57,488 nt of DNA. It comes from a virus. Its lineage: Duplodnaviria; Heunggongvirae; Uroviricota; Caudoviricetes. This document shows positions 1 to 57,488 of the stretch, one piece after another. Location of the stretch: IMG/VR virus record IMGVR_UViG_3300044640_001538; one strand, 5' to 3'. The notes beneath the pieces were generated by a model. The model was given only the letters and a program-made list of their open reading frames with translations. It made no database searches and had not been told where the DNA came from. Made by a program: the position numbers and the translations under genes. The first letter of the stretch is position 1. Each line of letters begins with the position of its first letter.

Positions 1-1
1 C

Positions 2-1291
2 ACTGGCTCAACAGTTCTTTCGAGTCTTGTGTCAACTGGTACAAGTGGTTATTTAGATTACTTTATTCCTACAGGAAGCACATCAATTTCAGCAACACTA
101 TACGTTGAGAGAGCTACTGGACAAGCGAATGGATACAACCTTTATACCAACACTTTAGTATTAGGAGATACAGGTGCTACAACTACTGCAATTATGGCTA
201 TAGACACTTTCTACGGAAGAAGTGCTGGACAAGCAGATAGAAGTAATGTGTCAGTAACTTGGAACTCTACAACAGGAGCACCAACAATCACTTTAAGTGG
301 TGACGCAGATGTAAAATCAGTATATGACGTAGTTTTAGAAAGCCACGCCACAACAACAAACATAACTTATAATAGACCGACTACAGGAGACGGATTTACG
401 TATCAATTTAACAACGCAATATTTACAGGAACAGGAAAAATGACGGGTAGTAAGCAATTTTTTACTACAGGAGGTGTAAGTATTACTTACGATTTGATTT
501 TAAATTACTTGAATACATTAAACTTCTTGTCTAACTCTTGGATAAAAGTTATTAAATCAAGCGACGATTCAGTTTTATCGCCATTTGCTTTGAATACAAC
601 TGGTAAGTTAGAGTTGAACATGGGAACAGGTATTGACTACAAGGTGTTCCTTAAAAAAGACGGCTATAAACCATTGGTAGTAGAAATAAACTCTGGTACA
701 GGACAAGCTTTAACTTTAAATCAAGTGGCTCAAGCTTATTATAATGGAGCAACAAATATATCAACTTTAATTCCATTACTTGACGTAACAAATGTAAGCG
801 GAGTACTAGCAGTGGTCTCAGTAGGAGAAATGACAGCGACATCTTTAGAAGTATGTGCTATTATTGACTACTTACAAAAAGACGAGGATTACGCAGATGT
901 AGCTTTATTTGCCGAAACTGGGGATATTTGGCAGATAGATTCACAATACCAAAACACACCCGACCCAGACTTCGTTAAAATTGAAAGAGACCCAGCTTTA
1001 ACAAGTTCAGAACTTACAATATGGGACACATATTTTACTTCGAGTTCAACAAGCTACCCAGACACAGCAATCACACCAATTCAAACTTCAACAGGATTGT
1101 GGGTAATTGGTAATAGAAGTGCTGTAGGGGAAGTGACAATTAAAAATGAGCAAGCTGTTGCAATTTCTGAAAATGCTTCCGAATACGTTTGGAGTAAAGT
1201 TTTAGAGAACAGTAAAACGGCAAACAAGAACGTTTCTCAATCAAACAATTTTGACGCTATTACTTCAATAGAAGTTCAAAAAACTAATTAA
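2..1291 (+). CDS. Tail spike/fibre protein, 5'-truncated by window edge; paralog of the C-terminal 430 aa of the next gene
   Basis: Frame is open from position 2 (TGSTVLSSLVSTG...), so the GTG at 29 is probably not the true start. Thr/Gly/Ser-rich beta-type sequence, colinear with 3161..4450. Confidence 0.7.
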   Translation, partial: TGSTVLSSLVSTGTSGYLDYFIPTGSTSISATLYVERATGQANGYNLYTNTLVLGDTGATTTAIMAIDTFYGRSAGQADRSNVSVTWNSTTGAPTITLSGDADVKSVYDVVLESHATTTNITYNRPTTGDGFTYQFNNAIFTGTGKMTGSKQFFTTGGVSITYDLILNYLNTLNFLSNSWIKVIKSSDDSVLSPFALNTTGKLELNMGTGIDYKVFLKKDGYKPLVVEINSGTGQALTLNQVAQAYYNGATNISTLIPLLDVTNVSGVLAVVSVGEMTATSLEVCAIIDYLQKDEDYADVALFAETGDIWQIDSQYQNTPDPDFVKIERDPALTSSELTIWDTYFTSSSTSYPDTAITPIQTSTGLWVIGNRSAVGEVTIKNEQAVAISENASEYVWSKVLENSKTANKNVSQSNNFDAITSIEVQKTN

Positions 1292-1315
1292 TACAATAAT
1301 TTAAAGTATATATAA

Positions 1316-4300
1316 ATGGCATTTGCAAGAACAGCAGCGGTAGCAGGAGCAGGAACATTAACTTGTGCAGGAAATACAACGGTTACAATAGCTGGAAGTA
1401 GTTTTGCAACTTTTAATGGTGTACCTGCAACAACTACACAAGCAAGAGTTGGTTCAACTATTACAGTAGGTGGAAATACAAGAACAGTTATATCTATTCA
1501 ATCAACTTCTTCTTTAACAGTAGACACAGCATTTCCTGCTTTTACTTCACAAGCCTATACGGTTTCAACAGGTATTATTCAAACAGGAACTGATACGTTA
1601 ACAAATACAACAGCAGCACCAACTGGTTTTATTATAAGAGAAGATAGGGGTTCTTTATTTAGAATTTTTGATGTACAAGGTTTAGATTTATTTACTGAAG
1701 GGACTTTAACAGTTCAGTCTTGGGGAGCTCAATTAAGAAATGATGGTAGTTGTGTAAATAGATTTCAAGTAACGGGAAGTGCAACAGGTGGGGAAATTAT
1801 CTTTAGTGGTAGAAAAGCAACTGCAAATAATGGTTATTTTCCTTATGTAGGTTTTGATTGGTTAGGACAAAATGGTTCTAAAATTATGCAGTTAAGAAGT
1901 ACAAATGCTTCATTTCCTGCAAAGTTTACAATTATAGATGCTGCTGTAAGATTTGGTGCAGATTGGTTAACTACTGATTCAGGTAATCATTCAAGAATTA
2001 CTACACAGGGAGAGGAATGTTGGATTTTATGTGCTAGAGGTACAGGTACAGGACAAGCTCGTATTAGACAAGATAATACAACAGCAACGATAGATTTTCA
2101 AGCTACTCAAACTTGGGTAGGTTTATGGTTGAATTTTGGTGTGCCTCAATTAAGTTTAAAAGGATATACACCTATTGATACAGACGGACCCGAGATAAAC
2201 CTTGCAAGTGTACCAACTGCTTCATTAATTACTATTGAAAACTATAATACAACTTATGTAATACCTAATTATTATGCAGGTGTGCAAATAGTTTTATTGG
2301 GTTCAGCTTGGACTCGTTTAAAAAATAATTTATTAGGCACAAATATAGCTTGGAGAAGTTCAAGTTCATCAGGTGGTAGACATAACGTAATTGAATTTTC
2401 TAAACAGATTACTATTAAAGCTCAAGACACAGCAGGTAATTTGCTATCTGATGGTTATATGTATTATCAACCAACAGGTTCAAATGTAGCAGGAGTTCGT
2501 GCAAAAGGAATGACTACCGATATTACTTTTGATTTATCACAACAAAACATTTTAACTGTAGCAGGTGCAGCAACAAGTGAGTTTCCATTTGCTTGGGGTT
2601 TTACAACAGCAACAACAAACTTAAATACCTATTCCTATTTTTGTACAGGACAAACAAAAGGAGCAGAAACGCATTCAGTTGGTTCAAGTCGTTACGGATA
2701 TGATAAGCAATACATTACGGTTGGATTATCAGGAAACAACGATGTAACACCTACTTATGTACATACAAGTTTACCAACTTCAGATAAGGTAATTGCAACA
2801 GCAGCCGCTATTAGTGGAATTGCTTTTAATTTTACTACAAAAGTAATGACAATTACAGGTAACTTAACTTACCAACAAATTTATGATGCTTATCAATATG
2901 CTTTAAATCAAACTGCAAATTTATTTCAAGCTGATAATTGCTTAACTGCAAACTCAACTTCTGATTATGTAGGTTGGACTATTAATGTAGGGACTGGAGT
3001 TACAATTTCAACAGGAACTGGTAATTTTATTACATTAAAGGCAAATACAATTACTTTAACAGGGACTGCATTAATCACAGGTACTTATGTAGATTCAACT
3101 GGAACTTATACTAAATTATTAGTACAAGGTTTATCAACAGGAATGGTTGTAAAACTAATTACAGGTTCAACTGTATTATATAGTACAACCTCAACTGGTT
3201 CAAGTGTATATGTAGACTACTTTATTCCTACAGGAAGTACAGCAATTTCAGCAACTCTATATGTTGAGAGAGCAACTGGTCAAGCAAATGGATATAACTT
3301 GTATACAAATACCTTAACACTAGGAGACACTGGAGCAACAACAACAGCTATTATGAGTATTGATACCTTTTATGGTAGAAGTGCGGGGCAAGCAGATAGA
3401 GCAAACGTTTCAGTAACTTGGAATGGAACTACTGGAGCGCCGACAATTACTCTAAGTGGTGACGCAGATGCTAAATCAGTTTACGATGTAGTTTTAGAAA
3501 GTCACGCAACAATTGCAAACATTACATACAATAGACCAACAACAACCGATGGTTTCACTTATCAATATGTAAATGCGATATTCGCAGGAACAGGGAGAAT
3601 GACAGGAACTAAACAGTTCTTCACTACTGGAGGAGTATCAATAGGATATGACTTAATCTTAAACTATTTAAACACTTTAAACTTTATACCGAATTCTTGG
3701 GTTAAAGTAATTAAGTCAAGTGATAATTCAGTAATTTATCCATATACACAAATTTCAAGTGGGAAACTAGAATTAAATATGGGTACTGGTATTGATTATA
3801 AAGTCTTTGTAAAAGCAGATGGGTATAAACCACTAGTAGAAGAGATAAATTCAGGAACTGGGCAAGCTTTAACTTTAGACCAAAGACCACAAGCTTATTA
3901 CAACGCAGCAACAAACATAACAACTTTAATTCCACTATTAGATGTAACAAACACAAGTGGAGTATTGTCAATTGTATCTGTAGGAGAAATGAGTGCAACA
4001 TCTTTACAAGTTTGCGCAATAATAGATTACTTACAAAAAGACGAAGACTATGCAGACGTGGCGCTATATGCAGAAACTGGAGACATTTGGGAAATTGAAT
4101 CGCAGTATCAAAACACACCAGACCCAACATATATTAAAATAACTAGGCTACCAACTCTAACAAATGCACAGTATACAATTTGGGATACTTATTTCACAAC
4201 AGCAAGTTTATCTTATCCAGATACTAACATAACACCAATTCAAGGGTCAACTGGTTTATGGGTGATAAGCAACAGAAGCGCAATTGGCGAAGTAACTATT

Positions 4301-4450
4301 AAAAACGAACAAGCAGTTTCTATCTCACAAAATGCTTCTGAGTATGTTTGGAGTAAAATATTAGAGAACGGTAAAACAGCAAATAAAAATGTTTCTCAAT
4401 CGAATAACTTTGATGCAATTACTTCAATAGAAGTTCAAAAAACTAACTAG
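1316..4450 (+). CDS. Tail spike/fibre protein (1044 aa), beta-rich N-terminal part plus duplicated C-terminal module
   Basis: ORF track; T/G/A/S-rich beta-solenoid-like composition; position in tail cluster. Function is inference. Confidence 0.7.
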   Translation: MAFARTAAVAGAGTLTCAGNTTVTIAGSSFATFNGVPATTTQARVGSTITVGGNTRTVISIQSTSSLTVDTAFPAFTSQAYTVSTGIIQTGTDTLTNTTAAPTGFIIREDRGSLFRIFDVQGLDLFTEGTLTVQSWGAQLRNDGSCVNRFQVTGSATGGEIIFSGRKATANNGYFPYVGFDWLGQNGSKIMQLRSTNASFPAKFTIIDAAVRFGADWLTTDSGNHSRITTQGEECWILCARGTGTGQARIRQDNTTATIDFQATQTWVGLWLNFGVPQLSLKGYTPIDTDGPEINLASVPTASLITIENYNTTYVIPNYYAGVQIVLLGSAWTRLKNNLLGTNIAWRSSSSSGGRHNVIEFSKQITIKAQDTAGNLLSDGYMYYQPTGSNVAGVRAKGMTTDITFDLSQQNILTVAGAATSEFPFAWGFTTATTNLNTYSYFCTGQTKGAETHSVGSSRYGYDKQYITVGLSGNNDVTPTYVHTSLPTSDKVIATAAAISGIAFNFTTKVMTITGNLTYQQIYDAYQYALNQTANLFQADNCLTANSTSDYVGWTINVGTGVTISTGTGNFITLKANTITLTGTALITGTYVDSTGTYTKLLVQGLSTGMVVKLITGSTVLYSTTSTGSSVYVDYFIPTGSTAISATLYVERATGQANGYNLYTNTLTLGDTGATTTAIMSIDTFYGRSAGQADRANVSVTWNGTTGAPTITLSGDADAKSVYDVVLESHATIANITYNRPTTTDGFTYQYVNAIFAGTGRMTGTKQFFTTGGVSIGYDLILNYLNTLNFIPNSWVKVIKSSDNSVIYPYTQISSGKLELNMGTGIDYKVFVKADGYKPLVEEINSGTGQALTLDQRPQAYYNAATNITTLIPLLDVTNTSGVLSIVSVGEMSATSLQVCAIIDYLQKDEDYADVALYAETGDIWEIESQYQNTPDPTYIKITRLPTLTNAQYTIWDTYFTTASLSYPDTNITPIQGSTGLWVISNRSAIGEVTIKNEQAVSISQNASEYVWSKILENGKTANKNVSQSNNFDAITSIEVQKTN
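3161..4450 (+). repeat. Second copy of a 1290-bp coding direct repeat (first copy 2..1291)
   Basis: Hand alignment: no indels, about 67 differences over about 419 aa (about 84% identity), last 25 aa identical (KTANKNVSQSNNFDAITSIEVQKTN), many synonymous changes. Confidence 0.95.
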
Positions 4451-4453
4451 AAT

Positions 4454-5482
4454 ATGCTAGAAAAAAATAACAGAAAAGTTATAAAAGATGTAAGTGTCCT
4501 CCCTGCAACTGGGGAGACACGATTCATCTATCATAATACTACAAATGGTTATAATTATTTGTGGAACGAAGTAGAGGGAATATTCATAAAAGTAGAGCAA
4601 GCAACAGCAAACTTTGCAAGTATCGTGTATGTAAATACAACTACACCAACTACAGCTACTATTTTTGATGATGTAAATCCGCCAGTTGTAAATGACAACT
4701 CATTAAAGACTGACCCAGCTAATCTATACATTGCAACAAATAACAGTACTTGGACATACAAGATATCTACAAATAGTTACAGCACTTATACTGTACCACA
4801 ATCAACACCTTTTTATTTAGCTAATACAACAACAGATGCGGGGAGTAATAAAACGGCAAGTATTTATAGAACAGGTAACGTAGGTGTAGGCACAGCAAAT
4901 CCAACAACAAATTTAGATGTAGTTGGAGGTTTTAATTTAAGAAATACAGTAGGCGCACAAGGTACTAATTATGCAGTAGAAATAAATACAAACGGTAATG
5001 CTCCAAGGATTGATTGGGTATTTAATGGAGGTTATATGGGTCAGTTTTCGTCTGACGCTAACGATTTTTTTCTTAAAAACAGTAAATTAAGTACTGGTGG
5101 ATTTAGATTTACAACAAACCCAAGCGGGGCAGCAGTAGAAAGGCTTACAATACTTAATAATGGAAATGTAGGTATATCTAATAGTTCACCAAATTCAAAG
5201 TTAGAAGTATCAGGCTCATTTGGGGCGGCAATAAGAAGTTCAGCCACAAGTGTAACAACACTGTCAACAGATTATACAATAGTAATGACAGCTGCAACAA
5301 CTGTAGTAACTTTAGAGACACCTTCCTCAACAACTAACAGAAGAATACTAAACATAAAAAACGGGTCCACAGGAAATATAACTATAACAGGAAATATAGA
5401 TGGAACTACACAAACTTTAACATTAACACAAAAAGAATCAAGAACGTTCCACTCAAATGGTTCAACTTGGTGGATAATATAA
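4454..5482 (+). CDS. Tail fibre protein with GNVG(V/I)G repeats
   Basis: N-terminal LPATGETRFIY...YNYLW motif typical of fibre proteins; two GNVGVGTANP / GNVGISNSSP..KLEV repeats typical of Bacteroidota phage fibres. Confidence 0.7.
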   Translation: MLEKNNRKVIKDVSVLPATGETRFIYHNTTNGYNYLWNEVEGIFIKVEQATANFASIVYVNTTTPTTATIFDDVNPPVVNDNSLKTDPANLYIATNNSTWTYKISTNSYSTYTVPQSTPFYLANTTTDAGSNKTASIYRTGNVGVGTANPTTNLDVVGGFNLRNTVGAQGTNYAVEINTNGNAPRIDWVFNGGYMGQFSSDANDFFLKNSKLSTGGFRFTTNPSGAAVERLTILNNGNVGISNSSPNSKLEVSGSFGAAIRSSATSVTTLSTDYTIVMTAATTVVTLETPSSTTNRRILNIKNGSTGNITITGNIDGTTQTLTLTQKESRTFHSNGSTWWII

Positions 5483-5490
5483 TTTAAGAT

Positions 5491-6144
5491 ATGAGTTACA
5501 CAGGCGAGCTAATAAACCAAGAATTTGCAAAAACAGTATATTTAAATAATACTACACCAGCAACATCTACTATATTTAGTGAAGATAATCCACCAACAGT
5601 TCATAATGCAACTTTGATGGCAGATGTTAATAACTTGTATATAGCAACAGATGGAAGTAGTTGGACATATAAAACATCTACAAGTAGTTACTCAACTTAT
5701 GTGTACCCAACAACAACACCAAGAGGAGTTACAGCACAAGCTAATAATGCCAGCATACCTAGTGGACCTCTAACGGCAATAACTAGTTTTGCAACACCTC
5801 TTATGGATACAAGCTCTGGTGCATGGAATAATTCAACAGGAGTTTACACTGTGAATAGGGCGGGAATATACAGAATAGATTTTAGAGCAATGTTTGCAAA
5901 TGCATCTTTTACAGCTGGAAATGAAATCGCCGCACAAATACAAAGAAACGGAGTAACAATATACAATGCTTCAAACTTCATAGAAAGAACAGCAACACAA
6001 TACGGTATATCTGGACATGCTTACGCTACATTACAATGTTCGGTTGGTAACACTTTAAGAGTGTTGCTTTATCAAAACTCTGGTGGGGTAAGAACACTAT
6101 ACGCACCATCTTTTAACATACTAACAATAATAGAAATAAAATAA
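5491..6144 (+). CDS. Fibre tip/adhesin with C1q/TNF-like C-terminal domain
   Basis: GAWNNSTGVYTVNRAGIYRIDF...ATLQCSVGNTLRV matches the gC1q pattern; N-terminal ~60 aa are paralogous to residues ~54-115 of the preceding gene. Confidence 0.65.
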   Translation: MSYTGELINQEFAKTVYLNNTTPATSTIFSEDNPPTVHNATLMADVNNLYIATDGSSWTYKTSTSSYSTYVYPTTTPRGVTAQANNASIPSGPLTAITSFATPLMDTSSGAWNNSTGVYTVNRAGIYRIDFRAMFANASFTAGNEIAAQIQRNGVTIYNASNFIERTATQYGISGHAYATLQCSVGNTLRVLLYQNSGGVRTLYAPSFNILTIIEIK

Positions 6145-7298
6145 TGAACCTCGATTTACAAACACACTTAAACAACAGATGTTGCTCGGTAGCATCAAAT
6201 TCCTTCACTTTTGCAGAAGGAACGGTACCTACAATAGAAGACTTTGAAACTATGATAGGTTTCACTCTACAAGCTCCAAAAATAAATGGAAACTCAATAG
6301 AATTCTCAAATAAAAACTATGTAATAGAAACAGAAAGATTTCAAGGAAATTACAATTTAGTTTCTATATACTCTCAAGCTAAAGTTTTAGAAAACGGAAC
6401 ATTTGCAGAATGTGAATACCTACTAAGTGCAGAATTTCCAGCATTAACAGATGTAGGAGCAAATGTAATGAATGGATGTTACCAAATGACATCTTTCATA
6501 GCACCAAGCTTATCCACTTATGTAGATAGAGCTTTAGGAGTAACTTCTGCAACTAACTCGGGACAAGCAGGGCGAGCATTTTTAGCAATTACAGGATTAA
6601 CAACATATACATTAGAGACAACTTATATACCAGATGCAGCCTTTGGTGGATGTGATAATTTAGTGTCTTTATATTTTCCAAACGCAACAACTTTATCTCT
6701 ACAAGTAGCTAATGGATGTTCTAATTTAACAACAGTTAGTGCGCCTCTAGCAACATCTTTAGGTAACCTAGTATTCCTAAGTTGTATATCTTTAACAAAT
6801 ATTAACTTCCCTTTAGCACAAACTTTAGGAAGCTCTGTATTTAAGAGTTGTACCTCTTTAGCTGTTATTGATTTACCTCAAGCCGTAACTTTAGGAGATA
6901 CTGTATTCCAAAACTGTACTTCAGCAACTACTTACAACTTACCTTTAGCAACAACTTTTGGTACAGGGGTATTTATTGGTAATACATCTTTAGTTTCTAT
7001 TACATTACCAAGTGCTTTAAACATGGGAGCAGATTCTTTCTACGGATGTAATTCTATGACAACAGTGAGTTTACCAGAAGTTTTATCTATTGGAGATAAT
7101 AGTTTCAACGGCGCAACTTCTTTAACTTCTATCAACTTACCAAAAGTTACAAATTTAGGAAGCACACCATACGCTGACGGAACATTTCAAGATATTGTAG
7201 GAAACACAATATCATTAACTTTAAAAAGCGGACTTGAAATAGACCAAGACGTAATAGATTTAGTAGCTAATAACACAGTAACTTTAACCCTAGTTTAA
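6144..7298 (+). CDS. BspA-type leucine-rich repeat (LRR_5) protein with N-terminal CC motif
   Basis: Repeated xLGxxVFxxCTSLxxIxLP units (e.g. TLGSSVFKSCTSLAVIDLPQA). Confidence 0.85.
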   Translation: MNLDLQTHLNNRCCSVASNSFTFAEGTVPTIEDFETMIGFTLQAPKINGNSIEFSNKNYVIETERFQGNYNLVSIYSQAKVLENGTFAECEYLLSAEFPALTDVGANVMNGCYQMTSFIAPSLSTYVDRALGVTSATNSGQAGRAFLAITGLTTYTLETTYIPDAAFGGCDNLVSLYFPNATTLSLQVANGCSNLTTVSAPLATSLGNLVFLSCISLTNINFPLAQTLGSSVFKSCTSLAVIDLPQAVTLGDTVFQNCTSATTYNLPLATTFGTGVFIGNTSLVSITLPSALNMGADSFYGCNSMTTVSLPEVLSIGDNSFNGATSLTSINLPKVTNLGSTPYADGTFQDIVGNTISLTLKSGLEIDQDVIDLVANNTVTLTLV

Positions 7299-7332
7299 AA
7301 TTTTTGTAATACTTAACACACATTTTAAACAT

Positions 7333-7364
7333 TTTGGTAAAGTCAATTAAATAAACTAATTTTG
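7333..7364 (+). promoter_or_regulatory. Bacteroidota sigma70 promoter
   Basis: TTTG-N20-TAATTTTG, matching the established -33 TTTG / -7 TAnnTTTG consensus. Confidence 0.8.
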
Positions 7365-7368
7365 CAAT

Positions 7369-7812
7369 ATGAAACAATGTAATAAAATAAAGAATAGTTG
7401 CACTGGAAGCAAAACTTACGCTGCATGCACGATTTTTGAGGGCGATGTAAATGAAGATTCAGCTCTTTTTGAAGATTCTTGCGACCCGTCTTTAGAAGAA
7501 ACTACTCAAGATTTATACGACCAAATCGGCGCAATAAAAAATAATCAAGATTTATCAGATTTAGGAAACACTTGTTTAACATACGTAGAAGATGAAGATG
7601 GAAAAATCATTGTCAAAAACGTACTTATAAAACTAGAAGAGGAAATTTGCGCACTAAAAGAAGAAACCGAAACTTTAAAAAACACTGCATTTTGTGATTT
7701 AAAAATAACAGATTGTGGGTTAGATTTAGAGTGCTTAACAGGAGCTTGTGATAACGACATAGTCACTGTTAAAGATTTGTTTCAGTCTATTATAACTAAA
7801 ATTTGCGAGTAA
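7369..7812 (+). CDS. Cys-rich coiled-coil structural protein (C-x8-C family)
   Basis: CTGSKTYAACTIFEGD motif, heptad stretches (LIKLEEEICALKEETETLK), many Cys. Confidence 0.6.
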   Translation: MKQCNKIKNSCTGSKTYAACTIFEGDVNEDSALFEDSCDPSLEETTQDLYDQIGAIKNNQDLSDLGNTCLTYVEDEDGKIIVKNVLIKLEEEICALKEETETLKNTAFCDLKITDCGLDLECLTGACDNDIVTVKDLFQSIITKICE

Positions 7813-7813
7813 T

Positions 7814-8368
7814 ATGCAGACAGCAGTAGAAGATTATTTAAGTAGGCTTTGTTGTCCACCAGTGATAACTTACAATTTTGATGTAACAGCAAATTGGGCA
7901 ACGGGAGATTCAAGTTACCCAGTTACAAGTCAAGCAAGTTTTCAAACTTTTTTAGCAAGTCGCACTACAAATAACCTAACATCAATAGTTATAACAGACT
8001 TTAATCTTGTAGGAAACCGTTTACAATGTAATTTAGCAGCAAGTGGCACAATATTAGACTTAACAGTAATGTCAGTTACACAAGTTATATCTTTAGGGAA
8101 TATATTAGGTTTACAAAGCTTATATTTAAATACTAACCAATTAACTTTATTCAACCCTACGTTACCTTTACCAACAAGTTTGCAAATTTTAACTTTATAT
8201 AGAAATGAAATAGGTATACCAGGTTATGCAGCATCAGAACCTTGGGCAAATGGAATGCATAACGCTCCTATTGGAGGCACTATAAATGTAACTAATAATG
8301 TAAATAATCCAGCAGGAACAAATTTTCAAACAATTCTAACCAATAAAGGTTGGTTACTAATACTATAA
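7814..8368 (+). CDS. CC-motif protein with short LRR (paralog of 8750..9268)
   Basis: MQTAVEDYLSRLCCPP start; LQSLYLNTNQLT and LQILTLYRNEI LRR strands. Confidence 0.65.
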   Translation: MQTAVEDYLSRLCCPPVITYNFDVTANWATGDSSYPVTSQASFQTFLASRTTNNLTSIVITDFNLVGNRLQCNLAASGTILDLTVMSVTQVISLGNILGLQSLYLNTNQLTLFNPTLPLPTSLQILTLYRNEIGIPGYAASEPWANGMHNAPIGGTINVTNNVNNPAGTNFQTILTNKGWLLIL

Positions 8369-8387
8369 TAACTTAACAAACAATAAT

Positions 8388-8747
8388 ATGAGCGGATGTA
8401 ATTCATACGTAGTTCCTATAATAGTTCCCGACCCATGCGACGGAGATAAAAAAAGCACTAAATGTGTTATAGACGAAAACGCATTTATAGAGCTAAACCT
8501 ACCTGCAAATTCAACGCAGGAAGAAATTAATGATGCAATGTATCAATCTTTACAAGCACAAGCTTCGGCACTATCAGCAACAGTAATTATTAATACTACA
8601 GCAACGCCACTAAGCTTAACAAATTTAAACACAACTTATTCTACATCAACAGTAGGGTTTAAAGTATATTGTACAGTTATAGGATTAGTATATATAAAAA
8701 TAGCAAATAACACTTGGGTTAGCCAAGAAATAACAAACGTAGTATAA
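8388..8747 (+). CDS. Small Cys-rich structural protein (C-x8-C family)
   Basis: CDGDKKSTKCVIDE motif; C-terminal fibre-like YSTSTVGFKVYC...YIKIANNTW. Confidence 0.55.
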   Translation: MSGCNSYVVPIIVPDPCDGDKKSTKCVIDENAFIELNLPANSTQEEINDAMYQSLQAQASALSATVIINTTATPLSLTNLNTTYSTSTVGFKVYCTVIGLVYIKIANNTWVSQEITNVV

Positions 8748-8749
8748 TT

Positions 8750-9268
8750 ATGCAAACGGAAATACAAGATTATTTTAACGGACTTTGTTGTCCACCACCA
8801 CCAATTACATACAACTTTGACGTTGACGGGGACTGGGATATTGCTGGAATTACCGACCAAGCCAGTTTTGTTTCGGCTTTTAATGTTACTACAACTGATT
8901 TTTTAAAAATAGGTAATAACGTTAAGGCTTTTATAACACCTACAGAATTTTTAAATCTTAACATTGGAAATAAATATTTAACAAATGTTAATTATATTAC
9001 TGTAGAAAACTTAGTTGATATTAATTTAAAGGAACAATTACTTACTAAATTCAATCCGTCTAAGCCCTTACCAGTTACAGTAACCGCGTTAAATTTACAA
9101 AACAATTATTTTACAAGTAGTGGGTACGCTGAGTCTGAAACTTGGGCTAATTTACAAACACCTTTTAATACTGTTTGTAACATACAACTTCAAGGTAATT
9201 TAACAAGCCCTGCTGGTACAACATTTGAGGCAATACTTTTAGGTAAAAATGCAAGTATAACAACATAA
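8750..9268 (+). CDS. CC-motif protein with short LRR (paralog of 7814..8368)
   Basis: MQTEIQDYFNGLCCPPPPITYNFDV; shared FNPxxPLP...GYAxSExWAN...PAGTxF blocks. Confidence 0.65.
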   Translation: MQTEIQDYFNGLCCPPPPITYNFDVDGDWDIAGITDQASFVSAFNVTTTDFLKIGNNVKAFITPTEFLNLNIGNKYLTNVNYITVENLVDINLKEQLLTKFNPSKPLPVTVTALNLQNNYFTSSGYAESETWANLQTPFNTVCNIQLQGNLTSPAGTTFEAILLGKNASITT

Positions 9269-9278
9269 TAATACAACA

Positions 9279-11324
9279 ATGTGTAATAAATGTAATCAAA
9301 ATAATAACCATAATTCACACAACAATTGTGGTTGTACAGAAGTAGAAGAAGTAACTTACATTTGTAACGAATGTCAACCAACAGCACCGTGTGATTGTGC
9401 GGTTAAAGACCTCTCAACGGATTGCATCATCTATACGGGTGATGATTTAGAATGCTCAGAAATTAAGAAAAATACAATTTTAACAGAGCTAATTCAACAA
9501 TTAGATGCTTTCATCTGTAAATTAAAAGACGACATTGCTAACTTACTTGTTTTAGTTAATATTGGAACTGGGGCAAAAGTTTATGCGGGAGATAATTTGC
9601 TCGGCAACAAAAAATTAAGAACAATAAATAAAAGCGGAGACTTAATAACTGTAACAGAAGCAACAGAAGAAATAGTAATAGGTTTTGATGAAGATGAATT
9701 AGAAAATACAATCATCAATCTAATGCCTAACTACAACGCAGAAAATGTAGGAACAGGTGCAGATGTATTTAAAGAAGAAGTTGCAAACACCTTTAGATTT
9801 AGAACGTTATTAGGTGATTCACAAACAGGTGTTGGAGCATCTGTATTAAGAGATGTGCAAGAAAACACTAATGACGTAACATTTAGATTTAAAAAACTAA
9901 AGTCTAACTCAATAAGCATTTCAGAAACAGATGACGAAATAACATTAGAAGCTACGGATTTAGTACAAATACCTTCTCTATATGTGAATAACGCTTACGT
10001 ACCAAACTACAACCAATGGTTAGCCGAAAACAGAATACAAAACGGAGGAACAGCAGTAACTGGATTTGTATTTAGAGGTAAAGGTACATTATCACAACCT
10101 TTCACAGATTCAACAGTTTATCCTTTAGCTGGAGGTTCTCCTACCATAACACCAAATACAGCAATTCAAAATGCATTAGATGGGGATACGGCTTATTCAA
10201 CACCTTATAGTTTTGTAGGTACAAGTACTAAATTAGCGCCGCAAAGAGTAGGTCAAAAAATAATAGTACAAGATAATAACAGCTCTTATACATTCAATGG
10301 TAACTTTAACTATAACAACTTATACATAGTCTTAAATAGAAATGTACTTTGTAATACAACAAATTATCTAGTGGATATGGATGATTCAACAACCATAGAA
10401 CCAGTTAACGGACGTGTTACTATACAAGTGGAAGGGGATGTTGTATTACAATGCGTAGATTCTTTAGGTTTCAATAACTCTGGTAATACAGAAGTTACAC
10501 CGCCGTCTTACACGTCTGGCAGAACTTTAAACCTTTTAGGTGAAGGTGCAATATACTTTTCATACAACGGTTTAGATAATACAAAAAGATACATACTAAA
10601 CACAGACGGTAATAACAATGATGATAGCTTACATTTTTTTGTAAAATGTCAATTGATAGCAAATAATCAAGGTATCTATTTTATGCAAAATAAAGGTAGA
10701 GTAGATTTCTATAACAGACTACAATCAGGGTTATTAGGAGGCACAGGTAACCTATACTTAAAGGCTTTCCACATGACAGGAGGTCAAGTTAGATTTTTTG
10801 AAAAAGGTTCTGTATACATAGGTAATGAAACAACAGGTAGGCAATACGGATTTACATTTAACCCTATAGAAGCAGGTGTAGGATACTGCCTATTCCAATT
10901 AAACTCTGCAATAGTATCAGGAACCTCGAACTACTGTTTTGCCAAATTAAACAGCGAAGTTGTAAACGTACTAATATATGGTTCAAATAGCAACAGTGGA
11001 TTTAGCACAACAACACCAGGAACAAATACAATTGTAAACGGGTTGTTTGAGAACTTAGGTACTTCAAAATGGAACACAATAGAATTTAGAAACAATATAT
11101 TCTCATTCACTGGTATAGACCAAACTAAAGTAGATTTAACTATGAGTAATACGATGTCTGTTTCAAATTCAATAGGTGGAAATATAATAGAAAATTTAGT
11201 AACAAGAGACGATAGAGCGGCTGCATTAGCTAGCTTACCTTTGTATTCAGCATACTTAAAAACAAACGGAACAGCTTATCCAAACACTTCAACGTGGACA
11301 AGGGATATAGTACTCCCTTCTTAG
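9279..11324 (+). CDS. Tail fibre/hub protein with Cys-rich N-terminus
   Basis: CAVKDLSTDCIIYTGDDLEC; repeated NxGTGAxV(Y/F)...FR(T/K)(L/I) units; beta-rich C-terminus. Confidence 0.6.
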   Translation: MCNKCNQNNNHNSHNNCGCTEVEEVTYICNECQPTAPCDCAVKDLSTDCIIYTGDDLECSEIKKNTILTELIQQLDAFICKLKDDIANLLVLVNIGTGAKVYAGDNLLGNKKLRTINKSGDLITVTEATEEIVIGFDEDELENTIINLMPNYNAENVGTGADVFKEEVANTFRFRTLLGDSQTGVGASVLRDVQENTNDVTFRFKKLKSNSISISETDDEITLEATDLVQIPSLYVNNAYVPNYNQWLAENRIQNGGTAVTGFVFRGKGTLSQPFTDSTVYPLAGGSPTITPNTAIQNALDGDTAYSTPYSFVGTSTKLAPQRVGQKIIVQDNNSSYTFNGNFNYNNLYIVLNRNVLCNTTNYLVDMDDSTTIEPVNGRVTIQVEGDVVLQCVDSLGFNNSGNTEVTPPSYTSGRTLNLLGEGAIYFSYNGLDNTKRYILNTDGNNNDDSLHFFVKCQLIANNQGIYFMQNKGRVDFYNRLQSGLLGGTGNLYLKAFHMTGGQVRFFEKGSVYIGNETTGRQYGFTFNPIEAGVGYCLFQLNSAIVSGTSNYCFAKLNSEVVNVLIYGSNSNSGFSTTTPGTNTIVNGLFENLGTSKWNTIEFRNNIFSFTGIDQTKVDLTMSNTMSVSNSIGGNIIENLVTRDDRAAALASLPLYSAYLKTNGTAYPNTSTWTRDIVLPS

Positions 11325-11367
11325 TAGCATACAGGTTTTTGGTTAATCCTGTTTTTTCTTGGTTTTT

Positions 11368-11395
11368 AATGGTGGAGTAATATCCACCATTTTTT
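11368..11395 (+). terminator. Rho-independent terminator ending the fibre operon
   Basis: AATGGTGGA-gtaata-TCCACCATT followed by T-run; a second ACAGG/CCTGT hairpin lies at about 11331-11352. Confidence 0.8.
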
Positions 11396-11415
11396 ATTAC
11401 ATGTGGTTTAAGGTT

Positions 11416-11447
11416 TTTGCATAATTAAAAAATTTATAGTAAATTTG
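11416..11447 (+). promoter_or_regulatory. Bacteroidota sigma70 promoter
   Basis: TTTG-N20-TAAATTTG. Confidence 0.85.
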
Positions 11448-11467
11448 CGAATTAAATAAAAATAAAT

Positions 11468-12148
11468 ATGCCTACAAAAATAGAAATGGTTTCAAAAGTT
11501 ATTAATGTACTTAAACTAAATAACAAAGATGACCACACCTCCAGAAGATTTATTCTAAAAGTAATGGAAGATATAGCTACGTTCTTAATTTCGCAAAAAT
11601 TTTCTGACCGTACTATACTATCCGAAATGAATTTATATTCATACATACCATGTTTTGAATTTGAAAAAATAGAATCTAAAAAATGCGATGTTGCAGAATT
11701 CAGACTTTGTAACACTTTAATGAAGTCAAAAAAACCACTACCAAAATTAGTATTTTCAAGACTTGGAAGTAGTATTAGAGACATTGTGTCTTTAGACGGA
11801 AACTTTAAATTTACTTTTGTTGATGAAGTTCAATATCGCCGCAACAAAAAAAGACAGTATAGTTTAAAGAACGAAGTATATATTTATTTAGGAGCAGACA
11901 ATCATCTTTATATTCCAGACCACGAAATATTTTCAGTTGACTTGACAGTATTGACAACAAAACCAGAAGATGTAGATGAGTGTTCAAGTTGTTCGGATGG
12001 GAAGAATAAATGTGAGTCTTTTTGGCTCAAAAATTTTATTTGTCCTGACAAACTGATAGAGGTAGTATTTTCAGAAACCCTAAGTAGAATGGGATTAAGC
12101 CGCCAAATTTTATCAGACCAAAATCCTAATAACATACCAAATGCCTAG
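11468..12148 (+). CDS. crAss-like tail ring/connector protein
   Basis: NKDDHTSRRFI motif and position before the IHF-like, tail-tube and muzzle genes match crAss-like gene order; recalled, not searched. Confidence 0.55.
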   Translation: MPTKIEMVSKVINVLKLNNKDDHTSRRFILKVMEDIATFLISQKFSDRTILSEMNLYSYIPCFEFEKIESKKCDVAEFRLCNTLMKSKKPLPKLVFSRLGSSIRDIVSLDGNFKFTFVDEVQYRRNKKRQYSLKNEVYIYLGADNHLYIPDHEIFSVDLTVLTTKPEDVDECSSCSDGKNKCESFWLKNFICPDKLIEVVFSETLSRMGLSRQILSDQNPNNIPNA

Positions 12149-12614
12149 TAATAAATTATCAACACATAGAGAGTTTTACGAGTTTTATAAAAAAGAAAGA
12201 CGTATTGTTTCTAAAGAGATAAACGAATTTGCATTTTTTAAAAGAACAGTTTATAAACTTTTAAATACAATACAAGATATAACTCCAGAAACAGAGAACG
12301 GCTTATACTTAAAAGATTTTGGATATTTATATTCAACAATTGAAAGAAAAAGAAAAATGCCGCTTAAAATAAAACCCACTCAAAAATCAATTACAGAAAA
12401 AGTAAAAAGAAAAATTAAGTTTGATTTCTTTTTTGAAGTTGACGAAGATTGGATTTTTAAACCTATGTATTTATTTAGAAGAAGTTTTCTTGAAAGCCAA
12501 ACGCCTAAAAAAGAAGGTGTAGAGTTTTTATTAGAAACATTAGTAACAAACAATAAAATAATTCAATTAACAAAAGAAGGCAGATTCTTTGATAAAAATA
12601 ACAAGCAATGGTAA
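12141..12614 (+). CDS. HU/IHF-like DNA-binding protein
   Basis: Basic; ..LLNTIQD...GLYLKDFGYL...RKRK fits the HU/IHF pattern; IHF-like genes sit at this position in crAss-like phages. Confidence 0.55.
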   Translation: MPSNKLSTHREFYEFYKKERRIVSKEINEFAFFKRTVYKLLNTIQDITPETENGLYLKDFGYLYSTIERKRKMPLKIKPTQKSITEKVKRKIKFDFFFEVDEDWIFKPMYLFRRSFLESQTPKKEGVEFLLETLVTNNKIIQLTKEGRFFDKNNKQW

Positions 12615-13483
12615 CATTAGATGAATTCATCTCCGAGATAGAAACTACTTTTTCTAATTATGCAGAAACTAATGATTTAGATAAAATATCTATTAAAGGT
12701 TGGGTAATTACGTGCCTTAGAAAATTCGGTAAAAACATAACAGAAAAAAGAGAAACGGTACTAGACGTTAAAAATTCAAAAGTATTACTACCAGAAGGAT
12801 TTAAATCGCTTCAATTAGCTTTAAAAGTTTATCCAGAAGGTTATAATATATGTGGCGACGAAAAGAAAGTAAGAGACTCTTTTTTATACAAACAATACAT
12901 TGAAAACCCAGTAGTTTGGGATACAATCAGTCAAGAGTATATAACAAACAATTGTGAAACTACATTCATAACAGAAAAGATTTTTATAAACAGCGATTCA
13001 ATAGATTTATATTACAGACCAGAGTGGCTTTCTATAGTAGAAGGAATACAAAAAGACACTTTAGACGTAGACTGTTTAAACTTACACCCAAGTATAAGAG
13101 GAAAATATCCACACCAAATAAGCATAACAAACAGAACTTTAAATGCTAATTTCAATGAAGGTAAAATATATTTACAATATAATAGTTTACCAGTAGACGA
13201 AGACGGCGAAGTAATTATTCCACAGTACACCACTGGAGATATTTACAACTTTATAGAAAATTACGTAAAGGTTAGAATTGCAGAAAATTTAATAGTTAAT
13301 TCAAAAAATCCTCAAGGGTTAATGCAACTATTACCAATGTGGAAACAAGATGAAAGAAGATTGTTCATTGAAGCTAAGTCTGAAGCAAGCTACAAAGGAT
13401 TAGGTCCAGGAAATGAGTGGGCTATTAAGATGAATAAAAGCAGAAAAAGAGAGTTTTCAAGATTTTCATTGCCAAAATTTTAA
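12608..13483 (+). CDS. Tail tubular/ring protein (P22 gp4-like 'Ttub' position)
   Basis: GKIYLQYNSLPVDEDGEVIIP...FIENYVK motif typical of crAss-like ring proteins; directly precedes the muzzle gene. Confidence 0.6.
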   Translation: MVTLDEFISEIETTFSNYAETNDLDKISIKGWVITCLRKFGKNITEKRETVLDVKNSKVLLPEGFKSLQLALKVYPEGYNICGDEKKVRDSFLYKQYIENPVVWDTISQEYITNNCETTFITEKIFINSDSIDLYYRPEWLSIVEGIQKDTLDVDCLNLHPSIRGKYPHQISITNRTLNANFNEGKIYLQYNSLPVDEDGEVIIPQYTTGDIYNFIENYVKVRIAENLIVNSKNPQGLMQLLPMWKQDERRLFIEAKSEASYKGLGPGNEWAIKMNKSRKREFSRFSLPKF

Positions 13484-13490
13484 GACATAA

Positions 13491-16400
13491 ATGAAAAATA
13501 ATAGAACAATTTCCGCCCCAAAACGTGGCATGAATACAGACAGTAGTCACAGTATTCTAGACCAAACAAGTTATGCGCTAGCTGTAAACGCAGATACAAG
13601 TAATGAGCAAGGTGATTTTTTGAATGTTCAATATGAGCCTTCAAATTATTATAGTGTTTTATTTCCAGATAAATATAAAGTAATCGGCTTTAAAAAAGAT
13701 TTATTAAAAGAAAGAACATACTACTTCCTAACATCAACAGAAACAGATGTAACAAGCATACACTATAAAAGGTCTTCCATAGGCTATGTTAATGATATCG
13801 TAGGAGAAACTTTTAATCAAGACCAAGAATCAACAACTTGCGATGAGTGTAATTCTAAAAATGTATTAGATACACCATTAGAAGATATAACACAAACACC
13901 AGCACAAACTTTTGTAGAGTTAGAACACGATAGATGTATTTCCTTGGCGGACATTGAAGAAAAAGGATTAAATTTCAACATTAATTTCCCTATAAAAAAG
14001 ATAGAAATAAAACAAGAAAAATTAGGTACAAAATTATATTGGGATGATTTTAGAAACGAACCAAGATATTTAAACGTAACAAATTTAGAAGAGTCTTTAG
14101 AAAACAATGTTCCGAACTATTTACACATAGAAGAAGTATCTTGTGCAGATGATATTGTACACGATTGTATTTTAGTGGATAAATTACTAGTATTTCCAAA
14201 ACACAACAGAATAATATTAGATGCGGCGGAACAACAAATTGGAGGAAACTTAAAAAAAGGAACTTATGAATTTTACGCAGCGTATTGTGATTTATATGGT
14301 AATGAAGCAACACAATATTGCACACCTACAAACCCTATCTCAATTTTTGATGAGAATGATAACATTTTAGCGCAAACAGAAACAGACAGTTTTACAAATT
14401 TCGCTATAAAAATAAATGTAAAAAATTTAGACACAGAACACTTTAAATATTACAAAGTCGCTGTAGTTGAAAGAAATAATGTTGCAAACACTCAATCAGT
14501 TTTTGTTGCAGGGATTTATCCAACAACAGACGATACGGTAGTTTATACACATTCTGGAAGTTCTAATGATGATTTATACATATCAAGAGGTAATGTATCC
14601 ATTAAAAAAAGAATGGATTTCTACGAGCTAAAAGCAGTGAAACCTAGATTTTCAAGAGCTAAAGGAACTATGGTTAGTGGAACTTCTTTGTGGCATTTTG
14701 GCTGTGAAGAAGCAGAGGAAATCAATTTACAACCAGTGGTTAACTTATTTAGTAGTTTATTACATTGGCAAACTTCGGCGGCAAAAGAAGACTTGTATAA
14801 AAGTGCAGTGGCTACTTCAAAATACAAAGGTTACATGCGTAATGAAGTACAGCCTTTTGCTATTAGATTTCATTTTAAAGATGGTGGATACACTGGAAAC
14901 TTTCCTCTTATTGCACGACCAAAAGAAACTGAAGATGCTGAAACACAAATTAAGACATCAGGTAATCTTATAAATGGGGAGACGTATTTTATAAATGAGT
15001 TAAACGCAGGAGATAATTTTACTAATGTTGGATTCGTAGAAGTTAAAAAACCTTTTGTAGCTACAGGAACAACACCCACTTCTTGGAGTAATTTTACAAA
15101 AGTTATGAATTTCAATTTTGCATCGCTAGACGCAAATTCAACAGCTTGTGTAACTAACGAGCGAAATGAAAAATGGCAAATATTTAATACAGCATCTAAA
15201 TATGCAGGAGATTGTTTTGACATAAACAGTGATGAAAACTCCTCTACATCGGTAGAAGATGTATATAAAACGTGTACCTTAGAAGATGTATTTACAGTAC
15301 CAGCAAATTCTATAAATATACCAACAGACGAAGAGTTTTACGATTTAGAGTCTTACATCCAAGATGGTAATACAGTTGCTGGAATATCTGAATATTTAGA
15401 CGATGATTATACAGGAGATTGTGAACCTCTTTTTGAAGGAGATTGTACATCACTTACTTTAGAATCAGAAGAAGTCGAAATAGGTGAAATTTTAGGAGAA
15501 ACAAAAACACCTGTAGAAAAAGATTTAAATACTTATCCTTTAAGTGTTCCACCTACTCAATGTAACCAATTTTCAAGAAACGCAAGTGGAAATTACATTG
15601 TGAATAGTAATATGCAATCTTTTATAGATTGTAACGATGTTGTATATAAAAGAGATTCTAATTTTTCAAATGAGTTTTGTTCTTATGCCGCAGATTTACC
15701 ACAACAAACAGACCCAACACAAAATTTTGCATCTACATTTTTCAATGTTTACGGAGCTAATTCAGAAGCAGAATTATTAAAAACTAGTTATAACGTCCAA
15801 CCTAGTACGGTAGTTGGTGGGTTTAAAAATAAATTACATAAAAACGCACAATTCTATAAAGTAACAAAAAACAGTAGAAATAAAATACTTTTAGAGATAA
15901 CAAAACAATCAAGCTGTTTAGGTTTAGAAAACCTTAATTATGCCACACAAGTAAGGTATACAATATATAATAGCTGTTCAGGAACTCCTACAGTTTTAGA
16001 GGGTGGTATAGTAAATACAACTACGGGTGGATTGGTTTCTTTAGATACTACATCATATCCAAATACATTTTATGTAGCATTTGATACACCTATTGAAGTA
16101 ACTACAGTGAAAAGTTGTCCACCAGTAGATTGCACCTATCCAATATTAAGAGTAGGGAAAGCAGTGTGTTCTGGGGCATCTTTGTACAGCGCATCTATAA
16201 GTTATAATGCTGGAGCAGTAATAACATCAACAGCGGGCACAATAGTAGGAAATACAATAATCGACGTGCCTATAGGAAATAGTGTAACAGTAACAGCTAA
16301 TTTTAATGGTTGTAATTTTAGTGAAACTATATCCCCACCAGCAAGTTGCGTTAACACATGTGATACTACAGCTAGTTTTAGTATATTAGAAAACACCGAT

Positions 16401-19400
16401 ACAGAGTATAGTATTTCTATACATAATCCAAGTGGGGCTACTATAACAGCAAGTGTAGGAACAGTAACAGCAACTAAGATAACAGGTATACCAGCAGGTG
16501 TTTCAGTTGACATAACAATAACCAAAATAGGATGCTCACCAGTTGTAGAAACAATATTACCACTTACAAAATGGCTACCAAACACATATAGAAATGTACC
16601 ATTATGTGGATGTATTAGTTTTTACCAAAGAGATGTAGAATATAGTTCTATAAATGTATCTTGGACGGGAGTAAAATTAAATAAAATACAAAATTGGAAA
16701 TCAACTTGTACATTTAAAATACCTAAAATAAATTCTTGCGACCCAGTACCTTACCAAAAAGGTAAATTTGCGTATTGGGAATCTACAGAAACTTATGCAG
16801 ATAACCTACAGTTATTTGATTCTTCTAACATAAAGATAAAAACAGAAGATTTAAGTTTATTATCGCCAGCAGACAAACAAGAGTTTTTAGATTACTATAA
16901 AGAAAGTTTTGACGCACAAGGAAACATTGTTTGGAAAGAAAGCTTAAAAGAAGCAACAGGGCAAGTAGCACCAGTTGTAGATTTTACTTGCCGACCTATT
17001 AGACATTACAAATTTCCAGATAACACAGTAGCACCTTTTATTACAGACTCTACGTCGCTTCAAAAAAACGCAGATAGCATAGTATTCCCTTTAGGTATAG
17101 TTTTGGACTCTAACGTTGTAAAAACTATGATAGAGGTTGCCTATAATAACGGCTTACTAACAAAAAAACAAAAGAATAGTATTGTTTCCTATGAAATATT
17201 AAAAGGAGATAACTCAATTCATAAATCTGTTATAGCAAACGGTTTAGGTTTTGATATGTACAACTATACGAAAGGTAGTGATGTAATACATTATGCAAAC
17301 TTCCCTTTCAACGATTTAGGGCGTAATAAATTTTCAACAACAACTTTGAATGGAGATTTAATAGACCACCCTTACGGTTCAAATAAAAATCACATGTTTT
17401 CTTTTTTAAGTCCAGATGTGTTTTTAACAAAACCTTCAATACCAACAGAAGTTACTTTACAAGGTTACATTTTTGGGAACTCTGAAACATCATTTGCTGA
17501 TGTAGACAAACATCCAGGTTGGACAGTTTTAGGAGATAAATCAAGAAGAACAGCAGAAAGATTAGCTATAGCAGAATCTGTATTAGAGTATGCAATACAA
17601 ACTGCCGATATATTAAAATACAATTATACCACAGTAGGTACCTCTAATACAGTCACTTGGGGTCCAGCAGTAGCATTAGCTATATACAATGTAGCGGCAC
17701 TTGCTAGTGGATATATGAAAGTTGGTAAATACAGATATGACTGGTTAAAGATATTTAGAGATTTAGGTCCAGTGGATAATTTTGCAAGCTTTCAAGTATC
17801 TTCTGCTAAATACAATAGATTTTTAAAAACACCACAATTCTCTTCTGAATATTTAAGAGCACTGTCTTTAAGAAAATATATTAGAGACGGAGAATATGAA
17901 ATGGTGGAAGAGGGTGATAACGCAAAAAGGGTAAAAATAAATAACTATTTAAGAGAAAGTTCTGTAATATTATCAACAAGTGAAAACTATAAATTCAACT
18001 ACCCTACAGAATATATAAATTATGATAACAATAAAGTAAACCCAGCTTCAAGTACAGTTACAGCGTCTGAAGTAGGTTGTGCAAACCGACAAAGACACAC
18101 TAGAAACGTAGCAAGTCCTTATTTCTCTTTAAAGAATTATATTCCAGACCAATGGGGAACTTTAGATAATATAAAATGGTTAACTACTAACTATATATTT
18201 GATTTAAACGAAGATACAGATTGTAAACCTATTTACGGAGGAACAGTTTGTATTTCAAGATTTTCTTGGCGAAGAAAAGTACCAATGTTTAGAAAGCACG
18301 CAATAGGTTTACCAGACAAATTACCTTTCAACTATTCTAAATATGATAATATAGGATATCCAAGATTCTATTGTGATTATGAAGTTGGTGGAACGTATCA
18401 AAGAACAGGGATACCTTTTCCAGATATCGATTCTTACACAGCTTTTGATTGTGAATCTGGAAGAACTTATTTTTATTATGCACCGCCAAGTAAGTTTTAT
18501 TTATTTGTACACGGAGTTGTAGACTTTTTAGTTGAATCAGAAATTAATTGTAACTTTAGATATGCAAAAACACAACCTAAAGATTGGTTTTATCCACAGC
18601 AACAAAATTTAGAAACTTGGTTACAAGAAAGTCATTTAACTATTTCGGAGCCTAATAGTTTCTACTATAATAATTCTTACACTTTACCAGTTTCAGACAC
18701 ACCTTTTAAAGTTTTAGATAAAACTTATGACAAAGAGATTTGGAAAAAAAGAGTTGAAAACAAAAATGCAATTATAGTTAGTCAAAAATCTAATAGTCAA
18801 CAAGATATTGTGAACCCTTGGTTAATTTATAAACCTTTAGACTTTTTTGAATTTAGTGGCGGTTCTGGAGAATTAATAGATTTAAGAAGTATTGAATCAG
18901 AGCAATTTTTTGCAAGGTTTGAAAATAAATTAGAATTACACAACGCTATTGATAATCTAGCGGAAAGAATCACACCACAAAATAAAGAAACAGGTTTAGG
19001 ACTATTAAGTCAAAGAGTTTTAGAATTTAAAACAACAGATTTAGGATTCACAGGAACTCAACACACAGACTTTTGTTCAACACCTTACGGACATTTTTGG
19101 GTAGACGCTAAAAGAGGAAGAGTATTTCAAGTAGACCAAAACGGAAGAAGTTTAGATATAATCTCGGAAAACATTCAAGGACAACCAAGCGGAATGAAAA
19201 ATTGGTTTAGAGAACACTTACCAATGAAAATACTAAAATATCTACCACAAATAGATATTGACAATAAGTTTAAAGGAATTGGATATAACATTTGGTACGA
19301 CGATAGAAAATCAAGAGTGTTTATAACTAAAAGAGACTATGTTTTACAAAAAGGAATAAATCCAAATAACTTCACTTACGATGAAGAAACTGGAGAATTA

Positions 19401-20186
19401 TTTTATAACACAAACGTAATTATAAACAGAGCTCAAAATAATTCACCTATATACTTTGACAATAATACATTATTTAAAGATGTATCTTGGACAATAAGTT
19501 ATAAACCAACAGAGGGTGTTTGGAGCAGTTTTTACACATTCTATCCAGATTATTCACCGTCGCACCAAAACTATTTCCAAGTAGGGTATAACTGGGGAAA
19601 AAGTAAAGGTACTATGTGGAATCACTTAATGAACAACAAATCATTTTTAGTTTTCCAAGGCGATTTTAATCCTATGAGTATTGAGTTTCCTATTATAAAC
19701 CAAAATGCAAATAAGATTTTAAATTCTGTTACTGTTAACGCCGAAGCAAGAAGATATCAAAATCAGTGGGATTTTGCAGTTGATAGAAATGTAGGATTTA
19801 CAAATATGTTTATTTACAATTCAACTAACAATTCTGGAATGTTAAATCTATTCGCGCAAAAAAGCTTAACAGACAGTAGAAAATATCCAAAAACAAATCC
19901 AAATAATACACAAGATATTTTATTCACAGCAGACGAAGATAAACATAATATAAATTACTTCTTTAACAGAATGGTTAATCAAGATAATAATATTCCAATG
20001 TTTACAAGAGATGAAAATAATATCTTTAAAACTATAGATTCAAGAGCGGTTAAATTCAGCGGGAAAAAAGTTTTAGAAAGATTAAAAGGAGAACACTTTA
20101 TGGTTAATTTATCTAACACAAAAGAAAGTAGATTTAATCTGATATTTAAAAACTTAATTGACGACGAAACATTATACTCAGATTAA
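13491..20186 (+). CDS. Tail stabilisation/muzzle protein (2231 aa) with internal insertions
   Basis: KRGMNTD start, YWDDFRNEPRYLN, GNLKKGTYEFYAAY, TPYGHFWVDAKRGRVF and WTISY..TEGVWSSFYTFYPDY are hallmark blocks of the crAss-like 'Tstab'/muzzle family. Confidence 0.75.
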   Translation: MKNNRTISAPKRGMNTDSSHSILDQTSYALAVNADTSNEQGDFLNVQYEPSNYYSVLFPDKYKVIGFKKDLLKERTYYFLTSTETDVTSIHYKRSSIGYVNDIVGETFNQDQESTTCDECNSKNVLDTPLEDITQTPAQTFVELEHDRCISLADIEEKGLNFNINFPIKKIEIKQEKLGTKLYWDDFRNEPRYLNVTNLEESLENNVPNYLHIEEVSCADDIVHDCILVDKLLVFPKHNRIILDAAEQQIGGNLKKGTYEFYAAYCDLYGNEATQYCTPTNPISIFDENDNILAQTETDSFTNFAIKINVKNLDTEHFKYYKVAVVERNNVANTQSVFVAGIYPTTDDTVVYTHSGSSNDDLYISRGNVSIKKRMDFYELKAVKPRFSRAKGTMVSGTSLWHFGCEEAEEINLQPVVNLFSSLLHWQTSAAKEDLYKSAVATSKYKGYMRNEVQPFAIRFHFKDGGYTGNFPLIARPKETEDAETQIKTSGNLINGETYFINELNAGDNFTNVGFVEVKKPFVATGTTPTSWSNFTKVMNFNFASLDANSTACVTNERNEKWQIFNTASKYAGDCFDINSDENSSTSVEDVYKTCTLEDVFTVPANSINIPTDEEFYDLESYIQDGNTVAGISEYLDDDYTGDCEPLFEGDCTSLTLESEEVEIGEILGETKTPVEKDLNTYPLSVPPTQCNQFSRNASGNYIVNSNMQSFIDCNDVVYKRDSNFSNEFCSYAADLPQQTDPTQNFASTFFNVYGANSEAELLKTSYNVQPSTVVGGFKNKLHKNAQFYKVTKNSRNKILLEITKQSSCLGLENLNYATQVRYTIYNSCSGTPTVLEGGIVNTTTGGLVSLDTTSYPNTFYVAFDTPIEVTTVKSCPPVDCTYPILRVGKAVCSGASLYSASISYNAGAVITSTAGTIVGNTIIDVPIGNSVTVTANFNGCNFSETISPPASCVNTCDTTASFSILENTDTEYSISIHNPSGATITASVGTVTATKITGIPAGVSVDITITKIGCSPVVETILPLTKWLPNTYRNVPLCGCISFYQRDVEYSSINVSWTGVKLNKIQNWKSTCTFKIPKINSCDPVPYQKGKFAYWESTETYADNLQLFDSSNIKIKTEDLSLLSPADKQEFLDYYKESFDAQGNIVWKESLKEATGQVAPVVDFTCRPIRHYKFPDNTVAPFITDSTSLQKNADSIVFPLGIVLDSNVVKTMIEVAYNNGLLTKKQKNSIVSYEILKGDNSIHKSVIANGLGFDMYNYTKGSDVIHYANFPFNDLGRNKFSTTTLNGDLIDHPYGSNKNHMFSFLSPDVFLTKPSIPTEVTLQGYIFGNSETSFADVDKHPGWTVLGDKSRRTAERLAIAESVLEYAIQTADILKYNYTTVGTSNTVTWGPAVALAIYNVAALASGYMKVGKYRYDWLKIFRDLGPVDNFASFQVSSAKYNRFLKTPQFSSEYLRALSLRKYIRDGEYEMVEEGDNAKRVKINNYLRESSVILSTSENYKFNYPTEYINYDNNKVNPASSTVTASEVGCANRQRHTRNVASPYFSLKNYIPDQWGTLDNIKWLTTNYIFDLNEDTDCKPIYGGTVCISRFSWRRKVPMFRKHAIGLPDKLPFNYSKYDNIGYPRFYCDYEVGGTYQRTGIPFPDIDSYTAFDCESGRTYFYYAPPSKFYLFVHGVVDFLVESEINCNFRYAKTQPKDWFYPQQQNLETWLQESHLTISEPNSFYYNNSYTLPVSDTPFKVLDKTYDKEIWKKRVENKNAIIVSQKSNSQQDIVNPWLIYKPLDFFEFSGGSGELIDLRSIESEQFFARFENKLELHNAIDNLAERITPQNKETGLGLLSQRVLEFKTTDLGFTGTQHTDFCSTPYGHFWVDAKRGRVFQVDQNGRSLDIISENIQGQPSGMKNWFREHLPMKILKYLPQIDIDNKFKGIGYNIWYDDRKSRVFITKRDYVLQKGINPNNFTYDEETGELFYNTNVIINRAQNNSPIYFDNNTLFKDVSWTISYKPTEGVWSSFYTFYPDYSPSHQNYFQVGYNWGKSKGTMWNHLMNNKSFLVFQGDFNPMSIEFPIINQNANKILNSVTVNAEARRYQNQWDFAVDRNVGFTNMFIYNSTNNSGMLNLFAQKSLTDSRKYPKTNPNNTQDILFTADEDKHNINYFFNRMVNQDNNIPMFTRDENNIFKTIDSRAVKFSGKKVLERLKGEHFMVNLSNTKESRFNLIFKNLIDDETLYSD

Positions 20187-20190
20187 CAAA

Positions 20191-20222
20191 TTTGGATAAT
20201 TCAAAAAGAATTCTTATATTTG
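20191..20222 (+). promoter_or_regulatory. Bacteroidota sigma70 promoter
   Basis: TTTG-GATAATTCAAAAAGAATTCT-TATATTTG. Confidence 0.9.
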
Positions 20223-20226
20223 CAAC

Positions 20227-21696
20227 ATGGCAACATTAAAAGATAAACAAAAATACATAGACAAAGCAAGAGCAACGGAGGATAAATATAATATTCCTCC
20301 TTACACTCTTGTAGGTTTATTAGAAACAGAAAGTAATTTCGACCCAAATGTTATTTCGGGTAAAAAGAAAAGTAGCGCAGGTGATGAAGGGATAGCCCAG
20401 TTTATGCCATTGACATCGAAAGCTTTTAAAATAGACCCTTACAACACAGACCAAGCTATTGATGCGGCGGGAAAATATTTAAGTCAAAGTTACAAATCTT
20501 TAGGTAACTGGAATGACAGTATCTTATCCTATAATATGGGAGTACAAGGCGTAAAAAACTACAAAGGCGGCAAAAAGAAATTAGTAAAAGAACAGAGAGA
20601 ATACGTAGGTAAAGTATTAAACAACCAAGCCAAATACGTAAAAACAAAACAGCAACCCTCAATAGAATCTTACAAACAAGAGAATAAAGTAAGAGAAGCT
20701 GTAAAAGATAATATACCTACAAACAATGTAAAATATTTGGATATTCCAAAAAATAATGTTACCTTTGCATCTGTTCCTGAAATGGCGCAAAAACAAGAAC
20801 AAGAAGTTGTAGACCAAGACATTGCACAAGTAGAACAACAAACTAATGAAAGCTTATTTTTAGACCAAGTTGCAGCAATGCAATATGAGCCGCAAGAAGA
20901 AGAACAGCCTAATTTAATGACTACAGATGTTACAGGAATGTATAACTATGCTAGTAATTTTGTAGAAAGTCCTTTAGTGGCGCAACAAGGAGAAGAAATA
21001 CAATCGTCAGATTTACCAGACCCAATAAACGGAGTAATTTACGACCCAAATGGAGAAAGAACTTATTATGATGATAGATTAGACAGAATTGTTTTAACAC
21101 CTAGTTCAAACTTTGCACCAAGACAATCTGTAATAAACCATGAAAAATTTCACAAATATCAGTTTGATAATTTAGGTAGTAATTATGAAATCGTAAATGA
21201 AGGGGCTGTACCATTATTTAAAAAACCTTCAATGGTAAGTACAGATGAAGAGTATTACAAATTCCACAACAGAAAAGGTAGAGAAATAGAAGAAGATATA
21301 AAGGATGTAAAATCAAACTATCCACAATTTAAATTCGTACCAAATGAAATAATGTATAATAGATTAATAGACAGAGAGCAATACTCTAATCCTTATACAT
21401 TTGAAGGTGAAGCACAAGAATATGAAAACTCTTTAAGAAAACAACAAGGCGGCGAAGAAATAATAGACGACAACAGAGGTCAATACAACCACCCAGGAAA
21501 AGTAACAAGAATAAAAAGTCCTTTCATAACAATGAAAGATGTCCCTTACGATATTTTAGCAGTTGCAAATAACGGCGAAAAAAGAATGATGAAAACGGGC
21601 GAGGAGCATTACTTTGAAGGAGCAACAGAAGTTGTGGAGTACCCCCAATTAACAGAAGCAGAAAAACAATTTTTAAAAGAAATAAACAAAATATAA
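20227..21696 (+). CDS. Virion lytic transglycosylase (SLT) fused to an HExxH zincin-like domain; putative ejection protein
   Basis: SLT motifs ETESNFDP, GIAQFMP and SYNMG; central VINHEKFHKYQ...FEGEA; conserved C-terminal GQYNHPGKVTRI..ITMKDV domain. Confidence 0.8.
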   Translation: MATLKDKQKYIDKARATEDKYNIPPYTLVGLLETESNFDPNVISGKKKSSAGDEGIAQFMPLTSKAFKIDPYNTDQAIDAAGKYLSQSYKSLGNWNDSILSYNMGVQGVKNYKGGKKKLVKEQREYVGKVLNNQAKYVKTKQQPSIESYKQENKVREAVKDNIPTNNVKYLDIPKNNVTFASVPEMAQKQEQEVVDQDIAQVEQQTNESLFLDQVAAMQYEPQEEEQPNLMTTDVTGMYNYASNFVESPLVAQQGEEIQSSDLPDPINGVIYDPNGERTYYDDRLDRIVLTPSSNFAPRQSVINHEKFHKYQFDNLGSNYEIVNEGAVPLFKKPSMVSTDEEYYKFHNRKGREIEEDIKDVKSNYPQFKFVPNEIMYNRLIDREQYSNPYTFEGEAQEYENSLRKQQGGEEIIDDNRGQYNHPGKVTRIKSPFITMKDVPYDILAVANNGEKRMMKTGEEHYFEGATEVVEYPQLTEAEKQFLKEINKI

Positions 21697-21698
21697 AG

Positions 21699-24600
21699 AT
21701 GACTAAAGAAGAATTTATCTCACAAAAAATACCAGTCTTAATAAAAGAAGGTTATGGTTCGGCACAAGCAGCTGCGATAGCTTACAGCCTATATAACAAA
21801 CAATATGGGCAACAGGGATATGTACAACCAAAACCTGCACAACCTATAATATGGGGAAAAGAGCTAATGCTGCCTATTGTTAAAATAGAAAAAGTAACTC
21901 AAGACGGGCAAGAAGGATACAGACAATATTACTCTGACCCAGTAGGAGGTACAGAAGATTATTCTTTTTTAGGGAAAGAAGATTTTGAAAGAAAAATGAA
22001 AGCTTTAAGAGGTACTAATCAATCTAGCCCAGATTATGAACCTTACCTTAATAAGTATTTAAAAGAAACAAACGGTAGAATAGGAGAAACTGTAAAATAT
22101 AACCAACAAGGCAGTATGTTTCAATTACCTTTTTCTACGCAGTATGATGACCCAGGTTATAATCCATACGGCAATAATATGGAAATGAATCAAACTTCTG
22201 ATATGTATGCGGCTGACGATTTAGTAAATAAATATCCTAATTACAGAGGTGCGTCAAATATAAACTACAACCCTTCAATACAAGCACCACCAATGCCAGC
22301 TATAAGACAACAAAGTGTTGAAGATATCAATGCAATGTTTCCAAATTCGCAAGAAGTACCACCAGAATACACTTTGGGTGATGTTAAAAACATGGAAAGA
22401 ATGTATGATAAAAAACCTTACCAATTTACAGTGAGTGGAATGGATACAGCTAGTAATAATATAGATATATCAAAACAATCTGCTATTAACACAGAAAACG
22501 TAACTCAAGATATAAACAGAGTAAACTTGATTAATCCTTTTGCTGGGGTTAGTATGGAGAATGCTTTAAGTTATGCTGGTAGAGGATTTGGAGAAAAAGA
22601 CCCTTTTAAAATCGGTGTAGGTACGGGGCTTTCTCTACTTAAAGGCGCTAGAACATTCTTGTCTGGATATGGAACAGGGAAAGAAGACAGAAGAGTACAA
22701 GATGAATACTACAGAAAATTGTACGAAAACAATCCAAACTACGTTTACGCACAACAAGGTAAAGAAATCACTAACGCAGAAGCTTTAACAGGTCAATATC
22801 TAACTGATGAAGGACAAGGAAATATTAACGTAGAAGGAAACGAGTTTATAAAAAGATTTAACTCTGGAGAAGTGCAAAAAGTAATAGGAGAACCACACTT
22901 AAAAAACGGAAAAATTGCAGAAGGAGTAAACGTTAATTTAGATGAAGGAGATAAAATCTTATCTGATTATACAAAAATTCCCGCAAAAGATATAAAAGAA
23001 TTAAAAAACAGATATAAAATATCATTAAAAAAAGGAGCAACATTTGCAGATGCACAAAAAGCTTTTGAAAGAACAATTAAAAAAACAACAGAAACAAAAG
23101 AACTAGCTAAACTTTTAGAAAAAGTAGAAAATCAAACTAAAAATACAAAAGACGAAACTACTAAAGGATTAAACATAGAGGCTTTACAAGCAGATATACA
23201 AAAGTCAAAAAATAAATTGGCTATGCTTAACGAAATTAGTGGAGAAGTTTTTGAAGATTTATTTGAGCGCCAAGAAAAAATTCAGAAAAAAGGTGGTCCT
23301 GGAGAGTTGTTCGATAAAAACGGCAAGAAAGTAACTGAATATGCAGATGGTACAAAAGTAGCACAGCAAGGTGGTTATATGGAAATTGCTAAAAAATATG
23401 GAATTTCTCCCGAAAGAGCCCAAGAATTAATTGCTATGCAACAAGGTGGTGTACAAAGCGGTCAAGAAGAACAAATGGAAGGCGCTCAATCTAATCCACA
23501 AGAAGAACAAGGAGAAGTTTCGCCAGAACAAATCGTGCAAACCTACGCGCAAGCTACACAACAAGACCCTCAAGAAATAGTTGCACAATTACAACAAATG
23601 CAACCAGAGGAACAGCAACAAGCTTTAATGCAAATGGCAGAGCAATTACAAGGTGGAGGACAAGAACAAGGTGGTGATATTATGCAAATGATTGCAGGAG
23701 CTTTACAACAAGGTGCTTCACCAGAAGAAGTAATGCAAGGTTTGGTTTCACAGGGAATGCCAGAACAAGAAGCTGCACAAGCTATAGAGGCTGTTATGGG
23801 ACAAAATCAAGAACAAGAAATGGCTCAACAAGGTGGTTATAAAGTTAGTCAAGGTAAAAATAAATACAAGACAGCCACAAGAGAAAAACAATCTACAGTT
23901 GAAGGAAAAGCATACGGCGCAGTTGAGCCACAAGAGGCTTTACAAAACCTTTATAACAACTTCCCAGATTTAGTAGAAACTGAATTGAAAGACTATGTAA
24001 CAGTAGATAAAAAAGGAAATGTAACTTTTAACAATAAACTTTCTTTTACTCAACAACAAAAACAGATTGGTAATTTACAAGGGAAAATGAATACTAGAAT
24101 GAATGCGTCTGCGGATGTAATTCTAAACAACCCAGAGTTATTCCCAAGCGATGTTGTAACAGAAGCTAAAAGGTATAAAGGAGAAGAAACATTTTTAGAT
24201 AAAACTCCAGGAGCTGAAGACCCAGCAAACTCTGTTAGAGGTTTTGACGAAAAATTAGGAAACTTTACATCTGGAAGATATATTATGGGAGTTAATTTAC
24301 TAACACCAGAAGATTTAAAGAAAGCATCTGAAAAAGGTATTAAGACATATAAACAGTTAAAAAGTTCTGACTTTTATGGTAGTTTATCGCCCGAAAGTAA
24401 AAAAAGAATAGATAATATGTCAAGCATTGTTAAAGATTCTGATGCAGATTTCTTAATAAGTGAATTTCAACCAGAAGCCGCAAAAAAACAATACGATTTT
24501 AAAGATAAAAATGTAGAAGTAAGAAACAACGTTAGAAATATGTTTCCTATGCTACCAACAGATTTAAAATTAGCTCCAAGTGCTTTAACACCTTTAGCAA

Positions 24601-25202
24601 AAGAACAGATTAATTTTTTAAGAAAAGAAGCTACAAAAGTAACACCTGAAAATATGTTAGCTAATCAAGAAATGATGCGCCAAACAGACGCAAGTAGATT
24701 ACAACAAACAGGAATGTCACCACAACAACAAGAGGCTTTAATGGCATCTGGTGCAGCTTCTAATGCTTTAGCGGCAAACGATGCAATATCAAGAGTAGAA
24801 GGATTTAATGCACAAAGTCAATATGCAGCAGATAATTATAACTTACAAGCGGCGGCAAAAGAAGATATAACAAATGCTCAATTCAACCAAGACTATCAAA
24901 ACAAAATGCTAGGTAGTATGGCAGCAACAGAAAGAGACTGGAGAAGATTCTATACAGAAGGTAACTTACAAAACAGACAAGACTTCAAAGATATTGAAAA
25001 TGTAAATTACTTAAATGCTAAAAACGAACAATATGCTGCTGTACCTGGATACGGAATTCAATTCTTAAACAACCAAGCGGTAGACATTGGAGCAAAAGGC
25101 ATGACAACAGAAGAGTATGACCAAGCAACGCAACAAGAAATTGAAGACTACAAACGTTTTGCAAAAATGAAAAATAGAAATTCTTCTGTTTCTTTTAGTT
25201 AA
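21699..25202 (+). CDS. Cargo/ejection protein 1-like (1167 aa), Gln-rich
   Basis: NVEGNE...GEPH...KILSD block typical of crAss-like cargo proteins; Gly-rich hydrophobic segment; QQG(G) repeats; no Cys. Confidence 0.6.
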   Translation: MTKEEFISQKIPVLIKEGYGSAQAAAIAYSLYNKQYGQQGYVQPKPAQPIIWGKELMLPIVKIEKVTQDGQEGYRQYYSDPVGGTEDYSFLGKEDFERKMKALRGTNQSSPDYEPYLNKYLKETNGRIGETVKYNQQGSMFQLPFSTQYDDPGYNPYGNNMEMNQTSDMYAADDLVNKYPNYRGASNINYNPSIQAPPMPAIRQQSVEDINAMFPNSQEVPPEYTLGDVKNMERMYDKKPYQFTVSGMDTASNNIDISKQSAINTENVTQDINRVNLINPFAGVSMENALSYAGRGFGEKDPFKIGVGTGLSLLKGARTFLSGYGTGKEDRRVQDEYYRKLYENNPNYVYAQQGKEITNAEALTGQYLTDEGQGNINVEGNEFIKRFNSGEVQKVIGEPHLKNGKIAEGVNVNLDEGDKILSDYTKIPAKDIKELKNRYKISLKKGATFADAQKAFERTIKKTTETKELAKLLEKVENQTKNTKDETTKGLNIEALQADIQKSKNKLAMLNEISGEVFEDLFERQEKIQKKGGPGELFDKNGKKVTEYADGTKVAQQGGYMEIAKKYGISPERAQELIAMQQGGVQSGQEEQMEGAQSNPQEEQGEVSPEQIVQTYAQATQQDPQEIVAQLQQMQPEEQQQALMQMAEQLQGGGQEQGGDIMQMIAGALQQGASPEEVMQGLVSQGMPEQEAAQAIEAVMGQNQEQEMAQQGGYKVSQGKNKYKTATREKQSTVEGKAYGAVEPQEALQNLYNNFPDLVETELKDYVTVDKKGNVTFNNKLSFTQQQKQIGNLQGKMNTRMNASADVILNNPELFPSDVVTEAKRYKGEETFLDKTPGAEDPANSVRGFDEKLGNFTSGRYIMGVNLLTPEDLKKASEKGIKTYKQLKSSDFYGSLSPESKKRIDNMSSIVKDSDADFLISEFQPEAAKKQYDFKDKNVEVRNNVRNMFPMLPTDLKLAPSALTPLAKEQINFLRKEATKVTPENMLANQEMMRQTDASRLQQTGMSPQQQEALMASGAASNALAANDAISRVEGFNAQSQYAADNYNLQAAAKEDITNAQFNQDYQNKMLGSMAATERDWRRFYTEGNLQNRQDFKDIENVNYLNAKNEQYAAVPGYGIQFLNNQAVDIGAKGMTTEEYDQATQQEIEDYKRFAKMKNRNSSVSFS

Positions 25203-25224
25203 AACTAACATAGACTTTAAAAAA

Positions 25225-25256
25225 TTTGTTTAATTCAAAATAATTCACTATATTTG
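25225..25256 (+). promoter_or_regulatory. Bacteroidota sigma70 promoter
   Basis: TTTG-N20-TATATTTG. Confidence 0.9.
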
Positions 25257-25257
25257 C

Positions 25258-25290
25258 AACCTGATTACTTAATATTTGTAGTCAGGTTTT
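25258..25290 (+). terminator. Hairpin with U-tail immediately after the promoter (terminator/attenuator)
   Basis: AACCTGATTAC-N9-GTAGTCAGGTT-TT, 11-bp stem with one G-U pair. Confidence 0.55.
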
Positions 25291-25312
25291 AAATTTTAAA
25301 AAATATACAAAA

Positions 25313-27952
25313 ATGAGTTCATATTTGTCACAGCCATACGAAATACAACAACCGCAATCTAGTATTGATGTTGCTGTAATAGATAATGTTTTAACAACAT
25401 TAACAGGACGATACGACGCAAATAAAGCAAAAATTGACCAAACCATGGCGGCTTTTAATAACAGCTTAAAAGGGTTAAGAGATTCTGACAACGAATATAT
25501 AGTAAACAGAATAAAAGAGGCGGATTCAATAATGACCGCATACAAAAAGAAAAACGGCAATTTAGCATATAATTCAACAACAGATACAATTTTATCTGCC
25601 TTAAAAGCAGTGACAGAAGACCCTATTGTACAAGCGGCTGTAACTAACAGAGCAAAGTACGACCAATTCAACGCAACAGTTGCCGAGAAAAAGAAAAAAG
25701 GAGATGGAAGTTACGCTGATGTAAACTATCAAGATGCTTTAGATTTAGGTGGGTTCTCTGCTTATATGAAAGGAGAAACTAAAGATTTAGGTAATTTGAA
25801 TTATAAAGATTATGTAGATGTAAACGGAAAGTTAAATAAATTAGCTAAAGAATACGCAGAATTTTCTGGAAAAGAGCAACTATTAGATACGACTACTGGG
25901 CAATACTATATACAAGATACTTATGGTAAAAAAGTGTATATGTCTGATATTTATAATAACTTAGAAAGCACTTTAGACGAAAAAGACAGAGAACAGTTAA
26001 GAATAAACGCAAGACAAAGTATTGGTAAATTACCAGAAGATAAAAAAATAAGTTTTTTAACAGATGCTACAAATTTAGAAGTAAATCAATTAAAAACAGA
26101 AAAGGCGGCATTAGAGGCAGAGATGTCAAATGCAACAAATAAAACACCGTATAAATCTAGAATAGCAGATTTAACTAAACAAATAACAGACAAACAAACT
26201 TCTATAGAAAACGGAGATTTTGACATATACTCTATATATAATAAAAGCTTGTTAACTAAAGTCGCAGACAGTTATGATATGAACATTATAACTAAAATAG
26301 ACAGAGATGACATGCCTTTAAAAATATTAAAGTTTGAGAAGGATGAAGAGCACAGAGCTAAGGAGTTAAAATTAAAACAAAGGGAGTTAGACTTAAAAGC
26401 TTTGGAGATAAAAACAATTGCTGATGCTGCTAATCCTTCTATAATAGATAAACCTCAAACAAAAGAGGACGCACCCTCTGACGATAAACAAATAACGGAT
26501 AACTTCTCTAACTCAAGAAACAGTTTAGATGCATTTCTAAAAGCTACAAATGAAAACGGTTATAACGATAAGTCTCCGCAAGAAAAAGCTGTTTATATGA
26601 ATAGCCTTGCATCTTCAAACCCAACGGCAGAAGGTAATACTGTAGAAAGACAAAACGCTATTAAATCTTTTATGACAGCTAAAAAATCATATATGGATTA
26701 TAATGCTAAAAACGTAGCTACGTTCCAAGATTCAGCAAGAGAAGCATTTGACGCTTTAAAAACAACAGCTAATCTAAATAATTTATCAAAAGCGTTACCA
26801 TTAACAGCATATTTAAAAAGAACAGGCAAGTCTTTTTCTGAACTTTCTGATGCTCAAAAAAGAGGAGTTACTTTAGAAATGGGAAGAGATTGGTTACTAG
26901 AAGCAAACTCTTCACAATTAGATAATGTTTCAAGAAACGCACTTAAAAAAGTAGTATTTTTATTAGATGAAGGTTTTAAATCAAGTAAAGACCCAAATGT
27001 AAAAAAAGTGTACTCTGTCACACAAAAAAGGGTAATAAGTTATAAGCCTACTTTTGCACCAAAAGATACAGACTTACAAAGTATGTCATCATCTCAGTTA
27101 GAAACAAGACCTACTTGGGTAGAAGATTCTGATGTAACAGAAATAGACACATCAGAGGATACTTCAAAAAGCTGGAGCACCATATTTTCAGCAGCAAATA
27201 CAGGTTTTAAAAATAACGCAAAAGGCTATAAAGAAACCCTTATGTCAAACAAAGCATTTAACTTTTCAACAGAAGTTAAAGCACAAGCTGGAGATGCTCA
27301 AGAATTAAGAACTTCAATATTAGATGTAGAAGGAGCAGCAATGCCGTCAGATAAAAATGATTATACATTATACAAAGAAGGTAGTGTATACAAAGTTAAT
27401 TATACAGATAAAGATGGAGTAAGGCAAAACGTAGCTTTAAATAATTTAAGTTATGCTTTAAGAGATAAAATGGCACAAACAGAGGATAAATTCCACAGCA
27501 GCTTCAAAAATCCAAGTATAGTATTACCTAAATACGAGTTTAAAACTAATGATTTTGGTACAAACTTTGATAAGATGAGTGCCTTTACAAAAAATAGACC
27601 AGATTTATTACCAAGAGAAACTTATATGAATGCGGTTAATTCAAATACTCTAATTGGGACACCTTTTGTATCAAAAGAAGAATTAGCTGAAGGAGTAAGT
27701 AAACATCCAAATTATTCAAAAAGAAAAAGCTATGTAGATAATGAATTAAACGCAGTATATAAGCCAAATTTTGAAGTTTTAGATGGAGACGTATTAGTTG
27801 CTAGTGTAGATGTAAGATACCCAGATAATTCTGCAAGAAGAATGACATTTAAATCAGATTTAAAAAATCTTGATGAATCGGCACTGTATTTAGAGTTTTT
27901 AACTTGGAGTACAAATCAAAGATTAACAAACATAGAAAAAATATTACAGTAG
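25313..27952 (+). CDS. Cargo/ejection protein 2-like (879 aa), helical
   Basis: ORF track; position in cargo block; ..LTGRYDANKAKI N-terminus resembles crAss-like second cargo proteins; no Cys. Confidence 0.5.
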   Translation: MSSYLSQPYEIQQPQSSIDVAVIDNVLTTLTGRYDANKAKIDQTMAAFNNSLKGLRDSDNEYIVNRIKEADSIMTAYKKKNGNLAYNSTTDTILSALKAVTEDPIVQAAVTNRAKYDQFNATVAEKKKKGDGSYADVNYQDALDLGGFSAYMKGETKDLGNLNYKDYVDVNGKLNKLAKEYAEFSGKEQLLDTTTGQYYIQDTYGKKVYMSDIYNNLESTLDEKDREQLRINARQSIGKLPEDKKISFLTDATNLEVNQLKTEKAALEAEMSNATNKTPYKSRIADLTKQITDKQTSIENGDFDIYSIYNKSLLTKVADSYDMNIITKIDRDDMPLKILKFEKDEEHRAKELKLKQRELDLKALEIKTIADAANPSIIDKPQTKEDAPSDDKQITDNFSNSRNSLDAFLKATNENGYNDKSPQEKAVYMNSLASSNPTAEGNTVERQNAIKSFMTAKKSYMDYNAKNVATFQDSAREAFDALKTTANLNNLSKALPLTAYLKRTGKSFSELSDAQKRGVTLEMGRDWLLEANSSQLDNVSRNALKKVVFLLDEGFKSSKDPNVKKVYSVTQKRVISYKPTFAPKDTDLQSMSSSQLETRPTWVEDSDVTEIDTSEDTSKSWSTIFSAANTGFKNNAKGYKETLMSNKAFNFSTEVKAQAGDAQELRTSILDVEGAAMPSDKNDYTLYKEGSVYKVNYTDKDGVRQNVALNNLSYALRDKMAQTEDKFHSSFKNPSIVLPKYEFKTNDFGTNFDKMSAFTKNRPDLLPRETYMNAVNSNTLIGTPFVSKEELAEGVSKHPNYSKRKSYVDNELNAVYKPNFEVLDGDVLVASVDVRYPDNSARRMTFKSDLKNLDESALYLEFLTWSTNQRLTNIEKILQ

Positions 27953-30900
27953 ATGGATAATAACGCAGATAACCTTTTAGGCAAAATAAGAACACAAGCT
28001 CAAAGTTTCAATGTTCCGTCATCTCCATATAATGCCCCATCCCTTGATTATTTAAGACCAGCCCCTATAAATGTAAACAAAGATGCTGGAAAATTAAAAT
28101 TTAACGAATTTACAAACATATCTCAAGATACAGTATTTAAAGAGTTAAGTGATGGTTCAAAAGTTTCAATGTATAAAAATTTTATACCAGGAACAGATAA
28201 CAACGAAAGACTTGCTCAACAACAAACAGGTTGGGAACAAGTTAAAAACGGCTTAATAAAAGCAAAACTAAATATGGACTCTGTTATTTTAGGTAACACT
28301 GTAGGTTTTGTTTACGGATTAGCTGATTGGGCAAGAACAGGTAATTTTAATTCTGTTTATGACAACTCTTTTTCAAATACTTTAGCGGACTGGAATACTA
28401 CATTAAACTACCAATTACCAAATTATGTTTCTCAACAAGAGAAAGATTTAAGTATAGTTGGTAAAATGGGTACAGCTAACTTTTGGGCAAATGATATAGC
28501 AAACGGACTTTCTTTTACTATGGGTACGATTGTTTCAGAGGCTATTTGGGCTTCAGCTACTGGAGGAGCATCTTTAGCCGTCAGACTTGGTAGATTAGGC
28601 GCTGGAGTAGGAAGAGCTGGTAGATGGAGTAAGGTAGCACTAGGTTTAGAAAAAACAGCAGAAGGTGTAAGAGGTTATAAAGCATTACTAAACACAGCTT
28701 TAGATAATGCTGTAGTGGCAGGTAAACTATCAACAAAAACAGCAACAACTTTAGCAAAAACTGGAGAGGTATTAAACACAGCAAGGTTTATTGCAACATC
28801 ATCTGGTAACGAAGCAGGTATTGAAGCATTACATTATAAAAGAGAACAAAGAGAAAACTATTTAGATAATTTTGAAAAATTAAATGGTAGAGCACCAAGT
28901 CAAGAAGAAATATCAGATTTTGAAGAAAAATTAAATGATTCTGCAAATGGTGTCTTTGGAGCAAATATGGCTATACTTTCTGTAAGTAACTTAGCTACAT
29001 TTGGAAAAATGTTTAATATCAAAACTCCCCTAAAATCTATTTCAACTCAAGCAAATAAGAGTCTGTTCGGTGTCGGCGTAGAAAAAACAGCAGAAGGAGT
29101 TTATAAAGGATTACAAGCAACTAAATTTCAAAAAGGATTAGGTCTTGCATATACTTTAACTAAACCATTTGCAACAGAAGGTTTATTTGAAGAAGGTTTA
29201 CAAGGAGCCACAACAAAAACAGCAAATAACTGGATTGAAAGTTCTTACGACCCAAAATACATGGGTAAAACAATGTCTTTAGGGGTAGCATCTTCAAAAG
29301 CTTTATCAGAACAATATGGTTCTAAAGAAGGTTGGGAAGAAGTTGTTATTGGAGGTATTGTAGGATTAATTGGTGGCGGACCAACAGGACAATTCACAGA
29401 GTTAAAAAGAGCAAGAAAAGAACAAGAAGATTTTGTAGCAAAAGGTTTAAACACATTTAATTCTGTATTTGCACAAGATGTTTTAGCAGAAAGATTTGTT
29501 TTAAATTCAAGATTAATGTCCGCAATGGACAGAGAAACAGATGCCTTAAAGAAAAGAGATGCTGTTTCGGCACACTTTGCAAACAACGATGCTATTATAG
29601 CAAACATGCAGTTTGAAGAAAGTGATATTATTGGCGGAAGTGCAGACGATGTATATAGAAAGTTTGAAACAGCTTTAAATGCAATGTCTAAAGAAGAGTT
29701 TAAACAAGCGGGCGTAGAAAATATAGAAGAACATAAAGAAAACGTATTATCTGGTTTAAAGCAAGTAGTAACAGACTTTAAAAAAGCTTCTAACTATGCA
29801 AACGCTGTTTTAGGTAGCGATAAAATTGCAGGTAATACAGACTACAATATTAAAGTTGTAAAAGACGCTTTAGTACATTCTTGGGTTCAAGGGCAAAATG
29901 CTAGTAGAGTAATGTCTGACGAATTAGGAGAAATTGGAGATATTGTAGGAACAGAAAATTCAAAAGTTTTAAATACTATTCAAACTTTAGAGGCTTTAGG
30001 GAAAGATAAAACTAGAGAAGTTTCTAAATTAGGAAGACAATACAAAGATTTAGATAAAAAATCACAGGCTTTACAAGTAGAGATTGCAAAAGTACAAGCG
30101 GCGCCAAAAGAAACTCAAGGAGACAGAGTAAAAGGAAATTTAGCACAGCAACTACAAGCAAGATTAGTTGATATTGAAGCTAGAAAAGCAAGTATAAAAA
30201 CAGAATTAGAAGGTATTGCAAAAGAGTTAGAATCTAATAATAATCAAAAACAAGTTTATGCTGAACAAGCAGATATAAATACTCAAACAAGTTTATTAGG
30301 AGAGTTTGTTTCTGTTGACGATTTACTAAAAGTAGATGATAATTTATCTAAATTAAATAGTATCGCCGAGTCTGTAAAAAACAACAATAAAGTTTTATAT
30401 AACGACTTAACAGAATCTATTGAGAGATATCAAAACGCAAAACAAAAATTATATGCTTATAACGCATCTGTAAGTGCAATAGTTAGTGGTGAGTTTAAAT
30501 TAAAAACTACTAATAATTTCATAACAAGTATGTTAAATAAAAACAAAACTGTTGATGAAAGAACTGGTGAAATTTTAAATTATGCTTTAGAAAACTATTC
30601 TAAAATAAATGTAACAGAGCAAGCAAGAGTTAATAATGATGAACTTTTAAATCAAGCTATCGAAAGCATTAAAAAAGGCGAAGAAGTAGAGACAAGTATA
30701 ATTGCAGAAATTGCAACAAAAATTGATAAAGGTTTAAAATTAAGTGCAAAAGAAAACACTATTTACAACGCAAAACAAGAAGAAGTAGATGCGGCGGTAA
30801 AAAGAATTAACGACACACCAGTTGCAAAAACTGAACAAGAATTAAAAATTGAAGAATTAGAAAAAAGAAAAGCCGAATTAGAATCACAGAAACAAAACGT

Positions 30901-33900
30901 ATCTCAACCTACTGTTAGTAGTGAATCTGGTGTAGAAGCTAAAAAAGCTGATGTAAAAACAAAAACTACAAAAGTTATATCTTCTGAAATTGTAGAAAAA
31001 GGTAATAGAAAAGGTCAGACAAGAACAGTAACACAAACCAATACTATAGAAAATGTAGAAGGTACATTGGTAAGTATAACAGAGTATGAAGCAAAAGTTG
31101 GAGACACTGCTGTGACACTAGGTGGTATTACAATGACAGTTAAAGAGTTTAAAGAACAGTTTCCAATGGAGGAAGATTGGGGAGATGTCTTAGAAGGTCT
31201 TGATGATAACTCAAAAATAACAGTAAGAAAAGTAAAAAGGACTCCTACATCTTCAAGATTTGAAAGCGTGGTTAGTATTATGCATCCTGAACTTGGTAAG
31301 ATGGATATAGGATTTGAAAAAAATGATGCTAAATATGATGCAGAAATAGAAGCTTTAGAAGAACAATCAACAGAACTTGATTTAACAGAATCAATAGTTG
31401 AACAAATCAACAAAGAAATTGATTCAATAAACAAAAAAATAGAAAGTTTAAAAAACACAGGAGTAGAAAAAACACCTATTGAAGATGTTGAAGAAAGAAT
31501 TGTAAACGCAACAAAATACTTTGGAAGTGAATATATCGGAGCAGATAATCCAGAAGAAATGGCTAAAAAAAGACCATCTGAAAAGGATATTGAAAGATAT
31601 AGAGAACTAAAACAAAGTAAAGAGATACAAGACTATGAAACAAAAAATCAATTACCTTTAGATACGGCTTTAATAGAAGAATTTGAAAAGCTACAAGACA
31701 AACTTTCTAAATGGAGAGTTTATGATAGTTTAGTTGATGGTCAAGATTCTGTTGCTGATTTATTAGATTTAAGAGAACAATTACTTTGGCAAGAAGATAA
31801 AGAACAAACAGTTGATGAAATTTTAGAAGAAGATTATAAAGATATTTTAGACGAATTTATAAAAGTAAGTGGGACAGTAACAGATTATACTTTAGGAGAT
31901 AATTTCAATTTCCCGCCGACACTAAAAAGATTAGAAAACAATAGAATCAGTTTTTCTTTCCTTAAATTCCCAAGTATCATATCTAAATTTACTAATCCAG
32001 CAGTAACTATTGTATCAAAAGATGGTGACATTTTAGATAACTTTGAAAACTTAGAACAAGGTACAACTGTTATAGTAGAATCTGAAGGTAATACTTTTGA
32101 ATTTGTTTTGGTGGAAAAAGGTAGAATAGAAACAGACAGTAAAAATCTAATTTCTATGAATCTAACAACTTTCTCAATACCTTCTTGGTCGTATGAATTA
32201 ATCTATGAAAAAGTAAATGGAGAGTATAGAACTTTAGAGTCTGATTTTAGAGATGATAATATGGTGGGAGATACTTTCCAATTACAAGAAGGAGATTCTA
32301 TTGAATTGTTTGTAGATGCAAATAACGAATACAACAAACAATTACTAGAAGAAAACGACAAAGATAAATTAGTAAAAGATGTTGTTATTTACGTAGTTAA
32401 AAATGGAGAAAAGTATCAAATATTAAAAGCTTTAGATAAGAATAACAGTAATCCAGAGTTTCAAAAATTAAGAGAGGTCGCCGCAAAAACACTTAAAAAA
32501 GGAAAAAGTAAAGTAATTGCAACAACAAATGTAAGCTATATACATTTAGGATTACCAATAGTAAATGTTGGAGAAAATGGAAAACCAAGTCCAATAGATT
32601 TTACTACAAGTAGTTTAGACCAAGTAGTAACAACAGGATATGCATTTGATGGAGAAATTACTTTGGCGGATAAAACTTTAGAGAAAGATACAAGAAAAAC
32701 ATTTGTATCTAAACTTTCAAAAAACAAACAAGGTAAAAAACTACCAATTGTTGTGATTAAAAGAGGAAAGCATTTAATTGCATATCCAGTATCTTTAAAG
32801 AAATCGCCAAACCCTAAATTAAATGAATTTGATGCAATAGTAAATACAACAGGAGCAACAGACGCAGACAAAGTAAGAGCAGTAAACAATTTATTAATAG
32901 AGAACGGAATTGCACCAAACAAGTTTAATTTAACTTCTTGGGATGTAAATATTTTAGAGGCTATAAAAACTGAATTATCTAATTTACAGCAATTTATTGC
33001 GGCGGACGATTTAGCAAAAACAGAGTACGATAAAAACAGCTTAAAAGAAGATGCTCAAATAGCTTTAGATTTAGATGATATAAAAAGAGTTTTACCAAGT
33101 CAAAAAATAAATTATGATTTAACTACTTTAAAATATCAAGAAAAAGAATTTCAGCCTAAAGAAACAACAGAGGAAGAAGCAAAAGATTTAGTTAAAAAGG
33201 CGTATGATAAAACTACAACAAGTGACGATTATACTAAAATCCAAGATAGTATAAATGAAATGCTTGACAATGGAGCATCTAACCTGGAAATATTAAAATT
33301 CTTAAACAGTTCAAAAATAGGTAAAGAACTGTTAACAGAAGATGCCGAAGAAGTTATTGTAAAAGACGAATTAAAAGTCCCTACTGAAAGTGTAACAGAG
33401 TCTTTAGACGAAGAAACTTGGAATAATTTTGTAGATACAGGTAAAGTTCCAGCTTACGTTGTTTCTAAAATAGCAGAAAAGATAGTAAAAGGCGAAACTT
33501 TAGATGCTAGAGAGTTATCAATAAGACAAGAGTATTCTAAAGAAATAGAAGATATCTTGAACAGTTATAACACACAAACATCAGGCGTTAAAGCTAATAC
33601 TAGTCTTTCTGATGTAAAAAGTTTTGAAACATCTATGGGAAGCGTTTATACTGTACTACCTAACGGTAAAACCCAGAGATTTAAAACAGCTACTGGAAGG
33701 CAAAGCGAACCATCAGACTTAATTGTTTTTGTTAAGTTTGAAAACCCCCAACAAGAACAAAATTTTCTTTCCGCACAAAATAGAGAAAACGGAAGAAAGC
33801 TATATGTAGTTGACTCTAGTGGAAATATGTATGACACTGATGAGCAAATAAAAGGAAAAGATGTGAAACTTGCTATTGTCGAAAGCGGACGAGTTATTGA

Positions 33901-34258
33901 AATAGCAGAAACATCTTTAGAGCCTAAGATAGGTTACAATACGTTTGACCAAAGGAGGTTTGAAAAAAATGGGGAAAAATATAGAAGCACACATTTAGGA
34001 AATGATGTAATTAAAATAAATTATAACTCCCCAAAAGCTATAGCACCAAAAAGAAAAGTAAGTGCTTTGCAACTTGCTGAAGGTGTGGAATACTATAGAA
34101 CTAATGGTACTTTTATTTATAACGGAACATTGTGGGGCTATATAGATGCTAAATTTGGATACACAACTTTAATTAAAAGAGCAAGTGATTCAATGACAGA
34201 AGATTTCTTAAAAGAAGTAGAGAAAATAAAAACCGAAAAAGATTTAAATTGTAACTAA
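27953..34258 (+). CDS. Giant ejection protein (2101 aa) with N-terminal membrane-inserting segments
   Basis: Hydrophobic Gly/Ala segments (LSFTMGTIVSEAIWASATGGASLAV; VVIGGIVGLIGGG), EGLFEEGLQ motif, long coiled coils; single Cys at the penultimate residue. Confidence 0.65.
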   Translation: MDNNADNLLGKIRTQAQSFNVPSSPYNAPSLDYLRPAPINVNKDAGKLKFNEFTNISQDTVFKELSDGSKVSMYKNFIPGTDNNERLAQQQTGWEQVKNGLIKAKLNMDSVILGNTVGFVYGLADWARTGNFNSVYDNSFSNTLADWNTTLNYQLPNYVSQQEKDLSIVGKMGTANFWANDIANGLSFTMGTIVSEAIWASATGGASLAVRLGRLGAGVGRAGRWSKVALGLEKTAEGVRGYKALLNTALDNAVVAGKLSTKTATTLAKTGEVLNTARFIATSSGNEAGIEALHYKREQRENYLDNFEKLNGRAPSQEEISDFEEKLNDSANGVFGANMAILSVSNLATFGKMFNIKTPLKSISTQANKSLFGVGVEKTAEGVYKGLQATKFQKGLGLAYTLTKPFATEGLFEEGLQGATTKTANNWIESSYDPKYMGKTMSLGVASSKALSEQYGSKEGWEEVVIGGIVGLIGGGPTGQFTELKRARKEQEDFVAKGLNTFNSVFAQDVLAERFVLNSRLMSAMDRETDALKKRDAVSAHFANNDAIIANMQFEESDIIGGSADDVYRKFETALNAMSKEEFKQAGVENIEEHKENVLSGLKQVVTDFKKASNYANAVLGSDKIAGNTDYNIKVVKDALVHSWVQGQNASRVMSDELGEIGDIVGTENSKVLNTIQTLEALGKDKTREVSKLGRQYKDLDKKSQALQVEIAKVQAAPKETQGDRVKGNLAQQLQARLVDIEARKASIKTELEGIAKELESNNNQKQVYAEQADINTQTSLLGEFVSVDDLLKVDDNLSKLNSIAESVKNNNKVLYNDLTESIERYQNAKQKLYAYNASVSAIVSGEFKLKTTNNFITSMLNKNKTVDERTGEILNYALENYSKINVTEQARVNNDELLNQAIESIKKGEEVETSIIAEIATKIDKGLKLSAKENTIYNAKQEEVDAAVKRINDTPVAKTEQELKIEELEKRKAELESQKQNVSQPTVSSESGVEAKKADVKTKTTKVISSEIVEKGNRKGQTRTVTQTNTIENVEGTLVSITEYEAKVGDTAVTLGGITMTVKEFKEQFPMEEDWGDVLEGLDDNSKITVRKVKRTPTSSRFESVVSIMHPELGKMDIGFEKNDAKYDAEIEALEEQSTELDLTESIVEQINKEIDSINKKIESLKNTGVEKTPIEDVEERIVNATKYFGSEYIGADNPEEMAKKRPSEKDIERYRELKQSKEIQDYETKNQLPLDTALIEEFEKLQDKLSKWRVYDSLVDGQDSVADLLDLREQLLWQEDKEQTVDEILEEDYKDILDEFIKVSGTVTDYTLGDNFNFPPTLKRLENNRISFSFLKFPSIISKFTNPAVTIVSKDGDILDNFENLEQGTTVIVESEGNTFEFVLVEKGRIETDSKNLISMNLTTFSIPSWSYELIYEKVNGEYRTLESDFRDDNMVGDTFQLQEGDSIELFVDANNEYNKQLLEENDKDKLVKDVVIYVVKNGEKYQILKALDKNNSNPEFQKLREVAAKTLKKGKSKVIATTNVSYIHLGLPIVNVGENGKPSPIDFTTSSLDQVVTTGYAFDGEITLADKTLEKDTRKTFVSKLSKNKQGKKLPIVVIKRGKHLIAYPVSLKKSPNPKLNEFDAIVNTTGATDADKVRAVNNLLIENGIAPNKFNLTSWDVNILEAIKTELSNLQQFIAADDLAKTEYDKNSLKEDAQIALDLDDIKRVLPSQKINYDLTTLKYQEKEFQPKETTEEEAKDLVKKAYDKTTTSDDYTKIQDSINEMLDNGASNLEILKFLNSSKIGKELLTEDAEEVIVKDELKVPTESVTESLDEETWNNFVDTGKVPAYVVSKIAEKIVKGETLDARELSIRQEYSKEIEDILNSYNTQTSGVKANTSLSDVKSFETSMGSVYTVLPNGKTQRFKTATGRQSEPSDLIVFVKFENPQQEQNFLSAQNRENGRKLYVVDSSGNMYDTDEQIKGKDVKLAIVESGRVIEIAETSLEPKIGYNTFDQRRFEKNGEKYRSTHLGNDVIKINYNSPKAIAPKRKVSALQLAEGVEYYRTNGTFIYNGTLWGYIDAKFGYTTLIKRASDSMTEDFLKEVEKIKTEKDLNCN

Positions 34259-36471
34259 TGGCGAATTGTCAAATAAAAAATAACAAGTATTTTGCACCAA
34301 ATGGTGAAGAATCAATCTTATACAACACTTTAGAAAAAGAAGTGGGAAAACAAAAAGCTAAAGATTTATTCATAACAGCTTATACTCCCACTTTTATTTC
34401 GGAAGTTGTAGTACCGAGCATAAAAAATAATTTAAGAAGTCTATCTAACAAGGTAGAATCAATACCTACAAAACCTTTAATAGAGAACAGAAGAACAGTT
34501 GTAAAAAACAATGAAATCTATCTTTATGACGGCAAAACTAAAATAGGTAGAATTAGAATTGATAATTATGCTGATGGTATAAAAGTAAAAGATTCTTTAC
34601 TATCTGCAAATATCCCACAAAATCAAGGGTATGGAACAGAGCTTTATAAAGAAGTTTTAAAATATGCTTTAAAAAACAATGTAAATTTATACTCTGATAT
34701 AAGCCAAGCACCACTTGCAAAAGCTATCTGGAATAAGTTTGTAAGCGAAGGTATAGCACAAGAGAATAATGGTATTTACAAAGTAGATGTTTTAGGCAAT
34801 TCTTTTGATAAAAACGGCGAGATAAAAACTGAAAAAGTATATGAATACTTAAACAGAATTTACACATCTAAAGACCCCTTAAACATAGAGGAAATAGTTG
34901 ACATAAAATCTAGTATGCAAACAGAGTCATCTGAAGAATTATATTTTAAATTAAAGGAAGCATTTTTTAATAAGAAAGGATTATTTTCGCCGACAAAAAA
35001 ATCTTTAAAAGATTCAAAACTATACACAAATATAGAGATAGAAAGAATACTTACAAACGCAAAATTACAGGCAAAAATTAAAGATACAATTCAAAAGCTA
35101 AAAAATACAGAACCGTTTTTTAAAGGTGAAGATGTGGCATTTGAAAAAGAGTTTGTAAGAGAAAGTGCAGAACAAAACGCAGTGGGCAAGTTTAGAATAA
35201 ACAACCCATTAAAAGAAAAGAACCTTTACATAGAGCAAAATGCAGGTAAAAAAAATGTAGACGAGTATATTTTACCAAAAGAAGAATTAGACAAATACAG
35301 CAGAATAAAAGTTATAGATGAGCAAGGACAACCAATGCAAGAAGAACTTATCTACGAAAAGGCAGTAAAAGAAGTTGAGAAAGAGTCAACACCTTACAGA
35401 GGAATTTCAGCTATTGTAAATGCACCTTTAAATGTAGATGTGTTTAAACTTATGAAAAAAGTAGAAAATTGGCTTTTAAGTTACGGTTTAGATATTAAAG
35501 GATTGAAAAGAGAGGGTTATACAGCTTTAAAACAATATCTTGATAATCCAAGTGCCGAAACTAAAGAAAGTCTTTACAGAGCTTTAAATTTCGCCAAAAA
35601 AGATAAAGAAAAGGTATTACTGTTAGAAAACAAAAACAGAACCTATAAATATTTAGAAACTAATAAATCAGAAGAACAGTTATTTGAAGAATTATCTTTA
35701 ATAAAAACAAACACTCCAAATGTCTATCACGAAGTAGTTAAAGTAGATGTAGACCAAATGAGAGAAATAACTAAAGATATTTATTCAAAAGAGTTTGAGC
35801 TTTATAAAAAGTATTTTGGATATGAAAGTATGCAAGAAGTAGAAAGTAGCGTACAAACTAATTTTGAAGGGGATTTAAAGTATTTATTAGGCGATTTTAT
35901 TGCAGATTTTTCGGCGGAAATATTAAAAAACAAAGACAGTAAATTTTACGGAGCTTTTAAAATAACAGACAATGGAATTGAACTAATATCAGAAGATGAA
36001 ATAACTTTAAGAGAAGTGAAAGACTTTGTAAATTCAGATATTAAATTTGCAAAAGAAATAGCAGAATACAGTTTACTTTCTAAAAATATGCCGAATTTAA
36101 AAGAAGACGGCGGGCAAAAAGATAAAGAGCAAGAAAGAATAAAAGCAGTGAATGACATAAACTCTGTAAAAGAAATAGATGGAGATTTCGCACAAATAAG
36201 TAGAGAAATAATCGCGTCAAAAGATGAAACAGTAAGTTTTATAAAACACAAAGGAAATGTATTTGAACTACAAGAAAAATATGGAGATTATAACTTTTAT
36301 GTAATATTAGAAAAAAATAACAATTTAAAATACAATAATTTTAACCCAACATTACCACAATACATAGATGTAACAAACTTCAACATAAAGCAGTCAGATT
36401 TAGAGAATTACGCCAAAATAAATAAGAAGTTTAAAGAAACAGATTTGGGAGATAATTTTACTTGTCTGTAA
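34258..36471 (+). CDS. Ejection/polyvalent protein with GNAT acetyltransferase domain (737 aa)
   Basis: QNQGYGTELY (acetyl-CoA motif A) followed by LYSDISQAPLAKAIWNKF; APNGEESILY N-terminal motif. Confidence 0.65.
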   Translation: MANCQIKNNKYFAPNGEESILYNTLEKEVGKQKAKDLFITAYTPTFISEVVVPSIKNNLRSLSNKVESIPTKPLIENRRTVVKNNEIYLYDGKTKIGRIRIDNYADGIKVKDSLLSANIPQNQGYGTELYKEVLKYALKNNVNLYSDISQAPLAKAIWNKFVSEGIAQENNGIYKVDVLGNSFDKNGEIKTEKVYEYLNRIYTSKDPLNIEEIVDIKSSMQTESSEELYFKLKEAFFNKKGLFSPTKKSLKDSKLYTNIEIERILTNAKLQAKIKDTIQKLKNTEPFFKGEDVAFEKEFVRESAEQNAVGKFRINNPLKEKNLYIEQNAGKKNVDEYILPKEELDKYSRIKVIDEQGQPMQEELIYEKAVKEVEKESTPYRGISAIVNAPLNVDVFKLMKKVENWLLSYGLDIKGLKREGYTALKQYLDNPSAETKESLYRALNFAKKDKEKVLLLENKNRTYKYLETNKSEEQLFEELSLIKTNTPNVYHEVVKVDVDQMREITKDIYSKEFELYKKYFGYESMQEVESSVQTNFEGDLKYLLGDFIADFSAEILKNKDSKFYGAFKITDNGIELISEDEITLREVKDFVNSDIKFAKEIAEYSLLSKNMPNLKEDGGQKDKEQERIKAVNDINSVKEIDGDFAQISREIIASKDETVSFIKHKGNVFELQEKYGDYNFYVILEKNNNLKYNNFNPTLPQYIDVTNFNIKQSDLENYAKINKKFKETDLGDNFTCL

Positions 36472-36487
36472 CAAACATTATAAATAA

Positions 36488-36519
36488 TTTGGATAATTAA
36501 AATAAATGTCGTATATTTG
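36488..36519 (+). promoter_or_regulatory. Bacteroidota sigma70 promoter
   Basis: TTTG-GATAATTAAAATAAATGTCG-TATATTTG. Confidence 0.9.
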
Positions 36520-36536
36520 CGCTCAATCATATAATA

Positions 36537-36746
36537 ATGGTTGGGCGTTTATATTATAAAAATATGCAACATATAACACAGTTATCCTTAACAGATGCAG
36601 AAATAATTGCTTTAAAAGACGCAATAAAAACATATAAAGAGTTTGTAAAAGATAAAATAGAAGACAGAATTGAAGCTCCATATTGGGCAAGATTGGAAGC
36701 AATAAAAAATTTAGAAAGAAAATTAAAACAAGAACATGAGCTGTAA
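36537..36746 (+). CDS. Small helical protein of unknown function (start may be the ATG at 36564)
   Basis: Follows a promoter; overlaps the start of the giant gene by 11 nt. Confidence 0.55.
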   Translation: MVGRLYYKNMQHITQLSLTDAEIIALKDAIKTYKEFVKDKIEDRIEAPYWARLEAIKNLERKLKQEHEL

Positions 36747-39700
36747 ACTGCAAAAGAACGAAAAAAACGGTAAAATAAATAAAGTGTTAAATCAAGCTGG
36801 AAAACCTTCAAAACTTTTCCAACAGATATTTAATACACCAACATTAACCTTAAACCAAGCAATAGATGCTTATAAGAATATCTATTCTGAAAAACTAAAA
36901 GACACTGTTAAGTTTTCTATTGGGCAAAAAGGAATATCAATCCAAGAAGCCGTAAAAAGAAACAACGGAAATCCTTTAAATTTAGCACCAAATGGAAAAC
37001 CCTCTATTTTATACCAATCATATAAAGATTTAGGATATTCTGATAGCGAAGCAGAAAGATTAACAGCACAAACTTTTAGTGATGAGTTTCAAAATTGGTT
37101 TGGTGATTGGATAAATGCAGCTAATTCATTTTTTGATGGCGACATATTGGATAGAAAAGAAGCTATAAAAACTTTCAATTCTAGTTATGTTGTTGATAGC
37201 AATATGCAACCTGCTGTAATGTACCATGGCACACCATCATCTGATATAACAGAATTTGATAGAAATAAAAAAGTAAGAAAAAGCAGTGGTTTAAGGGAAG
37301 TTGCAAACTATTTTACCTCAAATATAAAATTAGCAGAATTATATAAAAAAGCAGAAGTAGATGAGGAATATAGAAATAGTGTAAAAAAAGAAATAACTAA
37401 ACTAAAAGAGTTACAATATAACGTTCGTAACAATAGAGACTATGATAGTATAGAAAATAAAATAAAACTGTCACAAGATAAATTATCTGGAACTATATAC
37501 TCTACATTTTTAAATGTTAAAGAACCGTTTTTAGAAAATGGAAGAGGGTTAGACGAAAGAGCATGGAACAATTTTAGACTACCAATAGGATACAAAACGG
37601 CAAGTAATAAAGCAGATATCTTAGACGCACTTAGTGGTAAAAATGATGCAGCAAGGTTAGATACTAACTATGATGGAGCTATTGTAAGTAATATTGCAGA
37701 TATGGCATCTGGAAAATCCTTATTCACAACAGAAGAATCATCACTTGATGAAGTTAGAGAAGATGTAAAACCTTATATAGGTACAGTTGTTGCGGTATGG
37801 GAGCCAAACCAAATAAAATCAGCAACAGAAAACATAGGAACATTCGGTAGTGAAAGTAATGATATTAGATACCAAATACTTGGAGAAAAGGGTGCACAAA
37901 ATTTAGACCAAATAGAAGAAGCAACTTTTAGAATGGATAACTTACTTGTCGCCAAAGAAATGGAACAAGTAGGCAAAACACCTTTACAAATCCGTTTATC
38001 AACAGGTTGGGAGAAAAACTCAATGGATTTAAAGTGGAGATATGAAATATTAGATGGAAACATAAAACCACTTACAAACTTAAAACCAAACTTAAATATA
38101 AAAGGAATAGGGTATGTATTTGTAACAAATGTTGAAGAAATATTCAACAACGAAGAATTATTTAAAGCATACCCTAACTTAAAACAAACAGAAGTAGTCT
38201 TAATGATGTCCGATAACGAAGCATTCAGGGATTATAAAATGTTTTTTTCAAATGATAAAATATATATAAATTTAAATTACTATGGAAATACAACTGCCTT
38301 GGGCATCGACACCCGAAATGACTTCATTCATGAGCTCCAACATTTTTCTCAACAAATTGAGGGATTTGAAAAAGGAGGTAGCCCTGATGGGTACAGAACC
38401 AGAGCTATTGAGTATCTTAATAAAGTACGAGAGTCAGGCTATACCGAAGCTTCAGAAACAGTGGGCTTTAGAGAAATTGCAAAAGAGTTTGACAACTTTA
38501 TAAAAAACTCGGAATACATTCTTTTCAAGGATATGAATGTAATTACTTCAAATGATGAAAGTATTGATGCTGTATCTTTTTTATATGGTATAGATAGGTA
38601 TGAAAGATTGGCAGGAGAAGTGGAGGCGACGAATGTGGAAAATAGAGTAAACATGTCCGCCGAAGAAAGATTAAACACACTTCTTTCCGAGACACAATCT
38701 ATTCCATTTGAGGACCAATTTATTTCTCAATTTAAAAATGACACACAGGCAATCTTAAATTCGCCGCAAAAAATTGAAAAAGAAGTTTTAGACAGACTAA
38801 AACAAAACGGATTAGCTAACAATGTTTACCAATTAACTACAGCTGAACTTAATAATAAGTTAGAAGAACTTGGAGTAGGAAACACAAAACAAACAGTTAA
38901 CGGTTTTGTACATACAGCAACAGGAGATATTTATTTAAACTCTGATTTAGCTGACAATTCGACACTTATCCACGAATACTCGCACATCTTTTTAGACACA
39001 ATAGAAAAAACTCGTCCAGAACTATATAAAAGAGGAATGGATTTAGTAGAAGAAGAATTAAATAAAGAAGATTCTGATATTAAATCAATAATTGATTTTG
39101 TTACTACAAACCAGCCGTCCTTAAAAGGCGACGCACTAAAAGCTGAAATTTTAGCAGAATTAACAGGTCGCAGAGGTAGTGAACTTTTAGAAAGTTTAAA
39201 AGCTAAAAAAAGTGGTATTTTTGATTGGCTGATTGATATTTGGAATTCCGTAAAAGACATGTTGAATCTTACTTCAGTAACTCCAGAGCAGTTATCTCAA
39301 ATGACTTTGGGCGAATATGCTGATGCTATTACTGTGGATTTAACCATGGGTAAAAAACTATTTGAAGATTCTGTAAGAGGACAAGAAACTAAATTCCAAA
39401 TTATCGGCGAAAAAGGAGCTTCAAGAATAGAAGAATATAACAACCTTTTAAACCAAGCAAAAGAATTAGAAAAACAAGGTGCAACACCAGCAGAAATAGA
39501 AAAACAAACACTATGGTATAAATTTAAAGGACAATGGAGAACCTTACCTAAAGAAATTTTACAAAGCTTTAAAGTTGTATCCAATACAAGAGATAAAATA
39601 TTAACATTAAAAGAGGTAATAGGTGATGACAATGTACTATTTAAATTTTACCCTGAAATTGACAAAACTAAAGTTGTGTTTGTTAGGGAAGGTGTTCAAG

Positions 39701-42700
39701 ATTTACAAACACCAGAAGATTTCGAGGACTATAGTGGAGCTTACGATGAAGGAAGTGATACTATCTTCATCAATACGATGTATGAAGGCAATGAAGTCGG
39801 AGAAAAAGAAGAAAAATACACTCTCGGGCATGAGATTCAACACAGAATTCAAGAGGTAGAAGGATTTCCTAAAGGAGGAGATTATACAAGTATTTTAGAT
39901 GAAGCGTTAACTATACTAAATATATCTGAAGATTTAGGACCAGAAGATACATATAACAGGATATTAAAAGCAGATAAAACAAATCTTACTGACAATGAAA
40001 AATTAATAGTAGACGCAAGTTTAAATACAGTTTTAGCCATAGTTAATGATGACGAGAATCTTCTTAAAAATCAGTATAAACATTTACTAGGAGAAATAGA
40101 TTCAAAAGTAGTAGAAGCAGCATTAAAAGTAAAAGATAATTTTAACATAATTCCTAAAAGCTATAAGGAAATGCTTGGTTATTACGCCAATATAGGAGGT
40201 GTAAATTTAAGTGAAGTATTTTTATTAAGAAACGGAAATAAAAGATTTTCAAAAACAACAGTAGAAGAACCACAAGCAAAATTCAATGGTTATAATACAT
40301 ATTCTGAAGCTCTTAAAAACACAACATCAAATGATACTATCAAAATAACAATAGAAGATGAAGTTGTAGCAGAAGTTAGCGCAGATACAAGTAATAATAC
40401 TATTAATGGAAGCTTAAATGATTTAGTTAAACAAACAATTTTAAAAGGAGAGAGATTTCTTAATCCTAATGGAGATATTGTACATGTAACTGAAGGTAAT
40501 TCGGCGGCAAAAAAGTTTATAAACGCAACAATAGCAGAAAATTTATTAGGAAGAAACAACACAATTATTGATGATAATAGTAACATTATTTTAAAGGAGA
40601 AACAAGAATCTGTTTTAAAATTAAGCTTTGACGAAATTAATAAAAAATATAAAGATGTTGAAACTTCAAGCGCCGTAATTGCAGGTAAATTATATGCTGA
40701 AAATATGACACCATTTGGAGATAGTAGAGTAATTGACAGCGCTCAAGAAATAACTCCAGAGAATGTCCTACAAGAAAATTTATTAAACTTACTTTCTCAA
40801 TTAGGGATTAAAACAGTTAGTTTAGATAGATATAAAGCATCGTATGAAAATAGAAATGGAGTACCAGTAACAGCAGTTGCTTTAGCTGATATTGCTAATA
40901 AAGTTATTGCTTTTTCTTCTGGGCAAGTTACTCAAGATACTTTAACAGAGGAGGTTTCTCACTTTATTATCGAAGCTTTAGACCAAGAGGCTATTCAACC
41001 ACTGTTAGACAACATAAACAAAACAGAGGAGTGGGCAGAACATGCACAACACTATTTTGAATTATATGGTGACGAGGCTATTGTTAGAAAAGAAGTTTTA
41101 GGTAAAGTATTGTCAAATGCTATTCAAAAAGGATTTAGACAAGAGCAAACTACTATGGTAGGGAATTCTATTATTTCTAAACTTAGAGCTTTCTTTGAGC
41201 AGTTTTTAGATTCTATTTATGCTATGATTAAACCACAACATACGGTGGATTTACAGAGATTTACTAATGAGGTTTACAGAAATCTTATGGCTAATCAATT
41301 AATAGATAAATTGAATAAAGAACAGCTTGAAGGTAACAAACTTGTAATGTATCAATCATCTGCAACTATTAATAATGAAACAGATGTTTTGGCGGAAAAA
41401 GTTAAAAAAGCTTTAGAATATTTAGAAAACCAAGACAGAAAATTAGACTCTATTTCAAAAACAGAAATAGAAGATATAAAACAATTACAAGATTTAGATG
41501 CAAGTTTACAAATAGCAAAAATATCTAAAAGACAAGTAGATTATTTAAGAAAAAGAAACAAAGCAAAATTACTTTCATCTGAAGAATATGCAGTTTATAC
41601 TTCTACAACAACTTTCTTATTTAATGCTTTAACAGCATTAAGAGGTGCTGTAAGTAACAAACAAGCAGAACAAGCGCTTTCTGAAACTATTAATGATATC
41701 ACTTTATTAAGACAAGAGGTGAGCATCAACCAAGAAGAAATCTTTAACGATTTAATTGACAGAATTGTAGTTTCTCCAGAGCAAAAAGCAGCTGTTTTAG
41801 AGAGTTTTAGAACGTTAGAAAAAGATACAAACTGGTTTTTCCAACAAGCTGGTGGTATTATTCATGCAAGTAACCCTGCTTTAAATATTTTATCGGCGGT
41901 TATTAGCGACATGAATGTAAAAGCTAAATTAAACTTCAACGATAGAAAAGTAAGTTTCTTAAATGTTGCAGATAAATTAGGTTTTGATGTAAATCAATTA
42001 CCAGATGTTTTAAAGAAATTTAAAAGAGGTAATTATATATTTAATGCTTACGATTTTGATAAAGCGGAGGACGATTTAAATGAAGAAAAAGCAAGACTTT
42101 TAAATGAGATGTTCACCGAGGAAGAGAAAAAAGAAATCGGCGCAATAACAAAAGAAACGGTAAAAGAAAAAGAGAATGATATAATAGCTAACTTTAAAGA
42201 TTTAGAGCGTGTAAAAAATTATAAATATCAAGCAAATCAATACAGACTTAGAAATCAAAACATTCCAAACTTAAAACAGTCTGAAATAGATGCTAAAGAT
42301 AAGTTTATAGAAGAGAACAATATTTCTTCAACAGCTTTATTATTAGATGCAGAATTCTCTAAAAAGAGAAGCAACATAACAAGACAAGCTAAAAAAGAAG
42401 GTGGTTTTTCTCAAGCTTTAAAAGCTTTGATGGAAGAGTTAAACAGAGATAGACTGTTTGCTAAAAATCCATTTAATAACGACGGAGATTTAAGACCAGG
42501 ACTGTCTTTTGATGAAGATGGAAAGTTACAAATTGATGTAAATTCGGCAACAAAAGAATCTATATTAGTTTATGAATTAACAAAATTAGATGAGTATAAA
42601 GCAAAAAGTTTTAAAGAAAATACAGGTCAAGCTCCAACACCAACTTACTTCTATAGTATTTTGGAATCAATGGATAGAGATGAAAGAAGAGAGTTTTTAG

Positions 42701-45438
42701 AATTAAATGCCAATATAAGTTTCAATAATAATTTCTGGGACCAATTTGATAGTAATACTAACCAAGTGGAAGATGAAGAGCTTGCAAAACAAATTGCTTT
42801 AGTTTCTAAAAAAAGAAGCAACATCTTAAAAGCTTACAAAGTATTTAATAATCCTTCTGAGGTGAATTACACCGCAATGAATGATATTACTAAAGACGAG
42901 GTTAGAAGATTATCAGAACAATTAGAAACATTATACAAAGAAGCTAGTAGTAAATCTGGAAAAGAAACAGAAGATAAGTTTTTTGAATCTATTGTTAATG
43001 ATGCGTATAAAAAAGAAATAAGAGATTATTACTCTTTAAGGGTGGACGAAACTCCAACAGTAGACCAAGTAGTAGAATTTGCAAGAAATCACACTACTTT
43101 AGATAATAAATATAAATTAGATTGGGCAAGGGGGGTTTTCAAAGATTTTGAAAATGGTAGAATAAAACAATTACCTAAATCTTTACAAGGTTATAACAAC
43201 GCCGCAGAATTTGCAGAGTCAAAACTTTTACCGTACTTCAAAAAAATACAACCAAAAGGATTTGATTATGAAGCAGAGTTAAACAACTTTTTAGACAACC
43301 CAACTCAAGGATTAAATTCTCAATATTTATCTATAACTCCAAGTTATATATTTTTGGAGCAAGGAGAAAATGACAGAGTTAATCCAGAGTACATGAAAAG
43401 AATAGAAAATGGAGAACCTTTATTAAATGATAAATATGCTAACGAAGAGTATTTAAAGTATTTTGGAATGTCTTCAATTGATGCGCAACCAACTAAAAAC
43501 TTAAAAGAGTACGAACTTTTAAAAGAATTAGTTGTTTTTCAAGAAGAAACTATTTTGTCAGCGGGAATGGAAAATAAACACAATAAGTATTTATTACCAC
43601 AAAAAGAGGCAAGAGGTTTAAGAAAAATAATGGGTGCTGATGTAAAAGGTTATTTAAGAGATTTAACTAGAAATAGAGAAGACGATGCAATTTACGGGCA
43701 AAAAACAGATGAAACAAAATCTGAAAGACAAGGTACATATAACGAACTAATAGTTCCAAGACACGGTTTTTATAATATAGAAAATACAACAGACGAATTA
43801 CTTTACAGCTATATGTGGATGGCGCAACAATCTGAATTAACAAGACAGAGAATTGACGCACTTGCAGAAGTTGAAAGTGTTAGAGGAGCTTTATTAAACA
43901 AACAATATGGAGATAAGCACGGAGAATCTACAAGAACATATAAAATGTTTGATGATTTTGTAAGAGCAAATATCTATGGGCAGTCAGAAACTTTCCACAT
44001 GGATACAACTCTATTTGGTTTGAAAAAAGACAAAGTAAATGTGGCTACATCTATTAAATCTTTTCAAAGTTTTATCAGACTTTCTAACTTAGGGTTTAAC
44101 ATTCTTACACCACTTACGTCTTTACTTCAAGGTAGTGTCAATTATTTCGGGGAAAAAGTTGTAGGGGGAAGAATAGATAAAGATGCAGAAAGATTATCAA
44201 GAGGATTAATGTCTTCAATGCTTACAGAATCAGCTAATGAAACATTCAGTTTAGTTGGAAAAGGAAGACTGTCTATGTTAAATGAATTTATGGGGCAAGG
44301 GAATGCACAAGAAAGGTTTGAAAATTCAAACTATAGCGGTGTAGTCAGAGGTTTACAAAAATCAGCTTACTTAACACACTCTATAGCAGATGCGCCTTTA
44401 GCAACAAAAGTGTTACTAACAGTTTTACATGATTACAGAGTTGTTGGAGATAAAATTATGAACTTTAAGCAGTTTGCAAATACTTCAGACAAATCGGTAA
44501 AAGAACTAAGAAAAGAGTGGGTTACATACGAAAAAGATGTAATATTTAACTATTTAGAAGTTGTAAAAGACGGCAAATACGGAAAATACCAATTAAAAGA
44601 AATACCTGGAGTAGATAGAGCCTATGCAGAAAAAGCTTTACAACAAATTAGAAATGCTGTAACTTTAGCAAAACAAGAGGTTGATTCGGCTATTCCTAGT
44701 GTGGATAGGTCAAACATACAACGCCATGCGTTATTGAGCTTCGCCGCCTTACACAAAAATTGGTTGGCAACCTCTATGACAAGAAGGTTTAAAAGTAGAC
44801 ATCAAAACATGTATTCTGGATTAGCAGAAGAAGGAAGTTACACTGGAGTAGGTAATTTCTTAAAAGATGTTATTTCAGACATGAGAGCCAATGGAGGATT
44901 AAAAAACCTAAGACAGTCTTTAGTTAAAACTTGGGCAGAAGCAAAAAATGACAGAGTGAGAATGGAGTCTTTAAAAAGAGCTATGTTTGACGTTGCTATC
45001 GTAAACGCTTTAGGATTAATTGCAATACTTCTTAAAAATGCCGCAGATGATGACGATGAAAAAGATAACGCAATGTTACAATTTAGTTCTTACATGGGAT
45101 ATCGTTTAGCTTCAGAGGTAACTTCACAGTCGACTGGTTTTCCTAATGAGGCTTATAAATTCTTAGAGTCACCAACAACAGGTTTATCACAGATTCAAAA
45201 TATGTTGGATATTACAGATTTAGCATCCTCAGATTTAGTAAAAACAGGTAAATATCGTGGATATAGTACTAGAGCGGCATGGATGTTCAAAACTTTGCCT
45301 GGTATTAAAGAAGTGTTTAAACTGACAAACATGGATAAAACAAGACAGACTTATGAACTGTTTAATAGAAGTATTCAAAATCCATTCTTTGTAGCAAGTT
45401 ATTCTATACTAGAAAAGGATAAAGAAGAGGAAGAATAG
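36736..45438 (+). CDS. Large polyvalent ejection protein (2900 aa): ART-like domain, 2x LPD23+zincin, further zincin domains, helical C-terminus
   Basis: MYHGT...NYFT...FLNVKEP...YDG...WEPNQIKSATENIGTF (ART-PolyVal pattern); TGWE...KWRYEI (LPD23); HELQH, HEYSH, HEIQH and degenerate EEVSH; C-terminal hydrophobic helix. Confidence 0.8.
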   Translation: MSCKLQKNEKNGKINKVLNQAGKPSKLFQQIFNTPTLTLNQAIDAYKNIYSEKLKDTVKFSIGQKGISIQEAVKRNNGNPLNLAPNGKPSILYQSYKDLGYSDSEAERLTAQTFSDEFQNWFGDWINAANSFFDGDILDRKEAIKTFNSSYVVDSNMQPAVMYHGTPSSDITEFDRNKKVRKSSGLREVANYFTSNIKLAELYKKAEVDEEYRNSVKKEITKLKELQYNVRNNRDYDSIENKIKLSQDKLSGTIYSTFLNVKEPFLENGRGLDERAWNNFRLPIGYKTASNKADILDALSGKNDAARLDTNYDGAIVSNIADMASGKSLFTTEESSLDEVREDVKPYIGTVVAVWEPNQIKSATENIGTFGSESNDIRYQILGEKGAQNLDQIEEATFRMDNLLVAKEMEQVGKTPLQIRLSTGWEKNSMDLKWRYEILDGNIKPLTNLKPNLNIKGIGYVFVTNVEEIFNNEELFKAYPNLKQTEVVLMMSDNEAFRDYKMFFSNDKIYINLNYYGNTTALGIDTRNDFIHELQHFSQQIEGFEKGGSPDGYRTRAIEYLNKVRESGYTEASETVGFREIAKEFDNFIKNSEYILFKDMNVITSNDESIDAVSFLYGIDRYERLAGEVEATNVENRVNMSAEERLNTLLSETQSIPFEDQFISQFKNDTQAILNSPQKIEKEVLDRLKQNGLANNVYQLTTAELNNKLEELGVGNTKQTVNGFVHTATGDIYLNSDLADNSTLIHEYSHIFLDTIEKTRPELYKRGMDLVEEELNKEDSDIKSIIDFVTTNQPSLKGDALKAEILAELTGRRGSELLESLKAKKSGIFDWLIDIWNSVKDMLNLTSVTPEQLSQMTLGEYADAITVDLTMGKKLFEDSVRGQETKFQIIGEKGASRIEEYNNLLNQAKELEKQGATPAEIEKQTLWYKFKGQWRTLPKEILQSFKVVSNTRDKILTLKEVIGDDNVLFKFYPEIDKTKVVFVREGVQDLQTPEDFEDYSGAYDEGSDTIFINTMYEGNEVGEKEEKYTLGHEIQHRIQEVEGFPKGGDYTSILDEALTILNISEDLGPEDTYNRILKADKTNLTDNEKLIVDASLNTVLAIVNDDENLLKNQYKHLLGEIDSKVVEAALKVKDNFNIIPKSYKEMLGYYANIGGVNLSEVFLLRNGNKRFSKTTVEEPQAKFNGYNTYSEALKNTTSNDTIKITIEDEVVAEVSADTSNNTINGSLNDLVKQTILKGERFLNPNGDIVHVTEGNSAAKKFINATIAENLLGRNNTIIDDNSNIILKEKQESVLKLSFDEINKKYKDVETSSAVIAGKLYAENMTPFGDSRVIDSAQEITPENVLQENLLNLLSQLGIKTVSLDRYKASYENRNGVPVTAVALADIANKVIAFSSGQVTQDTLTEEVSHFIIEALDQEAIQPLLDNINKTEEWAEHAQHYFELYGDEAIVRKEVLGKVLSNAIQKGFRQEQTTMVGNSIISKLRAFFEQFLDSIYAMIKPQHTVDLQRFTNEVYRNLMANQLIDKLNKEQLEGNKLVMYQSSATINNETDVLAEKVKKALEYLENQDRKLDSISKTEIEDIKQLQDLDASLQIAKISKRQVDYLRKRNKAKLLSSEEYAVYTSTTTFLFNALTALRGAVSNKQAEQALSETINDITLLRQEVSINQEEIFNDLIDRIVVSPEQKAAVLESFRTLEKDTNWFFQQAGGIIHASNPALNILSAVISDMNVKAKLNFNDRKVSFLNVADKLGFDVNQLPDVLKKFKRGNYIFNAYDFDKAEDDLNEEKARLLNEMFTEEEKKEIGAITKETVKEKENDIIANFKDLERVKNYKYQANQYRLRNQNIPNLKQSEIDAKDKFIEENNISSTALLLDAEFSKKRSNITRQAKKEGGFSQALKALMEELNRDRLFAKNPFNNDGDLRPGLSFDEDGKLQIDVNSATKESILVYELTKLDEYKAKSFKENTGQAPTPTYFYSILESMDRDERREFLELNANISFNNNFWDQFDSNTNQVEDEELAKQIALVSKKRSNILKAYKVFNNPSEVNYTAMNDITKDEVRRLSEQLETLYKEASSKSGKETEDKFFESIVNDAYKKEIRDYYSLRVDETPTVDQVVEFARNHTTLDNKYKLDWARGVFKDFENGRIKQLPKSLQGYNNAAEFAESKLLPYFKKIQPKGFDYEAELNNFLDNPTQGLNSQYLSITPSYIFLEQGENDRVNPEYMKRIENGEPLLNDKYANEEYLKYFGMSSIDAQPTKNLKEYELLKELVVFQEETILSAGMENKHNKYLLPQKEARGLRKIMGADVKGYLRDLTRNREDDAIYGQKTDETKSERQGTYNELIVPRHGFYNIENTTDELLYSYMWMAQQSELTRQRIDALAEVESVRGALLNKQYGDKHGESTRTYKMFDDFVRANIYGQSETFHMDTTLFGLKKDKVNVATSIKSFQSFIRLSNLGFNILTPLTSLLQGSVNYFGEKVVGGRIDKDAERLSRGLMSSMLTESANETFSLVGKGRLSMLNEFMGQGNAQERFENSNYSGVVRGLQKSAYLTHSIADAPLATKVLLTVLHDYRVVGDKIMNFKQFANTSDKSVKELRKEWVTYEKDVIFNYLEVVKDGKYGKYQLKEIPGVDRAYAEKALQQIRNAVTLAKQEVDSAIPSVDRSNIQRHALLSFAALHKNWLATSMTRRFKSRHQNMYSGLAEEGSYTGVGNFLKDVISDMRANGGLKNLRQSLVKTWAEAKNDRVRMESLKRAMFDVAIVNALGLIAILLKNAADDDDEKDNAMLQFSSYMGYRLASEVTSQSTGFPNEAYKFLESPTTGLSQIQNMLDITDLASSDLVKTGKYRGYSTRAAWMFKTLPGIKEVFKLTNMDKTRQTYELFNRSIQNPFFVASYSILEKDKEEEE

Positions 45439-45442
45439 AATT

Positions 45443-45472
45443 AAGGTGGAAGGTAAAATTTCCACCTTTTTT
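45443..45472 (+). terminator. Rho-independent terminator ending the cargo operon
   Basis: AAGGTGGAA-N8-TTCCACCTT-TTTT. Confidence 0.9.
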
Positions 45473-45473
45473 A

Positions 45474-45505
45474 TTTGTATATGTTAATTATTTTTTGTAT
45501 ATTTG
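45474..45505 (+). promoter_or_regulatory. Bacteroidota sigma70 promoter
   Basis: TTTG-N20-TATATTTG. Confidence 0.9.
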
Positions 45506-45565
45506 CACTTAGAATTTTAGAGTTGTTGCGGTTCACAACGGAGGAGTGGTTTTCTCCACCTAAAT

Positions 45566-46342
45566 ATGACTCTTAATTTAATATTTATGAGATTCAAAAA
45601 ATCAACAAACGAATTATTTACAGATAACGGCGTATTTATAAAAAAGATAAGTTGTCCATTAGAAGATGCAAGTCTTTATTTAGAAGTTAATGAAGTAACT
45701 AAATGTACACTTTGTAATAACTGCCACAAAGAAGTAGTAAATATAAACAGACTAACAGATAAAGAGGTTTTAAATATCTTTGAAAAAGACCCAGAAACAT
45801 GCGTATCATTTAGTATATCTAAAGAAGTAAATGAAGGCAGAGATGATTTGCTTATTGTTGGGTATAAAAACTATGGAAAAAACAACACTGAAGATTTAAT
45901 AAATATAAGTACTGCAAGAAATGTAGATGAAATAAATAAAGCAGTAGAGCAAGGGTATAATATTATATTAAAAATGACAGACAAAATAAATGATTGGATG
46001 CTTATAACTGGTTATAGCTATTCTCTAATTAAAACAGAATCAGGTAGATACATAGAATATACAGACCCAAGAACAAAATATTGGCTTGGTGAAAAGTTCG
46101 AGACGATAATATCACATAAAAAATACAACGACACAAGTAGTGAAATTCATTATGCCGCTTACATAGTGCCAAAAGATTTAAAGAAAGGAGATAGAGTATT
46201 TTTAGAAGATATCATAGAAGATTTTCCTTACCATATTCACCATGGCTCGTCAAAATTAAAATCATGGACAGCTACTTTTAACGGAGAAGATTTCGATATA
46301 GATTACACTATATTTAAAGACTCAATAATGTGCATAGGATAA
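45566..46342 (+). CDS. Hypothetical two-domain protein with Cys cluster (moron-like)
   Basis: FIKKISCP...CTLCNNC...TCVSF possible Zn site; second domain AAYIVPKDLKKGDRVFLEDIIED; has its own promoter. Confidence 0.6.
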   Translation: MTLNLIFMRFKKSTNELFTDNGVFIKKISCPLEDASLYLEVNEVTKCTLCNNCHKEVVNINRLTDKEVLNIFEKDPETCVSFSISKEVNEGRDDLLIVGYKNYGKNNTEDLINISTARNVDEINKAVEQGYNIILKMTDKINDWMLITGYSYSLIKTESGRYIEYTDPRTKYWLGEKFETIISHKKYNDTSSEIHYAAYIVPKDLKKGDRVFLEDIIEDFPYHIHHGSSKLKSWTATFNGEDFDIDYTIFKDSIMCIG

Positions 46343-46692
46343 TGAAACTAGCGGTCATCGGGAGTAGAAATTTCACAGACTATAATTTCTTCAAAGAAAA
46401 GTTAGAGTATTTAACACAAAACATAGAAGAAGATATTGTATATGTAAGTGGCGGCGCTATTGGAACAGATAGTTTATGTAAAAGGTATTGTCAGGAAAAC
46501 AACTACGAGCTAATAGAATTCTTACCAGATTATAAACAATATGGTAAAGCGGCAACACACATTAGAAATAGTCAAATAGTTGAGTTTTCAGACGCTTTAA
46601 TAGCATTTTGGGATAATGTGTCAAAAGGGACAAAATCAACGCTGGAGAAGGCTAAAAAGAAGGGAATAATAATTAAAATAGTAGAAATATGA
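46330..46692 (+). CDS. SLOG superfamily protein (YspA/cpYpsA-related, DUF2493-like)
   Basis: AVIGSRNF, VSGGAIGTD, RNSQIV, IAFWDNVSKGT; start is probably the ATG at 46342. Confidence 0.85.
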   Translation: MHRIMKLAVIGSRNFTDYNFFKEKLEYLTQNIEEDIVYVSGGAIGTDSLCKRYCQENNYELIEFLPDYKQYGKAATHIRNSQIVEFSDALIAFWDNVSKGTKSTLEKAKKKGIIIKIVEI

Positions 46693-47027
46693 TAAAATAT
46701 AAAAACTTCTTATTTATAGAAGATGTAGGATACAGCGGAGTACAAGCAGATTTATCTGACGGTTTTTTAAAAGAAGGTATGGATGGTAATAGAAAAATAA
46801 AACTACCACATAAAAATTACACACTTTTAGGAATTGTAGACGAGTGTATAAACGCACCTTACGCAGAAGAATTTTTAGCGGGCATAGTAGAAAAAGACGA
46901 GTTTGGAGGATATTTTGATTATGAGTTAGAAGAGCACAATTATGATTCAGCTTCAGACAGTTTTCAAACTTTAGCAAGAGTATTAAGATTAAAACCAACA
47001 GATTATATTTTGAGAGATGATGAGTAA
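46689..47027 (+). CDS. Hypothetical protein
   Basis: ORF track; overlaps neighbours in operon style. Confidence 0.55.
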   Translation: MIKYKNFLFIEDVGYSGVQADLSDGFLKEGMDGNRKIKLPHKNYTLLGIVDECINAPYAEEFLAGIVEKDEFGGYFDYELEEHNYDSASDSFQTLARVLRLKPTDYILRDDE

Positions 47028-47262
47028 AGATTATTGGAAAGAATTAAATGACGAATATTTAAATTTACCGAAAGAAAAAACAGACGAAAATATTTTAAAA
47101 TGGTCTGAAGAATGGGGTAAAAAGAGTCAAAAATTATTAGACAAATACGGAAATATTTCTTGGTTAATACTAGAAGCAGCAAATATGTTAAGAAACGAAG
47201 ATATTTCAGAAGGAAAATTTAGAGAATTAGTAAGGTTTTGTTTAGATGACATACTCCCATAG
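47017..47262 (+). CDS. Hypothetical protein whose 3' end is supplied by the TnpB element right end
   Basis: The last codons (DILP*) lie inside the element's terminal hairpin, 47246-47280. Confidence 0.55.
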   Translation: MMSKDYWKELNDEYLNLPKEKTDENILKWSEEWGKKSQKLLDKYGNISWLILEAANMLRNEDISEGKFRELVRFCLDDILP

Positions 47263-47345
47263 CTAAAGCAAATGGGATTCTTAAAAACGCTTGAACTACT
47301 GTCCTACGTTAACTTTAAAGGAAGATGCCCCTTCCATGTATCTTT
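47226..47345 (-). ncRNA. TnpB reRNA/omegaRNA scaffold plus guide (predicted guide starts CTAAACAAAACCTTAC...)
   Basis: Scaffold overlaps the tnpB 3' end (GGGGCATCTTCC, AACGT..GCGTT stems) and ends in the CCCAT..TTTAG..ATGGG hairpin and GTCAT. The flanking DNA serves as guide by established TnpB biology. The 5' end is approximate. Confidence 0.7.
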
Positions 47346-48471
47346 TTAACAAAACTAAACAAGCATCGTCATCTGCATTTGCTGTGTGTTTACATTTAAC
47401 ACAACTAAAAATAGATTGAGTAGGTCTGTTCTCTTTACAAGTGTGTCCACATTTTGAACATTCTTGAGAAGAGTAAGCTGGGTTTATTTTTATTACTTCA
47501 GTTTTTGTTTCCAAAAGTTCAAAAAATTTACCCCAACTGCAATCTAAAATATGTTTAGCAAGATTTGTGTTTTTAACCATTTTGGTTATATTTAAATCTT
47601 CGACTATTATTTTAGAATAATCATTTGCAAATTTTGTAGAAACCTTATGTAAAAAATCTAATCTTGTGTCATAAACTTTTTTGTGTAATTTAGCTACAAC
47701 TTTAGCTTGACGTTTGAAATTTTTAGACTTCTTATCTTTTCTACTTAATTTTCTCTGCTCCACTCTTAGCTTCTTTTGATAATTGAATAAGTGTTTTGGA
47801 TTATCTATAATTTCTCCATCTGATGATGTAAGAAATCTTGAAACTCCCATATCTAAACTCACAATACTATCAGATTGGTTCTCTCTAATAATATTTTCTG
47901 TTTCTACAACTATACTTAAATAAAGACCGTCTACTTTTTTAGTTAGTTTTGCTTGTTTTATTTGCCCATTAAATTCATATTTTTTATTAAATACTTTTAC
48001 TTCTCCAAAACCAGGTAATTTAAAACCTTTTTCGGTTATTTTTACATTTTGTTTAAAAACTAAAGTTTGATATTTATCTTTTTTAGCCCATTTTGGTTTA
48101 CCAATATTGTAAAGTTTATGGTAATTTATATCAGTATTATTTTTTAAACATTTGTTGATATAATCCTGTTTTAGTTTTGAAATTTTACCTTCTTTGAAAT
48201 CTTTGAAGAATTTTTTATAAGCTAATTCTAACCTTTCTAAAGATGCTTGAAGTGTTTGACTGTGTACTTTTTTAAGCCAATCAAAATCTTTTTTAGCTTC
48301 TGTTAGTTGTTTAGATAGGTCGTTGTAGTTTATACTTACTCCTTTCTTAAAAGACTCTTCTCTACATTCTTTTGCTAAATTGTACACATATCTACATACA
48401 GAAATCTGCTCGTCATATTTTGACAAGTATTTTTCATTATTATACAGTTTATATGTGTACGTTTTAATCAT
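47296..48471 (-). CDS. tnpB: RNA-guided endonuclease TnpB
   Basis: N-terminal YTYKLY...CRYVYN; RuvC-I SLDMG, RuvC-II IVEDL, Zn ribbon CSKC..CVKC, RuvC-III NADDDA; catalytic D/E/D intact. Confidence 0.95.
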   Translation of the reverse strand: MIKTYTYKLYNNEKYLSKYDEQISVCRYVYNLAKECREESFKKGVSINYNDLSKQLTEAKKDFDWLKKVHSQTLQASLERLELAYKKFFKDFKEGKISKLKQDYINKCLKNNTDINYHKLYNIGKPKWAKKDKYQTLVFKQNVKITEKGFKLPGFGEVKVFNKKYEFNGQIKQAKLTKKVDGLYLSIVVETENIIRENQSDSIVSLDMGVSRFLTSSDGEIIDNPKHLFNYQKKLRVEQRKLSRKDKKSKNFKRQAKVVAKLHKKVYDTRLDFLHKVSTKFANDYSKIIVEDLNITKMVKNTNLAKHILDCSWGKFFELLETKTEVIKINPAYSSQECSKCGHTCKENRPTQSIFSCVKCKHTANADDDACLVLLKRYMEGASSFKVNVGQ

Positions 48472-48474
48472 CTT

Positions 48475-48609
48475 TTATTTTTCTAAAGCGGCAAGGCGTA
48501 AATAAGTGGATAACTTTAATCCTATTTTGTTAGCTTTTTCTATTAATATTTTTTCTTCTTCTAAAGAAACCCTTACTGGTATTAATTTTTCTCTTTTTTG
48601 ATTTATCAT
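48475..48609 (-). CDS. Ribbon-helix-helix (CopG/MobC-like) regulator, 44 aa, not in the ORF track
   Basis: Hand translation MINQKREKLIPVRVSLEEEKILIEKANKIGLKLSTYLRLAALEK; stop is 3 nt before the tnpB ATG. Confidence 0.8.
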   Translation of the reverse strand: MINQKREKLIPVRVSLEEEKILIEKANKIGLKLSTYLRLAALEK

Positions 48610-48628
48610 TAGTTATATTTTTATTGTA

Positions 48629-48660
48629 CAAAAGTAATACATTTATTTTAATTATCCAAA
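48629..48660 (-). promoter_or_regulatory. Bacteroidota sigma70 promoter for RHH-tnpB
   Basis: TTTG-GATAATTAAAATAAATGTAT-TACTTTTG. Confidence 0.8.
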
Positions 48661-48695
48661 TTTATTACAACCACTGTACCAATTTATCCCCGTGC

Positions 48696-48735
48696 AAAAA
48701 CCCAAGTTGAAATTAATCTTCTTGGGTTTCTTTTT
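48696..48735. terminator. Bidirectional terminator at the convergence of + and - transcription
   Basis: AAAAACCCAAG...CTTGGGTTTCTTTTT, with A-run and T-run flanks. Confidence 0.75.
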
Positions 48736-48753
48736 ATCTCAATTCTTTTATAT

Positions 48754-49008
48754 TTAATATATTTTAATGTCCGCCATCCAAAATAAGTCATTAATATCCC
48801 TTGAAGAAAGTTCGTTTGGAAATTCAAATAACATATCAAATTCTTTACTCATTGCATCTTCGCAGTGGAGTCTTAACATACACCAACCATTATCTACTTC
48901 AAGTTTAAAAATATCCTTGTGTTGTTTTAATAACACTAATTTTCCAATAAATTTCTTCTCATTAAAGCGTTTGGCTAATTCTCGCCATTGTGATTCTGTA
49001 AACTTCAT
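48754..49008 (-). CDS. Hypothetical protein
   Basis: ORF track; tiles with neighbours. Confidence 0.55.
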   Translation of the reverse strand: MKFTESQWRELAKRFNEKKFIGKLVLLKQHKDIFKLEVDNGWCMLRLHCEDAMSKEFDMLFEFPNELSSRDINDLFWMADIKIY

Positions 49009-49012
49009 CTAT

Positions 49013-49417
49013 TTATCCTATATTAAAATTATTTTGAGAAACAAAAGTTCCATTATTATACTTTGTTACTCTTTTAATTCCTTTTTCATAGAAATACTCA
49101 GTATAATCTCCTTCTATTTTTAAATCTTTAAGAGTGTATTGAATTATCACTTTATCTTTATCAAAAATTTTAACATCTCCATAATGCTTACAATCTTTAA
49201 CATTAGACACACTATAATCATTTATCTTACAAGTATAATTAGCCTGCTTTTCTAAAAAATCTTGGTCTAATCCATGCTCTATTTTTAAACCTTGTCTTTC
49301 TATTGGATAGTTCATAAACATACCTAATAAATACTGCCAGGCATCTTGCCTATCTTTATAATTATTAATAAAATATTCTTTTGTACTGCTAGGTAATTTT
49401 TCTATATATTCTTCCAT
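49013..49417 (-). CDS. Hypothetical protein
   Basis: ORF track; tiles with neighbours. Confidence 0.55.
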   Translation of the reverse strand: MEEYIEKLPSSTKEYFINNYKDRQDAWQYLLGMFMNYPIERQGLKIEHGLDQDFLEKQANYTCKINDYSVSNVKDCKHYGDVKIFDKDKVIIQYTLKDLKIEGDYTEYFYEKGIKRVTKYNNGTFVSQNNFNIG

Positions 49418-49419
49418 GA

Positions 49420-49542
49420 TTATAATTCTTTTAATAAGTTAATTACTTTTTGTATATTCTCAAATTTAATTACAAGTCCTTCACTATTATCATAACTGTT
49501 CTTGTATAAAATTTCTACTATCTTTTCTTCTTTTGTTGTCAT
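49420..49542 (-). CDS. Small hypothetical protein (40 aa), not in track
   Basis: MTTKEEKIVEILYKNSYD...LLKEL; ATGA overlap with an upstream 28-aa ORF (49539..49625). Confidence 0.45.
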   Translation of the reverse strand: MTTKEEKIVEILYKNSYDNSEGLVIKFENIQKVINLLKEL

Positions 49543-49654
49543 ATTTCATATCTTTTTGAATATTCTAATGCATCTTCTAATCTATTAATAATAAAGTTTA
49601 AAATTTTTGTAATAATTGTTTTCATAGTTTTTCGCCGCGTTAAAAATTAAAGTA

Positions 49655-49686
49655 CAAATATACGAATAAAAACTGACATAAACAAC
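49655..49686 (-). promoter_or_regulatory. Bacteroidota-type promoter (variant -33)
   Basis: GTTG-N20-TATATTTG. Confidence 0.7.
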
Positions 49687-49719
49687 AAAAACCTCCGAAA
49701 TTTTACTTTCAGAGGTTTT
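49687..49719 (-). terminator. Terminator downstream of the HNH gene
   Basis: - strand AAAACCTCTGAAAG..TTTCGGAGGTTTTT. Confidence 0.8.
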
Positions 49720-49732
49720 ATTTATAATGAGT

Positions 49733-50311
49733 TTAAATAACAATGTGTTTCCAAGTAGAACCGTAACATATTTTTTTCAAAGCTGATAAAGATAATAATT
49801 CTTTGTAGTCTCCATGTATAGAAGAACAAGATTCACTATTTGAATACCTGGTCCTTATATCTACAACATCCTTTTCTTTTAGAGATGTTCTAGGATTATT
49901 TTCTCCAACATTATTTACTACTCTACCAAGTACTTCAAAAGCATGTTTTCCATTATAGCTTTGAGTACACCATTCTAAATTTTCAACCCTGTTATCATCT
50001 CTAATTCCATTTTTATGGTTTATAATAGGGAAGTTTTTAGGATTAGGTATAAAAGTTAAAGCTATTAATCTATGAACAATAGCGGTATATCTTTTATTTT
50101 CTACACTTAATGAAAATTGTTCATATCCATTAGAATAATAACCTAATCTAAGTACTTTTTCTTTTAGAGATTTAATACTCCCTCTCTTGTCTTTAAATTT
50201 TCGATTTAAAACTTTGATTCTTCCAAGAGTAGATGCCTCACAATACTCTTCGTAACCAAACAAAGGTTTCCATACCTCTTTTTCCAAGTCTTCTTTTGTA
50301 AATTCTCGCAT
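49733..50311 (-). CDS. NUMOD4-HNH homing endonuclease
   Basis: EVWKPLFGYEEYCEASTLGRIK (NUMOD4); VHRLIALTFIPNP...INHKNGIRDDNRVENLEWCT..YN (HNH). Confidence 0.92.
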   Translation of the reverse strand: MREFTKEDLEKEVWKPLFGYEEYCEASTLGRIKVLNRKFKDKRGSIKSLKEKVLRLGYYSNGYEQFSLSVENKRYTAIVHRLIALTFIPNPKNFPIINHKNGIRDDNRVENLEWCTQSYNGKHAFEVLGRVVNNVGENNPRTSLKEKDVVDIRTRYSNSESCSSIHGDYKELLSLSALKKICYGSTWKHIVI

Positions 50312-50430
50312 AACAATTTAAAAATGAAAAACTTCTAACAAAAACCACTACGAATAGTCTTTGAAAGAAGTTTCTCGGTAAAAATAATATCTTAAAAGTT
50401 AATCAGTGTTCGTAGCAAAAATTAACAATA
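50312..50430 (-). promoter_or_regulatory. Structured 5' leader of the HNH gene (hairpin plus loop-upstream pairing)
   Basis: Stem GAGAAACTTCT/AGAAGTTTTTC; its loop TTCGTAGT is complementary to upstream GCTACGAA. Confidence 0.55.
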
Positions 50431-50462
50431 CAAATATACGAAAATTAATTCAGATTACCAAA
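50431..50462 (-). promoter_or_regulatory. Bacteroidota sigma70 promoter
   Basis: TTTG-N20-TATATTTG. Confidence 0.9.
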
Positions 50463-50481
50463 TTGTTTACAATATTTGTTA

Positions 50482-51738
50482 TTAAACTGCATAATAAAAT
50501 ACATTAGGAACTCCTTTTCCATTATCCTCTGTAATAACAAAACCGCTTTCAGAAGTGTAGCCTAAAGATTCACTAAAGAAATTACCTGTAAAGAAACTAG
50601 GGCAGTTCATTCTCCTATGGTCTACCGCATCATCTTTAATAGTTTGATAACTGTCTCTTTGGTTTATGTTTAACTTTTGAATAATACTATGTAAATGTCC
50701 TTCACAAATTAAATTATAATTACCTTGTACACCATAATCCCAACACAACTGTTTAGTACTTCTTTTACTTAATGCATGATGTCCATGTGTAAGAATGTGT
50801 GTAATTTTATCAATAGTATGCGTAATAACTAAAGAATTAAATTCAACATTATAACCTAATAATTCTAATCCCCAGCAAACTAGATTTGCGGCTCCACCTT
50901 GAACATCTTCTTTGTTGTCTGACGTTGTTCGGTCATGGTTTCCTGCTACAACTTTAACTTCTCCTAAATTTACTATTTTAGATAAAAAGTTATCGTGTAG
51001 AATTTTAACAACAAGTTTAACAGCTTCTGCTCCGACCATAGCTTTATCTAAACCTTTCCAAGTATTCTTGTGAGATAAACCTGTAAAACTTTCTATTAAA
51101 TCTCCTAAGATATGCACATGAACTGTTGAATAATTTCTTTCGTTTATATCGTTTACAGCTTCTAGTAACTTATTAGCTAAAATATCAATAGAGAAGTTTT
51201 TTGTTCTAATTAAGTTATCAACATACGAACCTAAATGCAAATCTGCTATTTTAACAACACCAATTTTATTTTTGGTATCTTTTGTTATAGGAGTGTATTT
51301 TACACCCTCAAAACCTTTTAAAATAAGTTCTTTAAATTCTTCTTCTGTTACGGCAGGCTCAACCACTTCTTCATAGAATACTACGTTGTAAAAAGGAATA
51401 CCACTGTGACTGATTAATTTATAACTCCTAATTTTATTTACGTCTAGTCCATAGTGAGCACAATACTGTTCTATGTTCATTAAAGAGCCGTCCTCTGAAA
51501 TAGCTGTAAACCCTCTTTGTGGTTTTTCTTTATCATTAGAGTAATTTACACTATCTGTACTCGTAGTGTTACCTAAATCATTATTAATTGCTCCCATACC
51601 GTTCAAAAGCTTCGAGCATTTTCTTCTGAAAGAATCTTGAAAATCAATTCCGTTACGTTCTGCGTAAATTCTAGCAGCGTGTGTTATGTTTTCTTGTTCT
51701 AAGTAAATTTTCTGTAATTCTTCTTTATTTATTTCCAT
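50482..51738 (-). CDS. Calcineurin-like metallophosphoesterase with N-terminal extension
   Basis: ADLHLG, LGDLIE, AGNHDR, THGH and GHLH: all five metallophosphoesterase motifs. Confidence 0.88.
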   Translation of the reverse strand: MEINKEELQKIYLEQENITHAARIYAERNGIDFQDSFRRKCSKLLNGMGAINNDLGNTTSTDSVNYSNDKEKPQRGFTAISEDGSLMNIEQYCAHYGLDVNKIRSYKLISHSGIPFYNVVFYEEVVEPAVTEEEFKELILKGFEGVKYTPITKDTKNKIGVVKIADLHLGSYVDNLIRTKNFSIDILANKLLEAVNDINERNYSTVHVHILGDLIESFTGLSHKNTWKGLDKAMVGAEAVKLVVKILHDNFLSKIVNLGEVKVVAGNHDRTTSDNKEDVQGGAANLVCWGLELLGYNVEFNSLVITHTIDKITHILTHGHHALSKRSTKQLCWDYGVQGNYNLICEGHLHSIIQKLNINQRDSYQTIKDDAVDHRRMNCPSFFTGNFFSESLGYTSESGFVITEDNGKGVPNVFYYAV

Positions 51739-51791
51739 CTATTATATAATTGGTTAATATTTTTCTCTGTTTTTAATTTTTTGCCGCGATT

Positions 51792-52073
51792 TTACAAATA
51801 TCCAAATGCCATAGCAGCTACTTCTCCTATGTCGAATAAATCACCTTCGTTATCTTCGTCTTCATAGAAAGCGTCTATTTTACTTTCTAATTTATCCCAC
51901 TTATCAGCTTTTACTTTATATTTTAAGCACTCGTGTCTCGTATCAGCGAATTCATGTGCCCACCTCATAGCTTGTTCGGCTGTAATTAGTTCTCGACTTA
52001 GTGTTACAACTTGTTGAAAAGGATTTAATTCCTTTAATTTATTTCTAAAAAATTCTTCTGCTGTTAATTCCAT
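51792..52073 (-). CDS. Hypothetical protein
   Basis: ORF track; (M)xTAEEF start shared with 53440..53712. Confidence 0.55.
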   Translation of the reverse strand: MELTAEEFFRNKLKELNPFQQVVTLSRELITAEQAMRWAHEFADTRHECLKYKVKADKWDKLESKIDAFYEDEDNEGDLFDIGEVAAMAFGYL

Positions 52074-52074
52074 T

Positions 52075-52548
52075 TTATAAATTATTTAATCGTTTATTTA
52101 AAAGTTCAATTTGCCTTTTTATATCTTCTTTTTGCGCGATTCTGTCTTTTTCTTGCTGTTCTAGCTGTTTTGCTATTTCTTCTTCCATCCATTTTTCTAA
52201 TTCTTTTTCGCCGAAACCTAAAATAGGAATAGGAACATAAGAAATATCGTTATTATTATAGTCTTCATAAGGAATAGGGTCTGTATTAAAAACTACAATA
52301 TTATTATCTTCAACTTTGAAAGAATAGTGACTTAAAAAATAGTCAAAATCTGTAGTTAAATAATCCGAATCCATGCCTAACAAAGATATATAACAATTTT
52401 GTTCTGAAAGTTCTGATTCTTTATCGGAAAGAATATTACACACTTCCCATAATGTCTTTAAGTTTAAATTTTCCATTTTTTCTTTAGTATTAAATCCCAA
52501 TAACAAATTAATTTTGTTTCTCCGTTGGTATAGTTTCTCCATACACAA
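52075..52548 (-). CDS. Hypothetical protein (true start probably downstream, MENLNLK)
   Basis: ORF track; the annotated start overlaps the next ORF by 85 nt. Confidence 0.5.
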   Translation of the reverse strand: MCMEKLYQRRNKINLLLGFNTKEKMENLNLKTLWEVCNILSDKESELSEQNCYISLLGMDSDYLTTDFDYFLSHYSFKVEDNNIVVFNTDPIPYEDYNNNDISYVPIPILGFGEKELEKWMEEEIAKQLEQQEKDRIAQKEDIKRQIELLNKRLNNL

Positions 52549-53081
52549 GGAAATTCTTTTCTTGCTTGTTTTAATCTGCCTTTTCTTTTACCTTTTGTGT
52601 GCCGCGAATAAAAAAGGAAACAAGTCCAAAAATGATAAGCCTCAACAGCTCTAAACATAATAGCAAACTGATATCCAAATGCAACTACTGACCACACAGG
52701 CTCAGCTTCTAATTGATAATCTGTTTCGGACCACTTAGTTTTAAAAAACAACGGACTAAAATCAAATCCAAACTTTTTAGGTTGCGGATATCTATAAGAC
52801 AAACATCTGTCATATAATTCTCTAAAAGACAACTCTGTTAGTTTATAATTACCTTCTTTACTGTTATGTTCTCTAATCCTTTTCATTTCTTTTACCGCCT
52901 CATCAATAGCTTTTTGCGGAGTCGCTTTTTTCCAGGTACGTGGAGTAAAATAAGGTATGCCTATTGCAACTTTACCAAAATAAAACTTTAATTTGGGCGG
53001 CTTAAAAGGTGAAAAGTAAACTTTTAAAAACTCAAAGTCTTTTAAAAACCAATAGAGTTTGGAGTATTTAAATTTTAGCAT
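52464..53081 (-). CDS. Hypothetical basic/aromatic protein
   Basis: ORF track. Confidence 0.55.
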   Translation of the reverse strand: MLKFKYSKLYWFLKDFEFLKVYFSPFKPPKLKFYFGKVAIGIPYFTPRTWKKATPQKAIDEAVKEMKRIREHNSKEGNYKLTELSFRELYDRCLSYRYPQPKKFGFDFSPLFFKTKWSETDYQLEAEPVWSVVAFGYQFAIMFRAVEAYHFWTCFLFYSRHTKGKRKGRLKQARKEFPCVWRNYTNGETKLICYWDLILKKKWKI

Positions 53082-53443
53082 AGTTTATCTCTAATTTTAC
53101 TTGAAAAACAAGTTGGTTTTAATTCTTTATTATTATCCATAGATATTTTTGCCCAAACTAATTCATTGTCCCAATCAAAACGGTGAGCATAATAATCAGA
53201 TGCTAACATAGGTAAAACCCAATCCCTGTCTTTGTCTTCAAATACTGTTTTTGGGTAAAAACGAAAAAGACTTTTAATATGCTCTAAAGTAAGTCTTTCA
53301 TCATCTTTAGCGGTATCATAGTGATGTCCTATATCAAAAACACATTCATTTTTACCTTTTTTGTTTACAGTAGTGTATAAAGGGATTTCTTGAAAAGGTT
53401 TCTCCCAACCTAATTCAAGTGCTAAATTGTCAAACTTCATCAT
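53075..53443 (-). CDS. Hypothetical protein
   Basis: ORF track; overlap coupling. Confidence 0.55.
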   Translation of the reverse strand: MMKFDNLALELGWEKPFQEIPLYTTVNKKGKNECVFDIGHHYDTAKDDERLTLEHIKSLFRFYPKTVFEDKDRDWVLPMLASDYYAHRFDWDNELVWAKISMDNNKELKPTCFSSKIRDKLC

Positions 53444-53712
53444 TTTATATTTTCTAACAGATAAGCGTTTAAAATTGATTCTTTCTCTAAAAACTTTGAG
53501 TAGTCTTTATTTTCGGCATAATCATATATATTTACACAATCAACTGCTTTTTTCAAAGCTTGTTCTACATGGTACTTAGCGAATTCAACCATTGCTTTTT
53601 TAATATTTTCTTGAGTTTTAATATGAGCATCCCTAGATAACATTAAATTAAAGTTACTCAATTCTGGTTTCTCAAGTACTTTATTTTTAACTAAAAATTC
53701 TTCTGCTGTCAT
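53440..53712 (-). CDS. Hypothetical protein
   Basis: ORF track; ATGA overlaps. Confidence 0.55.
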   Translation of the reverse strand: MTAEEFLVKNKVLEKPELSNFNLMLSRDAHIKTQENIKKAMVEFAKYHVEQALKKAVDCVNIYDYAENKDYSKFLEKESILNAYLLENIK

Positions 53713-53960
53713 AATTTATTTTCTTCTTTAAACCGTTCTAATAATTCTTTTGTGGTAAATTTTATATTATCTTCCCAATCTGTTGAGTCGCTCCAAAGAT
53801 TAGTATTACCCATTCTAAAGTAATTATCATCACACCATTCTGTAAAATCTATAGCAAATTCTTCTGCGTCAACTCTTAACAGTGTTACAATGTGTTCTCG
53901 TTCGTATTGCTTACGTATATAGTTGAATATAATGTTTTCAAATTTTTCTGTTAGTGTCAT
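53709..53960 (-). CDS. Hypothetical protein
   Basis: ORF track. Confidence 0.55.
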   Translation of the reverse strand: MTLTEKFENIIFNYIRKQYEREHIVTLLRVDAEEFAIDFTEWCDDNYFRMGNTNLWSDSTDWEDNIKFTTKELLERFKEENKL

Positions 53961-53962
53961 TT

Positions 53963-54472
53963 TTATTTATTTTTTAAATTAGACTTCGTTATTTCTTCCC
54001 GCGCCTCAAAAGATAAAGACAGAAAATTCTCCACTAAATCACTCAACTGCTGTTCTAAAACAATATTTAGTTCTACCTTTTCATAAGAACTATACTTATT
54101 CAACTTTTTTAATTTTACTTTGTATTCCATTTTTACCATTTTTTTAAAAATTTATCTAACTCTTCTTTTGTAACAACCCTAGCATTGGGTGTTCTATATG
54201 CATCAACAGTTGTTAAAGAATATAACTTTATATCGTCATATCCTAAATCAAACCAAATTGCTTCTGAATCTTGGTGTGTATTTACTTTTCTTTGTAGTTC
54301 CATACTAAACTGTTTTAATTATTACTTCTACATTATTATACCCCGCGCCAAAAGAAATAAAAGACTGATTTCCATACTCAACAACCAATCTATCCACTAT
54401 CTCTTTAAACTCTTCAAGTGTACCATCAAAGTCGTCTAACTCACCGATACTAATTTCATTTTTTGTTATCAT
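53963..54472 (-). other. Three tandem ~55-aa ORFs below the track cutoff: 54305..54472 (MITKNEIS), 54133..54303 (MELQRKVN), 53963..54130 (MEYKVKLK)
   Basis: Hand translation; they tile with 1-3 nt gaps. Confidence 0.55.
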
Positions 54473-54475
54473 AAT

Positions 54476-54664
54476 CTAGTAACTTGGTAATATTATTGTT
54501 TTTAAATCATATTTTGACTGTTCTTTTTTAGCTTCATATAAAGTTTCAAAAGTATTTACATACACAAAAGCCTCTTTAGTTAAATCACTACTAAAACTTA
54601 TCTCTAATAAAAAAAGACTGTATCTTTTCTCATCATACATATAATCTGAATCTCCTCTACTCAT
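54476..54664 (-). CDS. Hypothetical protein
   Basis: ORF track; directly downstream of a promoter. Confidence 0.55.
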   Translation of the reverse strand: MSRGDSDYMYDEKRYSLFLLEISFSSDLTKEAFVYVNTFETLYEAKKEQSKYDLKTIILPSY

Positions 54665-54679
54665 AATTTTAATTTTTTG

Positions 54680-54711
54680 TAAATATACTAATTATTTTTG
54701 AATTTCGCAAA
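54680..54711 (-). promoter_or_regulatory. Bacteroidota-type promoter
   Basis: TTTG-N20-TATATTTA (one mismatch). Confidence 0.7.
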
Positions 54712-54830
54712 TATTTATTACTTTATTTCTATTTTCTGTTTTTATTTTAACTTTTTGCGGAAAATTGGCGATACAATCTTTGCAATATAAGTAATACTTT
54801 GGTTTAAAATCTTTTATTAACCATTTACTA

Positions 54831-55775
54831 TTAATTGTCATCATCTTCTAATTTTAACGGTGCTCTGGTTCCTTTAACTACAAAATCTCTAATCGTGTTA
54901 CAATATCCTGTTTCATTTTTAATACAATAACTTGACTCTTTTATTTTGTCGCAAATATAGTCAATAACTTCTTCAGTATTTAAATAACCGTAACCACAAA
55001 TTCCGCCGCACCATAATGCTAAATTACGCAAGAAAAAATGTGCTGTCTGTTCTCTCTCTATCTTATCGAAGGTTTGGTCAATTGCTCTAAATATCCTTTC
55101 TAATTCTTCTTCTGTGCCACCTTCAACACTTTCTTCTATTTCCCCTTCAAAAACCTTAAATTCATTTATTTTACCGCCGCGAACTGTCCAAGTTCTAGCT
55201 TCTTCATAAGGTCTGTATCTTAAATCTTTATCCCACGATAAGTACAGAGGTAAAATTGGGTTCTGTGATGAACCATCGAAGCCCTTTATTTTTGAAAATC
55301 TTTGAGCAATTCCATAAAAAAGCTCCTTAAACGAATCCACATCTTTGACGACAGGTATCTTCCATAAGGTCTTAGTACCTTTACCACTAGGGCTAATGTA
55401 GGCACAAACACATTCTTCAAAATTATCAAAAATCCAATCTCTTAATTGTACTGCAAAATCAGGTATTTTATCAAACTCTAAACAAAGTAAACCGTTGAAA
55501 GCAGTGATGTCTGAATAGCTTCTACCAAGACCGTTTGTTTGTACACATGGAGTGAAGTAATAAAGCTTTTGTTTTAATTCTTGCTTTTCTTTTTCATCGG
55601 CAACTTGAATCTTTTTAAATAATTCTTGTATCTCCTCTCTAGGATTACGATTTGACTGAACAAACTGCTCTAAAGTAATTTTTCCAAGAGGCTTTGTTAT
55701 TTTTACGTTTGCGGGGTAATAATAAAAAGATATATTATCTGTCATATTCTTAACAATTTTTTGGACTGACTCCAA
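54831..55775 (-). CDS. BT4734-like/VirE N-terminal domain protein (AEP primase-polymerase-like)
   Basis: KQKLYYFTP, GLLCLEFDK, YISPSGKGTK and LYLSWDKD match the BT4734/VirE_N pattern; helical C-terminal domain. Confidence 0.75.
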   Translation of the reverse strand: MESVQKIVKNMTDNISFYYYPANVKITKPLGKITLEQFVQSNRNPREEIQELFKKIQVADEKEKQELKQKLYYFTPCVQTNGLGRSYSDITAFNGLLCLEFDKIPDFAVQLRDWIFDNFEECVCAYISPSGKGTKTLWKIPVVKDVDSFKELFYGIAQRFSKIKGFDGSSQNPILPLYLSWDKDLRYRPYEEARTWTVRGGKINEFKVFEGEIEESVEGGTEEELERIFRAIDQTFDKIEREQTAHFFLRNLALWCGGICGYGYLNTEEVIDYICDKIKESSYCIKNETGYCNTIRDFVVKGTRAPLKLEDDDN

Positions 55776-55992
55776 GGTAATAACTGTTCTTTATTGCCTG
55801 TTTCTTTAGTTTAGTTAATCTTTTACTTTTTAAAATACTTTCCATAATTTCTTCTTGCCTCGCATCAGGTAAACAATAATCTAAAAACCAATCTTGTTTA
55901 GTTTTATCAATTAAATCAAAACCGACACCTAAATCAAAATAGACTGCTCTGTAAATTTCTAAAAGGATTTGCTGTTCTTTACTTATTATCAT
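55750..55992 (-). CDS. Hypothetical protein
   Basis: ORF track. Confidence 0.55.
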   Translation of the reverse strand: MIISKEQQILLEIYRAVYFDLGVGFDLIDKTKQDWFLDYCLPDARQEEIMESILKSKRLTKLKKQAIKNSYYLGVSPKNC

Positions 55993-56239
55993 TTGAGTAT
56001 TTTTTAATATCTCCTATTGTATAAATTCCTTGCTGTGTGTTGTCTAAAGCGTATACCTTTGTGTTATTTGGTAATTTTTTAGCGTTTTCTTCTAGCCATC
56101 TACAATTTTTACCACCGTTACTTCTAAAAAATACAGGCGAAAATATACTTTTTGAAATGTAAAAAAGTAATTCTCCATCCTTATCTACTAACTTTTCGTG
56201 TTCGACGTGCTCTGTTAAAATTCCAAATTTTGTACTCAT
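55979..56239 (-). CDS. Hypothetical protein
   Basis: ORF track. Confidence 0.55.
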   Translation of the reverse strand: MSTKFGILTEHVEHEKLVDKDGELLFYISKSIFSPVFFRSNGGKNCRWLEENAKKLPNNTKVYALDNTQQGIYTIGDIKKYSNDNK

Positions 56240-56472
56240 TAATCTTCAAGTTTTTCTAAACAAATTGTTTCTATTTCTTCTAAATCCGCCGCAGAAAAAA
56301 GCTCAAAAATATCTACATCACTATCACTAGTATAAATATGATGTAAATGATAACTTGCAGAAACTCCTGGAAATCCATCAAGATTATCAAAATACATAAC
56401 TCTATCTTCTGCTTTTTCGTATTGTCCAACTACATGTAGCTCAATACCTTTAAATTCAATTATTGCTCTCAA
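56239..56472 (-). CDS. Hypothetical acidic protein (TTG start)
   Basis: ORF track; promoter -7 box TATATTTG at 56503..56510. Confidence 0.55.
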   Translation of the reverse strand: MRAIIEFKGIELHVVGQYEKAEDRVMYFDNLDGFPGVSASYHLHHIYTSDSDVDIFELFSAADLEEIETICLEKLED

Positions 56473-56547
56473 AATTTTATTGTTTTTAATTAATTACTTC
56501 TGCAAATATACGGAAAAATTTCCGAATAAAAAAATTTAAAGCTTAAT

Positions 56548-56874
56548 TTATATTAATTCTAAATTAGACTCCTCAATCAGATGTCCAATTTCTATGTCAT
56601 TCAACCCACTACAATCTTTTAATAAAGCTATAAACAGCTCTAGTTGGTCTTGAGGAATTGCAAATCGCGCCAAAGAAAATGAAACATAGGGAAAACAATC
56701 ATCAGTAAGTTCTACTTCTGCTAATTCACATCCAGAAATGCCTTGCTTTTCGTGATAGTAAATATGTGTAATAGTATATTCACTATCTTCCTTAATCCAT
56801 AAAGACTGTTTAATTTCTGGCGGTTTATTTTTGTCGTCTATGCAAATTACTTTAGGGTTGTTCATAATTCTCAA
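56548..56874 (-). CDS. Hypothetical protein
   Basis: ORF track; KVICIDD...WIKEDSEYTI SH3-like start. Confidence 0.55.
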   Translation of the reverse strand: MRIMNNPKVICIDDKNKPPEIKQSLWIKEDSEYTITHIYYHEKQGISGCELAEVELTDDCFPYVSFSLARFAIPQDQLELFIALLKDCSGLNDIEIGHLIEESNLELI

Positions 56875-57124
56875 TTTTTTTTAAAACTTTTTTCCAATAT
56901 TCTGTGGACTCTTCAATGTCATTTACAAAATTCCCAGCATCTGATAGTATTGGTAAACTTGGACTTGCACTTATTATTTTTTTAACGGTGATTATTGCAC
57001 ATTCTTTCATTTTTGGCAATTTAAACTCTAATTCTAAAGGTTCGTCATTATAACAATCCCAAGTTTGAACTAAATATTCATATTGAAATATAAGTTCTTC
57101 AGCTTCTTGTTTTGGTGTTTTCAT
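56852..57124 (-). CDS. Hypothetical protein
   Basis: MKTPKQEAEEL...AIITVKKII...EYWKKV, a common small-ORF pattern in Bacteroidota phages. Confidence 0.6.
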   Translation of the reverse strand: MKTPKQEAEELIFQYEYLVQTWDCYNDEPLELEFKLPKMKECAIITVKKIISASPSLPILSDAGNFVNDIEESTEYWKKVLKKIENYEQP

Positions 57125-57128
57125 AGTT

Positions 57129-57347
57129 TTAAAATGCTAAATCGTTTTTCATAATTATTCTTTTCTGTAAAACATCACATAATTCATCTGCAATATCATC
57201 ATAAATATTACCTTGTACTTTAAAGTTTAGCACTTCAACCATTTTTTGAATAATTCTTATTCTTGTTTCTAAAGATATTTCTTCAGCGTTATATATTTCT
57301 AACAGTTCTTTCATATTAAATTTATTTAAGTTTATTTTTTCGCGCAA
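57129..57347 (-). CDS. Hypothetical protein
   Basis: ORF track; start may be the ATG of MKELL. Confidence 0.5.
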   Translation of the reverse strand: MREKINLNKFNMKELLEIYNAEEISLETRIRIIQKMVEVLNFKVQGNIYDDIADELCDVLQKRIIMKNDLAF

Positions 57348-57353
57348 AAAAGA

Positions 57354-57488
57354 TTAAAAATAACAGCTTCTCCATCTTCTATAGTCTGAAACATAAGCAG
57401 TACTCCTACTACCATCTCCAATCAAAGGAGCCGTACTACCAAACAACCACAACTCAAACTTTTCTTGTTCTTCTACGGGTAATTCATC
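57354..57488 (-). CDS. Partial hypothetical protein (start beyond window)
   Basis: DELPVEEQEKFELWLFGSTAPL...AYVSDYRRW..*; frame open to the edge. Confidence 0.5.
   Translation of the reverse strand, partial: DELPVEEQEKFELWLFGSTAPLIGDGSRSTAYVSDYRRWRSCYF

Follow-up and report, generated by a model that had tools for sequence, protein, structure and literature searches.

Three giant cargo proteins encoded by a marine tailed bacteriophage (Duplodnaviria; Heunggongvirae; Uroviricota; Caudoviricetes; IMG/VR record IMGVR_UViG_3300044640_001538) carry their few cysteines only at the ends where one protein faces the next. This terminal-Cys rule is kept by hundreds of distant relatives and is dropped at gene fusions, which suggests an end-to-end tie that would make separate proteins one injectable thread. 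We consider a head-to-tail disulfide link, making one thread for packaging or ejection, to be the best reading of this pattern, with a probability of roughly 0.55, a metal link being less likely. The window referred to below is the whole stretch of 57,488 nucleotides that was analyzed.

Protein ejection by podoviruses, in which megadalton loads pass through a channel of a few nanometers, and the order in which it occurs are open questions for crassviruses and N4-like phages (PMC10172136; PMC13434306). If true, a conserved tie between the protein ends would explain the packing of three or more giants from separate genes at a constant ratio, their exit as one strand, their separation on arrival in the host, and the freedom with which these genes fuse and split in evolution. 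In addition, the pair of tail and module could serve as a small reversible protein-joining tag.

Cysteine Distribution in the Cargo Proteins

Six consecutive open reading frames (ORFs), each taken from the first start codon in its open frame, encode 8,273 residues together and contain four Cys in total by per-ORF count (Table 1). The three upstream proteins of 489, 1167, and 879 aa have none. Protein A has a single Cys, the penultimate residue (2100 of 2101) of a C-terminus that ends in KDLNCN. Protein B has Cys4 (MANC) and Cys736 of 737 (ending in NFTCL) and no others, and the single Cys of protein C is residue 3 of 2900 (MSC). The initial annotation had placed four Cys at the facing termini of this cargo, and all of its numbers were reproduced by the ORF count. 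It had also described the outer ends of the trio as Cys-free, which holds for the N-terminus of A and the C-terminus of C here and in relatives, and the external tail proteins as Cys-rich, in agreement with the 1.6–7.5% Cys found in tail-side proteins.

The 25 other ORFs of the window contain 156 Cys in 9,022 aa (1.73%). At this background, approximately 143 Cys would be expected in the six cargo proteins, versus the 4 observed (Poisson P ~1e-55), so that their Cys frequency of 0.048% lies far below that of their own proteome. Because TGY codons are common in the two off-frames of the same six genes (471 in 16,546 triplets), the depletion is at the protein level and not compositional; approximately 82 TGY codons are predicted from the position-specific base composition of these genes. 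If the four Cys were distributed at random in A, B, and C, the chance of finding one in each of the four facing five-residue ends would be ~1e-11.

Table 1. Features of the cargo region (positions in the window; bit scores with family cutoffs).
Feature	Coordinates	Strand	Evidence
Cys-free virion protein, 489 aa, no terminal Cys, free-standing	20227..21696	+	Cys count
Cys-free virion protein, 1167 aa, no terminal Cys; phi17:2 gp041 orthologue	21699..25202	+	
Cys-free virion protein, 879 aa, no terminal Cys; phi17:2 gp040 orthologue	25313..27952	+	
Chain member A, 2101 aa, first link	27953..34258	+	Cys count, family comparison
TGT codon for Cys2100 (penultimate residue) of A	34250..34252	+	
Chain member B, 737 aa, middle link	34258..36471	+	
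N-module of B, residues 1-65; Cys4 at 34267-34269	34258..34452	+	
C-terminal tail of B, residues 711-737, ends DNFTCL; Cys736 at 36463-36465	36388..36468	+	
Small ORF, 60 aa, in the B-C gap; stop overlaps C start (ATGAGCTGTAA)	36564..36746	+	
Chain member C, 2900 aa, last link: N-module, polyvalent effector insert, conserved core	36736..45438	+	
N-module of C, residues 1-60; Cys3 at 36742-36744	36736..36915	+	
ART-PolyVal ADP-ribosyltransferase domain in C, residues 154-370	37195..37845	+	PF18760, 62.9 bits (cutoff 31.2)
LPD23 polyvalent-protein domain in C, residues 396-442	37921..38061	+	PF18838, 49.8 bits (cutoff 27)
Stretch of C with three HExxH zincin-like motifs (residues 532, 746, 1032)	38329..39843	+	
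Conserved core of C, residues 1185-2900	40288..45435	+	Orthologous to phi17:2 gp036 residues 72-1913

Structural Organization of the Cargo

The 489-aa protein has an N-terminal SLT lytic transglycosylase domain (PF01464, 65.8 bits; cutoff 21.3), and its PHROG match is an internal virion protein with an endolysin domain. Residues 50-870 of A form a conserved N-terminal region that is common to crAss-type giants combining A with an RNA polymerase. In B, an N-module is followed by a GNAT-like domain (approximately residues 77-180), further folded domains, and a tail that is predicted to be disordered. The AF2 model of B (mean pLDDT 88.4) is confidently folded outside this tail, in which pLDDT falls below 50 at residues 711-726 and 732-737; tails of the B family have the motif [ED]xF[NDE]C. 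The N-module of C matches the B-family N-terminal profile (i-E 1.2e-9) and is modeled by AF2 as a beta-hairpin followed by three helices; a Foldseek search of the N-module model against the PDB gave no match below E 3. No sequence homology was detected between the tail of A and the C-terminal domain of B, and at the level of sequence only the N-modules, among the junction halves, demonstrably form one family. The zincin-like stretch of C has a weak match to DUF6782 below the cutoff, and in its last ~730 aa the C core is related to the C-terminal region of crAss001 gp49. Relatives carry other PolyVal domains. The 60-aa ORF between B and C occupies a slot of variable content in relatives and is not a part of the chain.

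Orthologues of the cargo in phages phi17:2 and phi4:1, the nearest relatives in culture, are annotated as virion structural proteins. In addition, mass spectrometry of crAss001 virions detected gp47, gp49, and gp50, which were placed in the cargo zone of the capsid (PMC10172136), and translocation into the host is documented for phi14:2 gp66 (10.1101/2020.03.07.982082). A, B, and C are most likely packed in the virion and injected into the host.

Conservation of the Terminal-Cys Rule

A megablast search of the cargo block against phage records gave no match. Queries for related loci with B or A as single proteins gave no relatives, which were recovered only with a two-sequence alignment that included phi17:2. 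The same pattern was found in Cellulophaga phage phi17:2, 12 further viral contigs, and crAss001, the terminal Cys being kept in phi17:2 even at <30% identity. In phi17:2, the only Cys of gp039 is its last residue, gp038 has Cys4 and Cys516 of 517, and gp036 has Cys3; the masses of these three proteins add up to about 480 kDa. The IMG/VR contigs encode chains of two or three members, all of which follow the rule. In crAss001, gp47 has a Cys only at position 2339 of 2341, gp50 has Cys5, Cys1334, and Cys2404 of 2412, and gp49 has only Cys5; gp47, the first member, is encoded on the opposite strand from the rest of the chain.

Family censuses reveal the direction of the rule. A-type proteins (n=120) have a C-terminal Cys in 117 cases and an N-terminal one in none, and C-type proteins (n=79) have an N-terminal Cys in 78 cases and a C-terminal one in none. 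B-type proteins (n=150) have both kinds of end, N-terminal in 134/150 and C-terminal in 140/150, and those missing one are mostly short fragments. Internal Cys are very rare, with 15 in 211,553 residues of the A family, 3 in 134,300 of the B family, and 4 in 174,063 of the C family; family-wide frequencies are about 0.002-0.015%. The co-occurrence of the two kinds of terminal Cys at gene splits, a check outlined in the initial annotation, was found at 21/21 junctions in 14 genomes: a C-terminal Cys on one protein was always accompanied by an N-terminal Cys on the next. C-terminal and N-terminal Cys counts were equal in every genome checked. The offset of the Cys from the C-terminal end had no apparent correlation with that at the next N-terminal end in these 21 junctions, as judged by eye.

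It might be thought that the pattern is an artefact of the nucleotide level or of annotation, with TGT codons kept by overlapping start and stop signals such as ATGAGCTGTAA, in which the upstream stop lies over MSC. The overlap ATGAGYTGTAA is indeed conserved between the window and phi17:2, and the Cys codons of phi17:2 A and B overlap in TGTGC. However, the rule holds with 17-nt overlaps, 1-nt overlaps, gaps of 70-300 nt, intervening genes, and opposite strands, and in ~350 diverged proteins. The strand of crAss001 gp47 and the family censuses led us to reject this explanation, the probability of which is negligible.

Loss of the Cysteine Pair at Fusions

An A-type N-terminus is present in 73 proteins of 3,700-5,000 aa, every one of which has DFD[IV]D, the crAss polymerase motif; for 72, matches were found to crAss001 gp47 as well as to gp50. 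These giants have no N-terminal Cys (0/73) and keep only the C-terminal Cys rule, and in none of them do two Cys lie close together in the zone of fusion (0/73). For the 4,400-4,600-aa proteins of contigs G001-G003, phmmer aligns split A and B only over the first ~400 aa, and their fusion status therefore rests on the comparison of similar giants with crAss001 gp47/gp50. A shifted break point was also found: the segment corresponding to residues 374-877 of C belongs to protein C in the window and to protein B in the sister contig G005, and the Cys pair and the N-module are present at the cut site and missing where the sequence is continuous. Where pieces are continuous, the pair is absent, both in the 73 giants and at the shifted break point.

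The N-module profile matches the N-termini of 129 B-type and 57 C-type proteins and none of the A-type proteins or giants; the only three internal matches all lack Cys. By this profile, the ~55-aa N-module is specific to junctions and found only at N-termini.

These data bear on a further reading, in which the terminal Cys would not be paired with each other, each end instead being attached to, or modified for, a portal or inner-capsid Cys, an acyl group, or a cofactor. The Cys-rich tail-side virion proteins could be such partners. However, this reading offers no reason for the absence of N-terminal Cys from the first protein (0/120 and 0/73) or of C-terminal Cys from the last (0/79), nor for the equal C- and N-terminal counts in every genome checked or the joint loss of both Cys at fusions, and we regard it as rather improbable.

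Proposed Head-to-Tail Junction

We propose that A, B, and C are virion-packed, injected effectors under strong selection against Cys, and that each junction would be composed of two halves: a short C-terminal tail of the upstream protein with a Cys among its last one to three residues, and the ~55-aa N-module of the downstream protein, which begins M-x-Cys or M-x-x-x-Cys. The tail would dock on the N-module and the two thiols would link, most likely as a disulfide formed after the particle has left the cell, giving an unbranched thread A-B-C of ~5,700 aa. Because the links would lie at the very ends, this thread could still traverse the narrow channel of portal and tail as one strand. It would fix the stoichiometry at packaging and set the exit order, and the reducing host cytoplasm would cut it back into three proteins. 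This proposal retains much of the C-to-N disulfide or metal chain of the initial annotation, as the Cys pattern, the co-occurrence of facing Cys, and the loss at fusions all favor it. The gene-order part of that claim needs correcting: gene order is not essential, as crAss001 encodes its first member on the opposite strand.

Several observations weigh on the individual steps. Virion assembly takes place in a reducing cytoplasm, and disulfide closure would be limited to the capsid interior or to the time after lysis. Phages of gut Bacteroides, which are strict anaerobes, keep the rule as well, and the lower certainty of oxidation in their habitat argues against a disulfide; no thiol oxidase or Dsb-like gene was found among the window ORFs scanned. 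A-type tails have little conservation apart from the Cys, which makes the specificity of docking less certain. B is well folded and globular in its AF2 model and must unfold to be threaded, a point against the thread. Complex prediction for the C-terminal domain of B with the N-module of C, using alignments of each, gave a score of 0.03, which speaks neither for nor against binding.

The same head-to-tail junction could be held by thiols sharing a metal ion (Zn or Fe) instead of a disulfide. Such a tie would form already in the reducing cytoplasm at assembly and would also be stable in anoxic habitats, in keeping with a rule that is equal in phages of marine aerobic hosts and of gut anaerobes; furthermore, the B-type tail often has acidic residues at -4 and -1, which might be extra ligands. 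However, there is only one invariant Cys per half-site. The near-invariant residues of the N-module are C, S, L, and A; no His, Asp, Glu, or additional Cys is conserved in it, and A-type tails have no conserved ligand besides Cys. A two-thiolate site would also be unusual for a structural metal, and a metal link is unlikely overall.

Because B bears both kinds of end, it might also be closed on itself (Cys4-Cys736) with A paired to C, so that the products would be a ring plus a heterodimer and no linear thread. However, two-member chains (A'+C) can pair only between molecules, a closed ring must cross the channel as a double strand, and placing Cys within 1-5 residues of the ends is clearly advantageous only for a linear concatenate. 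This arrangement is highly improbable.

In a broader and more tentative sense than the disulfide-linked thread itself, the tail Cys and the N-module Cys may together act as a portable split cassette that rejoins separately translated giants reversibly through a redox- or metal-sensitive link. With such a cassette, an injected polyprotein of ~6,000 aa could be cut or fused in evolution at any border between domains while co-packaging and ordered ejection are kept. The system would extend over the Crassvirales, among them the most abundant phages of the human gut, and to their marine relatives that lack the RNA polymerase.

Comparison with Known Systems

The crAss cargo block (crAss001 gp47-gp50-gp49, PMC10172136; phi14:2 gp67-gp66-gp65, 10.1101/2020.03.07.982082) consists of virion-packed giants, as is most likely the case in the window, and fused polyprotein forms of it exist. 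Residues 50-870 of A match the 73 giants (E down to 2e-39), 72 of which also match crAss001 gp47. A direct phmmer comparison of A with gp47 gave no match, and the relation between the two is therefore transitive. With tblastn, residues 2163-2900 of C match crAss001 gp49 (E 5e-4), many other crAss records, and csAssE-Sib (E 1e-38), and the N-module profile matches the N-terminus of crAss001 gp49. Both crAss001 and the window have a C-terminal Cys only in the first protein, Cys at both ends of the middle one, and an N-terminal Cys only in the last, a rule that is absent from every published definition of the crAss cargo block. The crAss cargo papers do not mention cysteines and propose proteolytic cleavage of fused forms, not joining of split forms (PMC10172136; 10.1101/2020.03.07.982082).

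The crAss block also differs in having an RNA polymerase. No DxDxD motif is present in A, B, or C, no D[FYWLIVM]DxD motif in any long frame of the window, and no credible polymerase motif (DFDxD) in the 150 listed relatives of B. A search with a crAss polymerase segment was negative for the complete genome of phi17:2 and positive for crAss001 and contig G001. When the PDB was searched by sequence and by profile with A, C, and an alignment of the C core, there was no match, so that neither 6VR4 nor the N4 polymerase could be linked to them by sequence. Instead of a polymerase, the chain of the window lineage has GNAT-like, ADP-ribosyltransferase, and zincin-like modules, and this polymerase-less chain is new here. 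Since the chain is present without a virion RNA polymerase in this lineage, the tie would belong to the delivery system and not to the polymerase.

The ejection proteins of Schitoviridae are likewise giant, injected, and nearly Cys-free, and suppression of Cys in their ejection operon has been published for N4 gp50-52 and DEV gp71-73 and explained by unfolded passage through the envelope; the few Cys were judged to be non-conserved or annotation errors, and no terminal rule was reported (PMC11445570). Cys depletion of ejected phage proteins is therefore already known for N4-like phages, and only the terminal-pair rule is new; no paper found in our literature search mentions the terminal cysteines of these cargo proteins. 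The N4 polymerase is one polypeptide and hence has no junctions, unlike the window cargo, which is split into A, B, and C; no sequence relation between this cargo and N4-like ejection proteins was detected in the PDB sequence and profile searches.

Protein C resembles the polyvalent proteins in having at least two effector or LPD domains in one polypeptide (PF18760 and PF18838, in addition to the HExxH motifs); the published account of that class deals with single polypeptides and makes no mention of cysteine or disulfides (Iyer et al., 2017; PMC5512222). Here, in contrast, several polypeptides are apparently joined by dedicated end modules.

Finally, in polyketide and non-ribosomal peptide synthases, docking domains set the order of separately encoded giant proteins, a short C-terminal tail recognizing a small N-terminal module of the next subunit. 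The likeness to the phage junctions is an analogy of working principle only: the synthase contacts are non-covalent and do not involve Cys, they act in catalysis and not in translocation, and there is no relation in sequence.

Cysteine Depletion of the Cargo Proteins

The cargo block comprises six consecutive ORFs encoding proteins of 489, 1167, 879, 2101, 737, and 2900 residues, the last three of which are referred to here as A, B, and C. A recount over the window translations gave four cysteines in the six proteins together, at exactly the positions listed in the initial annotation (see table). At the 1.73% cysteine content of the other 25 window ORFs, about 143 would be expected, and the base composition of the six ORFs themselves predicts about 82 TGY codons. 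Because TGY is plentiful in the two off-frames of these genes (471 in 16,546 triplets) and scarce in frame, the depletion is due to selection on the protein. The probability that four randomly placed cysteines would occupy the four facing ends, one apiece, is approximately 1e-11. From the annotation of orthologues as structural proteins, the detection of cargo proteins in crAss001 virions by mass spectrometry (PMC10172136), and the finding that phi14:2 gp66 is translocated into host cells (10.1101/2020.03.07.982082), we infer that A, B, and C are packaged and injected.

Features of the cargo region in the window and in phage phi17:2
Feature	Coordinates (strand)	Length	Residues or remark
Cargo block	20227-45438 (+)		six ORFs
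A	27953-34258 (+)	2101 aa	Cys 2100
B	34258-36471 (+)	737 aa	Cys 4 and 736
GNAT-like fold in B	34486-34797		B residues 77-180
B-C gap	36472-36746	265 nt	
TATATTTG	36512-36519		in B-C gap
Small ORF	36564-36746		stop overlaps C start as ATGAGCTGTAA
C	36736-45438 (+)	2900 aa	Cys 3
Second N-module-like copy in C	36955-37095		C residues 74-120; KRNNGNPLNLAPNGKPS...
SLOG gene	46330-46692		downstream of C
TnpB-type gene	47296-48471 (-)		OrfB_IS605 and Cas12f1-like TNB domains
HNH/NUMOD4 homing-endonuclease gene	49733-50311		
phi17:2 gp039		1957 aa	single Cys, last residue
phi17:2 gp038		517 aa	Cys 4 and 516
phi17:2 gp036		1914 aa	Cys 3
phi17:2 gp026	33588-34016 (locus L001)		'cysteine dioxygenase' (GenBank)

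Conservation and Directionality of the Terminal Cysteines

The nearest cultured relatives are the Cellulophaga phages phi17:2 and phi4:1 (genus Lightbulbvirus), in which the cargo block is syntenic and B is 28% identical over one third of its length; phi17:2 gp042, gp041, and gp040 contain no cysteine. The terminal-cysteine rule—a C-terminal cysteine in the first protein, one at both ends of the middle protein, and an N-terminal one in the last—is kept in 12 further IMG/VR contigs, five of which were extended to whole chains, with three members in some and two in others. The suggestion that cysteines are retained precisely at gene splits is thus borne out, since an upstream C-terminal cysteine is matched by a cysteine at the next N-terminus in 21 of 21 junctions from 14 genomes, crAss001 included.

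Cysteine positions in the orthologues are likewise terminal and directional in all three families. Among 150 listed of 224 B-family cluster representatives, 134 carry the N-terminal cysteine (position 3-5, rarely 6-8) and 140 the C-terminal one (within the last one to four residues), with three internal cysteines in 134,300 residues when two proteins with cysteine-bearing inserts are left out; members without one terminal cysteine are mostly short fragments. The A family (120 listed of 141) has no N-terminal and 117 C-terminal cysteines, with 15 internal in 211,553 residues, and the C family (79 proteins) has 78 N-terminal, no C-terminal, and four internal in 174,063. A directional chain predicts exactly this asymmetry, which is not predicted by an end-label of any other purpose. 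Self-closure of B through its own two cysteines is very improbable, as it is inapplicable to two-member chains.

The small ORF upstream of C shares its stop/start overlap with phi17:2, which prompted a test of whether nucleotide constraints at overlapping genes preserve the TGT codons. However, the rule holds whether neighboring chain genes overlap by 17 nt or 1 nt, lie 70-300 nt apart, or have other genes between them, and is kept in crAss001, where the first chain member lies on the strand opposite to the other two; this explanation is therefore excluded.

Five contigs and crAss001 (loci L021-L030 and L016) have chains that sum to 6,100-6,300 aa, in two or three pieces and with RNA polymerase present or absent; the sum is 5,738 aa in the window and 4,388 aa in phi17:2. 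A limit set by capsid volume is possible.

Anatomy of the Junctions

The downstream half of each junction is an N-module some 55 aa long (M-[SA]-C-[NRQK]-[IWL] ... NG..S.L[YF]..L ... A.[DE]L ... T..F), whose profile matches 129 B-type and 57 C-type N-termini and, with a modest score of 18 bits, that of crAss001 gp49, and matches neither A-type proteins nor the giant A-polymerase fusions. In the AlphaFold2 model, a beta-hairpin directly after the cysteine is followed by three helices (pLDDT ~75 over residues 1-50). The upstream protein contributes a short C-terminal tail. B-type proteins have the consensus [ED]-x-F-[NDE]-C-(x) here, and the A-type tail is charged, less well conserved, and has its cysteine as the last or penultimate residue. 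In the B model (mean pLDDT 88.4), low confidence extends over a long stretch only at residues 711-737, so this tail is probably flexible. As module and tail motif occur only where the chain is cut, we interpret the two as a dedicated adaptor that does not belong to the functional domains.

The profile has only three internal matches, all to a cysteine-less variant, one being the second copy in C, after the true N-module; the variant also lies inside two other family members (P0117 and P0300). The copy in C could derive from a junction that has since been lost, or it could represent a distinct type of domain.

The observations as a whole lead us to favor, with a probability of roughly 0.55, a covalent head-to-tail thread, in which the upstream tail would dock with the N-module of the following protein and a link would form between their thiols. 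The proposed thread might leave the particle in a set order and be released by reduction. Cysteines within 1-5 residues of the ends are expected if the linked product must remain one linear strand inside a narrow channel, and the absence of all others would keep it free of branches and knots. A shared metal joining the thiols would better suit assembly in the reducing cytoplasm and anoxic guts, but further ligands are not conserved, making it an unlikely link; a disulfide is favored because no residue other than cysteine is invariant in both halves of the junction.

Split and Fused Chains

Residues 374-877 of C, which hold LPD23 and two of three HExxH motifs, lie toward the N-terminus of C in the window and within the C-terminal part of B in the related contig G005 (G005 B 696-2298). 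Read along the concatenated chain, both genomes have the blocks in the order A, B-core, insert, C-core, although this order is not absolute, as the insert precedes B-core in contig G004. G005 is continuous at the window's cut site (...EQEFEK-SIEDAGIKNKVKFSI...), with no cysteine, ...NFxC tail, or N-module there, and the window is continuous and cysteine-free at G005's cut (...ACN* / MANNC...).

In each of the 73 giants, defined by an A-type N-terminus and a length of 3,700-5,000 aa, the crAss polymerase motif DFD[IV]D is found near residue 3,000-3,600; 72 of them match crAss001 gp47 followed by gp50. All 73 giants have a C-terminal and none an N-terminal cysteine; 52 of the 66 definable fusion zones contain no cysteine at all, and none of the 66 a close pair. 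In crAss001, with the gp47 and gp50 parts as separate genes, the pair is present. Terminal cysteines with roles other than pairing would leave both this joint loss and the directional asymmetry unexplained, and we consider such roles somewhat less probable even than a metal link.

About half of giants P0353-P0421 keep one internal cysteine some 70-85 residues before DFDID in a conserved C-E-[IV]-[ML] context, the only recurrent internal cysteine in these families.

Gene Neighborhood

In the B-C gap, TATATTTG resembles TAnnTTTG, the -7 promoter element of Bacteroidota. The 60-aa ORF in this gap has no family match; the slot holds a SLOG/YspA-like gene (gp037) in phi17:2 and an unrelated 130-aa ORF in G005. 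The TnpB-type gene lies just downstream of the cargo block. In phi17:2, gp026 lies about 7 kb downstream of the cysteine-free block, and any tie to virion thiol chemistry is speculation.

Comparison with Known Systems

The 489-aa protein resembles internal virion proteins of T7-like phages in its SLT lytic transglycosylase domain, A shares an N-terminal region with crAss gp47-type proteins, and crAss001 gp49 is related to the terminal 1,700-aa core of C. ART-PolyVal and LPD23 score above Pfam cutoffs in C, which has three HExxH motifs, and the cargo proteins fit the sense of polyvalent, effector-type proteins (PMC5512222). The GNAT acetyltransferase-like fold modeled in B has no Pfam match; Foldseek retrieves many GNATs, AcrVA5 and Legionella VipF among them (probability ~1, E only 1e-3 to 3e-2), which suggests that B is itself an injected effector. 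Whereas Crassvirales carry a virion RNA polymerase in the chain, none is detectable in the window lineage: no DFDxD motif was found in A, B, or C, no credible polymerase motif in the B family, and no match to a crAss polymerase segment in the complete phi17:2 genome.

The initial annotation knew of no precedent; this stands for the terminal-cysteine rule, of which no description was found in the literature searched, but not for cysteine suppression in injected proteins, which has been published for N4-like phages, with the few cysteines dismissed as non-conserved (PMC11445570). The crAss papers describe the three virion proteins, report that these are occasionally fused into a polyprotein ('likely cleaved') and that they unfold in part as they are ejected, and never mention cysteines (PMC10172136; 10.1101/2020.03.07.982082). 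To these accounts the window adds an RNA-polymerase-less lineage, beyond the named Crassvirales, that follows the rule; directional cysteine counts for whole families; and the N-module found specifically at junctions, along with the break-point shift.

Follow-up and report, generated by a model that had tools for sequence, protein, structure and literature searches.

The window, a 57,488-nt stretch of DNA from a Caudoviricetes virus, carries on its minus strand a two-gene cassette that is almost certainly a non-autonomous IS605-family (IS1341-type) arc-tnpB element. A half-deleted left end and a mismatched right end make it very probable that this copy is immobile. The combination of such an element, these lesions and spread by homing is probably the best explanation overall; homing as the route of spread of the filled allele is, taken by itself, about evenly poised. 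More tentatively, a transposon that has lost its working ends may persist in the phage population as a self-repressed, RNA-guided, free-standing homing endonuclease.

The larger gene (47296-48471, minus strand) encodes a 391-aa TnpB. In a profile search it scored 229 bits against NF040570 (cut-off 100), and PF01385 and PF07282 were matched above their cut-offs. The RuvC residues D207, E291 and D367 were invariant in 26 TnpB homologues, in agreement with the sequence-only reading of this DNA, which had called the RuvC intact; the zinc-finger cysteines C338, C341, C357 and C360 were likewise invariant in 26 homologues. An insert of ca. 21-25 aa near residues 98-122 is common to part of the family. 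Codon comparisons of tnpB with two relatives yielded 13 synonymous vs. 4 non-synonymous changes (L007) and 93 vs. 64 (L008), a synonymous excess that fits purifying selection. RNA-guided, TAM-dependent cleavage by the protein is predicted, with TTAT as the predicted TAM. Neither a tnpA nor a second copy of the element was found in the window, which covers roughly half of a large phage genome (contigs with these genes reach 102-121 kb); the cassette had already been described as lacking tnpA.

Directly upstream lies a gene for a 44-aa Arc-like ribbon-helix-helix (RHH) protein (48475-48609, minus strand), the end of which is 3 nt from the tnpB ATG. The protein matched PF21983 (NikA-like) with 43.5 bits against a cut-off of 27, and its structure model featured an extended N-terminus and two helices (pLDDT 85.6). 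A PDB search returned NikA alone (E = 0.44), and the RelB antitoxin profile was matched with 18 bits, under its cut-off of 50. Coordinates, profile and model thus confirmed the original description of an RHH gene of this size and spacing, and only its label as unannotated was wrong: gene callers do call the gene, with PF21983.

The pair has its own promoter, as had been proposed. It was located at 48629-48660 (minus strand) and is of the Bacteroidota type (consensus: PMC6847099), with a -33 TTTG at 48660-48657, then 20 nt, and then the -7 box TACTTTTG at 48636-48629; this layout is kept in 11 relatives. A phage promoter at 36488 has the same first 22 nt. The operator postulated earlier was not upheld: the TGTA..TACA inverted repeat, whose coordinates are 48625-48641, recurs in 2 of 11 relatives, and inverted repeats of 4 bp were at chance level (10 observed vs. 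9.8 in shuffles). The pseudo-palindrome GTATTAC at 48640-48634, which overlaps the -7 box, is a candidate operator. GTA repeats with 11-nt phasing that vary with RHH subtype were also considered; much of this sequence recurs in promoters of the phage itself, and therefore no operator could be assigned. Moon et al. (10.64898/2026.09.24.754181) found that Arc binds and represses the element promoter, with elements of arc and tnpB only among those tested, and that some Arc homologues showed no binding. Those experiments and the conservation of the pair favor the earlier idea of a self-regulated cassette, minus its proposed operator.

The reRNA scaffold overlaps the 3' end of tnpB. Free folding of this region was not significant (z -1.23) and an Rfam search left the reRNA unmatched; support for the scaffold core (47246-47335, minus strand) was taken from comparative pair counts in place of free folding. 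Two stems (47335-47320 and 47310-47286, both minus strand) showed compensatory changes, with 92.6% of cells paired (28-45% in slid controls) and 11 of 17 pairs changed on both sides. A terminal 4-bp pseudoknot is possible in 28 of 28 sequences; in this copy, the GGCA loop of stem 1 (47329-47326) would pair with UGUC at 47251-47248. The right-end hairpin (47276-47256, minus strand) is intact. End comparison placed the right guide, GAAT, at 47280-47277 and the terminal TCAT at 47249-47246 (both minus strand). In relatives, guide and terminus pair as GAAT-TCAA (n = 18) or GAAC-TCAG (n = 13), with L013 and L030 as other exceptions to this rule. The last base of the right end is accordingly mismatched to its guide here, and the right end, once called canonical, is so in scaffold and hairpin and departs from its relatives in this terminal tetranucleotide.

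The element lies in the 3' end of an 81-aa phage gene (47017-47262, plus strand), which was recognized as the target by comparing filled and empty members of its cluster. The native C-terminus, CLDKE..., is replaced by the element-derived CLDDILP followed by a stop; 10 of 10 search hits end in CLDKE, and the cluster includes filled and empty forms. The change to TCAT keeps an Asp that is present in every homologue of the target gene, and it is conceivable, as a speculation, that selection on this gene was responsible. The predicted guide (47226-47245, minus strand) is flanking phage DNA. Six empty-allele contigs (three haplotypes) read CTTTAT and then match the guide at 24 of 24 positions, which places the insertion after TTAT, as would be predicted from the closest relatives. 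Insertion 3' of a tetranucleotide without target duplication was confirmed on the right side, the side open to this check because the left junction is lost. A scan for the empty-site pattern recovered the L005 contig alone and three chance matches, and an unspecific scan for the junction pattern gave no true filled allele among the matches fetched. No precise-excision joint was seen in the contigs, which drop rare variants, and there was no second TTAT-plus-guide match in the window.

The left junction is formed by a bidirectional terminator hairpin (48695-48733; arms 48698-48706 and 48721-48729) that is not part of the element. It is native phage DNA, present in the empty alleles L005, L206, L209 and L210, and its sequence includes the stop and the final codons of a 51-aa gene absent from the filled allele. 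Alignment to the intact left ends of L012, L022, L016 and L004 identified 48681-48694 (minus strand) as the 3' arm of an IS605 left-end hairpin, fused after the T-tract of the terminator; the 5' arm, the left guide and the TAM are all gone. The sequence-only reading had seen no left-end hairpin, which is true of an intact one and misses this remnant arm. It had also placed the cassette where plus- and minus-strand genes converge, beside the terminator: a true head-on meeting exists, but at the right end, where the element covers the final 17 nt of the target gene, and the terminator is upstream of the cassette. Between insertion point and terminator, the filled allele lacks small genes that occupy 1114 or 2065 nt in empty alleles, a deletion size that is measured against sister phages and not a direct ancestor. 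The terminator resembles the 5' part of relatives' left ends (the junction scored best or near-best among ca. 170-230 sequence windows), and we infer that the outer left end was lost by a deletion through recombination between the left-end loop and this look-alike stretch. IS608 needs pairing of guide and cleavage site as well as the hairpins (PMC3201880); by these rules, the copy should be poorly mobilisable.

Directly upstream of tnpB, a small gene (38-48 aa) is present at ca. 20 other sites, whose flanks are unrelated, so the survey of RHH-tnpB pairs and insertion sites suggested earlier found the pair conserved. Nine of these upstream genes are 60-90% identical to the present RHH protein, the other types being called RHH by alignment alone. 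A clade of 18 rows in the TnpB tree (support 100/100) comprised 14 with RHH directly upstream, 3 solo and 1 led by tnpA (L025). The slot upstream of tnpB is thus taken by tnpA in L025, and its occupant has changed several times; at least four further dissimilar small RHH-like genes occupy it in L002, L024, L029, L032 and L033. Close relatives L001, L008 and L020 have lost the RHH gene and kept tnpB; these three, with L009, L010 and L021, are close tnpB relatives without RHH that lie directly behind a phage gene and have an intact right end.

The left hairpin is intact in many relatives. Inspection by eye showed TTAT 13-16 nt before left guides that end in A (L011, L012, L016, L022 and L047) and TTAC upstream of those that end in G (L002, L025, L026, L027 and L029), with a partial fit in L019 and L062 and no fit in L004. 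L004 and L013 are broken family members. One related phage combines an RHH-tnpB copy with a complete tnpA-tnpB element; such a complete element, at L015:896-1863 in a related phage, is close to a homologue of the 51-aa gene next to the terminator in the empty alleles. Close relatives came almost solely from viral or phage-like contigs, and in a pattern-limited scan of 185,579 species genomes a single hit reached 45% identity. The pairing at ca. 20 other sites, often with intact ends, argues for a mobile family and not for the possibly domesticated module of the sequence-only reading, as do the co-varying ends, the tnpA-led member and the empty alleles in sister phages. Copies with a tnpA in trans and signatures of transposition, both at odds with domestication, were largely found. 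What survives of that reading is that this copy looks unable to transpose; its family is mobile.

A search of sequencing runs showed that the stretch occurs in lake-water metagenomes, and no RNA dataset was listed among the runs that contain it. Virion-type genes lie on the plus strand and small genes on the minus strand, and the GC skew changes sign near 47-48 kb. The host is inferred to be a member of the Bacteroidota from repeated TTTG/TAnnTTTG promoters and from one phage gene whose best hits are Cellulophaga, Olleya and Tenacibaculum phages. Further well-formed promoters matching the consensus were located at 7333, 11416, 20191, 20736, 25225, 36488 and 45474 (plus strand) and at 50462 and 49686 (minus strand). 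A sigma-70 promoter scan of the window did not rise above chance (12 vs. 11.3), as the host relies on a different consensus. No cultured relative was found for a 1044-aa gene. Among the virion-side genes is a BspA-type leucine-rich-repeat protein (PF13306; 6144-7298, plus strand). A 2900-aa polyvalent protein (36736-45438, plus strand) has ART-PolyVal (154-370) and LPD23, and the length of its homologues is very variable among sister phages. The gene after it is swapped among these phages: it encodes 258 aa in the window (45566-46342), an unrelated-looking 251 aa in L007 (4801-5556) and 159 aa in L209, and is absent from L005/L206 (L203 was also compared). A YspA/DprA-like SLOG-family gene (46342-46692, plus strand) keeps its position in all sister phages. 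One kb from the cassette is a free-standing NUMOD4-HNH endonuclease gene (49733-50311, minus strand); L006 matches the window on either side of this gene and not across it.

Both junctions were found again in a second type of phage, L007. Within the element, the window and L007 had 1 difference in 953 nt and none in 296 nt, bar one 176-nt block in tnpB (48199-48374) with 17 differences, which means that recombination occurred inside the element as well. This block points to recombination with another family member, and related partial elements are present in the same lake samples. In the flank there were 23 differences in 215 nt, the first of them 29 nt from the element end; between the L007 flank and that of an empty allele there were fewer, 11. 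The upstream gene of L007 is identical to that of the window at 33 of 84 positions, vs. 79 of 84 for an empty-allele phage. Exchange points lie beside the element, within 28 nt on the right and ca. 60 nt past the terminator tail on the left. ISDra2 TnpB cuts 15-21 bp from the TAM (PMC8612924), and a cut at such a distance would fall inside the tract where the exchange must lie. These comparisons cover two filled alleles as DNA. A third filled flank is P0135, whose contig stops at the stop of the gene; a further contig, judged by gene lengths only, may combine upstream genes of the window type with downstream genes of the L007 type.

The contrast between a near-identical element and divergent flanks fits homing. 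Ordinary recombination could also produce it, since these phages are highly mosaic and no allele departs from the others in the first 28 nt of flank. The element, with the same lesions, may accordingly be a passive passenger, carried from one phage background to another by such recombination and with a TnpB that is still to decay. Empty alleles that offer a perfect target have persisted and broken family members exist, both of which accord with such a passenger, as does the genome mosaicism around the site. We consider it less likely, though a serious rival, given exchange points immediately beside the element on both sides and the synonymous excess between the two filled copies.

The preferred reading, an element with these lesions that spreads by homing, comprises the following steps. 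As is well supported, TnpA acting in trans would have inserted the element 3' of TTAT at the end of the gene at 47017. Recombination of the left-end loop with the look-alike terminator would then have eliminated the outer part of the left end together with 1.1-2.1 kb of small genes; the junctions are seen directly, and the mechanism is putative. The right end was altered too, in its terminal base, and excision by TnpA should no longer occur. Since both ends look disabled, any spread would have to be TnpA-independent. To judge from tested relatives, an RHH dimer would bind the promoter and damp transcription of rhh-tnpB-reRNA. TnpB with its reRNA would cut sister phages that infect the same cell where TTAT is followed by the guide match. 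In repair from the filled genome, with the conserved target and the conserved terminator as the two flanking regions of homology, the cassette would be copied and the recipient's intervening genes deleted. That sister phages are converted in this way at co-infection, with the terminator as one homology arm and a 1-2 kb accessory block erased, is put forward as a possibility to which we give somewhat less than even weight.

Domestication by the phage, whether as a regulated weapon for the exclusion of sister phages or as a nuclease re-aimed at another target, appears improbable. Both ends are damaged while RHH, RuvC and scaffold are intact, the promoter is almost identical to the phage's own at 36488, and a third flank haplotype is filled (P0135), all as a retained module would have it. 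The guide, however, is the flank of the insertion site, with no further match after TTAT in the window; most sister alleles are empty, the family is mobile, and the filled alleles are ca. 98% identical, so the insertion is young. Quite improbable as well is a transposition-competent non-autonomous IS in which the terminator hairpin substitutes for the left end and TCAT is tolerated: the terminator does resemble a left end and tnpA is present in related phages, but no TTAT stands at the expected distance upstream of the fused hairpin and the junction is seen at this one site. An RHH-TnpB toxin-antitoxin pair in which RHH binds and inhibits TnpB, as proposed for an archaeal clade (PMC10691335), is very hard to credit despite the operon-like layout and the weak RelB hit, since that clade is non-mobile with a rearranged RuvC and this family is mobile with a canonical D-E-D, the 44-aa protein is a bare RHH without a neutralising tail, and L001, L008 and L020 dispense with the RHH gene.

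The element is one more member of a described kind, arc-tnpB, known since 2023 and studied experimentally in 2026. Zedaveinyte et al. (10.1101/2023.11.20.567912) described Arc-like RHH genes in IS605 elements. The present element shares with these a stand-alone RHH gene of at most 50 aa inside an IS605-type element next to tnpB. The examples featured in the publications have tnpA/arc divergent from tnpB and come from Clostridia, whereas the present arc-tnpB pair, from a phage, is arranged in tandem on a single strand and preceded by a Bacteroidota promoter; in a comparison by description, the best profile of this RHH protein is NikA-like. The IS1341 group (tnpB only) has no tnpA, a hairpin right end, a tetranucleotide target without duplication and a right-end reRNA (PMC13565253); the present element differs in its RHH gene, truncated left end and mismatched right cleavage site. 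The archaeal RHH/MazE-TnpB systems (PMC10691335) also have a small RHH gene directly upstream of tnpB, but are non-mobile and have a rearranged RuvC, in contrast to the canonical D367 and many insertion sites seen here.

Homing or gene drive by TnpB has been reported (PMC8612924; PMC11870625), with drive in the absence of TnpA demonstrated in plasmids; TnpB homing between co-infecting phages was described as theoretical (PMC13565253), and intronless homing by free-standing phage endonucleases is known from T4 SegB/SegF (reviewed in PMC13565253). In the present case, as in these systems, a nuclease would be directed at a conserved piece of coding sequence in alleles without the element, and spread would not need TnpA. 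It differs in that homing was demonstrated for sister chromatids and plasmids, and in that conversion here would delete 1-2 kb of recipient genes.

The site offers a natural case in which filled and empty alleles are both known and TAM and guide can be read directly, and the clade supplies compact TnpBs with predictable TTAT or TTAC TAMs. If homing is indeed the route, it would demonstrate in phages, for which it was only proposed, what plasmids have shown, and it would represent a drive able to delete accessory genes.
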